This document shows, one piece after another, positions 1 to 64,000 of a stretch of 64,000 bases of DNA. The position numbers were made by a program, and so were the translations under genes. This DNA comes from an uncultured virus (IMG/VR IMGVR_UViG_3300023171_000012) (taxonomy: Duplodnaviria > Heunggongvirae > Uroviricota > Caudoviricetes): the IMG/VR virus record IMGVR_UViG_3300023171_000012; one strand, 5' to 3'. How positions within the stretch are numbered: the first letter of the stretch is position 1; each line of letters opens with the position of its first letter. The notes beneath the pieces were generated by a model. That model was not told the DNA's origin. It made no database searches and saw only the letters and a program-made list of their open reading frames with translations.

Positions 1-1
1 T

Positions 2-3000
2 CCTTCGTATTACACCACGCTGAAGGCCACTGTTGGTGATGACATCGCCGGGCGTTTCTCGCAATACGTGTTTGCCGACGAGTCGGTGGATCGGTCCATG
101 CCCGAGCTGGACAGTCTCTACGTCCTCGTCAAACGTAGGTATCTTCAGAAGACCCGCACCCGGCAATTCTACGATGATGATCTCGATTCCGACATCACGG
201 AAGCGGTCACTGTCATCGAAGCGGGAACCGGATCTTCGAGTTCCTCCGCAGGCAGTGTGACCGAGATCCAGCCCGTCAACATCTGGCACGATCTCCAGAT
301 CACCAAAACAGTCGTTGGGTTCAGCACGATCAAGACTCTCCCGATCCTCATCAAGGACATCCCCTACCAGTTCCCGAAACTTCTCAAAGGAGCCATCTGG
401 ACAGGTATCTCGGTCTATGCGGACAGCGACACCGCCGCCACCTCCTACGCTGAGTCGTGGTACATCTACTGGGACATCGCCCAGCCGACGCAAGGACCGT
501 TCGAAGCCCGGGTGCGGCGTTTCCTCGTTGCCAACCCCGACTCTCTCCGCACCACCTACCCGATCCAGACCATCGTCACCAAGGACGAGACAATCGGTCA
601 GGCCCGGGGATATTGGATCGCCAGCAGCAAGGGTAACACCACCTACGCCCGGGCGGAACAGATCGTCGTACCCGAGTCGATCCATGGTGAGATCACCATC
701 CAGAATTCCAATCTGATCGGAGCCATCGGCCAATCCACGGACAAGCTTCCTGCCAGCCCGGGCTTCGCTGCCTTTTCCGCTCTGACAGAGATGAACATCG
801 GCTATGAAAGTTCGAAGACCCGCTACGGCTTGTATTTGGTAGAAGTGACCCAGCTCAATCTCTCGGGAGTTTACAACGGCGTGAAGGTTCCCTTCGGTTC
901 TGAAAACCCTGGAACTTCGGGAGTCGGAGACACGTCAACCGCGATTGAACCGCCGCCAACACCCACTGCCACGATCACTTCCAACAACCGGACCATCTCC
1001 GGGGTGGCGAGTGCTGGTAACACCGAAGTCCGCGCTACCGCTGGAGGTGTTGAGATCGGCCGCGTGATGGCGAACGTCACGACCGGAGCCTACTCGATGC
1101 CACTCACCACGCCGTATTTGCGGGATGTGACTGAAATCGTGGTAATGTCCCGTCGCAGCGGTGCTGAATCCCTTCCACAGAAGCTTTTCTCATTCGACCT
1201 TGCCCCGCTCGCTCCATCGGCAACCATCACGACCGATCTCACCACGGTGAGCGGCAAGACCGAGCCAGGAGCCATCGTGAACATCCTGAAAAATGGATCT
1301 TATCAGGTGGAGACGGCAACGGTGGTTGAGTTCAACTACCAGGTGGAGACTCTGACGTTCGTCGGTCCGATCACAGCGGATGGACTGGTGGACATCAAGT
1401 TCACCTCGGCCACGACAGGTTCGCCAATCACAGTTCAAATTTCTGCCGTCATGGGGGATTCTGATGAAACCTTGGCTCAGAAGGGCGCGATTGCCCTGAT
1501 CGCGGATTCGACGATCAATGCCAACTGGCAGGTCATGTGGCTGGTTGGCAATACCGTGCTGGCCCGCGTGCGGGTTCCTGCGGCCGACGACGCCACAGCG
1601 GAGATGGAGATCCTCGACCCGAACGTCACTGGTATCACTCCGGCGGTCTCCGCCGACACGGTTCCCGGCGATCCCGTGACGATCACCACAGCAGGCAACG
1701 CCATGATTGTGGTGACGGAGAACAACATCGCCGGAGCACCAATCTACTTCGCCGTGGCGTTCGGGGATGACCCGGATGCGATTGCAGCGAAGGCGGAAGC
1801 CGCACTGGATGCGTCCACCATCAACAATCGCTTCGTTGCCTCCAGTGCGACAAACACCTTCGCCCTCACCGCGAGAACCCTCGGCCCGAATGATCCGAGC
1901 CTGAACATCGCGCTCTCGAATTACACCTGTGAAGGTCTGGTGGACGCCCCAAATTCCGTCCAGACCACACCAGGAGGAACTCCAGCCACCGTCATTGCGA
2001 ATGCCGACGGCGTGTATTCCTATCCGTTCTCTCCTCCGTTATACGGCGGATTGCCCGTCCCAGATTCACTTACCATCACGGCTACCGATGATGGTGGCAC
2101 ATCACCTGCCACGGTGGTCACGGCATCCAATACTCCTCCGACGATCTCAAGTGCATCTTTCCCCGGTGGCGACTATGACACGATCACCGGATCGGCTTCA
2201 CCGGCAAGCGTGGTGCGTGCCTACGTGAACAACGCACAGGTCGGCAGCGCGGTCACGAGCGGTGGCGGAACCTACAACATCACCCTCTCATCCAACCTCA
2301 TCAATCATGAGTATGTGGAGGTATTTGCCACCGATCCGGTCACTCCCACTGTCCGTTCCGCCTCCATTTTCATCTATGCAGCGGAACTCGATCTCGAAGT
2401 CCCGACCTACGAGCAGAGCGACTCACTCGGCTATTTCGGAACGGCCCCGGTGGGTGCGACCCACATCAAGCTGCGGAATCCAGGCGGATCTCTTACGGAC
2501 ATCCCGATCCTGATGCCTTCCCGCAATTTCTCGTTCTTCATCACTGGACAGAACGGCGAGGACTACCAGTTGTTCGCCCGGTATGCAGTCGGGGATTCGG
2601 ATTTCAGAATTATCTCGGCTCCATTGGTGGAACTGGAACCACCAACGATTGAAATCTTCGACAGATCGCGCAACGTGGTTCTTACGACGGAAGGTTCTTT
2701 CCAACGCTACCGTGCTCAAACGACGGCCCGGGACGGCTACCTGATGTATGTAACACCATCGGTTGGAACGACGCTGGCCCAAACACTCATCAGCTTCCCC
2801 GGCCAAGCCCCAGCTCCCTACGTCCCATCAGACAACAAGCTCTACCCTTACGCGGTAGGTGCTCCAAAGCCCACTGGAGCGGGAATCGTGGACGCTACAT
2901 GGAGAGGCCCGATGATGTATCTCAACAATGGACCTCCGGGCACGACCAACGCCCAGTTGAAGACCATCTTCCTCGCCCAGCTCCCGACGGTCATGCAGGT

Positions 3001-3097
3001 GACATGCACGGCGACGGATGGCAGACAAGCGAGCCGGACTTTCGACCGCGCCGAGTATCTGGAGCAATACGACCTTCCAAATGGAATTTATGGATGA
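2..3097 (+). CDS. Large virion surface/tail protein with Ig-like (Big-type) repeats, 5' truncated by window edge
   Basis: Frame is open from base 2. T/S/A/G/V-rich beta repeats of the type TISGxAxxGxxV...GxY/FSxxL occur several times. Confidence 0.7.
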   Translation, partial: PSYYTTLKATVGDDIAGRFSQYVFADESVDRSMPELDSLYVLVKRRYLQKTRTRQFYDDDLDSDITEAVTVIEAGTGSSSSSAGSVTEIQPVNIWHDLQITKTVVGFSTIKTLPILIKDIPYQFPKLLKGAIWTGISVYADSDTAATSYAESWYIYWDIAQPTQGPFEARVRRFLVANPDSLRTTYPIQTIVTKDETIGQARGYWIASSKGNTTYARAEQIVVPESIHGEITIQNSNLIGAIGQSTDKLPASPGFAAFSALTEMNIGYESSKTRYGLYLVEVTQLNLSGVYNGVKVPFGSENPGTSGVGDTSTAIEPPPTPTATITSNNRTISGVASAGNTEVRATAGGVEIGRVMANVTTGAYSMPLTTPYLRDVTEIVVMSRRSGAESLPQKLFSFDLAPLAPSATITTDLTTVSGKTEPGAIVNILKNGSYQVETATVVEFNYQVETLTFVGPITADGLVDIKFTSATTGSPITVQISAVMGDSDETLAQKGAIALIADSTINANWQVMWLVGNTVLARVRVPAADDATAEMEILDPNVTGITPAVSADTVPGDPVTITTAGNAMIVVTENNIAGAPIYFAVAFGDDPDAIAAKAEAALDASTINNRFVASSATNTFALTARTLGPNDPSLNIALSNYTCEGLVDAPNSVQTTPGGTPATVIANADGVYSYPFSPPLYGGLPVPDSLTITATDDGGTSPATVVTASNTPPTISSASFPGGDYDTITGSASPASVVRAYVNNAQVGSAVTSGGGTYNITLSSNLINHEYVEVFATDPVTPTVRSASIFIYAAELDLEVPTYEQSDSLGYFGTAPVGATHIKLRNPGGSLTDIPILMPSRNFSFFITGQNGEDYQLFARYAVGDSDFRIISAPLVELEPPTIEIFDRSRNVVLTTEGSFQRYRAQTTARDGYLMYVTPSVGTTLAQTLISFPGQAPAPYVPSDNKLYPYAVGAPKPTGAGIVDATWRGPMMYLNNGPPGTTNAQLKTIFLAQLPTVMQVTCTATDGRQASRTFDRAEYLEQYDLPNGIYG

Positions 3098-3371
3098 GTT
3101 CTTCCAGCCCATCCCGATCTACCAGCCTCGGGTGATGGCCGCGTCTTCCCTTGGGAAGATGGTGCCCCAAAGCACCGACCGTCCTCGGTTCACGCCGGAC
3201 ACCTCCCGCGTGTGTGACGTGCGCGAGGCTCGCGGTGGTGAAGGCTCTTTCACGTTCAAGGACTGCGACGGGAACGAGACCGGCAAGCTCGAATGGAAAA
3301 ATGGTCTGGTCACGAGCACGGGAGACAAAGACATCGAAGGCGGTTGCGACGGCAATTCGTCGTCAATATGA
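3090..3371 (+). CDS. Hypothetical protein (93 aa), probably structural
   Basis: ATG overlaps the upstream stop region; its stop overlaps the next ATG (ATGA). Confidence 0.6.
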   Translation: MDEFFQPIPIYQPRVMAASSLGKMVPQSTDRPRFTPDTSRVCDVREARGGEGSFTFKDCDGNETGKLEWKNGLVTSTGDKDIEGGCDGNSSSI

Positions 3372-4042
3372 AGAGCGTCGTAATCGTCCAGGACCATATG
3401 GGCTACACCCAGCGGGTCTTGGCTCTCAAGGCGGCGCATCCGAACGTGATAGCCGTCACGCCGTGGGACAAACCGCACCCGCATTGTCTGTCGTTCCGAC
3501 CGCCGGAGGAGTGGCTTCCGTCCTTCCCGGATATGTCGTTCAAACGGAAGTGCTACTACAAGGCTGATTCCATGGGGTTGGCCGCACTTCTCCAACACGC
3601 CCCGCCAGCGGATTATTACTGGTTCATCGAATCAGACGTGGTGGCTTCGCAGGAACGGTGGAAAGCCTTTTTTGCCGACCATGAGAACAACCCGGCCGAC
3701 TGCCTCTGTGGCTCTCTCCGCATGCGGCACAACACCCTCGACAACGACTGGTGGCGGCATGAAGGAACCCCGGCGTGGACTGACTGCTATTTCATCATGG
3801 CAGTCTATCGTCTCAGCGCGGCGGCGGTGCGAGCGTGCATCGCGGCATCCGTGGAGATGCGTAACTGCTTTTGCGAGTTGACCATAGGCAGTGTGACCCG
3901 ACGGGCCGGGCTGACCGTCGGCAGCGTGAACGAGAGGCAGACCCACTGGAATACACAGACCTTCAAGGCCACCCCCGGGAAGGTGATTCTCAACCGGGAT
4001 CTGATAAATCACCCGGTGAAAAAGAATTCCTACGATATTTGA
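3368..4042 (+). CDS. Putative GT-A fold glycosyltransferase (DUF3405-like)
   Basis: YYWFIESDV (ExD) motif and late HPVK motif; ATGA-coupled start. Confidence 0.55.
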   Translation: MKSVVIVQDHMGYTQRVLALKAAHPNVIAVTPWDKPHPHCLSFRPPEEWLPSFPDMSFKRKCYYKADSMGLAALLQHAPPADYYWFIESDVVASQERWKAFFADHENNPADCLCGSLRMRHNTLDNDWWRHEGTPAWTDCYFIMAVYRLSAAAVRACIAASVEMRNCFCELTIGSVTRRAGLTVGSVNERQTHWNTQTFKATPGKVILNRDLINHPVKKNSYDI

Positions 4043-4071
4043 TTGACTAGTTCCTACAATCTTACAAGTCT
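4043..4071 (+). promoter_or_regulatory. Sigma70-like promoter containing the CCTACAATCTTACAAG operator-like motif
   Basis: TTGACT-N17-AAGTCT with the recurring motif in the spacer; ATG at 4082. Confidence 0.5.
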
Positions 4072-4081
4072 GTCGGGGCAC

Positions 4082-4393
4082 ATGAAAACATACGATATTG
4101 AATACGACTTCACGTCGATAGCAGTGGTGGAGATTGATGAGATTGCGTCAGCCGAACCAATCAAAGAAATGGTTGAGTTTTGGTCCGGGTGGGAGGATGC
4201 AGTTGAAGCCAACAATGGCGACTACACTCAGACATGGCTTAAAAACCTTGCCAAGTTTATCATCCGCAATGGGCGACCTCCCAATGATGAAGAAAATTGG
4301 GTTCCTCTGGATGGGAATCATGGTATCAGCCTTAAAACGTGGGAAGCATGGTTCCCTGAGGATGAAGCTATTGACATCAGGGCGCGTCAATGA
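4082..4393 (+). CDS. Small phage protein, DUF2528-like (moron-like insertion)
   Basis: Lower GC, own promoter, Y.IEYD...VEID...FWSG pattern. Confidence 0.55.
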   Translation: MKTYDIEYDFTSIAVVEIDEIASAEPIKEMVEFWSGWEDAVEANNGDYTQTWLKNLAKFIIRNGRPPNDEENWVPLDGNHGISLKTWEAWFPEDEAIDIRARQ

Positions 4394-5754
4394 AACTGGC
4401 TATTCATACCCTGCGCTGGGGAAACCCCGACTGGCTCCAACTGTGCGCCCCGACGCTGGACGCATGGTGCGCCCGCCACGAGCTGCCGCTCACCATCTGG
4501 GACGACACGGATCGCGGTTATCCGTCGATCAAGTTCGTGGAAAAAGACATCCTCGAAGCTTTCCTCGCATCAGACGCGACCCACTGCGTCTATATTGACG
4601 CAGATGTGAAGGTCCACCCGATGGCACCAATGCCGGAATTCGGAGAAGGGTTCCACGCGACAACAGACGCCCCACATATCAAATGGATTCCCCGCTGGAG
4701 GGAATGGTGTGAGCAGACCTTCGGAGAAACACCCAATATCAAATTCCTGTACCGGAATGCCGGTGTATGGGCCTGCGACAGAGCGTCGGCCGAGATCTTC
4801 CTGAAGTTCTTCCAGCCGCCGTTCCATGCCAAGGTCCAGGAGCAGCACCATTTCAATTACTCGCTGTCGAAGGCGGTAGATGCTGGAATGATGCTGAAGG
4901 ATCTCGACAGCATGTGGAACCGCCACGCCGGAGACCTTCAGCCCGCGTGGTTCTTCCACCTGTTCGGCACCAAGAAATTCGAGCAGCTCGAAAGGTTTGA
5001 GAAAGCCTTCCTGATCCCCCATCGCCCGGAGCCGTTCGTCGAGCTTCCACCGCCGTCCCTGAAACGGGCCATTGTGTATCCATGGAAGGATGACGAGGTG
5101 AAATGGCAGGAACTCCGGTATTCCCTCCGCTCGGTGGAGAAGTTCTTCGAGCCGGACATCCCGATTCTGATCTTCGGAACACGCAGGCCACCTTGGCTGA
5201 TGCACCATCCCCGGGTCACGTTCTATGACTGCTGGACCTACACCGACGCCATCACCCGTGGGTGCCAGGCAGCGGAAGAAGTGCTGTGGATGAATGATGA
5301 CATCCTGTTCCTCAAGCCCACGACATGGGCGGACTGCGCGGTGCCGCGCTACCTACGTCCGGTGAAAGAAGACTTTCTGGTGCAGATCGACCCGCCGACG
5401 AATCCATGGCAGGTTGGCGTCCTCCGTGCTCTGGCGGATCTCCAGCACTACGGTTGCAAGGAACTGCTGATCTACTCCACGCACACTCCCTACGTCTATC
5501 CCCGGGAGCAGGCGTTGCAGTGCTTCCGCCAGTTTGGGGTGTGGCCGAAGATCCCGCTGGAGCTGATCCTGTTCAATCTCTACGCCATCGACGCGGTGAA
5601 GATCACCGACGAGCGTGCGCTTGGCCTACCCTTTGGCAACGCCCGGTTCCTGAACTACCGCAACGAATCTCTCACTTCCGAATTGAAAGAAGCCATCAAA
5701 ACCCTGTTCCCGGAGTTCGCTCCGTGGGAACTGAAACTCGCATTTGAATCCTAA
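4390..5754 (+). CDS. Two-domain glycosyltransferase: GT-A domain plus Stealth-like sugar-phosphotransferase domain
   Basis: N-half has YIDAD, NAGV and EQ motifs; C-half has ELRYSLRS, WMNDD and THTP motifs typical of Stealth proteins. Confidence 0.75.
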   Translation: MKLAIHTLRWGNPDWLQLCAPTLDAWCARHELPLTIWDDTDRGYPSIKFVEKDILEAFLASDATHCVYIDADVKVHPMAPMPEFGEGFHATTDAPHIKWIPRWREWCEQTFGETPNIKFLYRNAGVWACDRASAEIFLKFFQPPFHAKVQEQHHFNYSLSKAVDAGMMLKDLDSMWNRHAGDLQPAWFFHLFGTKKFEQLERFEKAFLIPHRPEPFVELPPPSLKRAIVYPWKDDEVKWQELRYSLRSVEKFFEPDIPILIFGTRRPPWLMHHPRVTFYDCWTYTDAITRGCQAAEEVLWMNDDILFLKPTTWADCAVPRYLRPVKEDFLVQIDPPTNPWQVGVLRALADLQHYGCKELLIYSTHTPYVYPREQALQCFRQFGVWPKIPLELILFNLYAIDAVKITDERALGLPFGNARFLNYRNESLTSELKEAIKTLFPEFAPWELKLAFES

Positions 5755-5992
5755 CATTATGGAAACCGAAACCATCGACAAACTGTTCCTTGAACTTTCA
5801 CAAGTCACCAAGGCAAAGACCGCCCGAGAATTGGAACTGGAGGACTTGCTTACTTCCGCACACGCCATCGCTATTCGGAAAGGCGAAGAGACTTCTTGGT
5901 CTCGTTTCGAAGCGCGACTGACTGCTGCGGGAATCGGTCGTATCACCCCCAAGACTTTTCGAATTCTCCCAGGAGACGAACTCGACACTTGA
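5744..5992 (+). CDS. Hypothetical protein
   Basis: Fills the operon; 82-aa ORF. Confidence 0.55.
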   Translation: MNPNIMETETIDKLFLELSQVTKAKTARELELEDLLTSAHAIAIRKGEETSWSRFEARLTAAGIGRITPKTFRILPGDELDT

Positions 5993-5995
5993 ATC

Positions 5996-6364
5996 ATGAT
6001 AACACTAATCAGCAGACTTATAGCCTCCTTCACCAAAGAGGAAGAAGCACCCGAAACCGGAGAACGGAGATTCAGGGTTTTACCCCACGGTGTTTCTTCT
6101 GAATACTATGTTCTTGAAGTATCACATGGAGGGAGGTGGAGGCGGGTAACTGAAACATATGTTTCCCCCTGCGAACACCATGAGCCGATAAGAGATCAAC
6201 CAGTTTTGGGGTATTTTACGAAGGCACAACGTCTGGCGGTCGAATACAAAAATAACCCGAAAGCCTATGAGGATTTTGTCAAATGGCAGGATGAGAGATA
6301 CGAAAAAGCCATGGCCAAATGGAGAGCTTACATGAATCGGAAACGCGAGTATTTCGAAGCATGA
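5996..6364 (+). CDS. Hypothetical protein ending in YFEA
   Basis: 122-aa ORF, stop coupled to next ATG. Confidence 0.55.
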   Translation: MITLISRLIASFTKEEEAPETGERRFRVLPHGVSSEYYVLEVSHGGRWRRVTETYVSPCEHHEPIRDQPVLGYFTKAQRLAVEYKNNPKAYEDFVKWQDERYEKAMAKWRAYMNRKREYFEA

Positions 6365-7164
6365 CCACCATTCCACCACGTCCCGACCGTCCGGCATACG
6401 AGAAAACCGTCGTCATGGAACTCACTGGTGGTGGACTCGGCAACCAGATGTTCCAGTTCGCCTTTGGCCTCGCTGTCGCCCGTGCGCTCAATGCGCCGTA
6501 TGAGTGGGTCCGTGGCCCCCATCGTGTGGGCCGGGAGTTCGGACTGGGCATGTTTGGAATCGAGGAACAGCAATTCTACATGCCGCAGACGGTTTATCAG
6601 AATCCAGGCTGTGGCAACAGTCACGACCTCTATCGGACCATTCAGACTGTCCAAGAGTCTTCGCACATGCACTGCGGAATCCGAGGTCATTTCCAACGGG
6701 AGGAGTGCTTCGCATCCGTGAATGTCGAGATCCGTGATGCCATTTTCAAGATCGAACCAATCAAGCTGTTCCCGAATCAAGTGTCGTTGCAAATCCGGCG
6801 CGGTGACTACGTGGGCAGCAAGCTCTATGACGTGTGCGGGCCTCGGTATTACTGGGACGCGATCTCACATTTCAATGAGAAAGGAAGTCCCATGTTCGTG
6901 GTCGTCAGCGACGATCTCGAATGGTGCCGGAAGACATTCGCCGGATACCCGTATGTCCACGTCCCGGAGTCACAGACTGCGGAAGAGGGTCTTCGGCTGA
7001 TGGCGGGCAGCGAATCCCACATCATCTCAAACTCCACCTACGGATGGTGGGGAGCCTGGCTGTCAGGCGGCACCACGATTGTCCCGGATCGCTGGTTAAA
7101 CGGGAAATGGAAAGGGCACACATGGGACTGTGCGCCGGAACGATGGATCAGAATACCAACATGA
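6361..7164 (+). CDS. Glycosyltransferase family 11 (alpha-1,2-fucosyltransferase-like)
   Basis: GGLGNQMFQ, QIRRGDY, SDD and ISNSTYGWWGAWL motifs. Confidence 0.9.
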   Translation: MTTIPPRPDRPAYEKTVVMELTGGGLGNQMFQFAFGLAVARALNAPYEWVRGPHRVGREFGLGMFGIEEQQFYMPQTVYQNPGCGNSHDLYRTIQTVQESSHMHCGIRGHFQREECFASVNVEIRDAIFKIEPIKLFPNQVSLQIRRGDYVGSKLYDVCGPRYYWDAISHFNEKGSPMFVVVSDDLEWCRKTFAGYPYVHVPESQTAEEGLRLMAGSESHIISNSTYGWWGAWLSGGTTIVPDRWLNGKWKGHTWDCAPERWIRIPT

Positions 7165-7442
7165 CACTGAGCACTTTTTACATATTCAATACCTGCTATC
7201 TGCTTTTGCTGGGTATTCAAATCCTTGAGAAATGGTTGATAAAACAAGGGTATGGCCCTAAAGGCGCGAAGTCTCTGATCGACCGAGTTTTCGATGAATG
7301 CAAAGAGGCACCACTCCCACCCGCAATTATCGCCATGGCGTTCTTTTTGAGTCTCATCATCTCTTATATACTGTCTCCTATTGGAGTATTTCGCGAGATC
7401 TACCGAGTGGGGAACGTATTTTTCCCCAAGAAAGCACCATGA
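7161..7442 (+). CDS. Small membrane protein (two hydrophobic segments)
   Basis: ATGA-coupled at both ends; hydrophobic stretches. Confidence 0.5.
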   Translation: MTLSTFYIFNTCYLLLLGIQILEKWLIKQGYGPKGAKSLIDRVFDECKEAPLPPAIIAMAFFLSLIISYILSPIGVFREIYRVGNVFFPKKAP

Positions 7443-7666
7443 ACCTTGTTGAGCACGCCTTCAGAAATGGTGAGGGCCTTTCCATCCTTCGCTTCTACCG
7501 GCAGTCGAAATACTACGAAGGCACGAGGGGAGTGAAGTTCATTCGTTTCTGCATAAAAGTTGCATTACAGACCAGCAGACGCTGCCGATCTGAGCCGGAG
7601 ATCCGGGCGGAAGCCCTTGGCAGGGCTTGGCAGCTCAGAAAACTGATGCGAGAGCATCGCGGGTAA
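7439..7666 (+). CDS. Hypothetical basic protein
   Basis: ATGA-coupled start. Confidence 0.45.
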   Translation: MNLVEHAFRNGEGLSILRFYRQSKYYEGTRGVKFIRFCIKVALQTSRRCRSEPEIRAEALGRAWQLRKLMREHRG

Positions 7667-7717
7667 AGTCAATCTCTTTTCTCGACAACCTGACAGGTTC
7701 CGGGTAGCTTCAGCGGC

Positions 7718-8392
7718 ATGCCGACGGTTGTGTCGCTGAAGCGAACCCTTTTGAATCAAATCTCGCCTGGCCGAGAAGATGAATTCTTGCGTCTGCTCAC
7801 CGAGGCGGACATGAAAGTCCTGCAATGGGGCCGCTGGAGTTGGTGTAAAGCCCGTGCTGATCTCACCATTGTTGATGGCATTGTCACGCTTCCCAGCCAG
7901 TATGCCTCGATTCTCGGAGCACAGGTCAATGGCCACGCCAAGGACATCCGTGCGGAGGAGTTCGAATTCACACCCGATGGCATTGGTGACATCGACGTGG
8001 GCGGCTGTGGGCCGGTGCGCTTGGTTGACCAAGGCATTGATGACGCGGGACTTCGCCACTACAAAGTCACCGGAGTTCTGCCGGAAGACGTGATTCTCTC
8101 CGCAATTTTACACCGCAGTCCGGCCCTCCTCTACGATCCAGAGCAGGAGAACCCGGACCTCCCGGCGGATGCGGTTTCCGTTACCCGTTGCCCGGATGTC
8201 TCCGCGCTCAAACTCACGATGCTCTCGATCCTGATGGAGGAGTCTTCTGACCTCCAGCTTTCCAGCCAATATATGGCTACCGCTCTGAAGGCTCTCGACA
8301 ACAAGGAACAGGCAACCCGGGGTGGTGCCCGTCAGCAAATCAACCTCCGACCGAACGGACCGGGAGTCCGTGGAATCCGATCCTTCCGATAA
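7718..8392 (+). CDS. Putative head-tail adaptor / tail tubular protein
   Basis: About 220 aa, helical N-terminus then W.W...TLP pattern; precedes internal virion genes. Inferred from size and position. Confidence 0.5.
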   Translation: MPTVVSLKRTLLNQISPGREDEFLRLLTEADMKVLQWGRWSWCKARADLTIVDGIVTLPSQYASILGAQVNGHAKDIRAEEFEFTPDGIGDIDVGGCGPVRLVDQGIDDAGLRHYKVTGVLPEDVILSAILHRSPALLYDPEQENPDLPADAVSVTRCPDVSALKLTMLSILMEESSDLQLSSQYMATALKALDNKEQATRGGARQQINLRPNGPGVRGIRSFR

Positions 8393-8393
8393 T

Positions 8394-9170
8394 ATGGCAC
8401 GACTACTCGACAAATACGACGAAATGCAACGTCGTCCTTTCGGCACCAACACCGCCCTGAGCGATGGCAACCAGAATGGCGTCGGTGGCACCGCAGGCGG
8501 GCAGATGCGCCGTCAGGGTGAAGCCTATGGCCGCGCTCTCCGTCTCCTCAACCGTCAAGCCCGCCGTGGTGATGCCCGCTCCGCGCTGAGTGCCATCGCC
8601 GTGCGTGACGAGGCCAACGCCGCCGGATACTCTCCAGGTGGCATCGGTCGTCCCGACGAACGAAACGCGGGCATCCTTGGACGCCTCCGCAGCCAATCCC
8701 AAGCCGCCGGAGACGCGGAGCAGGCGAAAGCCCTCAACCGCACCGCTGCTGAAGAGAACCTCAACGCCGGACGGCCGAATGCGGGTCGCCCCATGGCTGG
8801 CAGGCCGATGGCCGGACGCCCCGATGGTGGAGCACCTGTACCCATCGAAGACACCGCCACCAGTGCGCTCTTCACCCCGCGTCAGACCCGCAACTACGCC
8901 GGACTCGACCTTCTCGAAGGTTCTCTCTCGGGAGATGCTTCACAGCAACTGGCTGGCTCCATCGACGCGAGGAACCTCGGCGTCACCAATCCGGGTTCCA
9001 TCTTCTCCGGCGATTCCACGCTGAAATACCGCCAGACCCTCGACAACACTCTCGGTGAAGCCACTTCCCCGGAGGAGATCGCCGCTCTTCGCGCTCGCGG
9101 CACCGCTTCCGGCATCACCCCGGAAGCCTTCGACCGTCGTGCCAAATGGTGGGAACGCAACCGTCGCTGA
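8394..9170 (+). CDS. Putative internal virion (ejection) protein with xAGRP repeats
   Basis: A/G/R-rich, located in the virion operon. Confidence 0.55.
   Translation: MARLLDKYDEMQRRPFGTNTALSDGNQNGVGGTAGGQMRRQGEAYGRALRLLNRQARRGDARSALSAIAVRDEANAAGYSPGGIGRPDERNAGILGRLRSQSQAAGDAEQAKALNRTAAEENLNAGRPNAGRPMAGRPMAGRPDGGAPVPIEDTATSALFTPRQTRNYAGLDLLEGSLSGDASQQLAGSIDARNLGVTNPGSIFSGDSTLKYRQTLDNTLGEATSPEEIAALRARGTASGITPEAFDRRAKWWERNRR
8763..8822 (+). repeat. Four tandem 15-bp units encoding (N/M)AGRP
   Basis: NAGRP NAGRP MAGRP MAGRP, with diverged codons. Confidence 0.8.
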
Positions 9171-9174
9171 TAAC

Positions 9175-10320
9175 ATGCCCACTGACACACTCGATCCCCT
9201 TGCCGTCGCTGCGGAAGAACTTGCTCCCGCACCTCCAACCACGAACTTTTTCGACCCTGCGGCTTCCCAGAACATCATCTCCCGCTACTCCAATTCGCGA
9301 ATTGGGATGCCGGAAGCCGAGGCTCTGGCCGGAGCTTCCTCGCGTCTTGCCAATTCCCGGCAGGACCGTATCCGTCAGTCTCGGCTCGACACGTCGTGGG
9401 ACCGGGACGAGGTGGACTATCAGGACAAGCAGGCGTTCAAGACCCAGCGTGGCGAGTTCCTCTCCCAAGTGGGACAGATCGACCCGACTGCGGATGACTA
9501 CCAAGATCAGCGGGACGCCCTGCTGAAGACCCTTCCACCGGAAGCGGTCAACGATGACGCTTTCCAAGCCATCCTCCATTCACGGGACGCCATTGCAAAA
9601 GACCGGATTGACAATCTTCAACAACAGGAATTGCAGAAGGAAGCCATCCGTGCGCGGGTGGCCGCTGCCAATTCACGGGTGATGTCCAAGTGGGCGGACA
9701 AGGGTTTGTCGCGTGAGAAGCTGGAGGAGTTCATTGATCCTGAAACGGGAGAAATCGACGAGTTCGCCGCAGGTGCTGCGGCAACCGCCGCCGAGCGTGA
9801 TTACAAAGCGGGCACCGTGGCCCAGGCGCAACAATTCAAGCGTGAGATGAAGGCCGAGAAAGACCTCACTGCTGCCGAAAAAGAACTTCGCAAGATCGCC
9901 CAGGAAAGCCTCGCCGACACCAAGGCGTTCGTCCCACAGACCGAAGCCCTGCGTGGCAAACTCGATCCATCGGGCAAACTGAAGAAAGCCGATCTCGAAG
10001 CGAAAGATCCGAAAGCTTTCGAGGAAGCCCGCAAGTGGGACAGCAACCAGTTCTTTTCCGAACTGGAGACCGCCCGTGACACCACGGAAGATGCCTACGT
10101 GGCGAAAGGCGGACCTAGCCTCACTGACGCGCAGAAGGCGAAACGCCGGACCCTGTGGCGTGCGGCCCAGTCATCTTACACCGCTGCTCCGGCGGCTGAA
10201 ACCGCCCCACCCGCAGCAAAACCCCTTGACCGCGAGACAGGGATGCAGCTTCTGAAAGAAGCAGGTGGTGACAAGAACAAGGCACGCGAGCTTGCCCGAG
10301 CTGCGGGATATACTTTCTGA
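9175..10320 (+). CDS. Putative internal virion (ejection) protein, helical
   Basis: 381 aa, A/E/K/D-rich, immediately before the giant ORF. Confidence 0.6.
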   Translation: MPTDTLDPLAVAAEELAPAPPTTNFFDPAASQNIISRYSNSRIGMPEAEALAGASSRLANSRQDRIRQSRLDTSWDRDEVDYQDKQAFKTQRGEFLSQVGQIDPTADDYQDQRDALLKTLPPEAVNDDAFQAILHSRDAIAKDRIDNLQQQELQKEAIRARVAAANSRVMSKWADKGLSREKLEEFIDPETGEIDEFAAGAAATAAERDYKAGTVAQAQQFKREMKAEKDLTAAEKELRKIAQESLADTKAFVPQTEALRGKLDPSGKLKKADLEAKDPKAFEEARKWDSNQFFSELETARDTTEDAYVAKGGPSLTDAQKAKRRTLWRAAQSSYTAAPAAETAPPAAKPLDRETGMQLLKEAGGDKNKARELARAAGYTF

Positions 10321-10355
10321 ATCGACATTTGGTTTAAACCGGGGAATCCTTCGCC

Positions 10356-13300
10356 ATGCCGGACCTTTTCGACCAGATTACAGATGAACCGAAGGCGGAC
10401 ATCTTCGATGAACTGGAGAAGCCGGACCTTTTTGACACACTGGAAGAAAGCCCTGCGCCCGTCTCAGAAGAGATGCTGGTGAATCCGATTGCGGAAGCTC
10501 CAGCCACCGATGACAGGCAGCGGTTGCGTTCCGAGTCGTTCAAGATGCTCAACACTTCCGACCGTCTGAGTCCGGCGGATCAGCGGAACATCGCCGACCC
10601 CGAATCCGGCGTCGTTGGTGAAACCCTCAAAACGGGTAAGAACATCCTCGGACGTGGTGCGGAGAAGCTCGGTTATGCTCTCGGTCTCTTCACCGAAAAG
10701 CTCGGCATGGGAACCGCTCCGGCGGAGACCCGTGTCATGAATGACGTGCTCGATGCGGACGTTGATCTGAAGAAAGCCTACGAGACTTCCACCGACCCAA
10801 GGCAGCGCGAGACGCTTGGCAACTTCGTCAAATACTTCGAAGGCAATGGTGTCACCGACGGCAAGGAGATGGCGAACACGCTCAAGGACTCCATCAAGGA
10901 GAACGTGTGGGACTCCACCTCCGACGATGACACCCGGAGTCTGAGCGATGGCTCGCTTCGCATCAATCCGAAGTTCGTGGCTCTTCCCGATGCGGAAGAG
11001 GGCATCAAGGCCATCCAAGCCGCCCCCATCAGCCAGGAAGAGAAAGACCAAGAGATTGAAAACTTCAGACAGAGCCGGGCAATCGCAGCGGCAAAGTTTG
11101 ACCAACAAACGAAGTCATATGACGCGGACTACCGGAAGCACGCCGAAGAGATGGCGGCGAAAGGTGTCACCGACCCTGAGAAGGTGTTCTACTCATGGGA
11201 TGGTCTCGACCGGAATTTCATCGAGAAAAGTTGGGATCTCATCCGGGATACTGGAGCGGAAACCGGACGCGGACTCTACCGCACCGCCGGAGGCATCAGC
11301 CTTGGAATCCGTAGCGGACTCGAAAAGCTCGGCATCGACCAATCCGAAGGCATGGCCTTGGACGCACGCAAGACCCTCGAAAGTGCGAAGAAAAGCCAGT
11401 ATGCGGAAGACATCGCCGCAGCTCGTGGTGAGGCTGGTCCCATCGCGGGCACTGTGAAGGATCTGGCAACTTCCGTCGGAGAGATGTCCCCCATGTTCGC
11501 GGGTGGCATTCTCGGTCGTGCCATTGGCGGAGGCGCGGAAGTCGCAGCCACCCGCCAGTTCCTTGGTGACGCCATCACCAAAGGATCGGTTTACGGCTGG
11601 GCCGGAGCACAGGGCTATGGCTCCATCATGGAGACGGCTTTGCAACAAGCCCAGCAGAAGGCGGCGGAAGAGGGCAGGGAAGTCACCGATGAGGAACTGG
11701 CTACGGCAGTCCGCAGCAACCAAGGTGCCGCACTCGCCAACGGGTTCCAGACCGCCATTCTCTCCAAGCTGTTGCCAGAAGGCAGTGAGAAAGCCGCGAT
11801 CACCGGACTCGCATCAAAGGCCGGACAGCTTTCCGGGCGAGACGTGTTCCAGTCCTTCACAAAGAAATATGGTGCCCAAGGCGTGAAGAAGGCCATCCAG
11901 TCTCTGAAACCAGAGCTGGTGCAATTTGCCAAGCAGGCATACACCACGGCGAAAGTCGGATTCAAGGATGAAGCTCTTGAGGAAGGCGTGAACCAGTTCT
12001 TGGAAGGCGTCATCACGAAGATCGGTGGAGTCGATCCCGACAAGACATGGGATCAGATCGGTCAGGAAACTTTCCAAGGAGCCTGGCAGGGCGGTCTGAT
12101 TGGTGGTGCCCTCCCAGTGGCAACGAAAACCTTCGCCCGCCCTTCTCCCGAGATCCAACAATCCCGGGAACTCATTGTCCAAGCCGCACCGTTGGCACCG
12201 GAGTCCGCCACTGCGGCCGCAGAAATTCAACCCGAAACAGAAAACACAGATGAACAGAACCCATCGTTGGAATTGCCCGTGTCAGGACTGCCTGAATCAG
12301 AACTTCTTCCAGAGAATGAAGGTGGCACCACTGCTGATGAAACACTTGAAGCTCCTGCGCCAATCGAAACAGATGGCGGAGATGGAAGCGGCAGTGATGC
12401 AGGAACAAATGGAACGCTACCGTCAGGAGAGAGCCTTCCGGCAAATGAGCCGATTAGCCAAGACACACTGAATGAAAACGAAACCACAAATCCGCCCCAA
12501 GCTACAACTCCGCAACCTGAGATCACCACAACAAGTGGCGAGTTGGCACTTGGTGGCCAAACAGCAGAGCCGGGAATTCGAGATGGAAGTCTTGAAGAAG
12601 GATCGACGGGCGGAACGCAACAAACCCTGAACACCAATGAAAGCCAAAACACAACCGCTATTCCCGATGCCGCAGCCCAATCTGTTCCATCGGGAGATTC
12701 TGACACGGTAGCCTTCCCTGAAGACTCCGGCACCCTCGGCATCCCACACAATGAGATGCCTCAGATCGCTGCGGAGAATCGTGGCGCGATGGTGCAGTTT
12801 CTCGACGCCCGGGGCATCCCTTCTTCCGAAGAGACGATTGCTCCGAGCGAACTGAAACCCTCCCAAGCGGAGTATTCACAGGAACGGGTGGACGCAGCCA
12901 AAGCCCGTGAGGGCGGAGACCGCGCCATCCTGATCTCTGCTGACAATCATGTCATCGACGGTCATCACCAGTGGGTGTCGGATCTTCAGGAAAACCCGGA
13001 TACCCCGATCCGGGTCATCCGTCTCGGTGCTCCGGCGGTGGACGTGATCGAAGCGGTCCGGCAGATGCCTTCTGCCACGGTGGACGACAGTTTGCCCACC
13101 ACCCCTCCGCCTACGGGTACAAGCGTTCCAGCCGATTCCACCCCCGATAGCCCACCACCCACCTTCGCAGGCGACTTCGCCACTGAGGAGCGGGAGCGTG
13201 CGGCAAAGAGTCTTCCACCAGCGCCTATCGTTGAGAAGTGGACGGAGAAGGGTACTTGGGAATCCGCGCTTGCCGCTGAAGCGAATCAGAAAGCGCAGAA

Positions 13301-16300
13301 CATCCCGACGACCGCTGGCTCCGCGCTGTTCGACCGCCTGCTGGCTGAGAACCGTTTCACCCTGACACCGGAAGAGCATGCGCTGATGGTGCATGAGATC
13401 ATGGTGCGGGATCAGACGATCAGCCGCAATTACACGGATCTGGCCAACCTGACGGCGGAACAGCCGCCGGGCGTCCGTCAAGCCGCCCAAGCCGCTGTCA
13501 AGAAGGCCCAGGGTGAGTATGACGACATCTGGACCTACATGCACCGTGTCGGGTCTGCTGCTGGCTCCGCGCTCCGCGCCAGGCAGATGCAGGTCAACAT
13601 GGACTTCTCTCTGGCGTCGATGATGCGGAACGCCCGGGCAAAGCTCAACCAGAACTCGACGGTGCCGCTGGACCTGTCGGAATCCCAGATTGCGGAGGTT
13701 CTCGCCCTGCACGAGGCCATCCGTCAGGGGGAAGCCCGGGAGGAAGCTCTGATGGGTGATGTCAGCGAGCTTACCGAAATGGTGGAGCGTCTCACCAAGG
13801 ATGTGGAAGCCGCGCAGGCGAAAGTCTCTGCCCGTGATCTCAAGTCGAAATCCAAGATCAAGAAGATCCTCGATCCGAAGGTGGCGGAAGCAAAACGCCG
13901 TCTTTTGGAACGCGGCCGCATCTCACTGGCGAATGCCCTCAAACCCGAAGAGGGGAAGGTTTACTCCGGTGTCTCCACCGAAGTGCTGGAGGATCTCCGC
14001 GATGTCTCGATCATGGCTGCTGGCTGGCTGGTGGACAAGACCTACGATCTTGCAGAGTTCACCAACCGTCTCGGTCAGGATTTCGGTTCATGGGTCTTGG
14101 AGCACGCGGAGCAGGTCTTCGGCGACTCCCAGCAGATCTATTTCGAAACGGCGGAATCGGTGCAAGGGCGTCAGGCTCCGAAGGCGGAAGACATCATCGC
14201 CGCACTCGACGGCACCGAACCGCTGGACCGCAAGGACGTGTTCCGTCTTGCCCGGGCCTTCGTGATCGGCGGGAAGCGCGGCAACAACGTGCTCGATGAG
14301 GTCCACACGGCACTCCTCCCCACTTATCCCGAGTTGACCCGTGAGCAGGTCGCCACTCTCTTCACGGATTATGGCAAAGTCACCTACCCTTCGAAAGAGG
14401 AAGTCCCGAAGGAACTCAGCCGTGTCCGCAATCTGGAGCGTATCGCTCTCAAGCTGCAAGACCTCCGCTCCGGCAAGCCGCCGCTCCGCACGGGATTCCA
14501 ACGTGGAGAGCAGGACGCCGAGATCCGCGAATTGGAGAAGCAGTTCCGCCAGGAACTGAAAGACTCCGGCCTTGTGGTGGAGGATTCCGAGGCCCAGCTC
14601 CAGACCGCTCTCGGTGCCGCCAAGCGTCGGATGGAGAACGAGATCGAAGAGCTGCAACGTGCGCTGGATCGCGGCCAGCCCCGGACCGCGAACACCTCCA
14701 CCTTGGAATATGATGAAGAAGCCCTCGCACTCAGGTCCGAGCTTGAGGCGAAGCGGGCGGAGTATGCCACTGCTTTCGACAAGGGTATGACGCCCGAGAA
14801 GCGCGTCGAACAACTACTGAAATCGCTCGACCGCCAGATCGCGGAAGAGGATCGCATGCTTACTGATGGAGTGCTGAAACGTCCTAAAGGTGAACCACTT
14901 CCATCGTCGACGGAAATCGAAGAACGCCGCCGGATTCTCGCTGAAAAACGTCAAAACCGCCGTGACCTTTACGAGGCCACGAACCCGGAGAACACCGCTC
15001 TGCAACAAGCCAAGGACTCCGCCCAGAAGTCCATCGAACGGCTGCAAGCGTTGGTGGTCTCCAATGCGGCTGCGGTGAAGGAAAAGAAGACGATCAACCC
15101 GGATGCCGAGCTTCAGGCTCTCTGGGATGCCCGGGAAACTTTGCAGGACGAAGTGGCCGAGATCCGCCGTGCCCAACCCCTCACCAGTGGGCGGGAAGCC
15201 GAACAGATCAAGGTGGCCTTGAAGAATTCCCAGGATCTTCTCAAAACGCTGGAGTCGAAGCTGGCCAAGAACGATCTCACGGTCGCACCGAAGAAAGTCA
15301 GCCCGGCATCCCGTGACATCGCCGTGCGGGCGGTGCGGGAGCAGATTCGCCAGTTGAACAATGAACTGAACCGCCGCCGTCGGGTTGCCGCCGCTCAGGC
15401 ACGCACCGACGCGGGGCTTCCGGTTGCCATCAAGGCTGTCCGGCTGAAACGCCAGATCGAAGCCATCCGCAAACGGAGCGCGGAACTGGAACGCCGAATC
15501 AAGGAGAAGGATGTCAGCCGCAAGGCCAAGCCCGCACCATTGGTGAGCCGGACCCTTCGTCAGGAACGTTACAAGAACGACAAGCTCAAGGCCGAGTTCT
15601 CAGAGATGACGGGCAAACTTGTCCTCCAAGGCTCCATTGGTGCCCGCGCCAAGTATGCCCTCCTCGGCACCGCGAACGCCATCAAGGTTCTCACTCTCAG
15701 CGGCGACCTTGGCGTCGTCCTGCGCCAACTGGGCACCACCTACGCCGCTGGTATCGCTGACGCGTCCATGTTCGCCCGCATCGCCCTTCCCGGCACCCGT
15801 GCGAAGGCCCAGGCGGAGTATGACCGCAGGGGTTCCCGGCTGGCCAACGTGTTGAAGACCGGCACCCGTGCTTTCTTTGACGAGAGCGTCGAGCACACCA
15901 TCTACGAACAGATCCGAACCCGTGCAGGCTCGGAGTTCGATAGCGTCGGCGGCACCAAGGTTCATTTCGCGCCTCCATTCGACACCTTCGACTCCCAGAA
16001 GGAAGACATCCCCCGGGCCGACCTCATCAAGTCCCTCCCATGGTGGATCTGGCCCGCACTCGTCGGCACAAAGTGGGCGGCGTTCGGGATGTCTCCACCA
16101 TTGGCTGTCGGACTGATCGCCGTCTCCGCGCTCCGCAAACCTGCGATGCTCGCCCTCGACCGTGCCCAACGCTCGATGACGAACGCCTCCCGTGCCGCGT
16201 GGCTCGACGAGATGCGGTTCCACGCCTCGCTGGACGGAACGAAGACCCTCAACGCCGATGACCACGCGCTGATGAACAACGCCATCATGGTGGCGACCGG

Positions 16301-17108
16301 GCGTGGCCAGATCAAAGCTCTGGACAACACGGTGCCGACACTGAACTACCTGCTCAACGCTCCCCGGTTCTACTTCTCCCGTCTCCAGGCGATGACGTTG
16401 CAGCCTTTGTGGAAGGGTGCTCTCGGCGGCGACGGTCACACCGCAGCGGCACAGACCCGTGCGGAGATTGCCAAGATGTATGGTCTCTCTGTCACCGGCC
16501 GCGCCATCGTGCTGGTGATGGCCGCGCTGATGCTCGGCAAGTTCGACGATGAGAAAGAGGATCTCGCTTTCGTGTGGAACCCATATTCACCGGATTTCGG
16601 ACGCCTGCGGGTGAACGACGACATCAAGCTCGACACCATGTCCGGTTTCAACGGTTTCATCAGCATCACCGCCCGCTATGCGGCCAAGAAGCGTCTGGAG
16701 AAAGACGGAACCTACACGGTGCTGGGCGGAGGCTTCTCGAACAACGTCAACCAGGAGGTGGCAAATTTCCTCTCCACCAAGCGCAACATCCTGCTCTCCT
16801 TCCTCGCCAACGCGCACGCCGGGGCATTCTTCGGCGGCAAGAAGGTCACACGCGAATCCGCGCTGGAGCAGGCGACGACCGCGATCATCACCAACGATCT
16901 GGTGAAGGTCTATCAGGAACTCGGCCCGGTCCAAGGAACGGCGTTCGCAACCCTGATGTTCGGTGGTGCCGGAACCGTGGTGCGCCCGAACGAGGACGAA
17001 CTTGAGAAACTGAAAGAAGACCGCACCGCGATTCGCCTTGAAGAACAAGAGCGCGAGCGCGAGCTTAACGAAGGCCGGGACGAGAACTCCGGCGTATTGA
17101 AACTCTGA
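10356..17108 (+). CDS. Giant internal virion / DNA-ejection protein (2250 aa) with ParB/Srx-like domain and long coiled coil
   Basis: Single long ORF; LKPSQ...ILISADNHVIDGHHQW ParB-like motif near 12850-13030; extensive coiled-coil region. Confidence 0.75.
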   Translation: MPDLFDQITDEPKADIFDELEKPDLFDTLEESPAPVSEEMLVNPIAEAPATDDRQRLRSESFKMLNTSDRLSPADQRNIADPESGVVGETLKTGKNILGRGAEKLGYALGLFTEKLGMGTAPAETRVMNDVLDADVDLKKAYETSTDPRQRETLGNFVKYFEGNGVTDGKEMANTLKDSIKENVWDSTSDDDTRSLSDGSLRINPKFVALPDAEEGIKAIQAAPISQEEKDQEIENFRQSRAIAAAKFDQQTKSYDADYRKHAEEMAAKGVTDPEKVFYSWDGLDRNFIEKSWDLIRDTGAETGRGLYRTAGGISLGIRSGLEKLGIDQSEGMALDARKTLESAKKSQYAEDIAAARGEAGPIAGTVKDLATSVGEMSPMFAGGILGRAIGGGAEVAATRQFLGDAITKGSVYGWAGAQGYGSIMETALQQAQQKAAEEGREVTDEELATAVRSNQGAALANGFQTAILSKLLPEGSEKAAITGLASKAGQLSGRDVFQSFTKKYGAQGVKKAIQSLKPELVQFAKQAYTTAKVGFKDEALEEGVNQFLEGVITKIGGVDPDKTWDQIGQETFQGAWQGGLIGGALPVATKTFARPSPEIQQSRELIVQAAPLAPESATAAAEIQPETENTDEQNPSLELPVSGLPESELLPENEGGTTADETLEAPAPIETDGGDGSGSDAGTNGTLPSGESLPANEPISQDTLNENETTNPPQATTPQPEITTTSGELALGGQTAEPGIRDGSLEEGSTGGTQQTLNTNESQNTTAIPDAAAQSVPSGDSDTVAFPEDSGTLGIPHNEMPQIAAENRGAMVQFLDARGIPSSEETIAPSELKPSQAEYSQERVDAAKAREGGDRAILISADNHVIDGHHQWVSDLQENPDTPIRVIRLGAPAVDVIEAVRQMPSATVDDSLPTTPPPTGTSVPADSTPDSPPPTFAGDFATEERERAAKSLPPAPIVEKWTEKGTWESALAAEANQKAQNIPTTAGSALFDRLLAENRFTLTPEEHALMVHEIMVRDQTISRNYTDLANLTAEQPPGVRQAAQAAVKKAQGEYDDIWTYMHRVGSAAGSALRARQMQVNMDFSLASMMRNARAKLNQNSTVPLDLSESQIAEVLALHEAIRQGEAREEALMGDVSELTEMVERLTKDVEAAQAKVSARDLKSKSKIKKILDPKVAEAKRRLLERGRISLANALKPEEGKVYSGVSTEVLEDLRDVSIMAAGWLVDKTYDLAEFTNRLGQDFGSWVLEHAEQVFGDSQQIYFETAESVQGRQAPKAEDIIAALDGTEPLDRKDVFRLARAFVIGGKRGNNVLDEVHTALLPTYPELTREQVATLFTDYGKVTYPSKEEVPKELSRVRNLERIALKLQDLRSGKPPLRTGFQRGEQDAEIRELEKQFRQELKDSGLVVEDSEAQLQTALGAAKRRMENEIEELQRALDRGQPRTANTSTLEYDEEALALRSELEAKRAEYATAFDKGMTPEKRVEQLLKSLDRQIAEEDRMLTDGVLKRPKGEPLPSSTEIEERRRILAEKRQNRRDLYEATNPENTALQQAKDSAQKSIERLQALVVSNAAAVKEKKTINPDAELQALWDARETLQDEVAEIRRAQPLTSGREAEQIKVALKNSQDLLKTLESKLAKNDLTVAPKKVSPASRDIAVRAVREQIRQLNNELNRRRRVAAAQARTDAGLPVAIKAVRLKRQIEAIRKRSAELERRIKEKDVSRKAKPAPLVSRTLRQERYKNDKLKAEFSEMTGKLVLQGSIGARAKYALLGTANAIKVLTLSGDLGVVLRQLGTTYAAGIADASMFARIALPGTRAKAQAEYDRRGSRLANVLKTGTRAFFDESVEHTIYEQIRTRAGSEFDSVGGTKVHFAPPFDTFDSQKEDIPRADLIKSLPWWIWPALVGTKWAAFGMSPPLAVGLIAVSALRKPAMLALDRAQRSMTNASRAAWLDEMRFHASLDGTKTLNADDHALMNNAIMVATGRGQIKALDNTVPTLNYLLNAPRFYFSRLQAMTLQPLWKGALGGDGHTAAAQTRAEIAKMYGLSVTGRAIVLVMAALMLGKFDDEKEDLAFVWNPYSPDFGRLRVNDDIKLDTMSGFNGFISITARYAAKKRLEKDGTYTVLGGGFSNNVNQEVANFLSTKRNILLSFLANAHAGAFFGGKKVTRESALEQATTAIITNDLVKVYQELGPVQGTAFATLMFGGAGTVVRPNEDELEKLKEDRTAIRLEEQERERELNEGRDENSGVLKL

Positions 17109-17109
17109 C

Positions 17110-17718
17110 ATGAACCTGCTCACCGTAACCCGCGACATGGAATCCCCTCCAGGGGGTTGGAAATACACCGTACCGGAGACGGGCCTTCTGATTACCGGAC
17201 CCTACGCCCACATCCTGAAAAGACGGGTATTGAACCACATGCGGGCGAACTCCCTGCCGATTCCCGATGACGCGGTTCTGGTGGACGCCATCTGCCGCGA
17301 GAGCAACCATGGTGCCCCGTTCTGCGGCGGAGCGTTGCCGGAAGCCCCCGTCGGCATCCCCGGGATGACCTGGGGCCAGGCGAAACGGTTCATCGCCACC
17401 ATTCTCGAAGTGGCGAAAGACCGCAAATTCGTCAGCAAGGAAGAGGCCGAGCGGCGGGCGGCGATATGCGCGGGCTGTGTGTATTCCCAAAATATAAGCG
17501 GATGCAAAGGGTGTGCATCCGCTTTCCGACAAGCGGCGAAGTTCATCCGGGGGAGAGAAATACCTCTGCCTAAGCATCAAGAATTCTGCGCGAAGTGTGG
17601 CTGCTATTTGCCTCTTAAATCACTAATACCTAACGAGGTGCTGAATAGAGCAGAACAAGGATCAGTGGAATATCCCGATCACTGTTGGAGACTTCAGCCG
17701 GACGAGGTGTCCACATAA
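17110..17718 (+). CDS. Cys-rich hypothetical protein (putative Zn-binding)
   Basis: CAGC, GCKGC, CAKCGC and CW motifs. Confidence 0.65.
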   Translation: MNLLTVTRDMESPPGGWKYTVPETGLLITGPYAHILKRRVLNHMRANSLPIPDDAVLVDAICRESNHGAPFCGGALPEAPVGIPGMTWGQAKRFIATILEVAKDRKFVSKEEAERRAAICAGCVYSQNISGCKGCASAFRQAAKFIRGREIPLPKHQEFCAKCGCYLPLKSLIPNEVLNRAEQGSVEYPDHCWRLQPDEVST

Positions 17719-18038
17719 ACGTTTTTGTGATCGTCCATTCTTTCATGCCAAGGCGGCATGTCGGCGCATGCGTACGTGTCAAATTTCAGAATTGAGTAAT
17801 CAACGATGAAACCGCCGACAAATGCTCCACTTTTCACCTCGGGCAAATTGTGCAACCACTCTTGCAGCTTCCACAGAGTATCTTGCTCACATTTCTTCCT
17901 GGAATCTCTGACTGTGGTTTCGATCAGAAGGGTGGCATGTAATATCAGACCGAGATACTTCTCATTTTCTGAGGTGATGACCGCCAGTTGGTTGTAGGAG
18001 ATCTTGTTGATGACTCCGCAATATCGAATGGTGCTCAT
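17694..18038 (-). CDS. Hypothetical protein
   Basis: 114-aa ORF, last gene of the minus-strand operon. Confidence 0.5.
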   Translation of the reverse strand: MSTIRYCGVINKISYNQLAVITSENEKYLGLILHATLLIETTVRDSRKKCEQDTLWKLQEWLHNLPEVKSGAFVGGFIVDYSILKFDTYACADMPPWHERMDDHKNVYVDTSSG

Positions 18039-18044
18039 GATAAT

Positions 18045-18863
18045 TTATTTTGGTGACACCCACAGGCATTCCGTGCGCCGGGTGAGACTCATGTTCGCCC
18101 GGTAGTCCTTGGAGATCTTGGTGTAGCCCACGTCTTCGAGAATGGAGTATTCCGGGCAGTCGTAGCCCGACAACACCACCTTCGATTTGCAGGTGAGAAT
18201 GGTATTTATCAATTCCTCGTGCGCGGTGAATTCCACAGCGTAGCGCGTGCCTGACCGTGTTTCGTGATGGTAGGGTGGGTCGATGTAAAGAAGTGTCTCC
18301 GACGAGTCCATCAACCGGATGAACTCCAAGGCATCTTTTTCATAGATCATCACGTTCGCCAGCCGCTCACGAATGGCCCCGACAGCCTCCTTCCAGTTGC
18401 TCCAATCTTTCGCGCAATTTCGGAACGTCCGCTTTCCGCCCTTGTCAAGACGCCCGAGATCGACGTTGCCCATGCGGAAGCCAGAGGCGGAGCCAGTGGT
18501 TCCAGCGACCTCAATGCCCATGAACGAGCGCACCAGCATGCGGCGGGCACGCTCCACAGGATCGTCCGTATGCTCCCGGGAATTCTGTAATTCCACCTGT
18601 GCGTATGGCGTCCAAGAGAGGACACGCTCCAGTTCATCTCCGAGGTCTTTGTCACGCATCACGGAGAACAGGTTCACGATGTCGCGGTTCAGGTCATTGA
18701 TGATTTCACCGCCGGGAGCCGGGTCTTTTGCGAGAAGCACAGAAGCAGCTCCGGCGAACGGCTCGGCGTAGAACTGGTGAGGGTGGAGGTGCGGAAGTAT
18801 CCAATTCTTAAGCTGCCACTTGCCACCGAAATGGCGAAGGATAGGACGGGTCACTTTCTTCAT
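18045..18863 (-). CDS. dam: DNA adenine methyltransferase (D12/Dam class)
   Basis: FGGK, EPFAGAASV, IND and YIDPPY motifs. Confidence 0.9.
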   Translation of the reverse strand: MKKVTRPILRHFGGKWQLKNWILPHLHPHQFYAEPFAGAASVLLAKDPAPGGEIINDLNRDIVNLFSVMRDKDLGDELERVLSWTPYAQVELQNSREHTDDPVERARRMLVRSFMGIEVAGTTGSASGFRMGNVDLGRLDKGGKRTFRNCAKDWSNWKEAVGAIRERLANVMIYEKDALEFIRLMDSSETLLYIDPPYHHETRSGTRYAVEFTAHEELINTILTCKSKVVLSGYDCPEYSILEDVGYTKISKDYRANMSLTRRTECLWVSPK

Positions 18864-19075
18864 GCGTCCAGTTCCTGATAAGTGTAAGTCTTCGGAGCGA
18901 AACCCGCGCACTTGACGGTGATGGTCTGCGCGTCTTCGTCCATCACCATTTTCAGGCGGCTTCCTTCCGGTAGGTCGTGCTCTTCACGGTATTTCTCCGT
19001 GACTACGGCGACGCGCTTCACTGTGCAGGCAATGCACAGCTTCGGTTCAATGGGTGCTTCGGCGAATGAGATCAT
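18860..19075 (-). CDS. Hypothetical protein
   Basis: ATGA-coupled at both ends. Confidence 0.55.
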   Translation of the reverse strand: MISFAEAPIEPKLCIACTVKRVAVVTEKYREEHDLPEGSRLKMVMDEDAQTITVKCAGFAPKTYTYQELDA

Positions 19076-19578
19076 GGCGTGGGTAGTTTGGATCTGTCAT
19101 CCACCAGTGTTCCACATTTGATGGCATCCATGAGGATGTTGCACGAAGCGGCAATGTGGGCCAGGTGGCTGATTGTGGACTCCGGGTCGAGGTCTTCACC
19201 ATCCTGCCACGCTCCGAGATGTCTCCTCATTGCCGAAACATAGGTAGTGGCGCAGACGTTGTTGGATCGCCAGTTGAAGGCTCCATATTTTTCTTGGCCA
19301 AGTTTGTGGACCCACGCGGTCTGTTCCATCGCAACAGGCGGGAGTAGGTGGAGTGGTGCTTTCTTGGCACCATTTGCGCCTTTCGGATCGCTGGAGGGTG
19401 TTGTAATTTCGGGCGTAACTTCAAGAAGACACCGCCATACTTCGAGACCCAGACGTTCTATTGACACGACTGAGTACATCTGTACGCCATAAGTCTGATT
19501 GCTACCTATGGCAGGCTCGGAGGGCAGATTCAACGAGTATTCTTCTCCGTATGGCAATCTAAAAATATACAAGTTCAT
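19072..19578 (-). CDS. dATP/dGTP diphosphohydrolase-like protein (DUF5664)
   Basis: K.PL.LLP...G..KYG..NW...Y..A..RHL..W..GED.DPES...HLAH pattern. Confidence 0.8.
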   Translation of the reverse strand: MNLYIFRLPYGEEYSLNLPSEPAIGSNQTYGVQMYSVVSIERLGLEVWRCLLEVTPEITTPSSDPKGANGAKKAPLHLLPPVAMEQTAWVHKLGQEKYGAFNWRSNNVCATTYVSAMRRHLGAWQDGEDLDPESTISHLAHIAASCNILMDAIKCGTLVDDRSKLPTP

Positions 19579-19763
19579 TTCTTCACCTCCGTCTTTTTCC
19601 GGCAGATCACTTTCCGTTTCAAACGGTCCTCGCCGACTCTGAAATCAGTGCCTTCCATCTGTTTGATTACCTTCTGGAGAAGGGCGTATTCGTGGTGCTC
19701 GTAAGGCTCGGTGATTGGCTCATAGCCTGCGGCCTTGAGCTGCTCCAGTGGGTAGATTCTCAC
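19575..19763 (-). CDS. Hypothetical protein (GTG start)
   Basis: GTGA overlap with the HD gene stop; stop coupled to next ATG. Confidence 0.5.
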   Translation of the reverse strand: MRIYPLEQLKAAGYEPITEPYEHHEYALLQKVIKQMEGTDFRVGEDRLKRKVICRKKTEVKK

Positions 19764-20413
19764 GGTGCCACCTCCTTGGTCGCTCCAAACTTTGCACTCA
19801 AGAGGTCCGCCTGATGTAGCACAATCGCCTCGAAGCTCGCAGGAGCCACCGGAGATCCCCATTCCTTCACCGGACCGTGGTGCGCCAGGATGCAGTGGTT
19901 CACCGCGTCCCGGAGTTCCCTCTTCACGCCGCAGTTGATCGCGGTCGTCATGAACTGCTGTGCCGATGCGATGATGTGGGAGTGGTGGCCGAAGAGTTCC
20001 GTGTGTTTGGGGTCTTTGTGCCAGAACACACTGTGGGTATTAATGAAATCTTCATACTTCAACAGACGCCTTTTGGGCAGAAGTTCTTCGTTTTCTGGAT
20101 GAGCGCAAAACTCCCCCAGAATATACTCCTCAATCTTCATCAGATCGTGCCACAGCACAGCGGCGATGAGCACATCCGAATCACCGTGCTTGCCGAAGTG
20201 ATACGTCAGCTCTCCATCCCTCAGATTGAGAATCCCGCCTGCGATGTCCGCCACTTCCAGAGTGTGGGCGATCAATCCACCCTCATAGGCATGGTGGAAA
20301 CTCAGGCTCGCGGGCCAGAGGAAAAAGTTCTCATAATGGAAAAGGGTTTCACAGGTCTTGCGGAGAGCCGGGTCGTGTATCAACTCGACGTATTCTTTCA
20401 GTTTTTGTTTCAT
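19760..20413 (-). CDS. HD-domain phosphohydrolase, YhaM/Cbf1-like, lacking the OB fold
   Basis: PAS..FHHAYEGGL..HT, LWHDLMK, ILAHHG..EWGSPV.P and LHQAD motifs. Confidence 0.85.
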   Translation of the reverse strand: MKQKLKEYVELIHDPALRKTCETLFHYENFFLWPASLSFHHAYEGGLIAHTLEVADIAGGILNLRDGELTYHFGKHGDSDVLIAAVLWHDLMKIEEYILGEFCAHPENEELLPKRRLLKYEDFINTHSVFWHKDPKHTELFGHHSHIIASAQQFMTTAINCGVKRELRDAVNHCILAHHGPVKEWGSPVAPASFEAIVLHQADLLSAKFGATKEVAP

Positions 20414-20796
20414 GGTGTGTATTGTTTTACGTATTCAGAGTCCCATTTACGGGTGAGAATGTCTGCGGCTTGTTCCTCGCTGCGGACGATCCCGGCGATG
20501 CCGCCGAGGGCGTTCACGCGCCGTAAGAATTTACCTTGGTCTTCCTTTCGCTTTTTGGAAGTTTTATCTTTCACTTGTTTCATTTCCCACGCGGCGAATA
20601 CGCCTATGGTCTTACCCACGTCTTCCTGGGTCACGGTGTGGGGGATCAGACCGATCAGGTCCGACACTCCCTTGACACCAATGTCCACGTAGGAGCCATC
20701 GAGAGCGATGAACGTGCCAACCTGATAACGGAGAAACATCGCACCTTCCTTTGAGGCGAGGATGCGGACAGCGGCTTGTGTGGTGGCTTCATTCAT
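20410..20796 (-). CDS. VRR-NUC domain nuclease
   Basis: G.SDLIG...E.K...Q..FL..V...GG.AG.VRS pattern. Confidence 0.8.
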   Translation of the reverse strand: MNEATTQAAVRILASKEGAMFLRYQVGTFIALDGSYVDIGVKGVSDLIGLIPHTVTQEDVGKTIGVFAAWEMKQVKDKTSKKRKEDQGKFLRRVNALGGIAGIVRSEEQAADILTRKWDSEYVKQYTP

Positions 20797-22244
20797 AAGC
20801 GTGGGAGAAGTGAGAGGCTCACCGGGCGTGAGCGTAAGGTTTTCAATGCCCAGAAATGAGGTCTTTTATATCCTCTGGCAACGGCAATCGCTTTCAGCTC
20901 GGAAAAACTCCGGGCCTTCTGGACTTCCTCCTGCCGTTCTTCCTTCGTCTGTTCAACCTCCACCAGTTCTCCGTCCACCATCTTCATGGATGTCAGGGAC
21001 TTGGATTTTATCGGATAGAGGTAGCCGCAGAAAGGGCACGCCGGGGAAGTCTTGTGAACGGAGAAACAATCGCCACAGGTTCGGGTGGCAATCTCAGAAC
21101 CGCTGGAGGGTCTTTTCTTGGTGCCTTCGAGAGACCACTGGCGTTCCGTAGAAGCAAATTCATGCTTTGATGTATTGCCGACGTGATCGAGGATGTAGGC
21201 GAACGGCTTCGGACCATTGGCAATAGCTGCAAGTCTGCCTTCAGCCGTTTCGAGGTCATATCCATCCCCATAAATTGCCCGCAGCACTCGACCGATGAAT
21301 TGGAGATGAAGGATTAGGGACTTCGTGGGGCGGAGAAACTGGATGGCAGTGGCCGCAGGGACATCGAGACCCTCACCAATCAGATCGCAGAAAGTGAGGA
21401 CTTGGTATTTCCCAGTGCCGAGGCCCGTAATCCGGTCCTCCCGATCTTCGTCCGACATTGTTCCGTCCACCGAGACAGCGCGGTATCCGGCTTTCTGGTA
21501 TTCTTCGGCGACATGCTTGGCGTGGGCGATGCTCGTGCAGCATACCAACATGGGAACGCCGTCACAGATACGTTTGTAGTGGGCGATGGCATCTCCAGTA
21601 ATGGTGTTCTCATCCATCACCTCTTCCAAAGCTTCTGCTGCATAATCTCCGCCCCGACTCGGGACGTTGGAGAGATCAGCCTTCATCGGCGGAGCAAAAT
21701 ACCGCGCCGGGCAAAGGTAGCCCTGCCCCGTGAGCCAAGTGTTCGACGGGCCTTGGACCATGTGTTGGAAGATCTGCCCGAGTCCGGCTCCGTTCGTCCG
21801 AATTGGTGTGGCCGTGACGCCGAGAATTGAGGCTTCCGGGAATGCGTCGAAGACTTTCTTCCAGCTCGCACTTAGGGTGTGATGGCACTCATCAGCGATG
21901 ATAAGATCCGGCGGGGTGAGCTTCTGAAGCCTTCTCACCAGTGTTTGGATCGACGCGACTTGGGTTACTTTTTCCGGCTGGAAAAGTTCGCCCGCTTTCA
22001 CAATACCGTGTGTCACTTCGAAGCGATCCAGCGTGTTCGACGCTTGCCGGACAAGTTCCTGGCGATGGGCAATCACCCACACACTCATCCCGTCCATCTC
22101 CGCGTCCTTCAGCACTTGCGTGAAGATTGTAGTCTTCCCGGCCCCAGTGCTAAGAACGAGAATTACCGAACGATAGATATACCGCCAAGCCACATTGAGC
22201 GTCTGGCGCAGATCCTCTTGGTATGGACGAAGTATAGGGATCAT
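20793..22244 (-). CDS. Superfamily 2 helicase (DExH) with C-terminal Zn finger
   Basis: LRPYQ, TGAGKT, DECHH, TATP and QFIGRVLR motifs; CxxC...CPFCG. Confidence 0.92.
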   Translation of the reverse strand: MIPILRPYQEDLRQTLNVAWRYIYRSVILVLSTGAGKTTIFTQVLKDAEMDGMSVWVIAHRQELVRQASNTLDRFEVTHGIVKAGELFQPEKVTQVASIQTLVRRLQKLTPPDLIIADECHHTLSASWKKVFDAFPEASILGVTATPIRTNGAGLGQIFQHMVQGPSNTWLTGQGYLCPARYFAPPMKADLSNVPSRGGDYAAEALEEVMDENTITGDAIAHYKRICDGVPMLVCCTSIAHAKHVAEEYQKAGYRAVSVDGTMSDEDREDRITGLGTGKYQVLTFCDLIGEGLDVPAATAIQFLRPTKSLILHLQFIGRVLRAIYGDGYDLETAEGRLAAIANGPKPFAYILDHVGNTSKHEFASTERQWSLEGTKKRPSSGSEIATRTCGDCFSVHKTSPACPFCGYLYPIKSKSLTSMKMVDGELVEVEQTKEERQEEVQKARSFSELKAIAVARGYKRPHFWALKTLRSRPVSLSLLPRL

Positions 22245-22720
22245 ACTTCGAAATTATGGATTTCCCAGAGGTTGATGATGTCCTTCTTTTTCTTCTTGGC
22301 GTATTTGATGCAGTTCCCTGTTCCGCCCGAGCTTCCATCCCACAAGGCCAGCACTGCGTCTGATGCGTCCACCATGGCTTCGTTTCGCCACTGCATGCAA
22401 GCTGGGATGTAATCGCCGGGATGGATCAGCCGGACTTCACTACATTTTTGAAGAATTCGCTTGTAGAGTCTCTGGCTTTCTTCAGGCCATTGCTTGCTGT
22501 GACCCGCGCACGGGACGTAGGCATGGACCTCAATCTTGAGACGAATTGCGGCGACCGCCAGAGCTTGATCCCATCCGAGAGCCACGCCGGAAATCACCAC
22601 GTCACCATCGAGTAGATTGGCCTGAAGCCATACCTTTGCGGTGCTCACCAGACTCTCGAAGACGGGCTTCGAATATCCCCCGAGTTTGTTCGGGCGATGA
22701 CCTGTTCCACAGACGATCAC
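22241..22720 (-). CDS. YspA/SLOG-family (DUF1273-like) protein
   Basis: GTGHRP, SG.ALGWD, RN..MVD and WDGSSGGT.NC motifs; GTG start coupled to upstream stop. Confidence 0.8.
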   Translation of the reverse strand: MIVCGTGHRPNKLGGYSKPVFESLVSTAKVWLQANLLDGDVVISGVALGWDQALAVAAIRLKIEVHAYVPCAGHSKQWPEESQRLYKRILQKCSEVRLIHPGDYIPACMQWRNEAMVDASDAVLALWDGSSGGTGNCIKYAKKKKKDIINLWEIHNFEV

Positions 22721-22992
22721 CGCACACCTCCGGTCAGACGAAATGGTGGGATGTGTGCGATCACATTGTCCCGGCGTCCCCACGACAGGTCTTTCCGGCC
22801 ATCGGGATGAATGGTGATATGGGCCATGTAGCCGCACAGCACCAGACTGGGCATGCCACCGCAGTAAGCGGTGATAGCGTCGTGGAGGATCTTGCCTTCG
22901 TAGATGTGACGGACTTTCACGATGTCGCGGGCGAGGTCGTCCATGCGTTTCTGAAATGGCGACTTTGGGCGTTGGGGTAGGATGAAATTCAT
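22717..22992 (-). CDS. Hypothetical protein
   Basis: 91-aa ORF filling the operon. Confidence 0.5.
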   Translation of the reverse strand: MNFILPQRPKSPFQKRMDDLARDIVKVRHIYEGKILHDAITAYCGGMPSLVLCGYMAHITIHPDGRKDLSWGRRDNVIAHIPPFRLTGGVR

Positions 22993-22998
22993 AAGTAG

Positions 22999-25182
22999 TT
23001 AATCCTTAAGATAATAGGGTGCCTGTGAACCGTCACAATCGAGTGGAAATGAACTTGCCCATTCATCCCGCGTCTGCATGGCTTCCATGAATCCTTCTAA
23101 AGGTAGACTACCATCTGCGAGAGATAGAGCTTGGTCATGGACAATCAATCGGATGTCATAACCCCTGCGTTCGGCTTCGATGCAACCACGATTCAGGAGA
23201 CATGCCCCCGTTGCCTGAATGGCATTTTCAAAGACGCGGCTTCCAAAGGTAGCCACCCGGCCCCATGTATTGGTGAGCGAGATCTTGCCATAGAAACTGA
23301 TCTGGTCCACCCAGTAGCCGCCCTTCTCACGCTTCCATGGGGCTTCCACCATATCGGCTTCATCATATTTACGAAACACGGATTTGATCTGGGGACTGGG
23401 GTAGTAGAGTTTCCGACCACTGGGTAAGGTCATCACCAGATAAGAAATGCCCGCAGCCCGGCCACAGGTGAAAGATAGCCTTCCAGCACATGCCCCAAAC
23501 TTTTCCCCTGGCTTCCGAATGGCGTCACGAATAGCCTCTTCAATGTCGCGCCACGATTTGACCGTGCTCTGGTTGGTCTCCCGGTAAATCTTCACATAGT
23601 CATCACATTCCTTTCGAGTCCGAGAGACATTGTAGGGGGGCTTCGCCAGTGCTTCCATGAGGGCCTTGCCACCGACGCCAAAACAGCAACCCAGTACGAC
23701 TGGCTTCGCAATCGTGCGCTGCTCCTTGGTGACATCCTCATAGGGTATCTTGAAGAGTTTTGCCGCCATGGATTTGTACTGGTCGATACCTGCCACGATG
23801 GATTTCAGCCCTTCCTCATCACCCGCAAGCCAACTGGTCAACCGGGCTTCCACCCCTTTGTAGTCAATGTCATAGAAATAACCAGTGTGGGGCTGAATGA
23901 AATGTCGGATGCTGGATGCAATCGCCTCCAGGGGTGACTCCCACAATTCTTCGAACCAATCCAAGGAAAAGCCTTCGCATATCATCTGATAGCAAAGAGC
24001 AGAATGTTCAATGGTGGTCTTGCGGAAATTCTGCGGTTGAATGATACGTCCGGTAGCCCTCCCAGTTCTCGCTCCATGCCATTGGGTGGTGCCTTTCACC
24101 GTGTGATCCGGGCAAGCCGCATCCCTCATCACGGGCAGCTTTTTTAGAGCTGCGAAGCTGAGAAGTGAGCGCATGCGGAGAACTTCAATAGCGATGGGGC
24201 GCATGTCGGCTGGAGGTTTCTCCAGCACTTCCTCCACGGTGCCCGCCTGCAAGTCATTCTCCGGGTAGCCGCGCTCCCGCAACCATTCCAGCAGCTTCGC
24301 ACGTTGCCCGGAGGTAATGCCCTCGGTCATGGTGAGCACCCTGGCTTCCAGCTTCTCCTTATATTTCTCCACCAATATGTCAGCATGCCTCAGTGCCTCC
24401 ATGTTCACTGGCACCCCCCGGAAATTCATCTTCAGGTCGAACTGAAAACTGGCAAGCTCATCCCCCTTCAGTTCAAAATGCTTCAGCTTGTTGTGGAGTT
24501 CGCGTTCGACCTTTACATCGTTCCGGCAGTAAGCACAAAAGGTCTCCCATGCCTCACGCACGGTCATGAGGTTTCCTCCCACTTTTATCTGCCAATCCCA
24601 CAAGATTTCTTCATCCAGAATGGGATTATTCGACGTGCGGTTAGCGGGTTTTTTCCCAGCGGTGAAAGAACCATTCTTGAGCTGCTTGATGGTGTCAGGG
24701 TCTTTCATGCCAGGCGGCGGAAACAACGTAACCGACTTCGTTTGGATCGAGAACACGTCGATCAAAGACTTGCCGATGGCATCTTTCTTGTAACCCAGCC
24801 CAAAGAATTCTGCCGCCGCAGCGAGGGACTCAGGAGCAGCAGCACGTTTACACATTGCTTGGGTGCATCGGTACACGTCAAGAGAGTCTGGTGGTGATAT
24901 TCCAACATCCGCTTCCAAGCGTGACGCGGTAAGCGGGATCTCGAACGCAGCGTGATGGGCGTACAAGAGCTTTTGTTTCTGAATTCCATCATGGAGCATT
25001 GCCTCTGCCGCCAAAGATTCTTCACCAAAGGGATCTACGAAAGACCACAACAATGGCTCTCCCGTTGTCCCAGCAACAGCAAACATGAGAATCCGCGTAG
25101 AAGGGTCCGCAGCATAACGGTAAGAGCCTAACGAGATGTCGCAGGCAGAAGTGGTCTCGTAGTCAAAATGCAATTCATTCAT
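22999..25182 (-). CDS. Phage family A DNA polymerase with 3'-5' exonuclease
   Basis: ExoI DYET, ExoIII YC.NDV, GARTGR, motif A DYKGVEAR, motif B R..AK...LG..FG, motif C VHDQ. Confidence 0.92.
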   Translation of the reverse strand: MNELHFDYETTSACDISLGSYRYAADPSTRILMFAVAGTTGEPLLWSFVDPFGEESLAAEAMLHDGIQKQKLLYAHHAAFEIPLTASRLEADVGISPPDSLDVYRCTQAMCKRAAAPESLAAAAEFFGLGYKKDAIGKSLIDVFSIQTKSVTLFPPPGMKDPDTIKQLKNGSFTAGKKPANRTSNNPILDEEILWDWQIKVGGNLMTVREAWETFCAYCRNDVKVERELHNKLKHFELKGDELASFQFDLKMNFRGVPVNMEALRHADILVEKYKEKLEARVLTMTEGITSGQRAKLLEWLRERGYPENDLQAGTVEEVLEKPPADMRPIAIEVLRMRSLLSFAALKKLPVMRDAACPDHTVKGTTQWHGARTGRATGRIIQPQNFRKTTIEHSALCYQMICEGFSLDWFEELWESPLEAIASSIRHFIQPHTGYFYDIDYKGVEARLTSWLAGDEEGLKSIVAGIDQYKSMAAKLFKIPYEDVTKEQRTIAKPVVLGCCFGVGGKALMEALAKPPYNVSRTRKECDDYVKIYRETNQSTVKSWRDIEEAIRDAIRKPGEKFGACAGRLSFTCGRAAGISYLVMTLPSGRKLYYPSPQIKSVFRKYDEADMVEAPWKREKGGYWVDQISFYGKISLTNTWGRVATFGSRVFENAIQATGACLLNRGCIEAERRGYDIRLIVHDQALSLADGSLPLEGFMEAMQTRDEWASSFPLDCDGSQAPYYLKD

Positions 25183-25757
25183 GCTTGAACCCTCCCATGA
25201 TTTACGTGGTAGCCATATACATTTTCGGCGGACTTCCGCGCCACTGCTGCATCCTCCTTGCTATCAAAAACACCTAAATGGGTTAGTCTCCCGCCCACAG
25301 TAATGTTTGCTGTCCATTTTTGAATTCCTGTGTGCCAATGAACCCCCATAATGCCCGAAGTGTTTCGCTGGGGCCTAGCCGTATTTTTCTGGTTTTCGTC
25401 CCGAGAAATGGATCTCAAATTAGCCCACGAATTATCAAATGTTACGCCGTTGATATGGTCGATAAACTTTGGCTCTTCTCCTGTTACAATTTTCCAAATT
25501 ATCCTGTGAGCCAAATAAGGAACCCCATTTATGTAGCCATTCAGATAACCCGCTCTGTTTGACGTGTAGAAAGCTTCACTCCCCGGGTGCTGTGAATTCC
25601 AACTGGATACAAGCCTTTTGGGATACTTAATATCTAGATTAAAAGTCCAATCAGGCCGATGTTTCCAAACCAGTTTTCCGGAAATTGAGTCATATGACAG
25701 AATTTTTCGTAAAAGGTCTGCATCTGGCAGCAGTTTAATAGGGGCGCAGGTAATCAT
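25179..25757 (-). CDS. HNH homing endonuclease with AP2-like C-terminus
   Basis: AHRIIW...IDHING...DN...NLR and NTSGIMGV.W motifs; lower GC. Confidence 0.9.
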   Translation of the reverse strand: MITCAPIKLLPDADLLRKILSYDSISGKLVWKHRPDWTFNLDIKYPKRLVSSWNSQHPGSEAFYTSNRAGYLNGYINGVPYLAHRIIWKIVTGEEPKFIDHINGVTFDNSWANLRSISRDENQKNTARPQRNTSGIMGVHWHTGIQKWTANITVGGRLTHLGVFDSKEDAAVARKSAENVYGYHVNHGRVQA

Positions 25758-25769
25758 CTGTGTTCACCC

Positions 25770-25803
25770 AAAAAACCCCGCCCCGGTTTCCCAGGGCGAG
25801 GCG
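25770..25803 (-). terminator. Intrinsic terminator after SSB gene
   Basis: Minus strand reads CCTCGCCCTGG-GAAA-CCGGGGCGGGG followed by a T run. Confidence 0.7.
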
Positions 25804-25820
25804 ATTCAGTTCCGTTCGAA

Positions 25821-26381
25821 TTATGCTTCGAACTCCTCGTCTTCGTCGTCAGGAAGCTCCGGCATCACTGCCGTATCAACACGAGCACCGCCGAACGGTT
25901 CACCATCTTTGACGAACTGGACGATCTCCAGCGAACCGCAGATCTTGCTCCAGTTCTTGGGGACGAACACGCCGATGACGAAGTTGCAGTAACACCCTGC
26001 GTAGGGCTTGCCATCTTCGGGCATCAGAGCGCGGCGGGCACGGTCCACGACTTGTGGACGACCTTGGGTCTCCGCACGGTTGGCGGAGACGATCCAGCAA
26101 CCTTTGGAGTTCTCGTCACCGTCCTCGCCGTCACCATCCTTGATGAGCAGGTCTTTGGTTTTGGGCTTCACGCCCTTGAAGTTGACCTTGGCAAGGCGGT
26201 CGATCTCGGCGTCGATCCGGGCCTTGGTAGCCGTGTCGGATTTGGCGACGAGGATCTGGCATCCGTAGCGGGGCTTCGAGGTGGCGTCACCTTTGATACC
26301 TTCGGCCTTGAAGAGCTTCGGGTAGCCGAGGCGACCGCTTGGAATGAATACTTGGCCTTCTGGGAGTTGCGGAATTGTCAT
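25821..26381 (-). CDS. Single-stranded DNA-binding protein (DUF2815/Enc34-like) with acidic tail
   Basis: RL.YP.LF, DGD, YAGCY and QFVKDGEPFGG motifs; ends DDEDEEFEA. Confidence 0.85.
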   Translation of the reverse strand: MTIPQLPEGQVFIPSGRLGYPKLFKAEGIKGDATSKPRYGCQILVAKSDTATKARIDAEIDRLAKVNFKGVKPKTKDLLIKDGDGEDGDENSKGCWIVSANRAETQGRPQVVDRARRALMPEDGKPYAGCYCNFVIGVFVPKNWSKICGSLEIVQFVKDGEPFGGARVDTAVMPELPDDEDEEFEA

Positions 26382-26457
26382 TATCGTATTTGGTATTTTG
26401 AGTGATGCGATTTCTTGTGCGGCCTGCATCGTCCGGGCCTCGGGTGGTGAGAGTGTT

Positions 26458-27849
26458 TCAGACTTCGAAGTCGTCGATGGCCGCGAGATCCGGCAGCGCG
26501 TCGATGACAGGTGCCACAGCTTCCCGCTTGTCCGAACTGAGAGCGATGGTACGCTGTGGCTCAGAACGTGAGACCAGCTCCTTGAAGCGGTTCGCCGTTC
26601 TGGTGGATTTCGCGAGTTTCGCCTTCAGAGCTTCCTCCATTTGGGTGGGGGACTTCAAGATGAATTTGTAACGATCTTCCTGTTTCAGACCTTGCCCCTT
26701 GAGGAATGTGTCGGCGGCTTCCTCGTTGAGCCATGCCCGGTTTCCGGCGCGGCCGAGAACAATCTTCAAACCGGGAACGTTTTCTCCGGCCATGACGCGA
26801 GCTTCGAGGGTCTCCTCAACATCAGCGAGAAATTTAATGATGGCGGGTTTGCACTCCAGCAGCTTCACCAGATAATCGTCGGTGAGGGCTTCCCGAGAGA
26901 TGCCCGCCGCTTCAGCACGGAGCTGGATGCGGGTCTCTGGTGTTTCCTTGGCTTCCTTCTTGTCGAGATCCGGCAGCAACGCCAGCAGTTCCTCACCACT
27001 GGTGTCGGGCATTTCCAGACCTTCCACGGCGGCGGCGAGACGGGCATCACACCGCCCTTTGATACGGCACCAACGGCACGAGCCATTGTCTCCGTCACTC
27101 GGTGAGAAACGCAAGCCGGGAGCGGCTTCGAGGATCTCACCGCAACTGACATCTCGTATTTCGGAACGTTTGCTGATGATCTTGTCACGCACGCGCTCCA
27201 ATCCGGTGTTAGCTTGGATGGCGGCATACTCAATCGCTTCACAGAAGGTCTCCAGTTCGCCGAGAGTGATGACCCATGGCTGAACATCTTGCGCTTCACG
27301 GTGCCGGGGCTGGAAAACCCCGATGTTCACCACGGTGTCTGGTGTGAAGTTGTAAATGTCCTCGAACAACTTCACCAAGGAGTAACAATAAATTGCTAAT
27401 TGTTCGTTCTGGTAAGACTGCACCAGGACGCCCGCGCCGTGCTTGTAGTCGCGGATGATGACGAGGCTGTCGGTCACGACCGCCCAGTCGCAGGTTCCGT
27501 TCTGATCCGGCTGATACCATAGGGGAATTGAGACCTCCGTCTGGTAGCTCACACCTTTAGGGGCGAGCGCAAGGCAGTGGTTCACATAATCCGTGATGTA
27601 GGAGCGGAAATCGTCTGGCACGTCCTCAAGAGTGATCTCGTTCAAAAGAACTTTCGCTGCCCAGTCATGAGCATCGGTTCCAAGCTTTGAATACTCCGAA
27701 GAGTTGTCTGCTGGGATACGGTGCGAATTGGCCTCAATGAGGCTGATTGAGCCAGTGCATTTAGTCCATTGGTGGCTGCTGCTGGGCGAAAGCCGGGCAT
27801 GCGCTTGGTGGGAGCCGGAAGGTCCGGCAAGGGTGTTATTAGGTATCAT
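26458..27849 (-). CDS. Cas4-like PD-(D/E)xK exonuclease (DUF2800)
   Basis: HA.LSPS...W..C, GT.AH, GT.D, DYKHG.G, QL.IY and CRWC...C motifs. Confidence 0.88.
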   Translation of the reverse strand: MIPNNTLAGPSGSHQAHARLSPSSSHQWTKCTGSISLIEANSHRIPADNSSEYSKLGTDAHDWAAKVLLNEITLEDVPDDFRSYITDYVNHCLALAPKGVSYQTEVSIPLWYQPDQNGTCDWAVVTDSLVIIRDYKHGAGVLVQSYQNEQLAIYCYSLVKLFEDIYNFTPDTVVNIGVFQPRHREAQDVQPWVITLGELETFCEAIEYAAIQANTGLERVRDKIISKRSEIRDVSCGEILEAAPGLRFSPSDGDNGSCRWCRIKGRCDARLAAAVEGLEMPDTSGEELLALLPDLDKKEAKETPETRIQLRAEAAGISREALTDDYLVKLLECKPAIIKFLADVEETLEARVMAGENVPGLKIVLGRAGNRAWLNEEAADTFLKGQGLKQEDRYKFILKSPTQMEEALKAKLAKSTRTANRFKELVSRSEPQRTIALSSDKREAVAPVIDALPDLAAIDDFEV

Positions 27850-27854
27850 AAAAT

Positions 27855-28403
27855 TTATCCGTGGTTGGCGAATTTGCCGTGTAACCGTTTTCTCGCATCT
27901 TCAACGGCTTTCGTCGCATCCTCGATGTTATCAAAGCTACCGAGATAGAGGTAAGGCCCTTTATTCTGACGAAGGCGGGCTATCCATTTGTTGGTGCCTT
28001 TTCTGAGTGAAACGCCTTTGACCCCTGAAGTGTTGTTACTCCGCAATTTAGAATTCTGAAGGTTTTCAAATCTACGAACCACCCGGAGGTTAGCGATTCG
28101 GTTGTCATCTCTGGAGCCATTTATGTGGTCCACATCGCCTTCAGGCCATTCTCCTGAAGTGACAAACATCGCAAGGCGATGAGCCAAGACCCGAACTCCA
28201 CAAACATCAATATGGCGATAGCCATTGTAGGCGATAAAACCTGCAATGTTTCCCACACATCTAGCATTCCATCTGTTTCTGAAATTGTCGTGTGGGAAAT
28301 CTTCCGCAGAACGTGGGTTCCAACGGAATTCACCTGAAAGCGGGCAATAATTGAGATGCTTGAGAAATTCCTCTTTTGTTTTTGTATTAGGCTTCGGTTT
28401 CAT
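27855..28403 (-). CDS. HNH homing endonuclease with AP2-like C-terminus
   Basis: AHRLA...VDHING.RDDNRIANLR, NNTSGVKGV and YLGSF motifs. Confidence 0.9.
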   Translation of the reverse strand: MKPKPNTKTKEEFLKHLNYCPLSGEFRWNPRSAEDFPHDNFRNRWNARCVGNIAGFIAYNGYRHIDVCGVRVLAHRLAMFVTSGEWPEGDVDHINGSRDDNRIANLRVVRRFENLQNSKLRSNNTSGVKGVSLRKGTNKWIARLRQNKGPYLYLGSFDNIEDATKAVEDARKRLHGKFANHG

Positions 28404-28600
28404 ACTTCAAACTCCTCTCCATCTGGTAGAACTATGCGGGATGTCATTGATGTTATTTCGTCGTTTGTGGCTTTGCGGATTCGGACATCCCAGTTACCGG
28501 GAACCCGGCGTCCATCGGGAAAGAAAGTTGGTGTGAAGGTGGACACGCCCCACTCGCCGTCGAGCATTTTGACGAGTCGCGGGGTCGTGTCGAGATTCAT
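28400..28600 (-). CDS. Hypothetical protein (66 aa) ending in EEFEV
   Basis: Stop coupled to the HNH ATG; shares the C-terminal motif. Confidence 0.55.
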   Translation of the reverse strand: MNLDTTPRLVKMLDGEWGVSTFTPTFFPDGRRVPGNWDVRIRKATNDEITSMTSRIVLPDGEEFEV

Positions 28601-28647
28601 GCAAGAGGTAGGTCGGCCGGAATTCCGGCCGACCAGGGTTGCGGGGT

Positions 28648-29106
28648 TCAGCCGATGATTTTCACCACATTGTTGTAGAACTCTTCCAGCTTTTCTTCGG
28701 GCAGTTCCGACGCTTTCTCGACACCCCACTCCTTGCGGATGGCCATGTAGGCGTCCTTCTGCTTTTGGAGGTTGGGACCTGCCTTGGCGAACGCGCCCTT
28801 GACGAATTCGGTGAGCACGACGAGGCCCTCTTCCTTGTCCTTGGGGAATGTGGACTCCGGGGTCTCACCGACGTGGGATTCAACTTCTGGAGCTGGCTCT
28901 TCGGCGGCAGGAGCCTCCGGTTCGGGTGCCGGAGTTTCGACTGGAGCCGGTTTCACGGCTTTCTCCTTGGCAGGCTTGACTGGGGCCGGAGTAGCGGCAG
29001 GAGCGGTAGCTTCACCGAGGCGTGCGGCGGTATTCGCTTCGACAGCGGAGACGAGTTTTTCAGTTGCGGCGATATTGGCGGCGAACAATTCTTCGATTGA
29101 TGGCAT
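28648..29106 (-). CDS. Hypothetical replication-module protein with A/P/E-rich linker
   Basis: Helical N-terminus, linker, small C-terminal helical domain; typical upstream neighbour of DUF2800-type genes. Confidence 0.65.
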   Translation of the reverse strand: MPSIEELFAANIAATEKLVSAVEANTAARLGEATAPAATPAPVKPAKEKAVKPAPVETPAPEPEAPAAEEPAPEVESHVGETPESTFPKDKEEGLVVLTEFVKGAFAKAGPNLQKQKDAYMAIRKEWGVEKASELPEEKLEEFYNNVVKIIG

Positions 29107-29126
29107 GGTATTTGTAGTTTGGGGTG

Positions 29127-29408
29127 TTAAAGCTCGATTGTTTCGAGAAGGGTGCGGAGACGAGTGTTCGTCTGATAGATCCGTTTGCTGCTATCACGGA
29201 GCGTGTCGGCAAGATCGACGAGTTGGGGTTCCGGCGCATTACCGGAACCACCGTCTTCAGGGCGATCGGCGATGATGGACTCCAAGCGTCCATAAAGTCG
29301 CGAGGTGAGGTTTTCCAGTTCCGTGAGATCCTTGTTCAGGTTCTGGAGCTGCGTTTGGACTTGGGTTTCCCGAATTGGGTCTCCGTCCTTGAGGTGTGTG
29401 GGTGGCAT
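29127..29408 (-). CDS. Hypothetical coiled-coil protein
   Basis: 93 aa, heptad pattern. Confidence 0.55.
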   Translation of the reverse strand: MPPTHLKDGDPIRETQVQTQLQNLNKDLTELENLTSRLYGRLESIIADRPEDGGSGNAPEPQLVDLADTLRDSSKRIYQTNTRLRTLLETIEL

Positions 29409-29420
29409 GGTGTTTTGGGG

Positions 29421-29711
29421 TTAGCGGTTCGCCATATGGCGTTCGAGGAGAGCGGGAGTCATGGATTTGCCGTTGCGGCCTTTTCCATCGACGATGAGCC
29501 GTGCTTTGGCGGCAAGGCCACCCAGGACGCTGTTGCGTTTCAGGATGGCGCGGTTGTGAGCGCGGGCTTTGATACGTTGGCGATTGTAAAAAGCCAGTCG
29601 TTCTTGAGTGGTTCCGTGTTTGAGGATCTGGTTCATTGGATTTGAAATGGTGATGTTGAGTGTGGTATCGGTGTGGGCTGTAACTGCCGGGAGAGTGATT
29701 ACCGTGCTCAT
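29421..29711 (-). CDS. Hypothetical basic protein
   Basis: ATGA-coupled start; an alternative start lies at 29636. Confidence 0.5.
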   Translation of the reverse strand: MSTVITLPAVTAHTDTTLNITISNPMNQILKHGTTQERLAFYNRQRIKARAHNRAILKRNSVLGGLAAKARLIVDGKGRNGKSMTPALLERHMANR

Positions 29712-30145
29712 GACCAGTCGATGCCGTATTCCTTCAGGATAGCATCCCTCTTTTCGGGTTTCGCTGCTGCCAATTTGGCGATCACCGTCTCGGCCTTCCA
29801 CCTGCGTTCGGCAGGGGGTGGGATCTCTCCACCGGCCTTGACGAACTTCTGGGCATCTACGTCGTCCATATCGCGGCGAAAGTTGGCAGATACCCGTTGG
29901 TCGTTGATGTAAAGACCGAATGGTGAGAGCAGAGCTTTCGCTTTTTCCCTCAGACCAGACTCTTTCAATTTAAGGTCGGCGATTTGCTGGATGAGGGAAG
30001 CGGCCTTCCGCTTGACCGCAGGTTTCTTTTTCAAGAACGCGTCCACCCGTTCGGTGATCTGCTTGTTTTCTTCGTTGTAGCCATATTCCGGCTGGACTTT
30101 AGCTGCGGCGTTGATGGCGGCACGGAGGTCTTGGTCAATTTTCAT
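29708..30145 (-). CDS. Hypothetical protein
   Basis: 145-aa ORF downstream of a TTGACA promoter. Confidence 0.6.
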   Translation of the reverse strand: MKIDQDLRAAINAAAKVQPEYGYNEENKQITERVDAFLKKKPAVKRKAASLIQQIADLKLKESGLREKAKALLSPFGLYINDQRVSANFRRDMDDVDAQKFVKAGGEIPPPAERRWKAETVIAKLAAAKPEKRDAILKEYGIDWS

Positions 30146-30175
30146 ATGTTTGGTGTATTCCTTGCGGTGCTGCTG

Positions 30176-30204
30176 TTGTAGTGTAGGATTGTAGTATGTG
30201 TCAA
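30176..30204 (-). promoter_or_regulatory. Promoter with operator-like CTACAATCCTACA motif
   Basis: Minus strand reads TTGACA-CATA-CTACAATCCTACACTACAA; the -35 overlaps the primase stop. Confidence 0.5.
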
Positions 30205-32750
30205 AGGTCTTTTTGAATTCTGCTCAAAAGAATTTCATCCGCGCCGAGAATGCCCTCGATGTAGTTCTCCAGATGGACCCAGATCTGGGTTCTCATGCCG
30301 TCGATATTGAACATTTTGCCTTCTTCGTAAGCGACATAGCCAAGGGACGAGAGGTAGATTTCCACTTTTGCATTATTACGAGCCTCGTGCTCGGTGAGAG
30401 CATTCAGGTGGGCCATACTGATGACATCCTCGCCGATCATCAGGAAATCGGGGTCGGCGATGAGCTGCTCGGATTTTATCAGGAGATGGTTTTTGGAAGT
30501 CTCTACCATCTGACGACGGTATTTCGTATCCGGTGCTGGGCCGTTCACAGGGAAGTCCTCGGAGATTTCGTGGTTCATAAGATAGTGGCGGATCGCTCCG
30601 GGAAAATTGGCCACCATATTGTGGCACGCATCGAACAAATATCCCAGAGGTGTGATCTGGTGCTTGAACTGGAGCGGGCTGTAAATTACAAAGAAGCGGC
30701 GGTCGGATTCTTCAATGTGAATCGAGTTCTTGAAATTCGTGAAGGCGACAAAATTGACTAAATTTATCACGACACGCGGGTCTTTGAATTTCTGGTTCAG
30801 GCTCACCCGGTCATTGGTGATCGCGTCCTTGATCTTGTTCGCCACCTCGGCCCGGTTCTGCCCCGGTGAGAGAAGCTCGTCGAAGATCACCACTTGGCAT
30901 CCCGCCCGCCACGAATTGAAATCCGAAGACATAGCCCCTGGCGCGATGATGTTCACATTCGTGACACCGATGGCTGCGGAGAGAATGTCACCGAGTGTTC
31001 CCTTGCCCGCGCCTTGGCAACTCTGGATGATCGGTGCCCAGCGGATCTTGATCCCCGGAAACTGAACGATGAAAGAGATGAAATCCAAAATGAGTCTTTC
31101 GTGTTCGGCATTGCCGATGAGGCTCTTCAAAAGTTTCCGAATCCATTTCCCAGCCATTTTCGAATTCACCGCATCCATGGTGGGGACGGAACTGAGTCGG
31201 TATTCGTTGAGGTAGCTACGGCCTTCGAAATTGAACACGGGATCTGCCGCTCCGAAGCGCGGGTCATAGGTCACACCGTCCACCTTGGGGATCTTGCGGA
31301 CGTTGAGCGCATGGTTTACCGGGAGCACCGCAGGCTTGCCAGAGCGTGCCTGCTCGCTTTCACCGTCCTTCGGCATCAGGAACTCGGAAAAGGTGTTGTC
31401 GAAACCCGCAGGGCTGTACTCCACACCATTCATGGCATTGCGAAAGACGTTCTGCGAAGTGATGAAGTAAATCGGCCGGAGCCATCCTTCCAGTTCGCCG
31501 GAGGATTCCTCTTCCTTCGTCTTACGGCGGACGTTGTTCACCTGCCGCTTGATCGTGGCTTTGTCGATCCGGGTGCCCGAGAGGGTTTTTATCCTGTCCC
31601 GCAAGGCAATCACCAGAGCCTCCTCCACCATGTCGTTCTTGAACGGTAGCTCGGCGATGCGGGTTGCGCCTTCCTCTTGCAGGACGTTGCCGTCCTCACA
31701 CTCGGCGATCCATTCCAACACGCCCTGCTTCACTTTGGTAGCGAGCTTTGTCGGCACCCAGCCGTGCTCCTGGGCCATCATGAAGAGCGTGCGGATGGTT
31801 ACGGGAGCTTTTCCTTTCGGCTCAGGGGTGAAGGATTTCCATTTTGCGTATGGCTCATTCTCCTTGTATTTGTCACTGCCGCTGCTCCAGTCGTCGAACA
31901 GTTCGAACGCCGCTCTTGCCGAATCCGTGTCTCGGAATTGATGAATAAGCGACGAAATCACGCGAGTCCAAGGACCGTAGGTAATGTCTGGAGGAATGGA
32001 ACGGAGCACCGGCTCAATGTCCTCCACCGTGATTCCCATGAGAGGGAGGTATTGAAGAGAAGTTTCTTCGCTGCTTTCACCCCTCCAAGCATAGGTGCGC
32101 TCTGCCTCTTCCACTTCGTCTTCGCTCATCTCCGGTAGATCCACTACATCGAGCGGGTATCCCTCTGTCCTGCTGGCAATGACCGGGCTGTGGCTGTCTT
32201 CGCCGAGGAAGCTCACCGGACGGTACGCAGGTTGTGAGAGAACCGTAGTTTCACGGTATCCTTTGAAGTCTTTCGGAAGACCAAGACGCATCATCAAATA
32301 GCGCACGATCCGCTTGTGGTGTGCCAGATCACAAGACTTAACATCCACAATAATACGAAGACGTGGATTCTCCGGTGTAGAATTAGAAGTGTGATAAACC
32401 GCAAAATTGAAAGGCCACAAGTGCTCAATCAGCGTTTCGGGACTCTCGGCAAACTGCTTCGCTTCAATGCCGCCATCCAGATCGAAGCAGATCAATTCGA
32501 GCGACTCTGCATTATCATCACAGCGATGGGAGGTGCCAAGCTTGAATGACACTGCTGTCACGTATGGCCCGGCCTTGATTGCGTTACGCTCTCTCTCCGG
32601 TCTCGAACGAAAATCCTCTCGGGATAATTGGATTGGGACCGGAATGTTGATATACTTCTCAAGGAACTCCTTGAAGTTTTCAGCAGCAAGCGGGCGTATC
32701 GTAGCGTTGGACGTGGTTGAGCCACCCCAGTATTTTTGGTGGTCACTCAT
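30201..32750 (-). CDS. Primase-helicase (AEP-like primase, PriCT-2, DUF5906/SF3-like P-loop)
   Basis: FDLDG and PRLRII; W...I...F..WS....KY...KW.SF; QGAGKGT, FDE, FTN and DRRF motifs. Confidence 0.88.
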   Translation of the reverse strand: MSDHQKYWGGSTTSNATIRPLAAENFKEFLEKYINIPVPIQLSREDFRSRPERERNAIKAGPYVTAVSFKLGTSHRCDDNAESLELICFDLDGGIEAKQFAESPETLIEHLWPFNFAVYHTSNSTPENPRLRIIVDVKSCDLAHHKRIVRYLMMRLGLPKDFKGYRETTVLSQPAYRPVSFLGEDSHSPVIASRTEGYPLDVVDLPEMSEDEVEEAERTYAWRGESSEETSLQYLPLMGITVEDIEPVLRSIPPDITYGPWTRVISSLIHQFRDTDSARAAFELFDDWSSGSDKYKENEPYAKWKSFTPEPKGKAPVTIRTLFMMAQEHGWVPTKLATKVKQGVLEWIAECEDGNVLQEEGATRIAELPFKNDMVEEALVIALRDRIKTLSGTRIDKATIKRQVNNVRRKTKEEESSGELEGWLRPIYFITSQNVFRNAMNGVEYSPAGFDNTFSEFLMPKDGESEQARSGKPAVLPVNHALNVRKIPKVDGVTYDPRFGAADPVFNFEGRSYLNEYRLSSVPTMDAVNSKMAGKWIRKLLKSLIGNAEHERLILDFISFIVQFPGIKIRWAPIIQSCQGAGKGTLGDILSAAIGVTNVNIIAPGAMSSDFNSWRAGCQVVIFDELLSPGQNRAEVANKIKDAITNDRVSLNQKFKDPRVVINLVNFVAFTNFKNSIHIEESDRRFFVIYSPLQFKHQITPLGYLFDACHNMVANFPGAIRHYLMNHEISEDFPVNGPAPDTKYRRQMVETSKNHLLIKSEQLIADPDFLMIGEDVISMAHLNALTEHEARNNAKVEIYLSSLGYVAYEEGKMFNIDGMRTQIWVHLENYIEGILGADEILLSRIQKDL

Positions 32751-33577
32751 ACGCGGTTGCTGGTTCTTTTTTGTTTAGGTTGATTCACTGCGCGTTCTAC
32801 ACTTCCCCAACGTGAGATCCTGTTTTCTAAAAATTTGCGGTCCATGCCCAAATTCTCGGCCAAGTCAGGTACGGTTGTTTTCTTCCCTTTATACTGAATG
32901 AAGTGAGTAATCCGGCGATTGCGGAGTTGTTGCTTCATTGTTGCCCAGCGGCAGTTAGTTGGTTCATAATCCCCGTCGTTATCGACACGATCTATTGACA
33001 TGCCCTCTGGGCGATCTCCCATATCTTCGTAGAAATTTTTGAAGTCCTTCCACCGTTCACACACCCGAATACCTCGGTCATAGTAATTCTCGGGGCATGA
33101 CCTTCCTGTTCCTCGGGATATCAAAGACTTCCACGACGCATAAGCTCCTGACTTATACTGCCCATGCGTAGTTCTTAGTTCTTTACTAATACAGCCGCAG
33201 CTGCTTACTACTCCTCTTTTAATGGAGACAAGCTCACAGGATTTTTCTTGTCCACAAGAGCATCGGCATAAGACGCGCCGTTTCTTTTTTCCTGTGGTCG
33301 ATACAAAAGCAGGTTCTACCTCCCTCAAGACGGTCAAACGACCGAAGGTCTCCCCCACTGGGGCTGCATCCCTGTTCGGTTTTTTCCATTTATAGCAACC
33401 ACAACTCTTGACCTCGCCCTTTTTGACGCGAGTCAGAAGTCGAACGACCGCATTTCCGCAGTCACACCGCCACTCGATGGCCCGACGGGTTTGCCCTCCT
33501 GTTGTAACATCATCTTCTACATCTCTCAAAGCCGTGAGCATGTAAAATTTCCGACCTATGAAATCCTCGCGGCTCAT
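32747..33577 (-). CDS. HNH-like homing endonuclease with repeated Cys-rich DNA-binding modules
   Basis: Two C.CG...SCGC modules; RGI.VC.RW..F..F..DMG.RP...SIDR.DN...Y.P.NCRWAT...Q.RN. Confidence 0.85.
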   Translation of the reverse strand: MSREDFIGRKFYMLTALRDVEDDVTTGGQTRRAIEWRCDCGNAVVRLLTRVKKGEVKSCGCYKWKKPNRDAAPVGETFGRLTVLREVEPAFVSTTGKKKRRVLCRCSCGQEKSCELVSIKRGVVSSCGCISKELRTTHGQYKSGAYASWKSLISRGTGRSCPENYYDRGIRVCERWKDFKNFYEDMGDRPEGMSIDRVDNDGDYEPTNCRWATMKQQLRNRRITHFIQYKGKKTTVPDLAENLGMDRKFLENRISRWGSVERAVNQPKQKRTSNRV

Positions 33578-33774
33578 CGAACGAACCCCTCCCCGGTGAG
33601 AACCCGATGGAGTTTCTCCGCCACTGTGAGTTCAATGGTGGGGCAGCGTCCGCTCATCCAGTTATAAACCCGGAAATAGCCAACTTGGGCTGCATCCGTG
33701 ATCGACTTCAAAGTCCTCCCTTCCTCCTTGGCTTTTGCGAGGAGCTTCCGCAGCTCCGGGTCCATGTCATTCAT
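33574..33774 (-). CDS. Small HTH regulator (Cro/XRE-like)
   Basis: 66 aa; TLKSITDAAQVGYFRVYNWMSG helix-turn-helix; first gene of the replication operon. Confidence 0.7.
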   Translation of the reverse strand: MNDMDPELRKLLAKAKEEGRTLKSITDAAQVGYFRVYNWMSGRCPTIELTVAEKLHRVLTGEGFVR

Positions 33775-33886
33775 GCGTGAAGCGGAGTAAGACGCAAGGA
33801 ACCGAACCGTGTCGAGAAATTTCTTTTGCTAATCGTCAAATTCTTCTTTTCAAGATCGGATGGAAGGATTAACGCTTTGCCCGCAC

Positions 33887-34324
33887 ATGAAAACAACACT
33901 GCCAGCAGAACAATGGGCCTTGGCCCGAATCAAATCCGCCACGAAACTCTGGACCGAAGATGACGCCCGCCCCGTGGACGCCGAGACCACCAGCGAGGCA
34001 TGGCTCCGTCTTTTTGGCGAAAGTAAACCTGACGCCGATGAACGGATTGCCAACATCAATCTGGAGGACTGCTTCTATTACGAATATCCGAAGGGTCGCG
34101 TTCACTTTCTCTGCTGCGACGGCAGCGAAATTCTTCAGCTCCCTGAAGAAGCTTATGCCCTCACCCCCATTGAACCTTCACCGGAAGTCGAGACCCAGCT
34201 CTCACCCGTCGAGAAAGACCTCGCCCGAACCAAGCAAGTCCTCGGCACACTCATCACCTGGCTCGTGCTGGACCTCGGCGAGGCCAACGTGAAAACCCTT
34301 CTCGACGACCTGCAAAAGCCATGA
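33887..34324 (+). CDS. Hypothetical protein
   Basis: First gene of the divergent operon; ATGA coupling downstream. Confidence 0.6.
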   Translation: MKTTLPAEQWALARIKSATKLWTEDDARPVDAETTSEAWLRLFGESKPDADERIANINLEDCFYYEYPKGRVHFLCCDGSEILQLPEEAYALTPIEPSPEVETQLSPVEKDLARTKQVLGTLITWLVLDLGEANVKTLLDDLQKP

Positions 34325-34593
34325 ATCCTGACCCCATGATCGAAGCGGGCGTCGAGCTGTTCAAGAAACTCTGCTACGACACGTCCGAGTCCACGGATGG
34401 CAGCGGCGTCATTTGGCTGAATGGCAAGCATTGCGAAGGCGGCGGCAGCTACACCAAAGTCAGGATCAACCGGCAGTCTGCAACCCCGCTGCGCGTCATC
34501 GACGCAATCGGCAGCACGAAAAACGCCCGTGAAGCGATTCGGGTTGCCAACATGCACCTGCTGAAGAAATTCGGAATTACACTGAAGCCATGA
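34321..34593 (+). CDS. Hypothetical protein
   Basis: ATGA-coupled at both ends. Confidence 0.6.
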   Translation: MNPDPMIEAGVELFKKLCYDTSESTDGSGVIWLNGKHCEGGGSYTKVRINRQSATPLRVIDAIGSTKNAREAIRVANMHLLKKFGITLKP

Positions 34594-34844
34594 ACACCCA
34601 ACGTCTCTGCATCATCTGTGGCGCACGGGTTCGCAATATCAATCCGAAGGCTCTGACATGCGGCGACTCCGCGTGCTCCGTGTCTCACGAGACCGGGATA
34701 CCTAGAACCCGTGCGCTACGGATGCTGGCGGCAGGTGGGTCGGAATCATGGCAAACACTACCAGCGCGTCTCCATCCTACCTCCGCCGGGCACACAGATT
34801 CCCAGCATCCGAACTCTGTCGTTTACCTACCCGAATACCAATGA
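34590..34844 (+). CDS. Small Zn-finger-like protein
   Basis: CIICG...TCG...C pattern; coupled. Confidence 0.55.
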   Translation: MNTQRLCIICGARVRNINPKALTCGDSACSVSHETGIPRTRALRMLAAGGSESWQTLPARLHPTSAGHTDSQHPNSVVYLPEYQ

Positions 34845-35071
34845 TTGATGACAACGAAATCGAAGACCACCGGCTCGCGGGCGAGATTACTCTGGTTCTC
34901 CAGAATGGTCCACCTGCCGAACGGGAATCCCTGCTGCGGGCAATCGCCTCAATGCACGGTGAAGCCCGCGCCCGTGAGATGGACGGTTGGTATCCCTCGC
35001 TGCTGCCCACGGCACCACCGCGTTGCTGCATCTGCAACTGGCATCACCTCTCTGATGTACCCTGTCCATGA
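34841..35071 (+). CDS. Hypothetical protein with Cys/His-rich C-terminus
   Basis: ATGA-coupled at both ends. Confidence 0.55.
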   Translation: MIDDNEIEDHRLAGEITLVLQNGPPAERESLLRAIASMHGEARAREMDGWYPSLLPTAPPRCCICNWHHLSDVPCP

Positions 35072-35595
35072 GATCCCCCGGATACTCCCACCGCGACCGT
35101 CATCTTGCTGAAGGTTTCTTCACCTTGAAGAGAGAACCTGGTCCCGGCATGTGCATGGTCACACGCTGTCGGAACGACCACGGCAAGGGGAAGTTCTCTC
35201 TATGTCACAAGCACTATCAGCACCGCTGGCGGATGCTCAACCCGAAACAGTCGGCATTTGCCGCGCTGCGGGACCATGCGAAGGGGCGCGGAATCGAGTT
35301 CAGCCTGACTTTCGATTATTTTCAAGGAATGTGCGACGCGTACGCGATGTTCGACCACAACGCCGAGACCTTTGGTGAATACCCGTCCATCGACAGAGTG
35401 GACAGCACCATCGGCTACCGGCCGGGGAACCTCCGCATCATCACGGTCTCGCAAAATGCCGAGAAATCCGCCCGTGAGAAATTCCTCCCCGCAGCAGTAC
35501 AAGAGATCCTCGCCAGGAAACGTGCGAAGGCAAAAAACAACCCGCTCCTCATAGAAGAGCGGGTCGCCGAGACCGAAGAGAACTGTCCGTTCTAA
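35068..35595 (+). CDS. HNH-like nuclease-fold protein with N-terminal Zn finger
   Basis: C....C...C.KH; SIDR.D...GY..GN.......N motif. Confidence 0.65.
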   Translation: MRSPGYSHRDRHLAEGFFTLKREPGPGMCMVTRCRNDHGKGKFSLCHKHYQHRWRMLNPKQSAFAALRDHAKGRGIEFSLTFDYFQGMCDAYAMFDHNAETFGEYPSIDRVDSTIGYRPGNLRIITVSQNAEKSAREKFLPAAVQEILARKRAKAKNNPLLIEERVAETEENCPF

Positions 35596-35786
35596 ATCAG
35601 GTTCCTCAACCGTGAGAGACCATCTGCGGGGTCTCTGCGATACGTCGGAAAGAAGTGCTCGACCCGCGAACAGTCCGCCGTGATCTCGTCATACGTGGAC
35701 TCCCATAGGTTGAGGAACGCATGAGCGAGAATCCGAGCGGAGAAGTAAGCGAGGCCGGAGAGTGCGAATATGAGGGTGATGATCAT
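35592..35786 (-). CDS. Small membrane protein
   Basis: Hydrophobic N-terminus. Confidence 0.45.
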   Translation of the reverse strand: MIITLIFALSGLAYFSARILAHAFLNLWESTYDEITADCSRVEHFFPTYRRDPADGLSRLRNLI

Positions 35787-35790
35787 GGCT

Positions 35791-36060
35791 TCAATCTTTC
35801 TTTGGTCCCATCAAATCGCCACCTTTACCGTCATCGGGAGAATACCACTTAACTACGGAGTAGGGGGGTGGGGTCATTATCACCCCAAGCCTGCCGCAAC
35901 TATAACACTCCCATATGTCTTTTCCCCTATCCCACCAGTCGATCTCGTCTCCGTCCCTCTCGTCAATCTGATCCATCTCCGTTTCGGTTAATAAGAGCCC
36001 TTGGGTGTAAGGACCACAATTCGAAAGGTAAGCCCCGCAGGGACATTGTATTTTGGCCAT
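35791..36060 (-). CDS. Small Zn-ribbon-like protein
   Basis: CPCG...CYSCG motifs. Confidence 0.55.
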   Translation of the reverse strand: MAKIQCPCGAYLSNCGPYTQGLLLTETEMDQIDERDGDEIDWWDRGKDIWECYSCGRLGVIMTPPPYSVVKWYSPDDGKGGDLMGPKKD

Positions 36061-36106
36061 ATTATTTACTGGTTTAGTGTGGTGTGGTTTTGGGCTTGGC
36101 TCTTTT

Positions 36107-36697
36107 TCACGACTTTCCTTTCTTGAGTGCTTCCAGTTCGGCCACGACTTCGTTTAATCCGCCGTCGCATTCATCCATATCCCTCCCCATTCGTGTAGGG
36201 CATCCGGCTCGATGCGCTGGCATAAAGCCAACAAGCCTGACCGCGACACCCTTCCAAGCGTCCATTTTTTCCTCAGCGTCCGCAGCCCACATCCCATTGT
36301 CACGAGAAAGCTTTTTCCAGTATTCTACATCTGCCCTAAGCTCGTCTAGAAACTGTCCATTCAGCCTCACCGACTCAGCGAGTCGGGTTTCTAGCGAGCG
36401 GCATGTCTTGTCTAGCTCATCCACCTGATTGGCCAACATCATCCCTGCCCGAACGTAGCAGGCATCCGTCTCCGGCGTCTCACCTTCCACCCCCTTGAGC
36501 GGTCGCCACTGCGGGTCAAAATGAAAATTGTGAAACGCGGATAGCATCCCTCTGCCTCCCGCAACTTGGACAAGCAATTTCCCACTAGCATCATAGACGG
36601 TGACGCTCTCAGGTTTATCGTTCGATCTGTGCTTGAACTCATATTCCCCCGGCACGGTCGGGCATTCCGAGGTCCAGCCGTCTGTGTTTTCAGTCAT
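36107..36697 (-). CDS. Hypothetical protein with TPETDA coiled-coil segment
   Basis: Probable start MTENTDG; overlaps upstream stop. Confidence 0.55.
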   Translation of the reverse strand: MTENTDGWTSECPTVPGEYEFKHRSNDKPESVTVYDASGKLLVQVAGGRGMLSAFHNFHFDPQWRPLKGVEGETPETDACYVRAGMMLANQVDELDKTCRSLETRLAESVRLNGQFLDELRADVEYWKKLSRDNGMWAADAEEKMDAWKGVAVRLVGFMPAHRAGCPTRMGRDMDECDGGLNEVVAELEALKKGKS

Positions 36698-36884
36698 CGA
36701 GCACCCCTCTCTTGTTTGCCCATGCGATCCCGATGCCGACACATCCGACAAATGCGAGGAATCCGCACGCTCCCGCAGCGATTGCGAGCACTGTTGAGAG
36801 CGCGTAAAGCTTAGTGAAATCAGTCACTCCGGCGAATGCAAGGCCGAAGACCAACGCGAGTATTGCTAGGGTTTTAGTTCTCAT
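36690..36884 (-). CDS. Small two-TM membrane protein
   Basis: Two hydrophobic helices. Confidence 0.5.
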   Translation of the reverse strand: MRTKTLAILALVFGLAFAGVTDFTKLYALSTVLAIAAGACGFLAFVGCVGIGIAWANKRGVLDD

Positions 36885-37179
36885 CGGCGTCTCCTTTCTG
36901 TTTTGCTGATTGACTACTTTCCGGCATTGAGCATTGTTGCCCCGTGCTCCCTGACGATCGGCTTTTGCCGCGACTTAGAGAGGGGTCGCTCTCTGTAATG
37001 GGGAGCGGCCTTTCTGCTTTATCGAGCATTCCTTGAAGAACCTGATTCAATTCCTCGCGGGTCACATTTTTTACGCCGAATGCCTCGGTGCATGGCCCGC
37101 AAGTGTATGGCCCGTCTTCCCATATAAAGAAATCGTCGCCATCCTTGATCGTCTTTCCGCATGATTCGCATTTGCTCAC
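36874..37179 (-). CDS. Small Zn-finger protein
   Basis: CESCG...CGPC motifs; GTG start coupled. Confidence 0.5.
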   Translation of the reverse strand: MSKCESCGKTIKDGDDFFIWEDGPYTCGPCTEAFGVKNVTREELNQVLQGMLDKAERPLPITESDPSLSRGKSRSSGSTGQQCSMPESSQSAKQKGDADEN

Positions 37180-37385
37180 CCCTCACCGCCTTTCTCTTTC
37201 ACTGGCTTAGGGGGGATTATGGGTCCGATGTAAACGCCAGCGTATGCCTTACAATGCAGATCCCCGTCCCTGATGGTGCATTGTTCCAATTCGACATATT
37301 TCGGGCGTCCGAATTTACCCGGATTCTGTGGATAGAAAAAATACCATCCAGCTTCCTCAAGCGTTGTTTCAGTGAACTCATTCAT
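37176..37385 (-). CDS. Hypothetical protein
   Basis: Coupled at both ends. Confidence 0.5.
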   Translation of the reverse strand: MNEFTETTLEEAGWYFFYPQNPGKFGRPKYVELEQCTIRDGDLHCKAYAGVYIGPIIPPKPVKEKGGEG

Positions 37386-38053
37386 TCTGCACCGCCTTTC
37401 TCTGCGGGGCTGAGGGCTTTTGTGCATTCTTGCTCTATCTGCTCAAACGCACCCGGAGCGTCATCTAAAAAGGTGCAAGTGAGAGCATCCTGCGACCATA
37501 TTTGAATTGATTCCAAAGCATCCCTGAGCCTCCTTACTTCCGCTTGGCTGGCGGATAGCGCGTCTTCAACTCCGATCATTTCGCCACGAAGTTCCCAGTA
37601 TGCGCCTTCCGACCGTTCGGTTATGGACTCTCTTTCGTCAGCGTTGAACAAATTCCGAAGCTCCTCTACCTTCCACTGGCTACCATAATCGCCGGTGTCA
37701 CCGATGGGGTGATCTCCGATGTATTCGTCCAGAGCGGTTTCGGCATCCATTTCTAGCAATATCGCAATGCACTCTCTGCGTCCCTCAGCGCGAGCGTCCT
37801 GCCAATCGGCCTTCTCTTTTTCCAGCTCCTCAGCCCGTGCCTGCCAGTTGATCGGCTCGGGGCCAAGGAAAGGCTGTCCGTTGAAGTCGAGGTTCACTCC
37901 CGGCACTGGGTGCGGCTTCATCCCGCTCCTGTCGCCATGCTCCTTGCAAAGTGGGATGCCGCCGATACGCGTAGTCGCCTCCTCGGCGCATTGCGGTAGT
38001 GGTCCGTTGTTCGACCATTGGCACTGGCCGGGGTTTGATTGGTGGGGGTTCAT
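37382..38053 (-). CDS. Hypothetical acidic/coiled-coil protein
   Basis: About 223 aa from MNPHQS. Confidence 0.55.
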   Translation of the reverse strand: MNPHQSNPGQCQWSNNGPLPQCAEEATTRIGGIPLCKEHGDRSGMKPHPVPGVNLDFNGQPFLGPEPINWQARAEELEKEKADWQDARAEGRRECIAILLEMDAETALDEYIGDHPIGDTGDYGSQWKVEELRNLFNADERESITERSEGAYWELRGEMIGVEDALSASQAEVRRLRDALESIQIWSQDALTCTFLDDAPGAFEQIEQECTKALSPAEKGGAE

Positions 38054-38054
38054 A

Positions 38055-38309
38055 TTATCCTGCGGTTGAGTGAATTTGAATCGCGCTGTCAATGTCAGCT
38101 AATCGGCATCCAAGCCTGTCAACCTCTTGGCAGAAATCTGAATTGTGGGCTTCTTGCGCTATGTCGATTGTGTGATCGAAAGATTTATCATAAACCGTGA
38201 GACTAGCGTCCCCGATGGTAAAGAGTCCGAGCCTTTGAGATGGAGGAGTCATAAGGAGTTCTTGGACATCCTTGATCCATTGTTTTTCTGATTTCGTTAG
38301 CGGTTTCAT
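38055..38309 (-). CDS. Hypothetical protein
   Basis: ATGA-coupled start. Confidence 0.5.
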   Translation of the reverse strand: MKPLTKSEKQWIKDVQELLMTPPSQRLGLFTIGDASLTVYDKSFDHTIDIAQEAHNSDFCQEVDRLGCRLADIDSAIQIHSTAG

Positions 38310-38551
38310 TCTTTCGTTGGCTCGGTGTTTTTGAGGGCGGTGATACGGCATCCTTTGCATGTGACGCGTGAAATCCTCCGAGCGAGCATTCCAGAGCTTT
38401 GCGCTAGTTCCAATCCGCAGAGAGTTTTTCGCATCAAGAATCTGCCGTCGCCGGGTTGGAATTCCTCAATGGTGAGATGCCGCTTTGACCTGCGCGGCCA
38501 TTCTTTCGGAATATGGTTCCGAGCGCATTCAACGTCGTCAAAGTAGCTCAT
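38306..38551 (-). CDS. Hypothetical protein (H...C...CxxC)
   Basis: Coupled at both ends. Confidence 0.5.
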   Translation of the reverse strand: MSYFDDVECARNHIPKEWPRRSKRHLTIEEFQPGDGRFLMRKTLCGLELAQSSGMLARRISRVTCKGCRITALKNTEPTKE

Positions 38552-38844
38552 TGGCCTTCTCCTTTCGTCGGTATTTTCCCGCCGCACTTGTGGCAGAAAT
38601 GGTAATGGTGCGCGGAAAGATCGTGAGAATCTACTTCGAAATAGAAAGCGACTCCGCATGCGCTTTGCCAGTATCCGTCTTCCTCGTCGTAGCTCCAAGC
38701 GCAGGTTCTTTCAGAAGCCTCCCGCAGCTCGTCCGCTTCCCTTTCGAGTTGCTCCATGGTTCTTGCTCGGCGGATTTCATGATCCAGAGCACCTTCTCCA
38801 TCGCGTTGCTTGTAGGCGTCCGTAGTTCTAGGCGTAGGTCTCAC
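38548..38844 (-). CDS. Hypothetical protein with C-terminal Zn ribbon
   Basis: C.W......W...CG...FC.KCG pattern. Confidence 0.55.
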   Translation of the reverse strand: MRPTPRTTDAYKQRDGEGALDHEIRRARTMEQLEREADELREASERTCAWSYDEEDGYWQSACGVAFYFEVDSHDLSAHHYHFCHKCGGKIPTKGEGQ

Positions 38845-39845
38845 GGCTGTTTGCTGGTTGGGGTTGGGCGTTGCGCTTCCTGAAACATCGCGGCTGCCTG
38901 CTCTTTGTTCGCAACCACACCTGCCCAGTTAGCATACCATTTATCGAAGTCAGAAGGCTCCGGCGCGGGATCAGGGAAGTTGGCATCCATGAATGCGTGA
39001 ACATCTTTCCAAACCTTCCCGTCATCGTCTGCAAGCATGTCCCGCAGATGCCCGACAGCCTCCTCCAGCAGTGTGGACTCGTTGGGGAGGATCTCGCGGA
39101 CGTGCATTGCGCCGGACTCAGGTTTCACGGTGTGGGCAATGATGTTTTCGCCGCCATTCTGTAACCAGAACTCCCGCGCCTTGGCTGGCTGGGGCTTTGC
39201 CTGCTTTTTCTTCACCACCTCGTAACCCTCCGGCACAATCCACATTTCCCTAAGCTTCCATCCGTCTTTGAGATAGTCAGCGTCGAGGCCGTTCACTTCA
39301 TAAACTTCGATTTCCAAAGGATCTCGGCTAATCCACACCTTTACGCCGCACGGCTCTGTTTCAGCAGGCTCCACACCGGGATTTCCCTCAACGGGGGCCG
39401 CGTCGATATTGTCATGATGCACCTTTGAGCCAATCCGCAAAGCGTAGTGGAAACCCGCCTGATCCCCGCAGACACCTATTTCCCATGCTGATCCTTTCCC
39501 ATGCTTGTAGAGGTAAGCCGCCACATCTTGCGATGGAGTTCTGGTGTCGGCTCCTTTGATCCTTGGCACGCCGGAATACTCAAACCCGCTAGGCACGTCC
39601 GCCACACCTTCGGGCGTCGGGCGGAGTTCAACCCACTCGATGTAGTGGCGGTCATCAAGCCCTGCTGGTATGGATGGGCGATCATAGTTACTCCAGCCGT
39701 CGTCCGGCCTGAGCGCGGCGTAGTAGGTGCATTCCCCGTCATTTCTCCACCCCATTCCCCGATACACCCCGCGATAACCTGCGGGGGCGGCTGGTGGATT
39801 CGGAAGGTCGGAGGGGAGGCCGTGCGGTCTTGTGGTAGTGTTCAT
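38841..39845 (-). CDS. Hypothetical modular protein (334 aa)
   Basis: Long ORF, coupled at both ends. Confidence 0.65.
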   Translation of the reverse strand: MNTTTRPHGLPSDLPNPPAAPAGYRGVYRGMGWRNDGECTYYAALRPDDGWSNYDRPSIPAGLDDRHYIEWVELRPTPEGVADVPSGFEYSGVPRIKGADTRTPSQDVAAYLYKHGKGSAWEIGVCGDQAGFHYALRIGSKVHHDNIDAAPVEGNPGVEPAETEPCGVKVWISRDPLEIEVYEVNGLDADYLKDGWKLREMWIVPEGYEVVKKKQAKPQPAKAREFWLQNGGENIIAHTVKPESGAMHVREILPNESTLLEEAVGHLRDMLADDDGKVWKDVHAFMDANFPDPAPEPSDFDKWYANWAGVVANKEQAAAMFQEAQRPTPTSKQP

Positions 39846-40030
39846 GGTTTCAAATGGTTTCGTTCTTCCGCACGACGGCGGGAATTGTCAGAGTCTCTCA
39901 GGAATTTTGGATCGGTTTTGCGGAGGTGTTCGTTCAATGCCTTCTTCAGGTCGGTGAACGTGTCGAGCGTCGGATCTCGGTAGCCGACGACCTTTTGTTG
40001 CAGGCGTGGGGGTGTGGCTCTGCTGTTCAT
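39842..40030 (-). CDS. Hypothetical protein
   Basis: Coupled at both ends. Confidence 0.45.
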   Translation of the reverse strand: MNSRATPPRLQQKVVGYRDPTLDTFTDLKKALNEHLRKTDPKFLRDSDNSRRRAEERNHLKP

Positions 40031-40614
40031 ATTTCGAAAGGTTTCTGTTTGAAAAGTATGGTGTTCCATTTCTTGGAAGCTTCAACCTTGCCGATGCGGC
40101 GGATTTTCACGATGTTCAGGCATCCGGCCTCCACATGGTCCAGAGACCAGTGGGTGCCTTTCACAGCGAGCACCGGACGCTTGCCGCAGGTCGCGCAGGG
40201 AGCCAGCGCATTCTCTTCCATGTATTTGTCCCGAAGATCCCTGGCCGCGCCGAGGGTGCGCCGGGTGCCGAGGTATTTCTTGTCCACGATGACCTTGTAG
40301 CGTTTCACCGTGAGAGCGAATTCAGTGATGCCGTGGTTGAGATCGAGCTTGTCCTTGAGGATGCGCTTCTTGGAGACCCGCTCCCCGCGCCGGATGGCCC
40401 CCTGCATGCAGAGCCGGGTGAACAGGATGTCCCGCTCCTTGGTGGCCTCTTCCTGGGTGGTGGCTTCGAGGTAGTGCCGCTCGCGCTTATCCCCAACGAC
40501 ATAATTGCAATAGTAGCGGTTCTTCTTCGTACACCACTTGGCTTCCTTCCCGCTGTCGGAGGGGAGGATGACCTGATGGCGTCCGAAGAAACCGGATGAT
40601 GGTTTGCTGCTCAT
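40027..40614 (-). CDS. Basic DNA-binding protein with two AP2-like modules
   Basis: R.R.YL..T.EEA...RD and YLGT..T...A...RD patterns. Confidence 0.55.
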   Translation of the reverse strand: MSSKPSSGFFGRHQVILPSDSGKEAKWCTKKNRYYCNYVVGDKRERHYLEATTQEEATKERDILFTRLCMQGAIRRGERVSKKRILKDKLDLNHGITEFALTVKRYKVIVDKKYLGTRRTLGAARDLRDKYMEENALAPCATCGKRPVLAVKGTHWSLDHVEAGCLNIVKIRRIGKVEASKKWNTILFKQKPFEI

Positions 40615-40850
40615 AGCCGTCTTGACCTCTTCTCTTTCTTCCTGAACTGGGCATACCATGGTTCATTGTTTTTGCGTCCCTGTATGAAGGGTGCCTCTGG
40701 TATCTGAAAAGGAGCTTCTATGATGAGGTCTTGCATTTTTTCTTTTGGCAAGGTGGTCCAGCCAACCTCAATCATCGTTGGCATTTCCGAATGGGTCATG
40801 CCAATCAGAAGTATCGAAAGGTTCGAGGGTAGTAAGCGTTTTCGGATCAT
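40611..40850 (-). CDS. Hypothetical protein
   Basis: Coupled at both ends. Confidence 0.45.
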   Translation of the reverse strand: MIRKRLLPSNLSILLIGMTHSEMPTMIEVGWTTLPKEKMQDLIIEAPFQIPEAPFIQGRKNNEPWYAQFRKKEKRSRRL

Positions 40851-41041
40851 AAGTCTTCAGTAAATGCGAGCCATTCGAATGTTTGGCCGGATCGGTTCGT
40901 CATGCCCTCTTCCATGCGGACGGGTTTGATCTTCTCGCCGCAGCGGTCATAGAGCATCACCCGGGCACTGCCGCCGCGCTCCTTGCGGGCCTTTTCGAGA
41001 AGCCCGATGACCTGGTTGATTGTGAGGCATCCTGTTTTCAT
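40847..41041 (-). CDS. Hypothetical protein
   Basis: Coupled at both ends. Confidence 0.5.
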   Translation of the reverse strand: MKTGCLTINQVIGLLEKARKERGGSARVMLYDRCGEKIKPVRMEEGMTNRSGQTFEWLAFTEDL

Positions 41042-41316
41042 GGCTGAGTGAATACTGGAATTGTCAGTGTGGGCTTGACGGTTGTGAGGATGATTTCCCT
41101 TTTGGCTTTCAGGGCGTTCTCGATTGCCTGGGTGGCGGTGATCCCTTGGAATTTAGGGCTGCGGTTCGGTTGGCCCAGATAACAAAATCCGAATTTCCCA
41201 CCAAGATTGAACAGCAGCGCAATCCCTCCACTGTGCATCTGATACCCCACAGAGACGCGGCCCGCGTTGAACTGACGGGCAGTCTCCTTGAAATCTATCG
41301 TTTCCATGGTATTCAT
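41038..41316 (-). CDS. Hypothetical protein
   Basis: Coupled at both ends. Confidence 0.5.
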   Translation of the reverse strand: MNTMETIDFKETARQFNAGRVSVGYQMHSGGIALLFNLGGKFGFCYLGQPNRSPKFQGITATQAIENALKAKREIILTTVKPTLTIPVFTQP

Positions 41317-41477
41317 AGCAGGTAGTAAGCGAGGAACAGAAGACCGATGCCGATAGCCCCGACCACACAGGCCGGGATGAGTGTTTCCTTCTCCTTGTTG
41401 TTCCCGTAGTGGAAAAGCCCACACACGGAGTAGAAGAGGAACGGGAGTGCGATGACGATGATGGCTGTGGTTTTCAT
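41313..41477 (-). CDS. Small two-TM membrane protein
   Basis: MKTTAIIV start, two hydrophobic helices, coupled. Confidence 0.5.
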   Translation of the reverse strand: MKTTAIIVIALPFLFYSVCGLFHYGNNKEKETLIPACVVGAIGIGLLFLAYYLL

Positions 41478-41581
41478 ATGTCCTGGCCCTTGCGGAGCTT
41501 GATTTCGTTGAAAATGAACACCACGACTGCGGCGACGAGCCACAGAGCGGCGACGGTGAGGATTCCTTCGAAGGATTTCAT
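41474..41581 (-). CDS. Single-TM micro-protein (35 aa; not in ORF track)
   Basis: MKSFEGILTVAALWLVAAVVVFIFNEIKLRKGQDI; stop overlaps next ATG. Confidence 0.45.
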   Translation of the reverse strand: MKSFEGILTVAALWLVAAVVVFIFNEIKLRKGQDI

Positions 41582-41582
41582 A

Positions 41583-41825
41583 TCAGCCTGCGTTGAAGGA
41601 TGAACAGATGACTCCGGCTTTCACGGATTGTTGCGCGTAGCCGATGTGCTTGACTGTGACCTTCTCGGGGTCATTTGTCCAATCGTCGGATTTCTTGCTG
41701 CGGATGTCCGCGCCGTCGTGTGGGTGCATGAGTGACGCGGCTTTCGGCGACTTGGCGGCGACCACCGCTGAATCGAAGGTGTCATATCCGGTCTCGGATG
41801 ACTGGCTGATGTGGTAGAGTTTCAT
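41583..41825 (-). CDS. Hypothetical phage protein
   Basis: GYDTFDSAVV.A...A...HP...V.V..IG.A......VI..SF pattern. Confidence 0.6.
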   Translation of the reverse strand: MKLYHISQSSETGYDTFDSAVVAAKSPKAASLMHPHDGADIRSKKSDDWTNDPEKVTVKHIGYAQQSVKAGVICSSFNAG

Positions 41826-42259
41826 GAGCGGTCCTCCACGCAGTAGTGATCCGAATCGGGACCGTTCGTGTAGGCGAAGTATGGCTGCTGGTGCTCACGG
41901 CCTTGCGGGTCGATCCGTGTGAAGCGGTTCCATGCGTCCGGGATCGGGCCTCTGTTCTCGCTGAGAACCCGTCCGATGATCGACATGGGGTGGCAGTCCC
42001 GCCCGCGACTCTGGAAAGCCTGCAAGGTGCCTCCGATGCCCTGCACCCGGCAGAGTTCAAGAATCAGATCCTTGGCGTGGTTGACCTTTTCGAGATTGTG
42101 CTGGAGCCAGCCTTTCCCTGCGGTGACATCCTCCGGGACTTCTCCCAGCGGGGCCATGATGCGGTCCACCGTGAAGATGGTTTCATCGCGGATCTTTGCT
42201 TCCAATTCGGTATTCCAGATGGTTTCGTCAATGGCTTGGTATTGTGTGATTGCTCTCAT
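41822..42259 (-). CDS. Hypothetical protein
   Basis: Start MRAITQY preceded by CCACACC leader. Confidence 0.6.
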   Translation of the reverse strand: MRAITQYQAIDETIWNTELEAKIRDETIFTVDRIMAPLGEVPEDVTAGKGWLQHNLEKVNHAKDLILELCRVQGIGGTLQAFQSRGRDCHPMSIIGRVLSENRGPIPDAWNRFTRIDPQGREHQQPYFAYTNGPDSDHYCVEDRS

Positions 42260-42919
42260 GGTGTGGTGATGTTCAGAATTCAAATCCGGGCACATTCAAA
42301 CGGACTAATGTGCGCTGGCAGTCTCTCAGCAGGGGGAGAGACTCATGCACCATGGTTACATTGCCTGCATAAGACCTTCCGGCGAGCAACGGAACTCGAT
42401 GAGCTGTGGACAGGTCCAAATGAGAGCAATCTCCGCCCTCTTTCGGGTTGCCGTCGATCTCGCCCAAATACCCACAACTTGCTGTCACGTCACTGGCGAG
42501 AATAAGAGCTTCCGGCGCAAAATTGTGGCTGTCCCAAGACCCGCCCAAGGAACCATGGAGACCTCCCGGTTTATGTCCCGGCAATCCTGGGGACGGGCCG
42601 TGCCCCGGCCTTGGTCCATGACCCCCGCCGGAACCATGTGCACTGACTCCGGGATTCCAATTCCCGTCGATATGCGCTCCGCCACGGCGGTGGGGGCTTC
42701 CCGCCTTCACGATTCCTTGGTCAATCATCAGGTAGATTGGTCCGTCCGTCTCCACGCCTTGCAGCATGGCGTCAATGGTCAACTGCCAACGGGATAAGTG
42801 GGCTGGTAGACCCTCTCTCCGAGTGAAGGGGAGCATGTAAACGCGCTCTCCTGTGTTTTCCGGAAAAGTTACCGGACCGATTTCTTTTAATAGTGATTTC
42901 ATGGTGTGGTGATGTTCAG
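42256..42919. repeat. Perfect 21-bp direct repeat (42256-42276 and 42899-42919) flanking the oxygenase gene
   Basis: TCATGGTGTGGTGATGTTCAG occurs at both positions. Confidence 0.9.
42273..42902 (-). CDS. Putative 2OG-Fe(II) oxygenase with G/H/P-rich insert
   Basis: HRRGGAHIDG (HxD), distal HES and RTLVRL motifs. Confidence 0.7.
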   Translation of the reverse strand: MKSLLKEIGPVTFPENTGERVYMLPFTRREGLPAHLSRWQLTIDAMLQGVETDGPIYLMIDQGIVKAGSPHRRGGAHIDGNWNPGVSAHGSGGGHGPRPGHGPSPGLPGHKPGGLHGSLGGSWDSHNFAPEALILASDVTASCGYLGEIDGNPKEGGDCSHLDLSTAHRVPLLAGRSYAGNVTMVHESLPLLRDCQRTLVRLNVPGFEF

Positions 42920-43255
42920 TGCTTTGTTTCTGGCGGCTTTGGCGGCTTCCTCGGTTTCGAAAAAGCCCAGATGCTTCCTACCCGGGAGTTTCACCTCGTA
43001 AGGCTTGCGGAGGTAGATGTAGTGGGTGCTGTCGGTGGTGACGGCGATGTCATTACATTCCTTGATGGTGGCTCCGGCCTCCATGAGACTGGCACGCTCT
43101 TCGTCGCGGCGGAGGATGGCTTCCTCCACATCGCCTGTTCCCAGGGACTTCATTCGCTGCTTTCCGTCCTCTCTCCACATCAACTGCCAGAAGCCCATTT
43201 TCTTACGGGTCATACCGGAGGTCTTGTGTCGGAGCTTGGGGAGAGTGATTGTCAT
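42899..43255 (-). CDS. AP2-like DNA-binding protein (probable paralogue of 40027-40614)
   Basis: KSLGT.D.EEA..RRD and HLGFFETEEAAKAARN motifs. Confidence 0.55.
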   Translation of the reverse strand: MTITLPKLRHKTSGMTRKKMGFWQLMWREDGKQRMKSLGTGDVEEAILRRDEERASLMEAGATIKECNDIAVTTDSTHYIYLRKPYEVKLPGRKHLGFFETEEAAKAARNKALNITTP

Positions 43256-43297
43256 GTTGTAGGGGTGTAATAAGTGAGAGGTTGGGGGATGTCCAGT

Positions 43298-43687
43298 TTA
43301 TCTATCGGATAATTTCGGATTGTCTTCAAGGCAACGGCGACGGGGCAGACTCTGGGCGAGGGTGTTTTCAACTTTCTCGAACTGGAACGTCTTAAAGCCA
43401 ATCCCTTGAATACCTGGCTGTGGGCGGTGTTTCTCAACCAGGGCGCGGGCGGCGAGCCATTGCTCCAATTCAGGGATGGAGCACTTCTCGAAGTCCTGCA
43501 TGAGGCTCAGACGGTCCAAGACTGTCACCAGTTCTTCGATGTCTCCCGGGAATGGGGTGGCGTAGTATGCCTCGAAGCCATTCCCGGCGTTCAGGCGGTC
43601 CACAGCGGCTTGCGCGTCGGTGGCGGATTCGTATTGAGCGATTTTCTTGTAAACCCCGTGAGCGGGGCGTGGGGTGGGTGTGTTCAT
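43298..43687 (-). CDS. Hypothetical protein (3' end possibly frameshifted, continuing to 43252)
   Basis: ATGA-coupled start; see findings. Confidence 0.5.
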   Translation of the reverse strand: MNTPTPRPAHGVYKKIAQYESATDAQAAVDRLNAGNGFEAYYATPFPGDIEELVTVLDRLSLMQDFEKCSIPELEQWLAARALVEKHRPQPGIQGIGFKTFQFEKVENTLAQSLPRRRCLEDNPKLSDR

Positions 43688-44322
43688 GGTATGAAGTCGT
43701 AGAGGTTTTCAGACCATTGCGCTGCCATTGCGGCGGCAATGCCGGGGTAACTGCGGGCACGGTCTTTTGACCGGGTATCGGATGGCGGGAGTTTGTTTTG
43801 ACCGGAATCGGTCTGATTGGACCAGCGTTCCACCATCTTGCCTTTGTGCTCGACGATGCGGCCGGGGAAGCGTTGCGCGGGGTCCAGAATGAGGGGCGGC
43901 AGCTTGTGCAACCAGAGACAGGTTTTTTTAGAGGCATCCTCGCCGAATTCGTAGGGCTGGATGATTTGTTCCGGTTTGCGGAAATGGGTGGAGATGATCG
44001 AGACTGGGTTTTCGAGGTAGTGGGGGACATTTCCCGCCGCTTCGAAAAGATCCGCGACGAACCGAAGGGCTTTGTGGGTGTTCTCCCATCCCCGGCCACG
44101 GTTATTCCAATGGATGCTGCAAACGCCGAGGTACCGGCATTCGGGGTGTAAGCCTATGAAGTCCCACCCACCTTGGCGGATGGCTTCAAGGGCATCGCCC
44201 TGAATGTGGAACGGGGAGCCATCGTCAGCGGGTTGCAAGTCGCAGGACCAGGCATCATGCCCCCGGGCGCGGAACGCCTCACGGATCACGCCGGAACATT
44301 CGCAGGCAATCAGAACTTTCAT
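43684..44322 (-). CDS. Phage DNA cytosine methyltransferase-like protein
   Basis: VLIACE.SG, SCDL, HPEC (PPC-like), ENPV, IQP..FG, K.T.LW and RS..GIA.AMA.QW motifs. Confidence 0.8.
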   Translation of the reverse strand: MKVLIACECSGVIREAFRARGHDAWSCDLQPADDGSPFHIQGDALEAIRQGGWDFIGLHPECRYLGVCSIHWNNRGRGWENTHKALRFVADLFEAAGNVPHYLENPVSIISTHFRKPEQIIQPYEFGEDASKKTCLWLHKLPPLILDPAQRFPGRIVEHKGKMVERWSNQTDSGQNKLPPSDTRSKDRARSYPGIAAAMAAQWSENLYDFIP

Positions 44323-44582
44323 GGTGCGAGGGTTTCGAAGCCAGTGGTGACGGTGTAGTTCCATGAGGCGTTCCACAGTGAGGCGTGTTCTTCACTTTCG
44401 AAGTCAAACGCCTCATGGACCGTCTCAAACGCTTGCAACATCTCCTCATTAGGATCACAGAAGTCATGCGAGTGGCACACGTTCTTCGATTCCTCGGCGG
44501 CGTTGCGACGGTCAATCTCGGCGAGGTCAATCCCGCCTTCGTGAAGTAGGCGAACGAATTCCTTGGCAATGGTGTGGATCAT
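44319..44582 (-). CDS. Hypothetical phage protein
   Basis: C.SHDFCD.N..M..AF motif; coupled. Confidence 0.6.
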   Translation of the reverse strand: MIHTIAKEFVRLLHEGGIDLAEIDRRNAAEESKNVCHSHDFCDPNEEMLQAFETVHEAFDFESEEHASLWNASWNYTVTTGFETLAP

Positions 44583-44740
44583 GGGATTGCGGGGTAAAGG
44601 GCTGACAGGACATGGCCACCGAGGACCGCCAGCGCGGCGAGGGTGAACAGGGCGACGAATGTGAGGAAACAGACTGTGTGGAGACGCGGGGCGACAGGTG
44701 GGGGATATGACATGATATTGAGAGGGTGGCGGTATGGCAT
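44579..44740 (-). CDS. Small single-TM protein (not in ORF track)
   Basis: MPYRHPL...CFLTFVALFTLAALAVLGG...AIP; stop coupled to next ATG. Confidence 0.4.
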   Translation of the reverse strand: MPYRHPLNIMSYPPPVAPRLHTVCFLTFVALFTLAALAVLGGHVLSALYPAIP

Positions 44741-44946
44741 CAGGATGGCGACAGGGTTGAGAAGTGGCGGGTGGTTCCCTTGCGGATGGTGGTCAGGAAA
44801 CAGTCCTGCCGTCTCCCGTGTTTCGCCTCGTCAAAGGCGGAGGCACTGACCAGCTTCCCGTTGATATAATACCGGGTGCATTTCGGGGTGATTGTTTTGC
44901 AGAGTTGCATGGCTTTAGTTGCTAAGGGTTGCGGGCGGTAGGTCAT
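44740..44946 (-). CDS. Hypothetical protein
   Basis: Coupled start. Confidence 0.5.
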   Translation of the reverse strand: MTYRPQPLATKAMQLCKTITPKCTRYYINGKLVSASAFDEAKHGRRQDCFLTTIRKGTTRHFSTLSPS

Positions 44947-45398
44947 GACTGGTAAATGAGACCATCGTCACCGACGTAAAGGTCGCGGCTCCCCATGGCG
45001 TGTGCGGCTTCCGTGAGTTTGTCCCCGAGTTCTCCTAAGTCCCGGTCCCAGTACCCCGCGCCATGGTGGCAACGGGTCAACCAAAGGTCATGACCGCTCT
45101 TTTCCTCGTCCGAATACTGCGGGCAATCATATTCAGGGACGGCGGGCAGGTCGCTTTGCTCGCAATGACGGAACCAGGCCGCGCAATCGTGAAGCATGGC
45201 GTCTTCCGTTTCCGTGGCAAGCTCGTAAACTCCATCGTCCATATTGTGATCCTCCCCGTTTTCCTGGGTTTCCTCATCTTCCGGCGTCTCGTACGCCGTG
45301 TAGCTGGAAGACCAGAGCGCGGCTTCCACGTATGCCTGATAAAAGGCGTTTGGGACTGCGGAGGCAAGGGGCTGGTTTTTGCTGTCGTGTGTTTTCAT
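44943..45398 (-). CDS. Hypothetical acidic phage protein
   Basis: Y.EAALWSS and GHD.WLTR..HGAG.WD motifs. Confidence 0.65.
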   Translation of the reverse strand: MKTHDSKNQPLASAVPNAFYQAYVEAALWSSSYTAYETPEDEETQENGEDHNMDDGVYELATETEDAMLHDCAAWFRHCEQSDLPAVPEYDCPQYSDEEKSGHDLWLTRCHHGAGYWDRDLGELGDKLTEAAHAMGSRDLYVGDDGLIYQS

Positions 45399-45428
45399 GA
45401 GTGTCGGGTCTAGGGGTTGGTGTGAGAG

Positions 45429-45614
45429 TTATGCGGCGTAAACCATCTCGGAAATCCGAGAGACGGAAATGTCAGAGGGTTTCAAGCCTAGGTGACGGGC
45501 AATCATTCTTTCCGCGCCCCGGTGGGTGGGAGTCGAGAGATGGCGCGGGCGGATGAATGAGACTGAGTTCTCATATCGTCCGTGGGTATAGACCAGCGTG
45601 AGGTAAGTTTTCAT
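45429..45614 (-). CDS. Hypothetical protein
   Basis: 61 aa with C/A-rich leader. Confidence 0.5.
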   Translation of the reverse strand: MKTYLTLVYTHGRYENSVSFIRPRHLSTPTHRGAERMIARHLGLKPSDISVSRISEMVYAA

Positions 45615-45643
45615 GATTTCAGTGTGTCGGGTGTGAGGATTTA

Positions 45644-45844
45644 TTAAAGGGTTGCGCGGGCGGCGAGACTGCCGGTGATTTCACCGGACTTCGCCAAGCT
45701 ATCCACGAAGTCAACGAACGTGCAACGGACGGTGGCGCAATGCTGGTTTTGAGGTTTTGACAGAATGCCAGCCTCCCGGGCTTGCTCTGCGAGGTGTGGA
45801 AATGATTGCCAGAATGCCCGGCGGATTTCTTTTTGATTTTTCAT
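45644..45844 (-). CDS. Hypothetical protein
   Basis: 66 aa with CACACGCC leader. Confidence 0.55.
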   Translation of the reverse strand: MKNQKEIRRAFWQSFPHLAEQAREAGILSKPQNQHCATVRCTFVDFVDSLAKSGEITGSLAARATL

Positions 45845-45864
45845 GGCGTGTGAAGGGGTAGAGG

Positions 45865-46332
45865 TTAGTCAATGCAGACTCCGAAACCGCGATTGTAGAC
45901 GGCGGAAATGTCGTGTTCGCCAAGGTCAGATTTCTTGACCAGGTAAAGACTTGCGCCGCGAGGGTCTGTTTGGTGGTAGGCAACGAGGTCAGTGGCGGTA
46001 TTGCCCCGTTTCACGTTATACTCTCCCGTTTCACCTGATAGAATCCAAGTGCGGGAATTCCGTGCCTCCACAGTGGCCAATACGCGTTTCCATGCGCCGG
46101 TTTCAAGGTCAGGCACACGATGGCTTGTCCGTTCGCCGCGAGAATTAGAGAAGTAATAAGTCTTGCCCGTTGTCTCGTCACGCTCCACTTCCCCGTTACA
46201 CTCGCGCTCCGACCAGCGATGGAGAGTGAGTTGCGCCCGGCGTAGGGTTTCAGTTTCGGAGTAAGTGAATCCGAGCTTTTCCATGCGGGAATAAAAGTCG
46301 GCGATGTGCATTGCTTTGGTGTATCTGCTCAT
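45865..46332 (-). CDS. Hypothetical phage protein
   Basis: L.RW.E.ECNG and Y.Q.DPRG..LY motifs. Confidence 0.65.
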   Translation of the reverse strand: MSRYTKAMHIADFYSRMEKLGFTYSETETLRRAQLTLHRWSERECNGEVERDETTGKTYYFSNSRGERTSHRVPDLETGAWKRVLATVEARNSRTWILSGETGEYNVKRGNTATDLVAYHQTDPRGASLYLVKKSDLGEHDISAVYNRGFGVCID

Positions 46333-46368
46333 GAGTGTAGGTAGTGAGGTGTTAAGGCGTGAGGTGAA

Positions 46369-47196
46369 TCAAAGGTTGACGGCGAGGCGGGAGTTCCGGC
46401 TCAAGAGTTCCCGGCGGTCCGATAGGAGAGTCTGGAGAGACTGGCGCAAGGCCCGTGCGGCAGCGGGGTATGAGGCTGTCATGGGAGACGGGCAAAGGGC
46501 TTTCAGCTCGTGTGCCAAGGCGCGGATTTCCGAGCGGAGGGTTTTGAGGGTTTCCCGGTTTTCTTCAATGTCGGATTCGATGCGAGACTTTGCTTGGAAC
46601 TCCCTTTCCCGCTCGGCGCGGCGTTGTGCGGTGTAGTCCGCCCGGCGGATTGCCGTCCCGGCTGCCGCATGTCTGTATCCCTCCGCAGTGCTTTCACTCC
46701 ACACACTGGCGGGGTGGTATCCGATTTCCGCACCAGTGGAGAGGTCAACGTCCACCACCTCGTCGTTCCATGGGTCGGAAATCACTTCGAAGATGAAACC
46801 GGGAAACCGGGCGAGTTGAACGGCATAGGGCATGAATACCTCGTCCCCTTGCTCGTCCTCATCTACGAACCAGCCATCATGACGGAGGAACGTCCCGCCG
46901 TGCCAGTAGTTCGCGATTTCCTTGGAGTCCAAGCGGAGACTGTGGAGCGTGGTTTCATGCACCATGGGGACGGGGGCGAGCTGGAACGCCGGATCATGAA
47001 TGAGGGCTTGTCTCCACTGGGCACGGGTGGGTGATTTGATTTCCCAGAATGCGATGGGGCGGCAAGGATACCCGGGAGTGGTATGTTTCCTGATTGCTGC
47101 CAGACGTTGACCAATCGGGAGGGCCTGCCATGCGGCGAGGCGGGCGGCGGGGGTTGCGGAGTTTGTGAAGGCGCGGACTATGGTCGAGGTGTTCAT
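46369..47196 (-). CDS. Hypothetical protein with C-terminal coiled coil
   Basis: 275 aa with CACACCC leader. Confidence 0.65.
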   Translation of the reverse strand: MNTSTIVRAFTNSATPAARLAAWQALPIGQRLAAIRKHTTPGYPCRPIAFWEIKSPTRAQWRQALIHDPAFQLAPVPMVHETTLHSLRLDSKEIANYWHGGTFLRHDGWFVDEDEQGDEVFMPYAVQLARFPGFIFEVISDPWNDEVVDVDLSTGAEIGYHPASVWSESTAEGYRHAAAGTAIRRADYTAQRRAEREREFQAKSRIESDIEENRETLKTLRSEIRALAHELKALCPSPMTASYPAAARALRQSLQTLLSDRRELLSRNSRLAVNL

Positions 47197-47222
47197 GGGT
47201 GTGAGGTGGTGGGTAAGGTGTT

Positions 47223-47387
47223 TCAGGCTTCCGGGATTCGGTTCACACTCGCATCCGAGCGTTGAATCCGGCAGCGTCCATTCCAGTAGATGGCGGACAT
47301 TTCGATTTTGCCCTCATCCCATAGAGCATAACTCAGGGGGTTTGCTGAGAGGTAGGCGAGAGCTTCTTTCTTGGTGGGGAATTTCAT
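47223..47387 (-). CDS. 54-aa protein, duplicate copy 2 (not in ORF track)
   Basis: MKFPTKKEALAYLSANPLSYALWDEGKIEMSAIYWNGRCRIQRSDASVNRIPEA; near-identical to 47763-47927. Confidence 0.75.
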   Translation of the reverse strand: MKFPTKKEALAYLSANPLSYALWDEGKIEMSAIYWNGRCRIQRSDASVNRIPEA

Positions 47388-47411
47388 GAGGTGTGAGGTG
47401 GGTAAGGTGTT

Positions 47412-47729
47412 TCAGGCTTCTGTGATTTCGATGCGGAGGAAAGGCACGCAATCGACTTCCAATTCTAATTCTAGGGGCGTTTCGGAAATATCTTCAATGT
47501 CCTTCACACGGGCACGGCTGGCGTAGTTCGTTTTGAAGTTTTCCCACCGTCCGCGAGCGGCTTCAAGGGCTTCCGCCTTGTCACCATTGGAGAGGATGGT
47601 GAACGGCATATTGACAGACCAGCCGCAACCGTCATGCGTAAGCTCGTAAGCAATGACATGGAAAGCGGAGGCTTGTGTGAGTTCACCAATCAATTCGGTG
47701 ATTTTCGTTTCGAGTGTGTGGCGTTTCAT
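47412..47729 (-). CDS. Hypothetical protein between the duplicated genes
   Basis: 105 aa; same leader type and same GAAGCCTGAAAC end as its neighbours. Confidence 0.65.
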   Translation of the reverse strand: MKRHTLETKITELIGELTQASAFHVIAYELTHDGCGWSVNMPFTILSNGDKAEALEAARGRWENFKTNYASRARVKDIEDISETPLELELEVDCVPFLRIEITEA

Positions 47730-47762
47730 GGGTGTGATAATTTGAGAGGTTGGAAAGGGGTT

Positions 47763-47927
47763 TCAGGCTTCAGGGATTCGGTTCACACTCGCATTCGAGC
47801 GTTGAATCCGGCGGCGTCCATTCCAGTAGATGGCGGACATTTCGATTTTGCCCTCGTCCCATAGAGCGTAGCTCAGTGGATTTGCAGAGAGGTAGGCGAG
47901 GGCTTCTTTCTTAGTGGCAAATTTCAT
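47763..47927 (-). CDS. 54-aa protein, duplicate copy 1; first gene of the leftward operon
   Basis: MKFATKKEALAYLSANPL...; differences from copy 2 are mostly synonymous. Confidence 0.75.
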   Translation of the reverse strand: MKFATKKEALAYLSANPLSYALWDEGKIEMSAIYWNGRRRIQRSNASVNRIPEA

Positions 47928-47959
47928 GGGTGTGAGGTGGTATCGGTTGACGGCGTTAC

Positions 47960-48390
47960 TCAACACCATGAATTGACTCGTATCAAGAATTATTTTCAAT
48001 GAAATTTAAATTAGTCATAAGTGCCTCAGTGACAAATAGCATTTACAAAAACCTTTTTCAGATTTTTGGGGAACTCTCTTCCCATATAAGAAAAGAAAAC
48101 GTGAAATGGGGGTAAAATAGGGTGAAAACACTCTTTTTTCTTTTTTACTTTTTCTTTTTCTCCTTAGGTAAAATTCTCTCTTATGTTTTTGACTAAATGT
48201 CTTTCAAGTGACAACTGATTAAAAATGAAAGATTTATGGGCCGCATTTAGGGTTGCAACAAGTCAAAAAGGTAAATGTCAAAATCAGGTAAAATCAGGGG
48301 AAAATGGTGAGAAGGGGGAAAATGGTGTGGATCGGGCGGATTGGTGCAAATACCTAAATGAGTAAATGCTAGACATGGTGACGGGTTTTT
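47960..48390. promoter_or_regulatory. AT-rich non-coding divergence region (candidate origin, genome end or control region)
   Basis: Sharp GC drop, A/T tracts and short repeats; genes diverge from here. Confidence 0.55.
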
Positions 48391-48403
48391 GGTAGTTTCC
48401 GGC

Positions 48404-49045
48404 ATGTCAAACAACAAAAACATAGGAGGCAGGCCGGGGGTTATTGTATTAAATGTCAATGGTGACAGCCGCAAATGGAGTAAGAGCCGGAAGCCCGTGA
48501 AGGTGGAAATCATCGCGCTAACAGTGCAAGGCGGAGAAATCAATTTGGATGGTGTGACGTATCGGGCGGAGACAATGCCGGGTTTCCCAGCAAATGGGGA
48601 ATACAAATTCGCGGAAGTCCGTGGTGCGGAGGTTGCGAAATACCCTAAGGGCCATGATCCAATTACCGGACTGAATGACGAGGGAATGAATCCAGAGGAT
48701 GCTGCCATGTACGCGGACATTATTGAGCATGCCCGGATTGAATACAGAGACCGGAAAGATTCCTCCCTCATGGATTGTTTCGTGGAGTTTCTTCACTTCC
48801 ACCAGCGTGATCCAGCCAAGGCGAGAAAGTTTTACAAGACGCTCGTGTTGGATGGGTGGTTGTCGCCGGACCGTGACACAATGGAACATGTCAAACTTGA
48901 GAGACGTCGCCGGGAGAAGGAAATGGAACCGACAGCGGAAGAGATGAGAGAATGGGAAGAGCGAATGAAGATCGAAATGGCGGACATGCCACCTATGCCG
49001 TTAACACGGGAAGAGTGGGCGGCGATTGAGGCTTTTGAGGTTTGA
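48404..49045 (+). CDS. Hypothetical protein ending in EAFEV
   Basis: TAGACA-N17-TAGTTT promoter 5 nt before the ATG. Confidence 0.65.
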   Translation: MSNNKNIGGRPGVIVLNVNGDSRKWSKSRKPVKVEIIALTVQGGEINLDGVTYRAETMPGFPANGEYKFAEVRGAEVAKYPKGHDPITGLNDEGMNPEDAAMYADIIEHARIEYRDRKDSSLMDCFVEFLHFHQRDPAKARKFYKTLVLDGWLSPDRDTMEHVKLERRRREKEMEPTAEEMREWEERMKIEMADMPPMPLTREEWAAIEAFEV

Positions 49046-49082
49046 CTTGTCGTTTTGTCATGCCTTGGCTAGCATCTGAGGC

Positions 49083-49706
49083 ATGACCGTTAAAAACCGG
49101 ACTAATTTGACGCCGGAAGCATGGGGCGAAATCAAGACTATGATCTGCTCCGGCGTTGGTGCTATCCAAGTTTCGAAACTCTTCAGTATCGGAATTGATA
49201 CGATCTATGGGCGGGCGAATCGTGAGAATTGGCCAACCCCCGGACGTAGGGCGAAAGCGATGAGGGCCGCACGGGCGGCGGAAGGGCCTGTTTCCAGCGA
49301 AATCCAGCCCCAAATCAGTAACTTTGAGACACAAAGTGTGCCAAGTCCGAAAGAAAAAGCAGAAAAGCCAGGAAATGTCGCATTTTTAGGGTCTGAAGAC
49401 GGGAAATGCGACGTTTCGATTCAGCAATCTCTCCTTTCCCTGATCGAAGCTCCCCCGGAAACGTTCCAATTGGAGTTTGGTAAGGTCATGCAACGTCTTA
49501 TTGCTGAGGGAGTTCCAAACATCGAGCCGCCGCGCAATATCAATGAACTGAAAACCATCGCCGCTCTATGGTCTAAGGCGAGTGGCCTTGACGCGAAAGC
49601 CAGTGGCCCGACCAATGCGCCACTGGTCAATCCCATGAGGACAGTTACTCGCCGTAGCTCGGGGACCGTGGTAGAGGTGGATGGGATAGAGGATTTCGAG
49701 GTGTAG
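49083..49706 (+). CDS. Putative terminase small subunit (N-terminal HTH), ending in EDFEV
   Basis: W..IK.....G.....S..F.I...TI..RA.RE.W pattern typical of TerS-like HTH; upstream of TerL. Confidence 0.55.
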   Translation: MTVKNRTNLTPEAWGEIKTMICSGVGAIQVSKLFSIGIDTIYGRANRENWPTPGRRAKAMRAARAAEGPVSSEIQPQISNFETQSVPSPKEKAEKPGNVAFLGSEDGKCDVSIQQSLLSLIEAPPETFQLEFGKVMQRLIAEGVPNIEPPRNINELKTIAALWSKASGLDAKASGPTNAPLVNPMRTVTRRSSGTVVEVDGIEDFEV

Positions 49707-49941
49707 CTGTCATGGAAATACCCAGCTTGGAATTCAGGGGGTATTGCTTACGCAGTGACAAGGATGGATCACTGGTATTAGTGTCATGGTGGAAGTCGTG
49801 ACTACTATCATGACGAGCCGGGGGCGTGGTGCTCGCGTTGAGTGGGGACCAAGGTGGAAGGGCGGCGGGTGGTCCCCTACCCGACCCCCACCACGACGCC
49901 AGGATTGTGCGATCGCACCTTCTACGAAATCCCCAATTTCT

Positions 49942-50053
49942 GACTTGTAAGGTTGTAGGGTTGTATCCGACATGGGAATTCCCATATCCAGAAACCCCCT
50001 ATAAATTTTTCCCAAAAATAACACTTGTAAGGTTGTAAGAAGTGTCATAAAAG
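49942..50053 (+). promoter_or_regulatory. Two operator-like CTTGTAAGGTTGTA boxes (49944-49957, 50024-50037) and promoter for the HTH-recombinase operon
   Basis: Exact 14-bp repeat; reverse complement of the motif at 4053, 52157 and 56316. Confidence 0.6.
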
Positions 50054-50062
50054 AACCCCGCC

Positions 50063-50374
50063 ATGAATATTAATCAGCAAATTCAAGAAGTGTATCACCT
50101 CGCAGGATCAAAAACGTGTGGGTGTTGTGCGGGAAAAGGGGAAGTCCAAAATTCCGAAGCCATCGGCAAGGAGATCCGCGCCCGACGCGAGGCAGCAGGG
50201 CTAATCATCGCGGAGGTCGCCAAGCGTGTGAATCTCAAACCAAGGTATCTCCATCTTTTGGAGGAGGGAGAGAAGTTTTGGTACACTCATGACCTTCGTG
50301 AGGTTCTCAAAGCCCTAGACCCAGCTTGGGTAAAGACCACCCCTCCCGAACCCCCAACTACCCTCATCTTATGA
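50063..50374 (+). CDS. XRE-family HTH protein with N-terminal CxxCxGxG
   Basis: IRARREAAGL...EVAKRV......L..LEEG motif. Confidence 0.75.
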   Translation: MNINQQIQEVYHLAGSKTCGCCAGKGEVQNSEAIGKEIRARREAAGLIIAEVAKRVNLKPRYLHLLEEGEKFWYTHDLREVLKALDPAWVKTTPPEPPTTLIL

Positions 50375-51000
50375 GCACTCCAGTCGCAATCCTCGTCCGC
50401 GTCTCCACCCAGAAGCAGGAGACAGATCGTCAGATCCACGAACTGACCCAGCTCGCCGCAGCCCGCAACTGGCATGTCACCGAGACCGTGTTCGAGCATG
50501 GAGTATCCGGTGCCGTCGACACCCGTCCAGGACTGGAGCGGTGCTTGGAGCTGGCCCGCGCCGGAACCATTGAGAAGGTGCTCGTCCATGAAGTGAGCCG
50601 TGTGGCGCGGAAGAACTCCATCGCCCACAAGTTCCTGGAGGATCTCGCCGAACTGAAGGTCTCACTCTACTGGCATGCCCACAGCATTGAGACCCTGCTA
50701 CCGAATGGTAAGCAGAACCCCGCCGCGTCCATCATGTTTTCCTTGCTGGCCGAGTTCGCCCGGGCCGAGCGGGAACTGATGCGGGAGCGCACCATGTCCG
50801 GTGTGGCTGAAGCCCGCCGCCGGGGAGTGGTGATGGGCAGACCCAAAGGGACCACAACACCTGATGATGTCATCCTCACCAAATACCCCGATGTCGCCCG
50901 CCAGCTCCGCGCCGGTCAGTCCATCCGCCATGCAGCGGCAATCACCGGGAAAAGCAAAGCCACCGTGGAGAAAATCAAGAAACTACTTGTCAGAGTGTAG
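50371..51000 (+). CDS. Serine recombinase (resolvase/invertase type) with C-terminal HTH
   Basis: RVST..Q, SG....RPGL, SRVAR, AE.ER....ERT..G...A and GRP motifs. Confidence 0.92.
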   Translation: MSTPVAILVRVSTQKQETDRQIHELTQLAAARNWHVTETVFEHGVSGAVDTRPGLERCLELARAGTIEKVLVHEVSRVARKNSIAHKFLEDLAELKVSLYWHAHSIETLLPNGKQNPAASIMFSLLAEFARAERELMRERTMSGVAEARRRGVVMGRPKGTTTPDDVILTKYPDVARQLRAGQSIRHAAAITGKSKATVEKIKKLLVRV

Positions 51001-51029
51001 GAATGTCTGTAACACCAGCGCACACCACC

Positions 51030-51479
51030 ATGAAAACGCAAATAAATCATCCTCCCCTACTTCCCGGATTCTCTCCTGCCGTGAATGGCCCTCTCAAAGT
51101 CCTTGCCATGGGAGATCAAATTGAGGATGTCGCTTATTACTACCCCGGCGAGCATGATGGGGAATACTGGATTACGAGCACTTACGGGCTTGACTCGGAA
51201 GCACTTTATTCCCTCCGTCTCGGCTCCGAGATTCTGGAACTAAATGAAGCCATGTTCAATACGGCCACCTCTGCGAGGCGGCTCCGCCCGGACATTGGTG
51301 TTCCATACTCCCACATCACCGTCCGCGAGGGCTTCGCCATTCAGATCCTGGCGGGCATGAAAGCAGACCGTGCTCGGGATGCCATCACAAATACTGATGG
51401 TGTCACCGTAGCCCAAGCCATGGCGAAAGAAGCCGTGGTCCAGGCCGACGCGCTCATCTCCGAACTCAACAAACCATGA
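51030..51479 (+). CDS. Hypothetical phage protein
   Basis: C-terminal T.RE.FA...LAG....A..AV..ADALI.EL motif. Confidence 0.6.
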   Translation: MKTQINHPPLLPGFSPAVNGPLKVLAMGDQIEDVAYYYPGEHDGEYWITSTYGLDSEALYSLRLGSEILELNEAMFNTATSARRLRPDIGVPYSHITVREGFAIQILAGMKADRARDAITNTDGVTVAQAMAKEAVVQADALISELNKP

Positions 51480-51658
51480 ACGATACACCCCCACCAAGAA
51501 AAGTTGGCAGACCCGCCACCGGCAGAACGAAAGTCAAACTCTCGGCATCCGTGAACAGACAACTGGTGGAAGCCGCCACCCGCGAGGCTTACTCCAAAGG
51601 CGAGAGCCTGTCACAGTGGGTATCCCGCGCCATGCAAAGCCAACTCCTCAAATCATGA
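51476..51658 (+). CDS. Ribbon-helix-helix DNA-binding protein
   Basis: GRP.TG, beta strand KVKLSASV, helix, G.SLSQWV..A. Confidence 0.75.
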   Translation: MNDTPPPRKVGRPATGRTKVKLSASVNRQLVEAATREAYSKGESLSQWVSRAMQSQLLKS

Positions 51659-51867
51659 ACATCCCAATCGCCATCATCGTATTCTGCGGCCCTATGGCCA
51701 TCGCCAACTGGATTTTCGCAATCGCATTCATCAGGCAAACCAACGACATGATGCGAAAGAGCGAATCCGAAGAAGAGACCCTTAAAAGTGGAGGTAAGGC
51801 CATTATGCTTTCTGTCCTGGCATTGCTTTTTACCGCGCTCACCACCGGAGCTGCATTCGCCCTATGA
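51655..51867 (+). CDS. Small two-TM membrane protein
   Basis: Two hydrophobic helices; coupled. Confidence 0.5.
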   Translation: MNIPIAIIVFCGPMAIANWIFAIAFIRQTNDMMRKSESEEETLKSGGKAIMLSVLALLFTALTTGAAFAL

Positions 51868-52049
51868 ACCCTCGTGGCTGCATGCAGATCCTCGTCTCAC
51901 TGATTGTCGTGGGCCTGTTCCTCGCAGTCACCTTGTATTTCGTCCTGAACCCGATCTATGTGATCTACCAAAAGGAGCGTCACATGACGCCTCCCACCAT
52001 CCAATACACCTACCGACTAACACTGAAACACGATGAAATTGATCCTTGA
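51864..52049 (+). CDS. Small single-TM protein
   Basis: Hydrophobic N-half; coupled. Confidence 0.5.
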   Translation: MNPRGCMQILVSLIVVGLFLAVTLYFVLNPIYVIYQKERHMTPPTIQYTYRLTLKHDEIDP

Positions 52050-52077
52050 CACCACCCCGTCCGCGTAGGATTCTCCC

Positions 52078-52143
52078 CTCGCTGTTTCATGTGTGTATCT
52101 GAGACCCGTCTGTGCTTCCCTTAGTGCAGGCGGGTTTTTCTTT
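52078..52143 (+). ncRNA. Candidate small RNA (about 65 nt) with anti-start-codon seed
   Basis: TTGACA at 52046, unpaired TGTTTCATGTGTGTAT, then a terminator. Confidence 0.4.
52104..52143 (+). terminator. Intrinsic terminator
   Basis: ACCCGTCTGTGCT/AGTGCAGGCGGGT stem followed by a T run. Confidence 0.75.
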
Positions 52144-52182
52144 ACTTGACGACACCCCTACAATCTTGCAATCTGACGCCAG

Positions 52183-52446
52183 ATGAATGTTGAACAGTCC
52201 CTGCGTGAGATCACACGCCGCACCCCCAAGCCCCCGAATGTCCGTGCGGGACATGGCCAATGGATCGACCCCGCCCGCGTGGTCCAGGGACTTGTGGAGA
52301 AAGGCTGGAGTGTCTCCGACGCCGTGCGCGAGGTCATTGCCAGCCACAAGCTGCATCCACCGGACAAGGCATTCAAGGGCATCCGCGCCGCGTATTACGT
52401 CGTGGTGAAGCAGTCGAAGGAACCTGTTGAGGATTTTGAGGTATGA
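52183..52446 (+). CDS. Hypothetical protein ending in EDFEV
   Basis: TTGACG-N17-CAATCT promoter with operator motif just upstream. Confidence 0.65.
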   Translation: MNVEQSLREITRRTPKPPNVRAGHGQWIDPARVVQGLVEKGWSVSDAVREVIASHKLHPPDKAFKGIRAAYYVVVKQSKEPVEDFEV

Positions 52447-52733
52447 TGGACCCCGTGAATTGCGACTGGTGCCACTGCTCTTTCGTCCCTACGCCGGACA
52501 GCTTCGTGGAGACAGGATTTGGTGTCTTCCCCGAGACCGAGGACTGGCAAGGCCCACAAGAGCCTGTCGGCGGTCTCGACATCACCAATATCCCTGAAGA
52601 ACAGAAAGCCGAATTAAAGGAAGCCATGCAGCTCGATGACGAGCAGCTCACCCAGCTTCTGAAGGAAGGCGTCATTGACAAGGAGACTTCCTGCCTGTGC
52701 CCGGACTGTCTCGACACGGAGGGCTGCGACTGA
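52443..52733 (+). CDS. Acidic Zn-finger protein
   Basis: CDWC...CPDC motifs. Confidence 0.6.
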   Translation: MMDPVNCDWCHCSFVPTPDSFVETGFGVFPETEDWQGPQEPVGGLDITNIPEEQKAELKEAMQLDDEQLTQLLKEGVIDKETSCLCPDCLDTEGCD

Positions 52734-52737
52734 TTTT

Positions 52738-53022
52738 ATGAACCTACTCCCTGACCCCACACCCGAAGGCATCGCCTGCCTCGACGATTCCTATGCGTAT
52801 GCCCTCATCGGCCGCACGATCCACCCTGACGGCGAGACCCGGTTCTGCTACTCCCTGAGCAAGATGCTCAAGCGCGAGAATGTGGCTCCGGCGGAGATCT
52901 TCAAGCTCGTCCAGGAGGTCACTGCGGATCTCGGCGACCGTGCTCCGCTGTTCATCGACGACTCTGTTTCCACCGAGGAGAAGGTAAGGATTCTCGGACC
53001 TTCGGGGGAATTGCTGAACTGA
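52738..53022 (+). CDS. Hypothetical phage protein
   Basis: D...ALIG...Y...KM...G..APLF pattern. Confidence 0.6.
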   Translation: MNLLPDPTPEGIACLDDSYAYALIGRTIHPDGETRFCYSLSKMLKRENVAPAEIFKLVQEVTADLGDRAPLFIDDSVSTEEKVRILGPSGELLN

Positions 53023-53024
53023 GT

Positions 53025-56000
53025 ATGAGCAGAGGAAGACCACCTAAGATTACCCCCGCACCTGCGCTGAACTATTACGGTTTGGAGCGGTTGGGGTATG
53101 CCAGTGCAATCCCCCTGACAGGTGACTATTTTGCAGATCAGCTCACTATTGAGTTTATCTGCTTTCGTATTTCACATCGTCGGAGTGAAGGCGGTCTGGA
53201 TAGGTTTGGGCACATGAAGAAGGGCATCGACCTTCTTTACAATAACCCGGATCGGCCCTCCATGAAGTCGCTGGTCTGGAACCCTTGGGCCGAGCGCATG
53301 ATGAGGAAAGCCTGTGAGTGCTCAGAGCTTTCGGTCGCTGGCCCGACCTCCGCTGGAAAATGCTGGTCCCCTGAAACGCCCATTCTCCGATTTGATGGCA
53401 CAATATGCCGGGCTGATGAAGTTCGGCCGGGGGATCTTCTCATGGGCGATGACAGTCAGCCGCGAACCGTCCAAGAAGTGCATTCGGGAACCGGCCCGAT
53501 GTATCAGGTCACACCAATTCAAGGCGAACCATGGAGATGTACACCCGAGCATGTTCTCGTCTTGAAGAGAGCCTTCGCTCCTAAAAAATGCTGGAGACGC
53601 GTGGGGGAGATTACAGAAGTATCGGCAGAGGATTATTTCAATGCCAGCATTCAATTCAAACGACAACATAAGCAGTTCTGTGTTGGCGTGGAATTTCCTG
53701 AACAACCAGTCCCCTTCGATCCCCGTTTGCTTGGGATATGGCTCGGCGACGGACACTATCATGGCTGCCGCATTTCCATACCCGACATCGAGCCTGACGT
53801 TCTAGCATACGTCCGTGAATGGGCAGGTCCCGCAGGGTATCAGGTTGTGGTTCCAAAAGATTGGAACCCCGGCTGCCCGAGCTACCCAATCTATCCAGTA
53901 AAACAGATAGAAGGTTTTGGGAGAGGCCGTAACCCGTTGGCTCAGTTTTTCAAAAGCAATATACGGGATGGAGAGAAACGCATCCGTCCCGAGTATCTCA
54001 TCAATTCCCGGAAAGTCCGGCTGGAGCTTCTTGCCGGGTTGCTTGACACGGATGGGCATGCTGCCGGGACATACTTTGAAATAGCCACAAAGTATGGAGG
54101 GTTGAAAGATGATATTCTTTTCTTGGCACGATCTCTCGGATTTCGTGTGACGGCGACACACCGCTTGGCAACATGCCAGGGGAAAAAATTCCCATCTTGG
54201 AGAATCAATATCATGGGGGAGCTGTCGGAGATTCCTACTCTTCGGAAGAAGTGCCGAGACAAAACTCTCCGGGTGAATTCAGACCAGACAGGAATCACGG
54301 TCTCCAAGGTGGAAGATGGCCCTTGGGTCGGCTTCTCCGTGGACGGGAATCACCGGCTCCTGCTTGGAGACTTCACTGTGAGTCACAATTCAGACCCTTA
54401 CGCCGCGTATGCCCTGTTCAGCTATATTGCGGACCCGACACACACCAAAGTCCTCATCATGTCCACCACGTTGGACGGTGCGAAGCTGCGGATCTGGAAA
54501 ACTTTCCGAGAATATGTGTCCGCGCTGCCCAATCTTCCGGGAAAACCTCAATGGAGCACCAACCGGATTCAGGGGCCAAATTACGCAGGAGATGGCTACG
54601 GCGATTCCTCCGGGGTTATGCTTCTGGCATCTGAAAAGTCTCGGGAGAGGGATGCCTTGGAAAAGATGCTGGGGATCAAGGCCCCCATGACAGGTCGGCC
54701 GGACAAGACTTTCGAGGCTCTGAAAGCTCGACCGGAGTTTGCCGATCTCGCAGAACAGTTCGATGATGAGTATCTTGAAGACCTGCTCCCCCGCTTGGCC
54801 AATCTCACAGATGACCGCGCCGGGAAGTTGATCTTAATCGTCGATGAAGCAACAGGACTCTCTGAATCCCTACTCCAAGCGATCAACCTGAACATGAAGC
54901 CCGGCAACGCCGGAAACCTTCAGGTCATTATGATTGCCAACCCGCATCTACATTGGGACGCCCACGGAATTTTCAGTGAACCAAAAGTCGGGTGGGAGAA
55001 TATCACTATCGACGATGAGGAGTGGGAGACAAAAACCGGAGGAACTTGCATCCGATTCAACGGTGAAAAGAACCCGCGTCTCACAGAGAAGAACGAGCGA
55101 TATGTCTGGATGCTTTCCCAGCAACGGATCGAAGATATTGCCCGCGACTCCGGCGGAAAAGGCAGTATCGGGTACTGGCGAATGGTTTTAGGGGCCTGGC
55201 TACCACAAGGTTCTGATTCGGGCATTTACAGCCAAGCAGACATCGAGCAGGCGGGAGCGATGAAGAAGGCGGTTTGGGGGTTCAGGCCACCAATCATAAT
55301 TTCCGCGCTGGATACCGCCTACACCAGCGGCGGGGACAAATCGAGCTGTTCATTCTTCAATTTTGGGCTTGATACCGAAGGCATCCAGACCTTGGAGCTT
55401 ATCGAGCAAATCGCCATCAAGACGGACATCAATGACCTGAGCCGCCCGATTAGCTACCAGATGGTCCATAACTGGCGGAAAGAGTGCAAGGCTCGCGGTG
55501 TGCTGCCGGAGCATGCTTGCTTCGATTCCACTGGTGGCGGGATCTCATTCGCGGACATCGTGAAAACCCAATGGTCTTCTCAAGTGCTCGGAATCAGCGC
55601 AGGCGGCAAAGCCCCGAAGGTTGCCGTCGGCAGTGAAAAAGACCGCGATGGCAAGCCTGTGCTGGCCTCTGACCGCTTCTTCAACAGAGCCACCCAGTTG
55701 TGGCTTGGAGCGATGCCGTTCCTGCGCTCCGGCCAGATAAAAGGTATCCCCATGGCACTCGCCAAGGAAATCATCTCCAGGCAGTATGACAAGACCGGAG
55801 CTGCCGACGGACGGACGCTGAAGATCGAAGGAAAAAGAATTTTCAAGTCGCGGGAGAAGCACTCTCCCGATGATTCAGACAGCTTCTTCCTCGGCATCGA
55901 GTTGGCGAAGGTCCGTCTCGGATTCAAACCTTCGGAACAAGCGGCAGCACCTGAAATGGTGACAGGCCGAAGTGGTGTCGGAACGTGGAAAGCGTTTTGC

Positions 56001-56042
56001 AACAAAGCCCGGCGCATCACGACGAAAAGAGGTCTCCAATGA
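53025..56042 (+). CDS. terL: Terminase large subunit containing an intein
   Basis: Walker A GPTSAGK|S, Walker B LIVDEA, coupling motif IANP, nuclease LD.A..GGD, FDSTG and SPD..D. Confidence 0.9.
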   Translation: MSRGRPPKITPAPALNYYGLERLGYASAIPLTGDYFADQLTIEFICFRISHRRSEGGLDRFGHMKKGIDLLYNNPDRPSMKSLVWNPWAERMMRKACECSELSVAGPTSAGKCWSPETPILRFDGTICRADEVRPGDLLMGDDSQPRTVQEVHSGTGPMYQVTPIQGEPWRCTPEHVLVLKRAFAPKKCWRRVGEITEVSAEDYFNASIQFKRQHKQFCVGVEFPEQPVPFDPRLLGIWLGDGHYHGCRISIPDIEPDVLAYVREWAGPAGYQVVVPKDWNPGCPSYPIYPVKQIEGFGRGRNPLAQFFKSNIRDGEKRIRPEYLINSRKVRLELLAGLLDTDGHAAGTYFEIATKYGGLKDDILFLARSLGFRVTATHRLATCQGKKFPSWRINIMGELSEIPTLRKKCRDKTLRVNSDQTGITVSKVEDGPWVGFSVDGNHRLLLGDFTVSHNSDPYAAYALFSYIADPTHTKVLIMSTTLDGAKLRIWKTFREYVSALPNLPGKPQWSTNRIQGPNYAGDGYGDSSGVMLLASEKSRERDALEKMLGIKAPMTGRPDKTFEALKARPEFADLAEQFDDEYLEDLLPRLANLTDDRAGKLILIVDEATGLSESLLQAINLNMKPGNAGNLQVIMIANPHLHWDAHGIFSEPKVGWENITIDDEEWETKTGGTCIRFNGEKNPRLTEKNERYVWMLSQQRIEDIARDSGGKGSIGYWRMVLGAWLPQGSDSGIYSQADIEQAGAMKKAVWGFRPPIIISALDTAYTSGGDKSSCSFFNFGLDTEGIQTLELIEQIAIKTDINDLSRPISYQMVHNWRKECKARGVLPEHACFDSTGGGISFADIVKTQWSSQVLGISAGGKAPKVAVGSEKDRDGKPVLASDRFFNRATQLWLGAMPFLRSGQIKGIPMALAKEIISRQYDKTGAADGRTLKIEGKRIFKSREKHSPDDSDSFFLGIELAKVRLGFKPSEQAAAPEMVTGRSGVGTWKAFCNKARRITTKRGLQ
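53361..54389 (+). mobile_element. Intein (343 aa) with LAGLIDADG homing endonuclease
   Basis: Starts C-W-S-P-E-T, block B CTPEH, LLGIWLGDG and LLAGLLDTDG, ends TVSHN followed by Ser. Confidence 0.95.
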
Positions 56043-56299
56043 CCGAACAAGAAGCAGAAGAACTGATCCAGAGCACGGCAGCGAAGCTCGGCGAGCATTT
56101 TGACGCCGTGCAGATTCTCGCTTCATGGACCGAAGAGGGGGCCACCACCTGCGTGAAGCGCGGAGCAGGCAACTGGTACGCCCGGCAGGGCATGTGCCAT
56201 GAGTTCATCACTTCCAGCGTTTCCGAAGAAAATGCCGCAGCCCTTTCACGGGTTCTCCCACAGCCGCCGTCCGATGATTCCGACTCTTGGAAAGACTGA
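56039..56299 (+). CDS. Hypothetical protein
   Basis: L.EHFD.VQI...GNWYAR.G motif; coupled. Confidence 0.65.
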   Translation: MTEQEAEELIQSTAAKLGEHFDAVQILASWTEEGATTCVKRGAGNWYARQGMCHEFITSSVSEENAAALSRVLPQPPSDDSDSWKD

Positions 56300-56352
56300 A
56301 TCAAACATTGACAACCCTACAATCTTAAATCAATCTTCGCGCCTCAACCAAC

Positions 56353-56964
56353 ATGGTAATCTGCATCCCTTTCCATCCGAACCTCACGGACTACCGCCAA
56401 CTCGCCGCCGAACTGAAAAAGCGCGGCAACCTGAGCAACCACGTCCTGCTGGTGATCTCGGAAGCGGAGCATGAGGATGAAGCGTACCAGTTCGGCACCG
56501 AAGTTGCGGATCTGTTCCTCAAATCCCTCTCGAAGACCCTGCCTGCCGTCGAACGTCGGAAAGCGCAGCTCGCCAATGACCTGTTCATCACCGCAGCCCG
56601 GTTCGTCTATCGTTACAAGGCCCAAGATGACGAAATCCCAGATCCCGCGCTGTTGTATTTCGATCCGACCTTCCGGCCGACGAAATCAGGCTGGCTCGAT
56701 GCCATCCAGTCCGAGTATTACCTGATGCAGGCTCCGCAGATTTTCGGAGCTGCCACGGTGGACACCGAAGGTGCCAAGATCTTCAACGGTCCATTGGTGA
56801 TTTCGAAGGAATTCGCCCCGAATTCGGGTCTTCTTGACTTTATCCCGGAAAATGTGCATTGGAGAACCCATCTGCGCTGGGAATTGACCAAGAATTCCCG
56901 TGAGACCCGTCTCATCGGACCAGGTGCCGAGTCAGTCCTCAAGCTGCCACCCGTCAAAAAATGA
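56353..56964 (+). CDS. Hypothetical protein (possibly degenerate GT-A-like fold)
   Basis: 203 aa, own promoter at 56308, coupled to the portal gene. Confidence 0.6.
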   Translation: MVICIPFHPNLTDYRQLAAELKKRGNLSNHVLLVISEAEHEDEAYQFGTEVADLFLKSLSKTLPAVERRKAQLANDLFITAARFVYRYKAQDDEIPDPALLYFDPTFRPTKSGWLDAIQSEYYLMQAPQIFGAATVDTEGAKIFNGPLVISKEFAPNSGLLDFIPENVHWRTHLRWELTKNSRETRLIGPGAESVLKLPPVKK

Positions 56965-59240
56965 CCGACTCTGAAGAAACCACCTTCGCTCCATCCGTGA
57001 GCGACATGCCACTGCTCTCGATGTCCGAAACCGGAGCGGTGCCGAAAAGCCGTCTCTGTAAAGCCTCGGCCCAGCGGTCGATTTTCAAACGGATGTATGA
57101 GGATGACCGCACCAATGCCTTCAACCGGGCGCAGATCCAGGATCTCCTCGACGGCGGCACTCCCTACTCCCAAGCGGAGCTGAACGAGGCCAACCAGCCG
57201 GACACCACCAATCTCAATTTCGGCGGAGCCGAGGAGCAGCTTGAGAAGGCCATGGCTCCTTACTACGACCTCGTGCAGTCGCCGGAGGACATTGTGTCCG
57301 TCTGCACCCTCCACGGGGCTGAAGAGAACCGCGCCGACTGGAATGCAGGTCTTTCCGAGGAAATCTCGCGCACCATCCGCGACGCCGAGCAGTTCACTTT
57401 CCAGACCTCCCGTCTTGCCCAGAAGCACGTCTGGGATGGTGTCGGCGTCGGCTATTGGCCGGATGAACTCGATTGGCGGTACATCGGCTCCGGTCTCGGG
57501 CAGTTCTACTTCCCGCGCCAGTCCTTCGCCTGCGAGTCCGAACTCCCTGTGGTTTGTGCGATCCAGGAGATGACCGTGACCCAGCTCTACAAGAAGGTCG
57601 CCAACCAAGTCGAAGGCGAGGAGACCAAGAGCAAGTGGAACAAGAAAGCTGTCGAAGAAGCCATCAGAAAGGTCACGACGAATTCCCCGGACTACGCGAA
57701 CTGGGAATACCTGATGGAGGAGATCAAGAACAACGATCTCGGAGTGGACAGCAGGACGCCGATGATCCGCCTGATCCACACGTGGGTCACGGAGTTCGAC
57801 GGCAAGATCAGCCACCACATCACCACCGAGGAAGACCAAGGCACGGAAGTGTTCATCTACTGCTGCCACGGCAAGTATTCCGCGATGCGTCAGGCCCTCG
57901 TCATGTTCCCCTACGGACTGGGAACCAACACCAAGACCCACGGCATCCGGGGTCTCGGCTACAAGATTTATGCCTTCGAGCAGCAGCGCAACCGCTCGCT
58001 CTCCCGGCTCATCGACCAAGGCAATCTGGCTTCCAGTCTGATGATGCAAGCGGCGGACGAGAGTTCGCTCGCCAACATCGGTCTCCAGTATTTTGGCAAC
58101 CTCGCCGTCATCCCGCCGAATGTTACCATCGCGGATTACACGCCGCCGGATCTCTCCAAAACGGTCATGCCCGTGCTCGGCGAGATGGAGCGTCTCCGCA
58201 ACAACCGCACCGCTGGATACAGCTCCGAGGCCGCGTTCGACGGCGACCAGCGCAAGACCAAGTTCGAGATTTCCTCGCAGCTTCAGCAGAACGCCGCGCT
58301 CTCCGACACCCAGCTCGATTTCTGGAACGTGCCATTCAACCGCCTGCTCCAGGAGACCGTGCGGCGCATGGCCCGTCGCAACTTCGTCCCGATGGACCCG
58401 GGCGGTCAGGAGATCGCCGAGCTGCGTCTGCGGCTCACCAAGCGGGGCATCCCACTCGAAGCCCTCTTCAAGCTCGACTTCAAGGCCACCAAGCTCGTCC
58501 CTGCCATCGGCGCGGGTAGCGCATCGGCCCGCACGCTCAAACTGGAGAAGATGGAAGTCCTGCGCCCCCGCATGGATGATGTCGGCCGGGCCAACCTCGA
58601 CCGCGACCTTGCCACCGACACCGTGGGTGCCGAACGGGCCAACCGTTACTTCCCCAAGGACCAGCAACCCCGCTTCACCTACGACACGTCCATCGCCATC
58701 CTCCAGAATGGTCAGTTGCTCAACGGCATCGAAGTCCCGGTCCTCCCCGGCGACAAGCACCTCGCCCAAGCGCGGGAGCACATCAAGCCGTTGCTCGAAG
58801 GCTTCCAAGCCGAACAGCAGGGACTGGTACCAATCGAAGAATTTGCCGACGGTTCCCGTCTGCTGTTCCTCCACACCGTCGAACACGTCGATATGGTGGA
58901 GAACGACCCGGCATCCGCCGAGGAAGCCGCAGCACTGCGCCAGGCACTCCAGCAGATCGGGGAAGTGGTGTCGAACGGACTCCGCAAGATCCAAGCCGCA
59001 GAGGCCGATGCCCAGGAAGAAGGCGACCCTGCGGCCGCACAAGACATCGCCGAGGTAGAGATGTCCCGCGAGAAGCTCCGCCAGTCGCAAGAAGCCCACA
59101 GTCTAAAGCTCCAGCAGATGCAGGAGACAGCCCAGTTGAAGAACGAACTGACAGTTCAGTCTTCAAGGGTCAAGGACGCGATTGCCGATGCCCGTGAAGC
59201 GGCGAACATCCGCCGCACACCCAAGAAACCAGCAAAATGA
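56961..59240 (+). CDS. Portal protein
   Basis: 759 aa between TerL and scaffold; G.G, T..E motifs and C-terminal coiled coil typical of podovirus-like portals. Confidence 0.75.
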   Translation: MTDSEETTFAPSVSDMPLLSMSETGAVPKSRLCKASAQRSIFKRMYEDDRTNAFNRAQIQDLLDGGTPYSQAELNEANQPDTTNLNFGGAEEQLEKAMAPYYDLVQSPEDIVSVCTLHGAEENRADWNAGLSEEISRTIRDAEQFTFQTSRLAQKHVWDGVGVGYWPDELDWRYIGSGLGQFYFPRQSFACESELPVVCAIQEMTVTQLYKKVANQVEGEETKSKWNKKAVEEAIRKVTTNSPDYANWEYLMEEIKNNDLGVDSRTPMIRLIHTWVTEFDGKISHHITTEEDQGTEVFIYCCHGKYSAMRQALVMFPYGLGTNTKTHGIRGLGYKIYAFEQQRNRSLSRLIDQGNLASSLMMQAADESSLANIGLQYFGNLAVIPPNVTIADYTPPDLSKTVMPVLGEMERLRNNRTAGYSSEAAFDGDQRKTKFEISSQLQQNAALSDTQLDFWNVPFNRLLQETVRRMARRNFVPMDPGGQEIAELRLRLTKRGIPLEALFKLDFKATKLVPAIGAGSASARTLKLEKMEVLRPRMDDVGRANLDRDLATDTVGAERANRYFPKDQQPRFTYDTSIAILQNGQLLNGIEVPVLPGDKHLAQAREHIKPLLEGFQAEQQGLVPIEEFADGSRLLFLHTVEHVDMVENDPASAEEAAALRQALQQIGEVVSNGLRKIQAAEADAQEEGDPAAAQDIAEVEMSREKLRQSQEAHSLKLQQMQETAQLKNELTVQSSRVKDAIADAREAANIRRTPKKPAK

Positions 59241-59524
59241 CTCCCGAAGAATTCCAAAGCTCCGAGACTCATCGGACCGAACTTGCCATCCTTTTGAAGA
59301 ATCCGATTCTCAAGGATGCGTTTGCCGCGCTGAAGTCCGAACTGGAACCCTCCTCCGGCAACAATGCCGTCGGCAACCCTGTGGTGGGGGCCTCGCGTTT
59401 CCAGCAGATCGCCGGAGCCAATCACATCATCAACGGGCTGGATGGGCTGACGAAGCCATACACCAAGCCCAAGAAACTCGTCGGCAAGACTCTCCGTCAT
59501 GAAGACACACCTGAACTAACCTAA
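59237..59524 (+). CDS. Small head-module protein
   Basis: 95 aa between portal and scaffold. Confidence 0.6.
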   Translation: MTPEEFQSSETHRTELAILLKNPILKDAFAALKSELEPSSGNNAVGNPVVGASRFQQIAGANHIINGLDGLTKPYTKPKKLVGKTLRHEDTPELT

Positions 59525-59528
59525 TTTT

Positions 59529-60647
59529 ATGCCTGATCCAGACCCCATTGATGAAGCCTTTGCCAACCTCGCCGCGAGTTCACCCGAACCCGTTGCAGAG
59601 GGGCCGAACGCATTCCTTGAAAACTTCGCGGAGCTTCCTTCCGCCGATGAACCCGCAAAACCCGATGACACACCTACGCCGACTGAAACGAAGCCTGATG
59701 CGGACACTGACACCGATGGCTTTCCTGACGAACCGCCGAACAAGTCTTCGGAATCCGCCGGAAATGTCTGGAAAGGTCTGAAGACCGAGCTGAAGAAGAC
59801 CAAAGCCGACCTCCGCGCCGAGCGGGATACCAAGGCCCAAGAACTCGCCGCCCGCGACACCGAGCTGAACGAGCTGCGGGAGAAGACTTCCAAGCTGCCT
59901 GATCTGGAGCAGAAAGCCGCCTTCGTCGAAGAAGCCGAACGGAAGATTGCCATTCTCGATGTCAAACAATCCCGTGAATACAAGCAGGCCATCGAAGCCC
60001 CGCTTGACGCCATCGACGCTGCGGCCGAGATCATCGCCAAGGCGAACGAGGTCAAGCTGACCGATCTCCAAGATGCCATCATGGAAGCCGATCCGGTGAA
60101 ACGCCGGGAATTGCTCCGCACGGTCGTTGCTGACATGGACGACGTGGACAAGGCCGAAGTCATCCAGATGGCGAAGGACACCCAAATCATCCTTGCCCGT
60201 GAGCGCGAGATGAGTTCCAGAGCCTTCGAGGCTCGCAAGGAGTTGGAAGCCATCACCAAGGAGAATGAGACCAAAGCCCAGGAAGCCGCTCGCAAGACCT
60301 TCGAGACGGCTACTGAAAATTCGGTCGCAGAACTCCGCAAGCGTGTCCCGTTCGCAGAACTCACCGCCGGGGAGACCGCCGACGGTGTTTTCGGGAATGT
60401 CCTGACGAAAGCAAAAGCCGTGAATCTCGACACCGCCACTCCGGCGGTCAAGGCATTCGCCGCCGCCGCCGGTATCTTGCTCCCCCGGGTCGTGGCTCAG
60501 TACGTCGCTGCTCAAGCGGAGATCAAGACCCTGAAAGCCCGTATTGCCGGAGAAAATGCCGACCTTCCCCGGGTCAGTGGTGATCCGACACCGACGCTGA
60601 ATCAAAGCAAGGAAGTCGATTTTGCGAATTTCACACTTCCCACTTGA
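59529..60647 (+). CDS. Capsid scaffolding protein
   Basis: Acidic P/D/E N-terminus then coiled coil; between portal and MCP. Confidence 0.7.
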   Translation: MPDPDPIDEAFANLAASSPEPVAEGPNAFLENFAELPSADEPAKPDDTPTPTETKPDADTDTDGFPDEPPNKSSESAGNVWKGLKTELKKTKADLRAERDTKAQELAARDTELNELREKTSKLPDLEQKAAFVEEAERKIAILDVKQSREYKQAIEAPLDAIDAAAEIIAKANEVKLTDLQDAIMEADPVKRRELLRTVVADMDDVDKAEVIQMAKDTQIILAREREMSSRAFEARKELEAITKENETKAQEAARKTFETATENSVAELRKRVPFAELTAGETADGVFGNVLTKAKAVNLDTATPAVKAFAAAAGILLPRVVAQYVAAQAEIKTLKARIAGENADLPRVSGDPTPTLNQSKEVDFANFTLPT

Positions 60648-60669
60648 CGGCACTGCAAGGATGTAGTGT

Positions 60670-60775
60670 TGTCGGGGTGTCAGCAGAGGACACCACTTCG
60701 CTGCGCTGTTCGTTAAAGGCAGTCACCGGAAAAACAGATTCGTCTGCCGGGACCGAGCTGCGAACAGCGGCACAA
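60670..60775 (+). ncRNA. Candidate structured RNA upstream of tmRNA
   Basis: GGTGTC/GACACC hairpin; CGCTGTTCG/CGAACAGCG stem enclosing CCGG/CCGG and a CAGA-TTCG-TCTG hairpin. Confidence 0.4.
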
Positions 60776-60807
60776 TTTTTAGAACATAGCGGGTATCCCC
60801 GCAACCA

Positions 60808-61167
60808 GGGACGCTTCCGGTTTCGACTGAACCGGGTATCCTATTGATAGCATGCAGAGGTTGATCGGTGGGCCTCTTAAAAAGCCGATCAAGAATCCAA
60901 ATGGCAATAACGTCATCAGCTTCAGCCGCAACGTCGCAAAGTCTTCGGACCTCGCGCTTGTAGCCTAAGCGAAAAACGGTCCCCGCAATGATCCGATAAG
61001 CGGGAGACTCCAAACCGGATCAACAAACGGAACCCAGAGCCGTAAAGACTGGGTGGTGGATGGCGAGGAGGTTTTTACCAAAAGACCGAATCCCCCAAAT
61101 ATAAGCATGTTTGAAGTCAATAGGTAATCGGTTCAGGACAGGGGTTCGACTCCCCTGCGTTCCACCA
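60808..61167 (+). ncRNA. ssrA: tmRNA (one-piece, 360 nt); tag (A)GNNVISFSRNVAKSSDLALVA at 60903-60968
   Basis: Acceptor GGGACGC/GCGTTCC with G3-U70, ACCA end, T arm AGGGG-TTCGACT-CCCCT, P2 helices, pk1 GAGG/CCTC plus TTGATCGG/CCGATCAA. Confidence 0.95.
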
Positions 61168-61169
61168 CT

Positions 61170-61666
61170 TTCAGCCGAAAGGCATCAATATCGTGTGAAA
61201 TCCCGGTTCGACTCCGGGCTTCTCCTCTGAAGAGGAGAGGTAGTTTAACGGCAGAGCGCACACCCTCAATTTCCCTGTAACAAGGGGACTCATAAACACC
61301 AGAGGACCAATCACAAGCCCACCGTGTGACCGAAGGTGCCCGTCGTTTGTCGGGAATTTCTAGCCCAGTCGAGTGTCTGACTGGAAAACGGGGGAAGGCA
61401 CACCACATTTCAGTTCACTGTCATTGAGGGGAATCAGAAAATCAGCGGCCAGCCAACGCCAGTCGAAAGGAACCCGGAGCGATCCGGTAATACTGAACTC
61501 TGATTTAGCGACCTGAGCAGTGAATTGAAATGTGGTAACAGAAGGCTGTCTCTCACGAGTTGCCACATACGAGAGATAGTGCGGCCGAGCGAGTAATCGC
61601 GATAGCCACCTGCATCCAGAAGATGCGCGGGAGAGCTGAACCAAGCCCGTAAAATCCTACACTCAG
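61170..61666 (+). ncRNA. Large highly structured ncRNA (GOLLD-like candidate, class unconfirmed)
   Basis: 19-bp stem 61402-61420/61518-61536, several GNRA hairpins, long-range CCCTCAAT/ATTGAGGG, no plausible ORF, terminator follows. Confidence 0.6.
61193..61263 (+). ncRNA. Circularly permuted tRNA-like domain (T arm, capped acceptor hairpin, D arm; YrlA-like topology)
   Basis: GTGTG-AAAT-CCCGG TTCGACT CCGGG-CTTCTCCTC TGAA GAGGAGAGG-TA-GTTT AACGGCA GAGC-G-CACAC. Confidence 0.8.
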
Positions 61667-61670
61667 TTAT

Positions 61671-61702
61671 CCCGATGTCGGAATTCCGACATCGGGGTTT
61701 TT
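61671..61702 (+). terminator. Intrinsic terminator of the ncRNA cluster
   Basis: Perfect 26-bp palindrome CCCGATGTCGGAATTCCGACATCGGG followed by GTTTTT. Confidence 0.85.
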
Positions 61703-61742
61703 GCTTGATACCCGCCTGGATACCCGCTATTCAGGAAGGACT

Positions 61743-61865
61743 ATGAAACTGATCCTCCTCGCGCTTTGTCTCTGTGTCGTTTCCTGCGGAACTTCGATCA
61801 CCCTCACCCCAGATGGTGTGGTGATTACTCCGCCAACTGCTCCAATCGTCATTCCTACAAAATAG
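61743..61865 (+). CDS. Small lipoprotein (40 aa; not in ORF track)
   Basis: MKLILLALCLCVVS-C signal peptide with lipobox-like site; Pro-rich mature part; TTGATA-N17-TATTCA upstream. Confidence 0.6.
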   Translation: MKLILLALCLCVVSCGTSITLTPDGVVITPPTAPIVIPTK

Positions 61866-62036
61866 ATGTCCATCGGAACCAGACAACAGCCTGAAAAATG
61901 GCTGGATTTTAAATTCCGCCACAAGACGAGATCGCGGAAGTGGGAAAAGCAGAAGAAGAACCGAAAACTCCGGCATCTGGCTTCGGTGAACCCTGAAGTA
62001 GGACCGCAGCCTAAGTATTGTGGCTGGGAGTGGTAA
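61866..62036 (+). CDS. Small basic protein (56 aa; not in ORF track)
   Basis: MSIGTRQQ...KYCGWEW; starts immediately after the previous stop. Confidence 0.5.
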   Translation: MSIGTRQQPEKWLDFKFRHKTRSRKWEKQKKNRKLRHLASVNPEVGPQPKYCGWEW

Positions 62037-62044
62037 ATTTCATG

Positions 62045-62073
62045 TTGACATTCCAACAGTTTTTCAATAAACC
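62045..62073 (+). promoter_or_regulatory. Promoter for major capsid gene
   Basis: TTGACA-N17-TAAACC. Confidence 0.5.
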
Positions 62074-62251
62074 TCCTCGCGAAGCAATTCTCAGCTTTTT
62101 CAAAAAGAGGATCTCTCAATACTACTGAGTGTTTAATCCGGCTGCAAGGCTGGCCGTTACCGGGCACGGGTCACGAACTGAAGCTTACCAGCATTCTGCT
62201 GCGTAAGGAACCAATTCCACCCCTTCTACCGGCCCATGGCCAACCCCTTTT

Positions 62252-63466
62252 ATGCCCGCACCCGACCTGAATGATTTGCTCGCGAGAAATGAGATTGCCC
62301 TTGCTGGGCAAATCTACAAATCCTCAATTAACGATTCCATCTGGAATGCTTTGGTCCGTAAGTCCCCTTGGCCTAACGGCATGGCGGACACGCTCCAAGT
62401 GCTCACCGTTGAGCGCAATCTTCCCGCCAACATCGACACATGGACTCCGTTGACCCCCAACGAAGACTCCAACACCTGTGTTCCTATCGCCGATGTCGTG
62501 CCTCGTGGCAACACCACTCGCAGCTATTCGCTGGAGCAAAAAGCCATCGAATCGGAAGACATCTGCGTCAACGACACGCGTAACGCCTTCAGTGTAAGCG
62601 ACCAGATCCGGCACATGTTCGAAGGTCTCCGCGACGTGATTTCCTACACTTGGAAGCGCAAGGCCCAGCTCGACTACACCCGTATCTCCGAGCACAAGAT
62701 CGTTGCCACCAACGGACTTCCCGAGTCTTCGAGCCACATGCCGACCCTCGCGGCCACTTCGCTGCTCACCCAGAAGATCCTCAACAAGATCTACGTCCAA
62801 CTCATCGCGAACTCCGCGCAGCGTGACGGCGGTTCCCTCGGCATGCAGGACGGTCGCCCTCAGTTCATCCTCGTGACGGACATGGAGACCTCCGACGACA
62901 TCCTCCGTGAGGATTCGACCAACGCCGCTTTCCTCTACAACGGCAAGCGCGTTCCCGAACTCCTCGCCCCCCTTGGTGTGGATCGTGCCTTCCGTGGTTT
63001 CTACCACACCATCGACAACCTGCCACGTCGCTTCAACTTCACGGCTGGTGCTTGGGTGGAAGTTCTCCCTTACGTCACGACCGCCGCGACCAAGGGCGTC
63101 AAGGCTGCTCTCAACCCTGACTACCTGTCCGCGCCGTTCACCGACTCCTACGTGTTCCTCCCAACGGTTTTCGAATTCGTCGTTCCAAACTCCATTGGTT
63201 CGGTTGGCTCCGGCACCCAGTTTGCTGCTCAGGAATACATCGGCAAGATGAAGTGGCTCAACATCGCCGACCGCGAGGTCAACCCCGACAACAGCTACGG
63301 CTTCTATCGTGCGGTCCTCCAGTCCGGTTCGAAGCCCATCAAACCACAGTTCGGTTTCGTCATCCGTCACCTCCGCTGCCCATCCGACATCGGTCTCCAG
63401 GCTTGCCCTGCGGGAACCTCGGGTGACTCCGCAGATCTGGATTCCGGCGAATCCTTCTTCGTCTGA
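62252..63466 (+). CDS. Major capsid protein
   Basis: 404 aa after scaffold, strong C-ending codon bias, followed by a terminator. Confidence 0.75.
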   Translation: MPAPDLNDLLARNEIALAGQIYKSSINDSIWNALVRKSPWPNGMADTLQVLTVERNLPANIDTWTPLTPNEDSNTCVPIADVVPRGNTTRSYSLEQKAIESEDICVNDTRNAFSVSDQIRHMFEGLRDVISYTWKRKAQLDYTRISEHKIVATNGLPESSSHMPTLAATSLLTQKILNKIYVQLIANSAQRDGGSLGMQDGRPQFILVTDMETSDDILREDSTNAAFLYNGKRVPELLAPLGVDRAFRGFYHTIDNLPRRFNFTAGAWVEVLPYVTTAATKGVKAALNPDYLSAPFTDSYVFLPTVFEFVVPNSIGSVGSGTQFAAQEYIGKMKWLNIADREVNPDNSYGFYRAVLQSGSKPIKPQFGFVIRHLRCPSDIGLQACPAGTSGDSADLDSGESFFV

Positions 63467-63477
63467 TCCACCCCCGG

Positions 63478-63510
63478 GAGAGGGAGTCTTCGGACTCCCT
63501 CTCTTACTTT
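63478..63510 (+). terminator. Terminator hairpin after MCP
   Basis: GAGAGGGAGTC-TTCG-GACTCCCTCTC-TTACTTT. Confidence 0.8.
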
Positions 63511-63519
63511 AGACCAATC

Positions 63520-63744
63520 ATGAAAATCACACTTCCCGATGGTTTCGAGCTTCCTGAAAATGCCCAGCCCGGCGAACCTTTCGAGGTCGTAGCCACATTG
63601 GAGCTTGAGGAAGACGGATCTTTCCAACTCGTTGCCATTGATGGTGTGGAGCTTCCCGACTCCGAAAAGGAGGATGATGAGCCGGATGAAGATCCGGTAT
63701 CCCGTCGAAATGCGGAAGTAGTGATGCCCTGGCCTGAAGCATAA
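63520..63744 (+). CDS. Small acidic protein
   Basis: 74 aa after MCP. Confidence 0.65.
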   Translation: MKITLPDGFELPENAQPGEPFEVVATLELEEDGSFQLVAIDGVELPDSEKEDDEPDEDPVSRRNAEVVMPWPEA

Positions 63745-63763
63745 CCCCTGAAAAACCAATTCA

Positions 63764-64000
63764 ATGATTACTGACGAACTTCTTCTCGATGCCGATCCTC
63801 CGCTGATGAGGCCACCTCCTTCCGGCGTGGTTTCCCTCCGCTGGAGTCCAGAGCTTGGCCGCGTCCTCGCAATCAACTACCTCGACGAGGAAATTGATAT
63901 CGGCGCAGGCGTCCCACAGCCCGGCACCCCTGTCAACGGTGTGAAATCCGTTGCCACCCTCACCGGCGACGGCACAATTGTCACCACTGGCGACAATATC
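63764..64000 (+). CDS. Probable virion structural protein, 3' truncated
   Basis: MITDELLLDAD... frame open to the window end; G/T/V-rich. Confidence 0.55.
   Translation, partial: MITDELLLDADPPLMRPPPSGVVSLRWSPELGRVLAINYLDEEIDIGAGVPQPGTPVNGVKSVATLTGDGTIVTTGDNI

Follow-up and report, generated by a model that had tools for sequence, protein, structure and literature searches.

Six genes of an uncultured virus of the Caudoviricetes (IMG/VR IMGVR_UViG_3300023171_000012) end in exactly Phe-Glu-Val-stop, and the SSB of the same phage ends in EEFEA, a near-match to the FEV set. The analysis covers a stretch of 64,000 nucleotides, here called the window. The shared terminus is probably an SSB-tail-like docking motif common to replication, recombination and packaging-region proteins, all of whose tails would be read by one socket.

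A C-terminal peptide repeated beyond chance

The gene list, of about 97 window genes, is a rough call made for this analysis and adjusted by family hits, not a curated annotation. On it, 0.015 FEV termini are expected from amino-acid composition and six are found (Poisson P 1.6e-14). Phe-Glu at positions -3/-2 occurs in 11 window genes against 0.26 expected. Internal FEV is unenriched in the window proteins (4 seen, 2.9 expected), and FEV is absent from the ends of all 498 six-frame ORFs of at least 40 aa that are not on the gene list. At the DNA level, TTYGARGTNTRR is found 6 times versus 0.48 in shuffles, each occurrence being one of the FEV gene ends. Because the six proteins share no family and the enrichment is extreme, chance and paralogy were rejected as the source of the shared terminus.

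Codon usage supports selection on the terminus as a peptide and not as DNA. Across the six FEV ends Phe is encoded by TTC and TTT three times each, Glu by GAA and GAG three times each, and Val by GTA three times, always within an ATGA stop/start overlap, and by GTC, GTT and GTG once each; five genes stop with TGA and one with TAG. Both strands are used, the stops lying at 22241, 26458 and 28400 on the minus strand and at 49045, 49706 and 52446 on the plus strand. The relatives show the same variation in 27 distinct FE-class tails (TTT 16/TTC 11; GAG 18/GAA 9; TGA 15/TAA 12). A preliminary description of this DNA had listed eleven C-termini, all of which read exactly as given, at the same stops and strands. 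Its claims of a repeat far beyond chance, of selection on the peptide and of a match between FEV and the SSB tail (DEDEEFEA) stand, the second in the relatives as well as in the window.

Proteins carrying the tail

The exonuclease (26458..27849, minus strand, 463 aa) belongs to the DUF2800/Cas4-like PD-(D/E)XK nucleases (Pfam PF10926, E 1.3e-52; phrog_69 exonuclease) and is less than 30% identical to any phage record. Its tail, DALPDLAAIDDFEV, ends in AAIDDFEV. Alignments with cultured phages, all distant, end at residues 442-445, which makes the last ~18 aa an appendage. Next to it lies the gp2.5-like/Enc34-type SSB (25821..26429, minus strand, 202 aa; Pfam PF10991, E 1.2e-27), with the tail AVMPELPDDEDEEFEA ending in PDDEDEEFEA. 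It scores 97.2 bits against PF10991, where the curated cut-off is 26, and its profile finds PDB entries 4jg2 (8.9e-43), 5odj (Enc34 ORF6; 1.5e-40) and 4klk (1.8e-35), which places it by similarity in the DUF2815/Enc34-type SSB family. The AF2 model of the SSB is confident in the core (pLDDT above 90) and drops to 52 in the tail. The full-length fold was also examined for back-docking of the tail on the core; with a tip pLDDT of 52-65 it gave no indication either way.

A third carrier is a YpsA/DprA-like SLOG protein (22241..22837, minus strand; Pfam PF06908, E 5.7e-11) of 159 aa if it starts at 22720 or 198 aa if it starts at 22837, with the terminus INLWEIHNFEV. An SNF2 helicase gene lies at 20793-22244. 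A small protein of 66 or 109 aa (28400..28729, minus strand) ends in DGEEFEV (RIVLPDGEEFEV), and its stop overlaps the start of an HNH gene at 27855-28403. Its terminus is a full LPD...EEFEV module of a kind also seen on exonucleases. It has no family match (PHROG, Pfam to E 5) and no homologue in the related loci that were fetched. On the plus strand, a protein of 182 or 218 aa (48389..49045, start at 48389 or 48497) ends in AIEAFEV (MPPMPLTREEWAAIEAFEV) and finds no match in PHROG or in Pfam searched to E 5. The start codons of this protein and of the SLOG protein are uncertain, which leaves the C-termini unaffected. It is followed by a TerS-like protein of 207 aa (49083..49706, plus strand) with an N-terminal HTH and the terminus GIEDFEV (VVEVDGIEDFEV); the closest cluster in the protein atlas, with a score of 0.95, is 'putative prophage terminase small subunit', a lead towards a small terminase. 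Finally p87, an 87-aa four-helix protein (52183..52446, plus strand), ends in KEPVEDFEV and is encoded three genes upstream of the large terminase. Its model, of moderate confidence (pLDDT 73.8), is helical, with residues 83-87 of the tail below 50. A fold search of the PDB with p87 found nothing at E 0.001, the best rows including a Mu transposase DNA-binding subdomain (probability 0.57). For the family-less carriers, Pfam searched to E 5 gave nothing usable.

The tails are disordered as modelled. In the exonuclease, in the SSB and in two small proteins the terminal peptide follows an (L/M)P(D/E)(L/M)-like element. The tails of the SLOG protein and p87 are only weakly acidic, with a net charge of -2 over the last 12 residues. 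The placement of the peptide on replication, recombination and packaging-region proteins, proposed earlier, is supported. Two central replication proteins of the window are without the tail. They are the family A DNA polymerase (22999..25182, minus strand, 727 aa; PF00476, PDB Pol I hits) and a DUF5906/PriCT-2 primase-helicase identified by Pfam (30201..32750, minus strand, 849 aa), which ends in SRIQKDL. In relatives (L002, L009, L011, L016, L022, L040 and L053) the primase-helicase ends in FEI or FEV (DEFEI, DFEV).

The preliminary description also named four weaker variants. All four termini read as stated, and two of them may belong to the set: a small protein without a family hit that ends in KREYFEA (5996..6364, plus strand) and a protein without a PHROG or Pfam hit that ends in KQKPFEI (40027..40659, minus strand), both in a basic context. 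The other two probably fall outside it, judging from their homologues. GFEF (42273) is part of a domain that is also conserved in unrelated phages of Serratia, Erwinia and Sinorhizobium, and AFES (5754) is lost in the single orthologue seen, a 45%-identical protein of G001 that ends in PVEG.

Retention in homologues and related habits in cultured phages

Retention of the terminus, the check proposed in the preliminary description, was found in the exonuclease, p87, the TerS-like protein and one SLOG orthologue, and is incomplete. Among 119 exonuclease homologues 46 end in FEV, and many others carry near-variants. The 120 listed exonucleases at 45-75% identity, the window's included, comprise FEV 47, FEI 5, FEL 2, YEV 3 and YEI 1, as well as DEV 14, EEV 3 and xFE 18, the termini in ...FE forming a sister class. 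Four of six p87 orthologues end in DFEV, on linkers that differ in length by up to 18 residues, and two are without the tail. The single homologue of the TerS-like protein, P0122 (39% identical), ends in AEDFEV. The SLOG orthologue in L002 (52% identical) ends in YDFEV and those of L012 and L025 end otherwise. None of the 150 best SLOG family representatives ends in FEV, and the SLOG tail is therefore a lineage-specific addition. Among relatives, the identity of the last residue tends to go with the protein family, with Val in 10/15 exonucleases, Ala in 5/6 SSBs (FEA in five of six distinct FE-class SSB tails) and Ile in 4/5 primases.

The window has no DNA match among cultured phages. Scans of viral contigs yielded one locus with the exonuclease and none with the polymerase or with a 759-aa protein. 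Cultured phages that have the exonuclease-SSB-polymerase module show comparable habits with other peptides. In Klebsiella phage Soft [DE][DE]V terminates nine of the 87 annotated genes, those for primase, exonuclease, SSB and TerS among them. Ruegeria phage V16 has five genes ending in DLLA, DLLG or DILG, and E. coli phage 689R2 has ADLI at the end of its exonuclease and EALI at that of its SSB.

Tails change in step across related phages

The exonuclease, SSB and polymerase genes stand side by side in nearly all related loci, and a duf2800-gp2.5-polA module has been described (PMC8093625). Across 52 related loci the tails of exonuclease and SSB form pairs, namely FEV/FEA, xFE/xFE, EEV/DDV, EDI/DDI, DLI/DLV and PEGMMD/PEGMMD. 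Over 53 pairs (36 distinct) the BLOSUM score of the last four residues is 287, compared with 18 +/- 35 after shuffling, and the observed similarity was not attained in any of 20,000 shuffles, in a test that ignores relatedness while tail classes are partly clade-specific. Some 8 to 10 independent switches of tail class were counted by eye, not by tree. Unusual tails also match within a phage, as in L059 (PEGMMD/PEGMMD), in L012 (EPEFE/GEGFE) and, as xFE, throughout L012-L014. A mismatch occurs in L002, where the exonuclease ends in DFEV and the SSB in DDDI. In the 68.5-kb relative G001:C1 the exonuclease ends in AFDLS, the SSB in SFGLE and, in step with these two, the p87 orthologue in TFELQ. 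Primase and SLOG are a third and fourth family that follow the same tail rule in relatives. Further ORFs bear the tail of their own locus at a modest enrichment (0.29 per locus, control 0.09). Joint change of tails between proteins is what a common docking partner predicts. The earlier proposal of a common tag is partly supported, by this change in step and by the retention in orthologues, and has to be trimmed of the two weak variants that are probably outside it.

The alignments do not clearly point to the polymerase as the co-evolving partner of the tails. FEV-class tails co-occur with two polymerase subtypes that are ~30% identical and have the C-termini YYxKD and RSYCKS. Between 64 and 112 polymerase columns separate F-class from non-F tails, a separation that is uninformative because the non-F set is a single clade. 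In the SSB core no column separates F-class from non-F-class tails.

Comparison with known tail systems

The closest likeness is to phage T7, where a gp2.5-type SSB and other replication proteins share a short acidic peptide with one Phe on a disordered tail. T7 gp2.5 ends in DEDGDF and gp4 in SNDTDF, the sole two such termini among the 56 T7 CDS listed. According to work from the Richardson laboratory, both tails reportedly bind the gp5 polymerase and are interchangeable. An interaction of gp2.5 with polymerase and primase-helicase is confirmed by the Enc34 paper. As in T7, the window has an acidic disordered tail at the extreme C-terminus of a gp2.5-type SSB and the tail recurs on other proteins (exonuclease, SLOG protein and four more; primases in relatives). 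In contrast to the T7 termini, which end in ...DF, the window has its Phe at -3, followed by Glu and then Val, Ala or Ile. T7 has two carriers and the window at least seven, a set that exceeds the T7 replisome by a nuclease, the SLOG protein and proteins beside the terminase. The T7 tail-binding patches cannot be mapped on the window polymerase because it is too divergent from gp5 (best BLASTP E 0.30).

Enc34 ORF6 and the DUF2815 SSBs (PDB 5odj, 5odk, 5odl) belong to the same family as the window SSB and share with it the exonuclease-SSB-polymerase gene order and a disordered acidic tail; ORF6 ends in ...WDEDEV, as read from a cloning primer given in the Enc34 paper. The available portions of the Enc34 and duf2800-gp2.5-polA literature deal with the SSB tail only and do not mention tails on exonuclease, primase or terminase. 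The tip of bacterial SSB (...DDDIPF) is similar in being a hydrophobic tip on a disordered acidic tail that is read through its free C-terminus. The sequences differ, however, FEA/FEV in the window versus DDIPF in the cellular SSB of a MAG, and bacterial SSB presents one tail to many sockets whereas the window has many tails and presumably one socket. In phage T4 the C-terminal tails of gp43, gp55 and gp33 bind the sliding clamp and couple replication to late transcription. The T4 tails resemble the window set in that unrelated phage proteins plug a common C-terminal peptide into one hub, and differ from it in a motif sequence unrelated to FEV. No clamp gene was found among the scanned window proteins; the window leaves out about 8 kb of the 72,094-bp contig. 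The window set is best read as an enlargement of the two-protein tail system of T7 gp2.5/gp4. That nothing similar had been described, as the preliminary description held, is too broad a statement in view of the acidic ...DF tail shared by the two T7 proteins. A literature search found no published description of a shared tail on multiple proteins like the window set.

Alternative explanations

In gp2.5 the acidic tail is a DNA mimic that shields the protein's own binding site. Each DNA-binding protein of the window could likewise cover its own site, with no common receptor and with the likeness between tails reflecting a reused physico-chemical solution. Most tail carriers in the window do handle DNA, and the absence of SSB-core columns that track tail class agrees with such shielding. 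According to the Enc34 paper, crystal structures of Enc34 ORF6, of two DUF2815 proteins and of T7 gp2.5 have the SSB tail in the concave sheet of a neighbouring molecule, and removal of the tail alters DNA discrimination. Acidity, however, leaves unexplained an invariant F-E-V at a fixed distance from the carboxylate beside variable linkers, and it has no account of identical unusual tails on two proteins per phage (PEGMMD in L059, xFE in L012-L014) or of the strong pairing statistics of exonuclease and SSB. The weak acidity of the SLOG and p87 tails also speaks against shielding, which we consider unlikely. A signal in the nucleic acid at gene ends (translational coupling, a ribosome-binding site or a termination context), to which the peptide would be incidental, is very improbable. 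Three of the six FEV stops form GTATGA and overlap the next start, and TTYGARGT is somewhat over-represented overall (23 versus 8.9 expected), but behind the other three stops there is a gap (28, 37 and more than 50 bases) and no overlap, and every synonymous position varies, both within the window and among its relatives. A junction habit at the DNA level does exist in this genome: of the 97 listed genes 16 end in Pro, 13 of them with CCATGA. These Pro ends are nearly one-codon, as a constraint on DNA would make them, and FEV is unlike that. Moreover, the motif tracks the protein family across loci with differing downstream genes.

A host factor might instead read the tag, either a PDZ- or ClpX-type protease or adaptor that sets half-life or the host readers of the SSB tail. 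Hydrophobic-x-hydrophobic-COOH is the class II PDZ ligand pattern, and F-E-V fits it. The phage proteins that were scanned against Pfam and PHROGs gave no PDZ, TPR or clamp domain, so such a reader could be supplied by the host. The bacterial SSB tip, as EEDIPF, also terminates some SLOG homologues elsewhere. Nevertheless, phages of closely related hosts have different tails (DDDV in Klebsiella phage Soft versus ADLI/EALI in E. coli phage 689R2). The tail is not constant among the window's close relatives either, and this variation favours a partner carried along by the phage itself. Nor do the phage tails mimic the SSB tip of the presumed host: the MAG that holds G001:C1 encodes a cellular SSB ending in ADDIPF and the phage proteins end in FDLS, FGLE and FELQ, a comparison that assumes that the bin is the host. 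The degradation tag offered as an option in the preliminary description does not fit tails that are acidic, end in FEV or FEA and are not LAA-like; it would also sit on the SSB, a protein needed in bulk, which makes it implausible. A host reader is quite unlikely.

Proposed mechanism and implications

For a docking motif shared by the DNA-handling proteins of the phage, the following scheme is proposed. [D/E]-x-F-E-[V/A/I]-COOH would act as a short linear docking motif on a disordered tail, borne by the SSB just as gp2.5-type SSBs bear a partner-binding tail. The same plug would be offered by at least six other proteins (exonuclease, SLOG protein, TerS-like HTH protein, p87 and two family-less proteins), so that each of them could enter the socket for the SSB tail. 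That socket would most likely lie on a phage-encoded protein belonging to the conserved exonuclease-SSB-polymerase module. The family A polymerase is, by analogy with T7, the first guess and leading candidate for the receptor; the SSB's own OB groove ranks second.

A more elaborate and tentative version takes the peptide as a phage-wide address tag, with one hub socket and at least seven client proteins. The last residue (Val on exonuclease, Ala on SSB, Ile on primase) would set an order of affinity, and competition for the socket would time the hand-over from replication to recombination and on to packaging. Socket and plugs would drift jointly between phages, making the DNA machinery of each phage private. 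This version is possible and stays well short of probable.

If one socket does serve all tails, a five-residue peptide would organise much of the DNA metabolism of the phage. It would tie replication and recombination to packaging, a link that has been argued for but rarely with a molecular handle. Annotation would gain as well, in that a family-less protein bearing the SSB tail of its own phage could be marked as a client of the DNA machinery. The fast joint change of the tails suggests, in addition, a barrier against the mixing of replication modules between phages.

Enrichment of FEV ends

An FEV-stop terminus is carried by 6 of the 97 genes in the window (a home-made call corrected by family hits), against 0.015 expected from composition (Poisson P 1.6e-14), and F-E stands at positions -3/-2 in 11 of these genes, against 0.26 expected. 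The C-termini listed in the preliminary description are all right to the base, and its rough estimate of far fewer than one such end by chance holds. Internal FEV is not enriched (4 vs 2.9 expected), FEV does not terminate any of the other 498 ORFs of at least 40 aa in the six frames, and a degenerate DNA pattern for FEV plus stop occurs 6 times, at these gene ends only, against 0.48 in shuffles. The F, E and V codons appear in all synonyms at these ends, a variation from which selection on the peptide had been proposed, and the FEV pattern does not resemble a DNA-level habit. The proline ends, with their single string CCATGA, are of the other kind, a DNA-level junction preference. Proline terminates 16 of the 97 genes (background 5.6%), 13 of them with CCATGA (e.g., 20410-20796, 34321-34593 and 44319-44582), and CCA is the last codon in 9 of 35 ATGA stop/start overlaps. 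Two small minus-strand genes (47223-47387 and 47763-47969) share their last eight residues, SVNRIPEA, and are therefore probably paralogues; PEA also terminates a third gene (63520-63744).

Tail carriers and their gene blocks

The window, 64 kb long, comes from a tailed phage that has not been cultured, and it has no DNA match among 50,697 phage records. The exonuclease is on record as part of a 72,094-bp contig. By its protein families, the minus-strand block at 18-33 kb belongs to the Enc34/Chi type of modules for replication and recombination. It encodes a SNF2-type helicase (20793-22244), a YpsA/DprA-like SLOG protein (22241-22837), a family A polymerase (22999-25182), a gp2.5-like SSB (PF10991; 25821-26429), a DUF2800 Cas4-like exonuclease (26458-27849) and a DUF5906/PriCT-2 primase-helicase (30201-32750). 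Four tail carriers belong to this block: the SSB, the exonuclease, the SLOG protein and a small protein without a known family. Three more lie upstream of the intein-bearing large terminase, TerL (53025-56042), to which a plus-strand block from 48 kb leads. They include a TerS-like HTH protein (49083-49706, plus strand) and p87, a small helical protein (52183-52446, plus strand) whose place three genes ahead of TerL is conserved and shared by G001:C1, a 68.5-kb MAG-borne relative. In the protein atlas the HTH carrier falls nearest to a cluster labelled putative prophage terminase small subunit (score 0.95), which is no more than a lead to such an identity.

The TerL intein comprises Hint (PF05203) and homing endonuclease (PF05204) domains at roughly residues 113-455. 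TerL of G001:C1 (51-54% identical) aligns to residues 6-112 and 456-981 only and thus lacks the insert. Four HNH genes, likely free-standing homing endonucleases, are scattered in the replication module (25179-25757, 27855-28403 and 32747-33577, minus strand; 35233-35595, plus strand), and two of them, phrog_99 paralogues, flank the SSB-exonuclease pair. An HTH_31 protein followed by a serine recombinase (Resolvase PF00239; 50063-51000, plus strand) separates the TerS-like carrier from the terminase region. On the minus strand, a PF18909 dATP/dGTP diphosphohydrolase N-terminal domain (MazZ-like) lies beside an HD phosphohydrolase (19072-19578 and 19760-20413). The pair gives a hint that the nucleotide pool is edited for a modified base; the window shows no PurZ-like gene. 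A 2250-aa protein (10356-17108, plus strand) presumably serves in the tail or in injection; it has a local match to phrog_11358/2859 only, no Pfam family, and a 2676-aa counterpart (26% identical) in G001:C1.

Retention and gain of the tail

Orthologues keep FEV in part. Of the 120 best exonuclease homologues, a set at 45-75% identity that includes the window's protein, 47 end in FEV, 5 in FEI, 2 in FEL, 4 in YEV/YEI, 17 in DEV/EEV and 18 in xFE. Matches to distant cultured phages stop ~18 residues short of the C-terminus, which makes the tail an addition to the nuclease fold. The DFEV end persists in four of six p87 homologues (73-80% identical) despite preceding linkers differing by up to 18 residues, and the only homologue of the TerS-like protein (39% identical) ends in AEDFEV. 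The motif is absent, however, from the other two p87 homologues (59-65% identical) and from the SLOG orthologues of two metagenome loci, L012 and L025; that of locus L002 ends in YDFEV. None of the 150 best representatives of the SLOG family at large carries FEV, and its tail was therefore acquired within the window's lineage. SLOG homologues of other lineages (P0225, P0145, P0189) have either the tip of bacterial SSB, EEDIPF, or a T7-like GDF/KDF at their C-terminus; the family may repeatedly acquire whichever SSB-type tail is in use in its genome.

Tails changing in step

C-termini were read per family and per locus around exonuclease relatives in 80 metagenome loci, one viral locus and G001:C1, a Phycisphaerales MAG contig. 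The exonuclease and SSB of one phage nearly always have like ends, in the classes FEV/FEA, EPEFE/GEGFE, SEEV/EDDV, SEDI/DDDI, EFAI/GFDV, PEGMMD/PEGMMD and AADLI/ASDLV. Scored by BLOSUM over the four terminal residues, 36 distinct pairs reach a similarity of 287, against 18 +/- 35 when shuffled, and none of 20,000 shuffles was as high (relatedness ignored); some 8 to 10 independent switches of tail class were counted by eye. One exception is L002, with DFEV on the exonuclease and DDDI on the SSB. In G001:C1 the exonuclease ends in AFDLS, the SSB in SFGLE and the p87 orthologue in TFELQ. The primases of several relatives end in DEFEI or DFEV; the window's own primase has no tail. Among the distinct FE-class tails compared, the terminal residue tends to go with the protein family: V in 10/15 exonucleases, A in 5/6 SSBs and I in 4/5 primases. 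The combination of FEV on the exonuclease, FEA on the SSB and FEI on the primase within one phage recurs in L011, L016 and L022.

A proposed docking motif and its putative socket

The FEV ends are best read as a short linear docking motif within a disordered C-terminal stretch, which would be common to the SSB and to proteins needing the same putative socket. The tails are taken as disordered on the basis of pLDDT (down to 52 at the tip of the SSB, below 50 along the p87 tail). One candidate socket is the polymerase. Its gene adjoins those of the exonuclease and SSB in nearly all related loci, as described for the duf2800-gp2.5-polA module in PMC8093625, and gp2.5-type tails mediate polymerase and primase-helicase binding according to the Enc34 SSB paper. 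FEV-class tails, however, accompany two polymerase subtypes that share only about 30% identity. The SSB's own groove is another candidate, being occupied by the proximal SSB tail in crystals (Enc34 SSB literature), but no SSB core column tracks tail class. A host factor reading the tail is less likely: phages of similar hosts (Klebsiella phage Soft and E. coli phage 689R2) have different tails, and, if the MAG is assumed to be the host, its cellular SSB (ending in ADDIPF) differs from the tails on the phage contig binned with it. No PDZ, TPR or clamp domain was found among the phage proteins scanned.

Relation to known tails

Annotated cultured phages show the same habit on the same module with tails of other sequence. 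Phage Soft (Casjensviridae) has [DE][DE]V at the end of 9 of its 87 annotated genes: the primase, putative RecT, exonuclease, SSB, small terminase, second exonuclease, a PAPS-reductase-like gene and two hypotheticals. DLLA, DLLG or DILG terminates five genes of Ruegeria phage V16, and in 689R2 the SSB ends in EALI and the exonuclease in ADLI. The window case would be a further version of T7-type docking tails; in T7 the tail is common to gp2.5 (DEDGDF) and gp4 (SNDTDF) only, among 56 CDS listed. The earlier statement that no shared tag was known thus needs narrowing to more than two phage proteins. For these, and for a tail on DUF2800 exonucleases or terminases, no description was found in a full-text literature search with subscription journals largely outside its scope, nor in the available portions of PMC5686142, PMC8093625 and bioRxiv 10.64898/2026.10.21.760695. 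New here are an F-E-V version, with its aromatic residue, from an uncultured clade, the tendency of its final residue to vary with protein family, the gain of the tail by a SLOG protein and covariation reaching a terminase-side protein. Given the terminase-side carriers and the tailed TerS of Soft, it is supported, though not proven, that the tail ties replication and recombination to packaging.

Follow-up and report, generated by a model that had tools for sequence, protein, structure and literature searches.

Does the short noncoding stretch between the accessory genes of this phage and its packaging and head genes simply end a transcript, or does it also encode an RNA that acts on the phage's own gene starts? 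The sequence-only reading of the locus proposed a late trans-acting sRNA that occludes start codons in a system lacking Shine-Dalgarno (SD) signals. We analysed the whole 64-kb stretch of DNA in which the locus lies (hereafter the window), which is phage DNA and is present in full in a leaf-litter metagenome run (X1). Genes were called with a codon model and annotated against PHROGs (76 proteins) and Pfam (17 proteins), giving the following map:

47969 to 17694, minus strand: block of small early genes, then a T7-like replication module (primase-helicase, Gp2.5-like SSB, exonuclease, DNA polymerase A, helicase, methyltransferases and three HNH endonucleases)
19760..20413, minus strand: HD phosphohydrolase gene within the replication module, start region at 20406..20422
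48497 onward, plus strand: plus-strand genes, the accessory cassette first and the late genes beyond the flagged gap
50063-52049, plus strand: accessory cassette of ~2 kb, with an HTH regulator (50063), a serine recombinase (50371-51000), unknown genes and two small hydrophobic (membrane) proteins (51655-52049)
51864..52049, plus strand: last gene of the cassette, a small hydrophobic protein of 61 aa (or 55 aa from 51882), TGA stop at 52047-49
52183..52446, plus strand: first gene of the late operon (gp52183), 87 aa, with synteny in the related loci L132-L135 and L211
52443-52733, 52738-53022 and 53025-56042, plus strand: next genes of the late (packaging/head) operon, the last of these being the large terminase (TerL)
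further late genes, plus strand: a likely portal, a likely capsid protein and a tmRNA gene

The last cassette gene has a codon score of +16.4 to +16.8, and its product matches no family in Pfam or PHROG. TerL has ~100 relatives at 45-64% identity. Two of these are named as proteins of Planctomycetota or Phycisphaerales MAGs, and one lies on a 68-kb contig (G001:C1) of a Phycisphaerales MAG. These matches hint at the Planctomycetota as the host group, a pointer that falls short of proof. Planctomycetes are listed among the phyla with a small share of SD genes (PMC5397173).

The terminase contains an intein with Hint and homing-endonuclease domains, and its relatives occur both without an intein (~660 aa) and with an intein-type domain (765-917 aa; PF05203, or PF05204/PF14528). 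The three HNH homing-type endonuclease genes are scattered in the replication module (25179-25757, 27855-28403 and 32747-33577, minus strand), and an endonuclease VII/HNH-like gene is found at 35068-35595. The tmRNA gene is full length (60808-61167, plus strand; Rfam RF00023, 112.5 bits; ARAGORN tag ATSQSLRTSRL*) and lies within the late region, 3′ of the capsid-like gene. Further 3′ (61205-61220 and 61669-61698) are a second GGTTCGACTCC T-arm-like copy and then a strong terminator. A tmRNA was searched for in the relatives L131-L133, L135, L001 and G001:C1 and not found.

The elements of the locus itself are as follows:

52046..52051, plus strand: TTGACA, -35-like element of a putative promoter (P1), overlapping the TGA stop at 52047-49
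52069..52074, plus strand: GATTCT, weak -10-like hexamer of P1, 17 nt after TTGACA
52083..52098, plus strand: TGTTTCATGTGTGTAT, the start-mirroring 'seed', reverse complement of a C/A-rich leader plus an ATG-AAA start context
52101..52143, plus strand: predicted intrinsic terminator, hairpin 52101-52138, stem 52104-15/52124-35, loop TTCCCTTA, tail TTTTTCTTT
52146..52174, plus strand: promoter-like motif P2, with TTGACG, TACAAT (52159-64) and CAATCT (52169-74), 8 nt 5′ of the packaging/head operon ATG
52010..52090, minus strand: 26-codon ORF whose start lies in the seed; rejected

The terminator named in the sequence-only reading is present and strong. We found a hairpin of 16 pairs, 7 of them G-C, with a 6-8-nt loop and then the T-tract TTTTTCTTT; its fold has a dG of -24.9 kcal/mol (z -4.88), and none of 200 shuffled sequences folded equally well. 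Whole-window scans returned six hairpins with at least 11 pairs, the terminator among them. It is located 52 nt 3′ of the stop codon of 51864..52049 and 3 nt 5′ of the next promoter-like motif, co-oriented with the upstream unit. With the GC-rich stem-loop and U-tract of a Rho-independent terminator, at the 3′ end of a co-oriented unit, 52101..52143 is a predicted intrinsic terminator closing the upstream plus-strand unit. Upstream of the window's four other strong terminators we observed no anti-start sequence. When Rfam covariance models were run over the window, the tmRNA alone passed its gathering threshold; at the locus there was no family match, the best scores being 13.9 bits for sX5 (cut-off 50) and 11.6 bits for bxd_2.

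P2, directly beyond the terminator, belongs to a recurrent motif. The pattern TTGAC-N3-9-TACAA has 5 matches in the window against 0.37 expected, all of them intergenic and pointing at the next gene:

4043-4071, plus strand: TTGAC-N3-9-TACAA site
30204-30189, minus strand: TTGAC-N3-9-TACAA site
48459-48444, minus strand: TTGAC-N3-9-TACAA site
52146-52174, plus strand: TTGAC-N3-9-TACAA site (P2)
56308-56336, plus strand: TTGAC-N3-9-TACAA site

Frequently the motif, TTGAC-N3-9-TACAA(TCT), is accompanied by a second box, CAATCT, located 6-22 nt 5′ of the start codon. Boxes resembling it precede the gp52183 and gp56353 homologues in L132, L133, L001 and L211, and a P2-type motif is conserved before these genes in relatives; a scan of L001 for the promoter motif was negative. 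Since P2 begins 3 nt past the terminator tail and reaches to 8 nt from the ATG at 52183, the next transcription unit would start after the terminator. If CAATCT serves as the -10 element, several late mRNAs would have little or no leader. A scan of viral contigs for the promoter motif gave at least 120 single-copy matches, which were judged to be chance and are left out of the results.

The evidence for P1 is of another kind. The TTGACA promoter of the sequence-only reading has its hexamer in place, overlapping the stop codon; however, a sigma-70 scan of the plus strand found no match at the locus and the -10 is just GATTCT. TTGACA is at chance level in the window (26 copies, 33.6 expected), as is TTGAC-N10-20-TANNNT (7 matches, 8.27 expected), and no part of the window is enriched for sigma-70 matches. 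P1 has no TACAAT box. A pattern defined post hoc from sites already seen, TTGAC-N19-ANTCT, has 4 matches against 0.40 expected (4043, 52046, 52146 and 56308), all on the plus strand and intergenic, and none of 100 shuffles reached 4. P1 and P2, 100 nt downstream, have TTGACnnCACCCC in common, and in L133 the element TTGACA-17-GATTCT, containing both P1 hexamers, lies 6 nt before the start codon of the gp52183 homologue. Judged by its sequence, P1 is possibly functional.

Motifs of the TACAA type are also found at the other end of the cassette. Tandem 8-bp repeats on the opposite strand (49944-49964 and 50024-50040) flank a palindrome, ATGGGAATTCCCAT, just upstream of the HTH gene, and these are probably operator sites. 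The HTH-upstream repeat and the late promoter motif form an inverted repeat (49945-64/52152-71, 85%), and because the repeats match the late promoter motif in inverted orientation, the pair brackets the serine-recombinase cassette. The pair may delimit an invertible segment; no joints were seen in the matching metagenome contigs, and the same motif occurs at several promoters in the orientation of transcription.

Using a profile of 51 TerL sequences, we retrieved six IMG/VR loci (50-59% identity) and one MAG contig, which have in common the order gp52183, gp52738, TerL, gp56353, portal and capsid protein. L132 (54% TerL identity) and L133 (51%) have a strong hairpin with a T-run at the equivalent position (z -4.4 and -4.0), between unrelated upstream genes (best BLASTP E 0.41) and the TTGAC promoter-like element of the gp52183 homologue. 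Both also carry a TTGAC 64-69 nt upstream of the hairpin, inside the unrelated genes, where the window has 55-58 nt; at about one TTGAC per kb per strand this is mildly unexpected. The spacer from stop codon to hairpin is ~52 nt in the window as opposed to 25-29 nt in L132 and L133, the extra sequence being the seed. L134 has just a weak hairpin, within the upstream gene, and L001 (55% TerL identity) ends at a contig edge, leaving no DNA upstream. In L135 (1345-2061) and L211 (4915-5580) a serine recombinase gene with a Resolvase domain is directly adjacent to the late promoter and gp52183 homologue, with no terminator in between; compared with these two, the window has four extra small genes and the terminator between recombinase and late promoter. 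Since the recombinase abuts the late promoter in the two loci that have no terminator, the terminator travels with the inserted accessory genes, and the comparison suggests that the site between recombinase and late promoter is an insertion hot spot for accessory genes.

Among phages, no close relatives were found by blastn with 50000-54000 or by tblastn with the portal and with the TerL C-extein, nor did a first TerL scan of genome contigs give any. Viral contigs held no loci related to gp52183 and the portal and no match to a 24-nt exact pattern, and a DNA polymerase search gave relatives of ~30% identity only.

Near-identical strains show exchange at the right end of the cassette. The sequence was found in four runs, all of them DNA. 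A contig from an aquatic run (X2) matches 52045-52250 (206 nt, 99%) with 2 differences, and its 88 upstream nt are unlike the window; a second X2 contig matches 51464-51692 and then diverges, and X2 matches are ~98-99% identical overall. In run X3 the junctions are at 51838 and 52179. The X2 and X3 strains are ~98% identical to the window on both sides of 51693-52044 and have unlike sequence in place of the two small-membrane-protein genes. Because the X2 matches flank unlike sequence, these genes constitute an exchangeable cassette, and the position of its right junction is exactly that of the stop codon and TTGACA. The junction at 52045 would fit a gene-boundary recombination joint and would equally fit a conserved block beginning with the promoter. 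We infer that the similarity of P1 and P2 could be a scar of cassette exchange. One of the 2 differences in the first X2 contig, T>C at 52125 in the terminator stem, changes a G.U pair to G-C.

The proposal of an RNA directed at gene starts presupposes a particular kind of start, and this part of the sequence-only reading was borne out. There is no SD signal: GGAG, GAGG and AGGA tetramers occur in 19 of 86 start windows and 61 of 345 internal windows. The leaders are rich in C and A and poor in G, and the minus-strand ATG genes (n=41) have C at -1 in 63% and A at +4 in 88%, in line with the C/A-rich leaders plus ATGAA that had been described. Six further sites of the type TTTCATG(G)GTGTG that it had pointed out are likewise gene starts (42902, 44322, 45398, 45844, 47729 and 47927). 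Several short intergenic spacers of early genes (minus-strand leaders 47197-47222, 47388-47411, 46333-46368 and 45845-45864) are near-repeats of ACACCTTACCCACC(A)CCTCACACC, poor in G and with C directly 5′ of ATG-AAA, a leader style common to relatives. The 68-kb relative G001:C1 has the same C/A-rich leaders.

The seed is a 16-nt, GU-rich sequence containing CAU, and we found TGTTTCATGTGTGTAT at 52083-52098 as reported. Its best predicted pairing partner is the start of the HD gene, which reads TGTTTCATGGTGTGTAT on the plus strand at 20406-22; the predicted duplex has an energy of -19.8 kcal/mol and the one bulge that had been claimed. Whether the complementarity exceeds chance depends on the measure chosen, and the outcome is mixed. 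The best absolute energy is ordinary, with 452 of 1500 random 20-mers matching -19.8 kcal/mol. When the 51-nt spacer was matched locally to all starts by Watson-Crick pairing, the HD gene again came first; 6 of 1000 shuffles and 20 of 1500 random 51-mers equalled or exceeded its score of 14. We then expressed start preference as the mean duplex energy to the 86 start windows less that to internal windows. By this statistic 1 of 1500 random 20-mers and 0 of 500 shuffles were as extreme as the 20-mer 52081-52100, and none of 900 CAT-containing control 20-mers (sampled from 2089, none antisense to a called start) equalled it. Tiling of the non-coding DNA (26 stretches, 6255 nt, both strands, 2902 20-mers) gave ranks 1-3 to 52082 (-1.89), 52086 (-1.72) and 52078 (-1.33), the next being -1.23 at 62032. 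These top ranks make the stretch an outlier, but some stretch must rank first, and the per-stretch probability is ~1%.

Predicted pairing is broad and uneven between the strands. For 37 of the 86 start windows the predicted duplex spans the AUG and has an energy of -12 kcal/mol or better, and at -10 or better 30 of 48 minus-strand starts are reached as against 12 of 38 plus-strand starts. Within the cassette, the gene start at 51030 (CACCACC-ATG-AAAAC) pairs with the stretch at -13.6 to -15.8 kcal/mol. The seed had been described as unpaired, which holds for the 5′ 20 nt of an RNA starting near 52081; in the fold of the 94-nt 3′ UTR, however, it is partly paired with 52051-55.

Conservation of the seed had been named as a check, and the relatives speak against it. 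The pre-terminator stretches of L132 and L133 have no unusual preference for their own starts (90 of 600 and 48 of 600 random 20-mers are as extreme), their targets being 22 and 16 starts, mostly of late genes, and the unit is absent in L135 and L211. In the 30 intergenic regions of G001:C1 no comparable anti-start element was found; the top anti-start intergenic 20-mers there run antisense to genes of a minus-strand block at 67.2 kb. The X2 contig, 99% identical over 206 nt, is too similar to inform on conservation of the seed. By this comparison of relatives, what is conserved is the late promoter, plus a terminator where accessory genes have been inserted upstream, and the seed is not.

Read on the minus strand, the seed contains an ATG in the context ATACACAC-ATG-AAA-CAG, ranked 82nd of 2165 ATGs in start-likeness and agreeing with the start of the HD gene at 16 of 17 nt. 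The stretch might on this basis be a real or decayed minus-strand gene start, either of the 26-codon ORF 52090..52010 or as the relic of a rearranged module, an explanation that we find barely credible. The ORF has a codon score of -9.5 (-0.36 per codon), overlaps the plus-strand gene by 40 nt and has no minus-strand transcription unit around it, and we rejected it as a gene. Homology to X2 breaks at 52045, inside the ORF, leaving its last 12 codons in the differing part. The codon score and this break also tell against the idea, raised earlier as an alternative, that the ORF is the conserved element of the locus. Additionally, 42 non-start ATGs score above the one at 52090, some of which are true starts missed by the gene caller.

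How, then, is 52050-52143 best explained? In the best-supported reading, to which we give even odds, it is the 3′ UTR and terminator at the end of an exchangeable accessory cassette, with a conserved late promoter beyond. It would form the untranslated tail and Rho-independent terminator of the ~2-kb plus-strand cassette 50063-52049, halting cassette transcription just upstream of the late promoter-like element 52146-52174, which in turn would start the packaging/head operon at 52183. The TTGACA at 52046 would be a by-product of the stop-codon context and may be a recombination scar that duplicates the late promoter's 5′ part, and the 16-nt start-mirroring stretch would be a real but lineage-specific sequence whose role is only proposed. 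A strong hairpin and U-tract between a coding plus-strand ORF and a recurrent promoter-like motif count for such a boundary; the terminator, its position, the downstream motif with its conservation and the swapping of the cassette are directly supported. Several findings count against a plain boundary: no other non-coding 20-mer in the window prefers starts as strongly as the seed; TTGAC-N19-ANTCT is in excess, the P1 hexamers are those of the L133 late promoter, and P1 and P2 share a common sequence; and L132 and L133 have their TTGAC 64-69 nt 5′ of the hairpin, with the longer spacer of the window accounted for by the seed. We infer both that termination is the sole function and that P1 is silent.

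An RNA of ~60 nt could run from a start near 52081, set by TTGACA-17-GATTCT, to the terminator, with a 5′ end that blocks the AUGs and leaders of minus-strand early and replication mRNAs; in our judgement this is unlikely. The late trans-acting sRNA of the sequence-only reading keeps its anatomy, namely a possible promoter, a start-complementary 5′ stretch, a terminator and an SD-less system. In its favour are the promoter-class pattern (4 against 0.40), the unpaired 5′ 20 nt in the predicted fold, the AUG-covering duplexes and their bias to minus-strand starts, the top rank among non-coding 20-mers, and an X2 block that begins exactly at the hexamer and whose stem change keeps pairing. However, P1 lacks the TACAAT/CAATCT box, the most conserved part of the family promoters; the best energy is matched by 452 of 1500 random 20-mers; and most consensus leaders (CACCC-AUG) need a bulge in the helix upstream of the AUG. 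L132 and L133 show no functional conservation of the seed, the whole unit is missing in L135 and L211, and the 30 intergenic regions of the 68-kb relative lack a comparable element. The same stretch might act from within the 3′ UTR, without a promoter of its own, in cis or trans on C/A-rich leaders or as a processed terminator-bearing fragment. Its place just 5′ of the terminator, the anti-start statistics (1/1500, 0/900, top of 2902) and the pairing with the cassette start at 51030 would suit this, which we nevertheless rate as very unlikely, with part of the stretch paired to 52051-55 in the full 3′ UTR fold and the stretch not conserved in L132 and L133. P1 might instead drive a promoter-proximal terminated leader of the lambda PR′-tR′ type, in which most transcripts stop and a phage factor permits read-through into the late operon, the short RNA being a by-product with or without an acquired sRNA role, as for 6S and StxS. 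This is decidedly unlikely. A promoter-like element, a short RNA and a strong terminator directly upstream of the late operon, and the similar distance from TTGAC to hairpin in the window, L132 and L133 (55-69 nt), are consistent with it, and StxS (PMC7547250) is a precedent. However, read-through would be unnecessary because a second, better-conserved promoter-like motif, P2, follows the terminator; L135 and L211 have the late operon without the unit; and an antiterminator is annotated in 0 of 76 proteins against PHROGs and 0 of 17 against Pfam, though remote homologues are possible.

If the locus is a terminator only, it is an ordinary operon boundary that helps define the transcription units and the family promoter-like motif of a poorly known phage group. 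The bolder proposal, which we regard as unlikely, is that a phage of an SD-poor host encodes a ~60-nt RNA, either transcribed from a promoter of the late class or processed out of a 3′ UTR, whose 5′ end mirrors the C/A-rich leader and AUG-AAA and which shuts down initiation at early and replication genes. Such an RNA would be a compact switch-off of many genes by start-codon masking in a host without Shine-Dalgarno pairing. It would replace SD-based control for a whole temporal class, and it would give phages of the Planctomycetota, the probable host group, their first proposed regulatory RNA.

In tailed phages, intrinsic terminators close accessory ('moron'-type) cassettes. Our locus is like these in having a GC-rich hairpin and U-tract right after an accessory gene, insulating the next operon, and in that cassette content varies among relatives and the boundary stays. 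It is unlike them in that the spacer holds a start-mirroring 16-mer and a -35-like hexamer. To our knowledge, terminators and promoters of the Planctomycetota, the probable host group, have been little studied.

As at this locus, DicF and CpxQ/SroC-type RNAs have the seed 5′ of a hairpin terminator that closes an operon. The latter are 3′ UTR-derived sRNAs released by processing, and DicF of prophage Qin is described as able to arise by termination and processing with no need of its own promoter. We know of RNAs of the DicF/CpxQ/SroC type only from enterobacterial Hfq/RNase E systems.

Among phage RNAs, the c4 RNA of P1/P7 (~70 nt) blocks translation initiation, with one operon as its target. 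P22 sar is a ~70-nt RNA, cis-antisense to one gene, that pairs with a translation-initiation region and blocks initiation (PMC12197685), and StxS and lambda 6S RNA are short PR′-tR′ transcripts made between a promoter and an intrinsic terminator right upstream of the late operon (PMC7547250, PMC12197685); in Stx phages this by-product, StxS, works as a base-pairing sRNA (PMC7547250). The unit in the window likewise has a promoter-like element and a predicted terminator right upstream of the late operon. It differs from StxS and 6S in having a separate late promoter-like motif 3′ of the terminator and no Q-like antiterminator among the annotated proteins. Whereas sar and c4 each act on one gene or operon, the RNA proposed for the window would set one seed against the common start consensus of many genes.

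Follow-up and report, generated by a model that had tools for sequence, protein, structure and literature searches.

A probable new structured phage RNA with a Y-RNA-like tRNA mimic, encoded next to a tmRNA gene

What kind of gene fills the unusually long gap between the scaffold-position gene and the HK97-fold major capsid gene in this uncultured phage of the Caudoviricetes? The window analyzed, that is, the whole stretch of 64,000 nucleotides (64 kb) taken from a 72-kb contig, has 1605 nt between these two genes, compared to 226-721 nt in related phages. The gap holds a tmRNA gene, an intrinsic terminator, and between these a hairpin-rich stretch of about 500 nt (Table 1). The stretch 61168-61703 looks like a real, so far unclassified RNA gene, and it probably represents a new structured phage non-coding RNA with a Y-RNA-like tRNA mimic; comparative support of its 3' part, about 400 nt known from a few contigs at 94-99% identity, is thin. 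A preliminary description of this DNA had already recognized a permuted tRNA-like domain and a position in the head-gene block, and both observations hold: with this domain at its 5' end, a long structured stretch of non-coding sequence lies upstream of the gene for the HK97-fold capsid protein. The abutting tmRNA, the YrlA (Y RNA) architecture, and the insertion status of the whole unit had escaped notice.

Table 1. Coordinates of the tmRNA gene, the structured RNA, and the flanking elements
Feature	Position	Strand	Details or basis
Inverted repeat, 13 nt, perfect, left arm (ATAGCGGGTATCC)	60786..60798	+	Exact-copy search of the 64-kb window
Complete one-piece tmRNA	60808..61167	+	Rfam RF00023, 112.5 bits, gathering score 47
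Spacer between tmRNA CCA end and mimic	61168..61192	+	Small hairpin CUUUC-AGCC-GAAAG
Circularly permuted tRNA mimic, loop-capped acceptor stem	61193..61263	+	YrlA model local match; covariation
Anticodon-stem analogue	GUGUG 61193-97 / CACAC 61259-63	+	Module fold
Variable region of mimic			AAAU
T arm	61202-61218	+	Loop UUCGACU
Acceptor stem, 9 bp	61219-27 / 61232-40	+	Closed by UGAA
D arm	61243-61257	+	Carries A14, A15, G18, G19, A21
Multi-hairpin domain	61264..61401	+	Helix probabilities 0.64-0.89
Stems of multi-hairpin domain	61271-76/61283-88; 61297-61338 (three short stems); 61339-42/61351-54; 61365-71/61378-84		
Long-helix domain	61402..61536	+	19-bp stem 61402-61420 / 61518-61536, pairing probability 0.99
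Elements inside the 19-bp stem	61431-38/61499-506; 61474-87		8-bp helix; 4-bp helix; GNRA-capped hairpin (61474-87)
3' hairpins	61537..61668	+	Helix probabilities 0.90-0.99
3' hairpin	61545-54/61571-80		Loop 16 nt
3' hairpin	61583-61607		GGC..GCC around GCGA-GUAA-UCGC
3' hairpin	61611-16/61622-27		
Intrinsic terminator	61669..61703 (hairpin 61669-61698)	+ only	13-bp stem and U run; terminator scan
Inverted repeat, 13 nt, right arm	61718..61730	-	Only other exact copy in the 64-kb window

The tmRNA alignment spans positions 1-374 of the RF00023 model and includes the G3:U70 acceptor pair and an encoded CCA end. According to this alignment the tag frame (60903-60968 translated) reads GNNVISFSRNVAKSSDLALVA followed by a stop; ARAGORN returned identical tmRNA coordinates with a different tag frame. 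The structured RNA directly abuts the tmRNA 3' end. A terminator search found none between the two and, after both, the one strong terminator that had been noticed before, with a weak terminator-like hairpin upstream of the tmRNA (60757-60771); no sigma-70-like promoter for the unit was found in the promoter/terminator scan. Base pairing between the tmRNA and the RNA was considered and dropped, the complementary segments (one 9-mer and three 8-mers) being near the number of about three expected by simple arithmetic. Among 401 genomes of the phylum of G001, which are small and probably not from the host group, 15 match only the T arm and acceptor end of the tmRNA and none matches the RNA.

The + strand of the stretch folds at -197.4 kcal/mol, versus -162.4 +/- 7.0 for shuffled sequences (z -4.97; 0/100 shuffles as good), and the - strand has a z of -4.07. 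The RNA is read from the + strand because G61413-U61525 of the 19-bp helix becomes an A-C mismatch on the opposite strand and the terminator U run is present on the + strand only. None of the open reading frames of 61168-61703 has a Pfam match, and a 1-nt insertion in a natural variant frameshifts two of them, 61373-61516 (+) and 61360-61644 (-). Together with the structure-preserving changes described below, this insertion therefore favors an RNA over a protein. Expression of the RNA, its ends, and any processing are predictions.

To judge from its sequence, the 5' domain is a circularly permuted tRNA with a loop-closed acceptor stem and an opened anticodon loop, that is, a domain of the YrlA (Y) RNA design. 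The YrlA model RF02553 gives a local match at 61201-61257 (16.3 bits versus the gathering score of 69, E 3.7, model positions 30-81), well short of full-length membership, in which the T arm, the acceptor, and the D arm are aligned in this order. In the alignment, the tRNA invariants, and the covariation alike, the T arm, the closed acceptor stem, and the D arm of a YrlA-type domain are recognizable. Compared by eye with the list of invariant tRNA positions, the elbow is complete: U8, A14, A15 opposite U48, G18-G19, A21, G53-C61, and the UUCGA T loop are present, as are A9, which lies with U8 between the acceptor stem and the D arm, and G26. The acceptor has G1-C72, G2-C71, and A3-U70, then UCUGAAGA, with U73 and no encoded CCA, a set that presumably corresponds to no recognized tRNA identity. 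In a 7-bp register of the acceptor, the predicted RNase P cleavage junction would be 61233/61234. Behind the anticodon-stem analogue comes the heptamer CCUCAAU, whose position 33 is C instead of U; UCAAU is present on either side of the module (61186-90 and 61266-70). The isolated module folds with the GUGUG/CACAC closure; in the full-length ensemble this stem and the D arm are disfavored (probability 0.01), and imposing the cloverleaf costs 5.2 kcal/mol. An alternative partner for GUGUG is UACAC at 61658-62.

The spacer before the mimic carries GCCGAAAG (61174-61181), which fits the YrlA motif GNCGAAN0-1G (PMC4201824) and lies 20 nt before the T arm, the YrlA consensus spacing, but a simple hairpin formed locally takes up the motif as well. 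In the X5 variant, a 19-nt stretch carrying this motif is missing. In a second look-alike of the motif, GACCGAAGG (61328-36), G61332 is replaced by A in the three runs covering the site. The spacer could also close the whole RNA. UUCAGC (61170-75) can pair with 61635-40, as had been suggested (TTCAGC/GCTGAA), and GCAUC (61182-86) with 61622-26. The first of these pairings is indeed present but by itself does not exceed chance; the duplex of the two ends has -16.2 kcal/mol, versus -11.1 +/- 2.8 with the 5' flank shuffled, and 5% of the shuffles are as good.

Equivalent modules were found in four other phage contigs (L085, L063, L067, and L069), where the acceptor and anticodon-stem sequences are unrelated between contigs, yet complementary. 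Over the five phage sequences 93.9% of cells are paired, versus 31-54% with slid partners, and both sides are changed in 17 of the 23 module pairs, a value reached by 0/500 shuffles; the test is partly circular because the set (4/23 distinct pattern matches) was chosen for complementary stems. The contig L085 has a tmRNA-like element below threshold (34.5 bits) with UCCACCA at its end, and 2 nt separate it from the module; in run X5, a tmRNA 3' end about 84% identical to the present one precedes a T arm in which the stem shows two compensatory changes. The adjacency of the module to a tmRNA-type 3' end thus appears to recur. L069 contains a true permuted tRNA-Tyr(GUA), whose anticodon loop, CUGUAGA, is canonical and whose acceptor linker includes UCCA, and L065 a permuted tRNA-Ala-like element with G3:U70 and A73. 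The modules of the other contigs are about 90-100 nt long, with no similar long domain downstream; in L063 both flanks contain CAGAU. When the 3' domain was compared with the surroundings of modules at 39 loci (L045-48 and L063-97), only the module aligned, best in L085 (64% over 86 nt). A 9-mer common to L063 and L067, AAGGTGCCC, sits in different hairpins and was rejected as homology. A covariance model of the module (R1) is unspecific below about 45 bits because ordinary tRNA-tRNA junctions score 12-45 bits; with it, no second copy was found in the 64-kb window.

The helices proposed earlier for the 3' domain are all present in the sequence on inspection. These are the 19-bp stem with one G-U pair (G61413-U61525), placed 1-2 nt off, AATCAGA/TCTGATT (61432-38 / 61499-505), CCGGA-GCGA-TCCGG (61474-87), GTGCC/GGCAC (61336-40 / 61396-400), CCAGTC/GACTGG (61365-70 / 61379-84), CTGTCTCTC/GAGAGATAG (61546-54 / 61571-79), GCGA-GTAA-TCGC (61589-600), and GCATC/GATGC (61612-16 / 61622-26). 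The pairing CCCTCAAT/ATTGAGGG (61263-70 / 61423-30), thought to tie the mimic to this domain, fared differently. The match exists, but the 941 nt examined contain 10 perfect inverted pairs of 8 nt, this one included, and its ensemble probability is zero; the tie is unsupported because it is at chance level, would form a pseudoknot with the 19-bp helix, and has its 3' partner in a 111-nt segment absent from one variant. Since the four other runs compared have no cover of the 3' hairpin part beyond 61554 (depth zero at 61588-62035), the structure of 61555-61668 is a purely thermodynamic prediction.

Near-identical copies of 61224-61539 occur in three other aquatic metagenome studies, at 94-99% identity versus only 86-89% for the neighboring coding and leader pieces of the same run. 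The contigs of X2, X3, and X4 cover 61224-61427 with 1-4 differences each, and 61333-61413 is identical in all three contigs covering it (records 5, 9, and 11). Three substitutions (61260 A>G, 61283 A>G, and 61418 C>T) convert Watson-Crick pairs into G-U pairs, 61481 G>A preserves a GNRA loop, and 61271 T>C breaks a terminal pair. In one contig 61413 is joined to 61525, the 111-nt interior 61414-61524 being absent. A second contig in the long-helix domain has 6 substitutions and 1 insertion, including GCGA to GCAA, and five linked changes re-register the 8-bp helix to 9 bp. The minimum free energy of this variant is -56.1, versus -55.8 for the reference and -49.0 +/- 4.4 for the same changes placed randomly, a marginal control in which 6.3% of the random placements are equally stable. 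In other collections, the query 60780-61720 had no match among the INPHARED phage records (blastn 'distant'). In the IMG/VR DNA, the pattern of tmRNA end and T arm retrieved four loci, all of them unrelated odd tRNA-like elements in tRNA arrays; the 18-mer 61328-45, which spans the variable site 61332, gave one chance match inside a coding region, and a 22-mer of the invariant part and a 25-mer from the loose end of X5 gave none.

The whole tmRNA and RNA unit is an accessory insertion, and 44 related phage loci are without the tmRNA and the RNA. The region 60780-61720 matches none of these 44, except for the terminator in L022, where a near-identical hairpin (29/31 nt) lies just upstream of the capsid-gene promoter; neither tmRNA nor tRNA was found in any of the 32 related loci scanned. 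The arms of the 13-nt inverted repeat enclose the tmRNA, the RNA, and the terminator, and a partial second copy, GATACCCGC, lies at 61707-61715. The repeat core CGGGTATC has nine occurrences versus 1.07 expected, four of which flank the unit. No target-site duplication was seen by eye beside the 13-nt repeats. The phage also encodes a serine recombinase/invertase homologue (50326-51000) and several homing endonucleases.

Large structured RNAs are rare in phages, and their function, as with GOLLD and ROOL, is unexplained. A GOLLD-like RNA had been proposed, with ROOL, group I introns, and RNase P as further profiles for comparison; cmscan of 60600-62000 (both strands, 4227 Rfam families) returned no match at E <= 10 to GOLLD, whose 3' region is universally conserved, to ROOL (RF03087; 574 positions, gathering score 99.1), to group I introns, or to RNase P RNA, and the latter two were rejected as identities. 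The remaining ~400 nt 3' of the mimic match none of the 4227 families. Rfam does contain a GOLLD profile (10.1101/2024.12.08.627333), and the same source describes GOLLD and ROOL in phages near tRNA islands and a GOLLD linker that can hold tRNAs. Both RNAs form homo-oligomeric cages made of RNA only. The RNA resembles them as a large hairpin-rich phage RNA adjoining tRNA-type genes; however, GOLLD exceeds 800 nt, versus about 500 nt here, and its embedded tRNA is normal, whereas the present element is permuted and capped. By profile comparison, the RNA is neither GOLLD nor ROOL. Of the earlier proposal of a GOLLD-like or new RNA class, the first half thus falls, and the second stands as a possibility.

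With YrlA RNA the locus shares the T arm, the loop-closed acceptor stem, the D arm, closure by an anticodon-stem analogue, the elbow invariants, and perhaps a GNCGAANG-type motif about 20 nt upstream, and YrlA-type RNAs occur in phages too. It differs by the ~400 nt of extra structure 3' of the mimic, the attached tmRNA, and the lack of a Ro60/TROVE gene among the 96 ORFs of the window compared with Pfam (about 8 kb of the contig lie outside). The Y RNA sizes given by Chen et al. 2014 (PMC4201824) are 80-130 nt, compared to ~500 nt here. As in two-piece tmRNA, the T arm and the 3' acceptor strand precede the 5' acceptor strand, in a phage and beside tmRNA sequence, but the mimic has neither G3:U70 nor CCA and has a real D stem, and no frame of 61264-61420, read by eye, contains a recognizable hydrophobic-degron tag. 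A second, permuted tmRNA was rejected on these grounds, the sole tmRNA_permuted match (16.2 bits versus a threshold of 47) borrowing the T arm of the real tmRNA. Circularly permuted tRNA genes are known in the red alga Cyanidioschyzon merolae. There, as here, the two halves are encoded in reverse order, 3' before 5', and joined through the acceptor stem; the present element differs in having no usable anticodon loop and a 5' half that continues into the ~400-nt structured RNA, and the U33, anticodon, and CCA-capable end of such genes, absent here, are found in L069.

We give about an even chance to the joint reading that the + strand encodes a structured non-coding RNA of ~480-530 nt, forming one unit with the tmRNA, which serves as an enlarged Y-RNA-like decoy or tether. 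The precursor would be cleaved between the tmRNA CCA end and the mimic. In the released RNA, the tRNA elbow (T loop, D loop, and acceptor stack) could provide a handle for readers of tRNA shape that need neither an anticodon nor a free CCA end, for instance, RNase P, TruB/Dus-type modifiers, or Ro60-type partners, and the ~400-nt GNRA-rich 3' domain may be the effector or scaffold part. An RNA built in this way would behave as a Y RNA of larger size, serving by its tRNA shape as a decoy or tether, and would be delivered along with the tmRNA late in infection. That it is instead an expanded true Y RNA seems unlikely: the GCCGAAAG strand and 61621-61641 would form the Ro60-binding stem, with the mimic on top and an internal-loop insertion of ~370 nt, and the RNA would link host Ro60 (Rsr), once bound, to a nuclease or repair enzyme. 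The motif and its spacing, the nested pairings of the two ends, the YrlA-type tRNA-like domain, and published cases of phages in which a TROVE protein has a tRNA-like partner (PMC7824862; PMC4201824) are consistent with this. They are opposed by the lack of TROVE among the scanned ORFs and in all five phage records with related modules (0/5; these records are fragments), by the local hairpin that takes up the motif and its loss from X5, by the partial YrlA match, and by a size about four times that of any Y RNA described in PMC4201824.

Nor do we find it any likelier that the 5' module is a permuted tRNA or tRNA-like gene maturing alone, with 61264-61668 as a separate RNA or a structured trailer or processing element. 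The elements of L069 and L065, and the short modules of other contigs, would suit such a division, as would the UCAAU flanks here and the CAGAU flanks in L063, which a permutation junction would leave; moreover, the interior of the long helix is deleted in one natural variant, and therefore parts of the 3' region are dispensable. Yet position 33 is C, CCA is missing, the acceptor presumably lacks a recognized identity set, no terminator or obvious boundary follows the module, and it is the 3' region that is most conserved in other metagenomes. Somewhat less probable again is the absence of any functional RNA, the DNA hitch-hiking with the tmRNA or forming the interior of a mobile or invertible cassette, with incidental folding. 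The insertion is absent from 44 relatives, its perfect repeat occurs nowhere else in the window, recombinase and homing endonuclease genes are at hand, and the - strand folds well too; against this stand the strand-specific G-U pairs, the GNRA loops kept through substitution, the full set of elbow invariants, the structure-preserving variants, the higher identity across studies than in same-run neighbors, and the lack of a visible target-site duplication. A distant member or analogue of the GOLLD/ROOL RNAs would also be a large ornate phage RNA beside a tRNA-like gene; the shorter length compared to GOLLD and the lack of a match to either family make this very improbable.

To our knowledge, tRNA-shaped Y RNAs are known only as Ro60 partners. 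The combination of a phage tmRNA, a Y-RNA-type permuted tRNA mimic, and an ornate domain of ~400 nt is not described in the literature searched, and the locus hints at a wider set of capped permuted tRNA mimics in Ro60-less phage genomes. It is possible, if on balance doubtful, that we are dealing with a new class, a tmRNA-coupled giant Y-like RNA carried in a mobile cassette, in which an ornate domain is docked on tRNA-recognizing machinery without Ro60. Such RNAs could couple ribosome rescue with RNA surveillance, or act in counter-defense against host nucleases that damage tRNA or mRNA, and the small capped mimics of other phage contigs, which encode no TROVE, would be minimal members. Provided that infected cells contain it in stable form, the RNA would offer a tractable case for the purpose of tRNA mimicry without an anticodon or CCA end and for why phages bundle such an RNA with ribosome rescue. 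As for the proteins, the closest capsid proteins (P0002-P0005) have 71-86% identity. Relatives were absent from the IMG/VR results when the capsid protein and the 372-aa protein each served as a single query; a scan with an alignment as query found three.

The tmRNA gene is the only RNA that Rfam detects at its gathering threshold anywhere in the window, and the RNA named in the preliminary description starts three bases past its CCA end. In the reading that we prefer, to which we give about an even chance, the downstream stretch (61168-61703) encodes a real structured RNA of about 500 nt on the + strand, with a tRNA mimic of the Y-RNA type at its 5' end, acquired together with the tmRNA gene and built as a handle plus an effector. 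The RNA would be released from a precursor common to it and the tmRNA, the tRNA elbow would serve as a handle for tRNA-recognising partners, and the GNRA-rich 3' domain would provide the remaining function. Apart from the proposed mechanism, we consider it quite probable that the stretch is a genuine RNA gene, and are more confident of this than of the mechanism. The tmRNA tag, in the frame aligned by Rfam (60903-60968), reads GNNVISFSRNVAKSSDLALVA* with the resume codon GGC; it ends as usual degrons do and presumably resembles cyanobacterial tags. ARAGORN proposes a different frame, ATSQSLRTSRL*.

Elements of the tmRNA gene and of the tRNA mimic that follows it
Feature	Position	Strand	Description
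tmRNA, full-length	60808-61167	+	Rfam 112.5 bits; ARAGORN, same coordinates
tRNA mimic, part 1		+	First 5-nt strand GUGUG, then 4-nt variable region
tRNA mimic, part 2		+	T arm CCCGG-UUCGACU-CCGGG
tRNA mimic, part 3		+	9-bp acceptor stem, closed by UGAA loop
tRNA mimic, part 4		+	UA, then D arm GUUU-AACGGCA-GAGC, then G
tRNA mimic, part 5		+	CACAC, pairs with GUGUG of the first strand

The 5' domain (61193-61263) is a tRNA closed at the acceptor end and opened at the anticodon loop; the permuted tRNA proposed here is indeed read, in the order T arm, capped acceptor, D arm. By eye, U8, A14, A15 with U48, G18-G19, A21, G53-C61 and the T-loop letters, all of them tRNA invariants, are in place. 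Two other candidates were ruled out, namely a second, permuted tmRNA (A3-U70 acceptor, no CCA, no tag seen by eye) and a working permuted tRNA (C at position 33, no CCA).

Among Rfam families, YrlA (a bacterial Y RNA of tRNA-like form) alone aligns the element order of the mimic, scoring 16.3 bits, where the threshold is 69, over model positions 30-81. According to PMC4201824, YrlA RNAs are laid out as T arm, "AS" stem-loop and D arm, carry a GNCGAAN0-1G motif, measure 80-130 nt and adjoin Ro60, and the YrlA-type RNA of Mycobacterium smegmatis is cleaved by RNase P and has CCA added. The RNA shares the tRNA-like domain, and GCCGAAAG at 61174-81 resembles the YrlA motif, with spacing as in YrlA; both would suit an enlarged true Y RNA that binds the host Ro60. 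However, it departs from YrlA in four of six criteria, those of score, size, Ro60 neighbour and full-length alignment, and we regard this identity as unlikely. Literature searches found no description of a tmRNA-linked Y-like RNA, nor of capped tRNA mimics in Ro60-less phage genomes; the supplementary tables of phage YrlA RNAs in PMC4201824 could show whether the small modules have been catalogued before.

A pattern scan of IMG/VR for UCCACCA followed by a T loop and a D loop gave 35 loci (23 distinct), mostly ordinary tRNA-tRNA junctions. In four distinct loci (L063, the same as L084, and L067, L069 and L085), whose stem sequences are unrelated to those of the window, the acceptor stem is closed with 5-7 of 7 pairs and a closing 5-bp stem (5/5) is present as well. 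In the five-sequence model alignment 93.9% of the pair cells hold standard pairs, compared with 31-54% when partners are slid, and both sides have changed in 17 of 23 pairs, which none of 500 shuffles reaches; the four loci were chosen for complementary stems, so that this count overstates independent support. Even so, a combination of 7/7 and 5/5 pairs is very unlikely to arise by chance. The YrlA model aligns over its full length but below threshold in L065 (36.1 bits), L063 (32.7) and L085 (24.8), and no TROVE protein was found in five phage records with such modules. In L085 the module lies two bases after a tmRNA-like element that ends in UCCACCA (34.5 bits).

This last element (L085:1563-1640, - strand) is a sub-threshold 78-nt tRNA domain with G3:U70 and without an mRNA-like part, directly upstream of the capped mimic, and is flanked by an excisionase-like ORF and by ORFs with matches to PHROG families that carry the annotations "Rnase E" and terminase. 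L069:1479-1566 (-) holds a true permuted tRNA-Tyr(GUA) whose break falls after position 38, with UCCA in the acceptor linker. A permuted tRNA-Ala-like element with a G3:U70/A73 alanine-type acceptor and a 21-nt hairpin linker is found at L065:1479-1583 (-), and L087 (around 1478-1568, -) has circularly permuted tRNA genes as repeated units whose linker contains UCCA. The 91-kb phage contig of L063 encodes a compact bacterial class A RNase P RNA of ~290 nt (57-346, -; 102 bits, gathering score 100), which adjoins a tRNA array, with the capped mimic ~1.1 kb away. Further, L045-L048 (for instance, L046:2501-2600, +) are conserved odd ~100-nt tRNA-like elements in large-phage tRNA arrays, with a GGATGC...GCATCC closure and an internal CCACCA and T arm, and are called by neither Rfam nor ARAGORN.

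All helices listed in the preliminary description were recovered, at their places or 1-2 nt off, and the long structured stretch that it saw folds far below shuffles on the + strand (61168-61702; -197.4 kcal/mol vs -162.4 +/- 7.0, z -4.97), the - strand giving z -4.07. The strong terminator following it has a 13-bp stem and a U run on the + strand only. The proposed tie of CCCTCAAT to ATTGAGGG, joining the mimic to the rest, is weak: ten such perfect 8-nt inverted pairs occur within 941 nt, it has zero weight in the folding ensemble, and its partner lies inside a segment missing from one natural variant. The TTCAGC/GCTGAA closure is weak, sitting in a 5'/3' duplex equalled by 5% of shuffles. 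A permuted tRNA-like gene with a separate RNA or trailer after it would have a counterpart in L069; we hold it to be improbable. A cage RNA of the GOLLD/ROOL type would be in keeping with so long a structured stretch, but the Rfam scan at E <= 10 gave no match to GOLLD, which had been suggested, nor to ROOL, group I intron, RNase P, 6S or ribozyme families, and we consider it very improbable.

The window is a phage contig encoding a family-A DNA polymerase, primase, helicase, exonuclease and an intein-bearing large terminase, downstream of which lie ORFs of 203, 759, 95 and 372 aa and then one of 404 aa. The 404-aa product has no match in Pfam or PHROG; its AlphaFold model (pLDDT 80.3) matches HK97-fold phage capsids in Foldseek, with E of 1e-10 to the capsids of cyanopodophage Pan3 and N4, and thus, on the predicted fold, the RNA does lie beside a capsid gene. 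Its placement between scaffold and capsid genes holds on the capsid side, the 372-aa ORF being a scaffold candidate by position only. These two ORFs are 1605 nt apart, compared with 226-721 nt in 27 loci with both flanking genes, among 44 encoding relatives of the capsid protein. Most of the relatives' gaps comprise, by eye, a stop codon, a terminator, a TTGAC promoter and a conserved ~200-nt capsid leader; in that of the window the tmRNA and the RNA come before the strong terminator, and behind it lie two small ORFs (61743-61865, 61866-62036) and a TTGACA promoter (about 62044). No tRNA or tmRNA was found in the 32 relative loci scanned, and none of the 44 matches 60780-61720, except for a near-identical terminator hairpin in L022.

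The promoter and leader (window 62040-62251) precede the capsid gene in all 15 aligned relatives (among L001-L042). In the leader, the blocks GAGCUAAA...GCUCGGGAGAGGAACUGAAG are separated by variable hairpins that seem by eye to covary; RNAalifold recovered only a 4-bp GAGC/GCUC pairing. It is possibly a cis-regulatory leader RNA of this phage family. The two small ORFs, absent from the relatives and without a Pfam match below E 0.1, encode a 40-aa peptide whose signal is of the lipoprotein type and whose tail is proline-rich, and a very basic one of 56 aa.

The stretch is complete in the probable source run only and partial in four runs from three other aquatic studies (contigs compared at at least 80% identity), which have zero coverage of 61588-62035. 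Contigs over 61224-61427 carry 1-4 differences each, and one over 61370-61539 carries 10 and an insertion. Three changes (61260 A>G, 61283 A>G, 61418 C>T) replace Watson-Crick pairs by G-U pairs on the + strand, a GNRA loop is kept despite 61481 G>A (GCGA to GCAA), 61332 G>A sits in an internal loop, and 61271 T>C breaks a terminal pair. The helix 61431-38/61499-506 is re-registered from 8 to 9 pairs by an insertion after 61435 with 61438 A>G, 61497 A>C, 61500 C>T and 61506 T>C. The domain energy of the seven-change variant is -56.1 vs -55.8 for the reference, and -49.0 +/- 4.4 when the same changes are placed at random, 6.3% of placements being equally stable. The insertion frameshifts both ORFs spanning the site; the three ORFs of the region have no Pfam match. 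One contig fuses 61413 to 61525 and lacks the 19-bp helix's interior, the junction lying exactly on the G-U pair; this part is therefore facultative. In run X5, one of the four, the tmRNA 3' end is ~84% identical and a T arm with two compensatory stem changes lies six bases after the CCA, so that the adjacency of tmRNA and mimic holds in a diverged relative. Cargo acting at the DNA level or without function would agree with the absence of the unit from the capsid relatives and sit less easily with these substitutions; we rate it as a slight possibility.

The unit of tmRNA, RNA and terminator lies between the two arms (60786-98 and 61718-30) of a perfect 13-nt inverted repeat that has no further copy in the window. 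The repeat could delimit a mobile or invertible cassette, form a processing stem in read-through transcripts, or provide protein-binding sites. Its core, the octamer CGGGTATC, has 9 copies in the window vs 1.07 expected, four of which lie around the unit (60790 and 60833, +; 61707 and 61719, -), one being inside the tmRNA; no wider context is common to the five distant copies. A weak terminator-like hairpin lies at 60757-71 and no sigma-70-like promoter was found for the unit. Elsewhere in the window, the large terminase intein (53025-56042) has Hint and homing-endonuclease domains, and the replication module contains two HNH-AP2 homing endonuclease genes (25179-25757, 27855-28403). The ORF at 19072-19578 (-) encodes a dATP/dGTP diphosphohydrolase N-terminal domain (PF18909, E 2e-28), a domain linked to phages whose own DNA carries modified bases.
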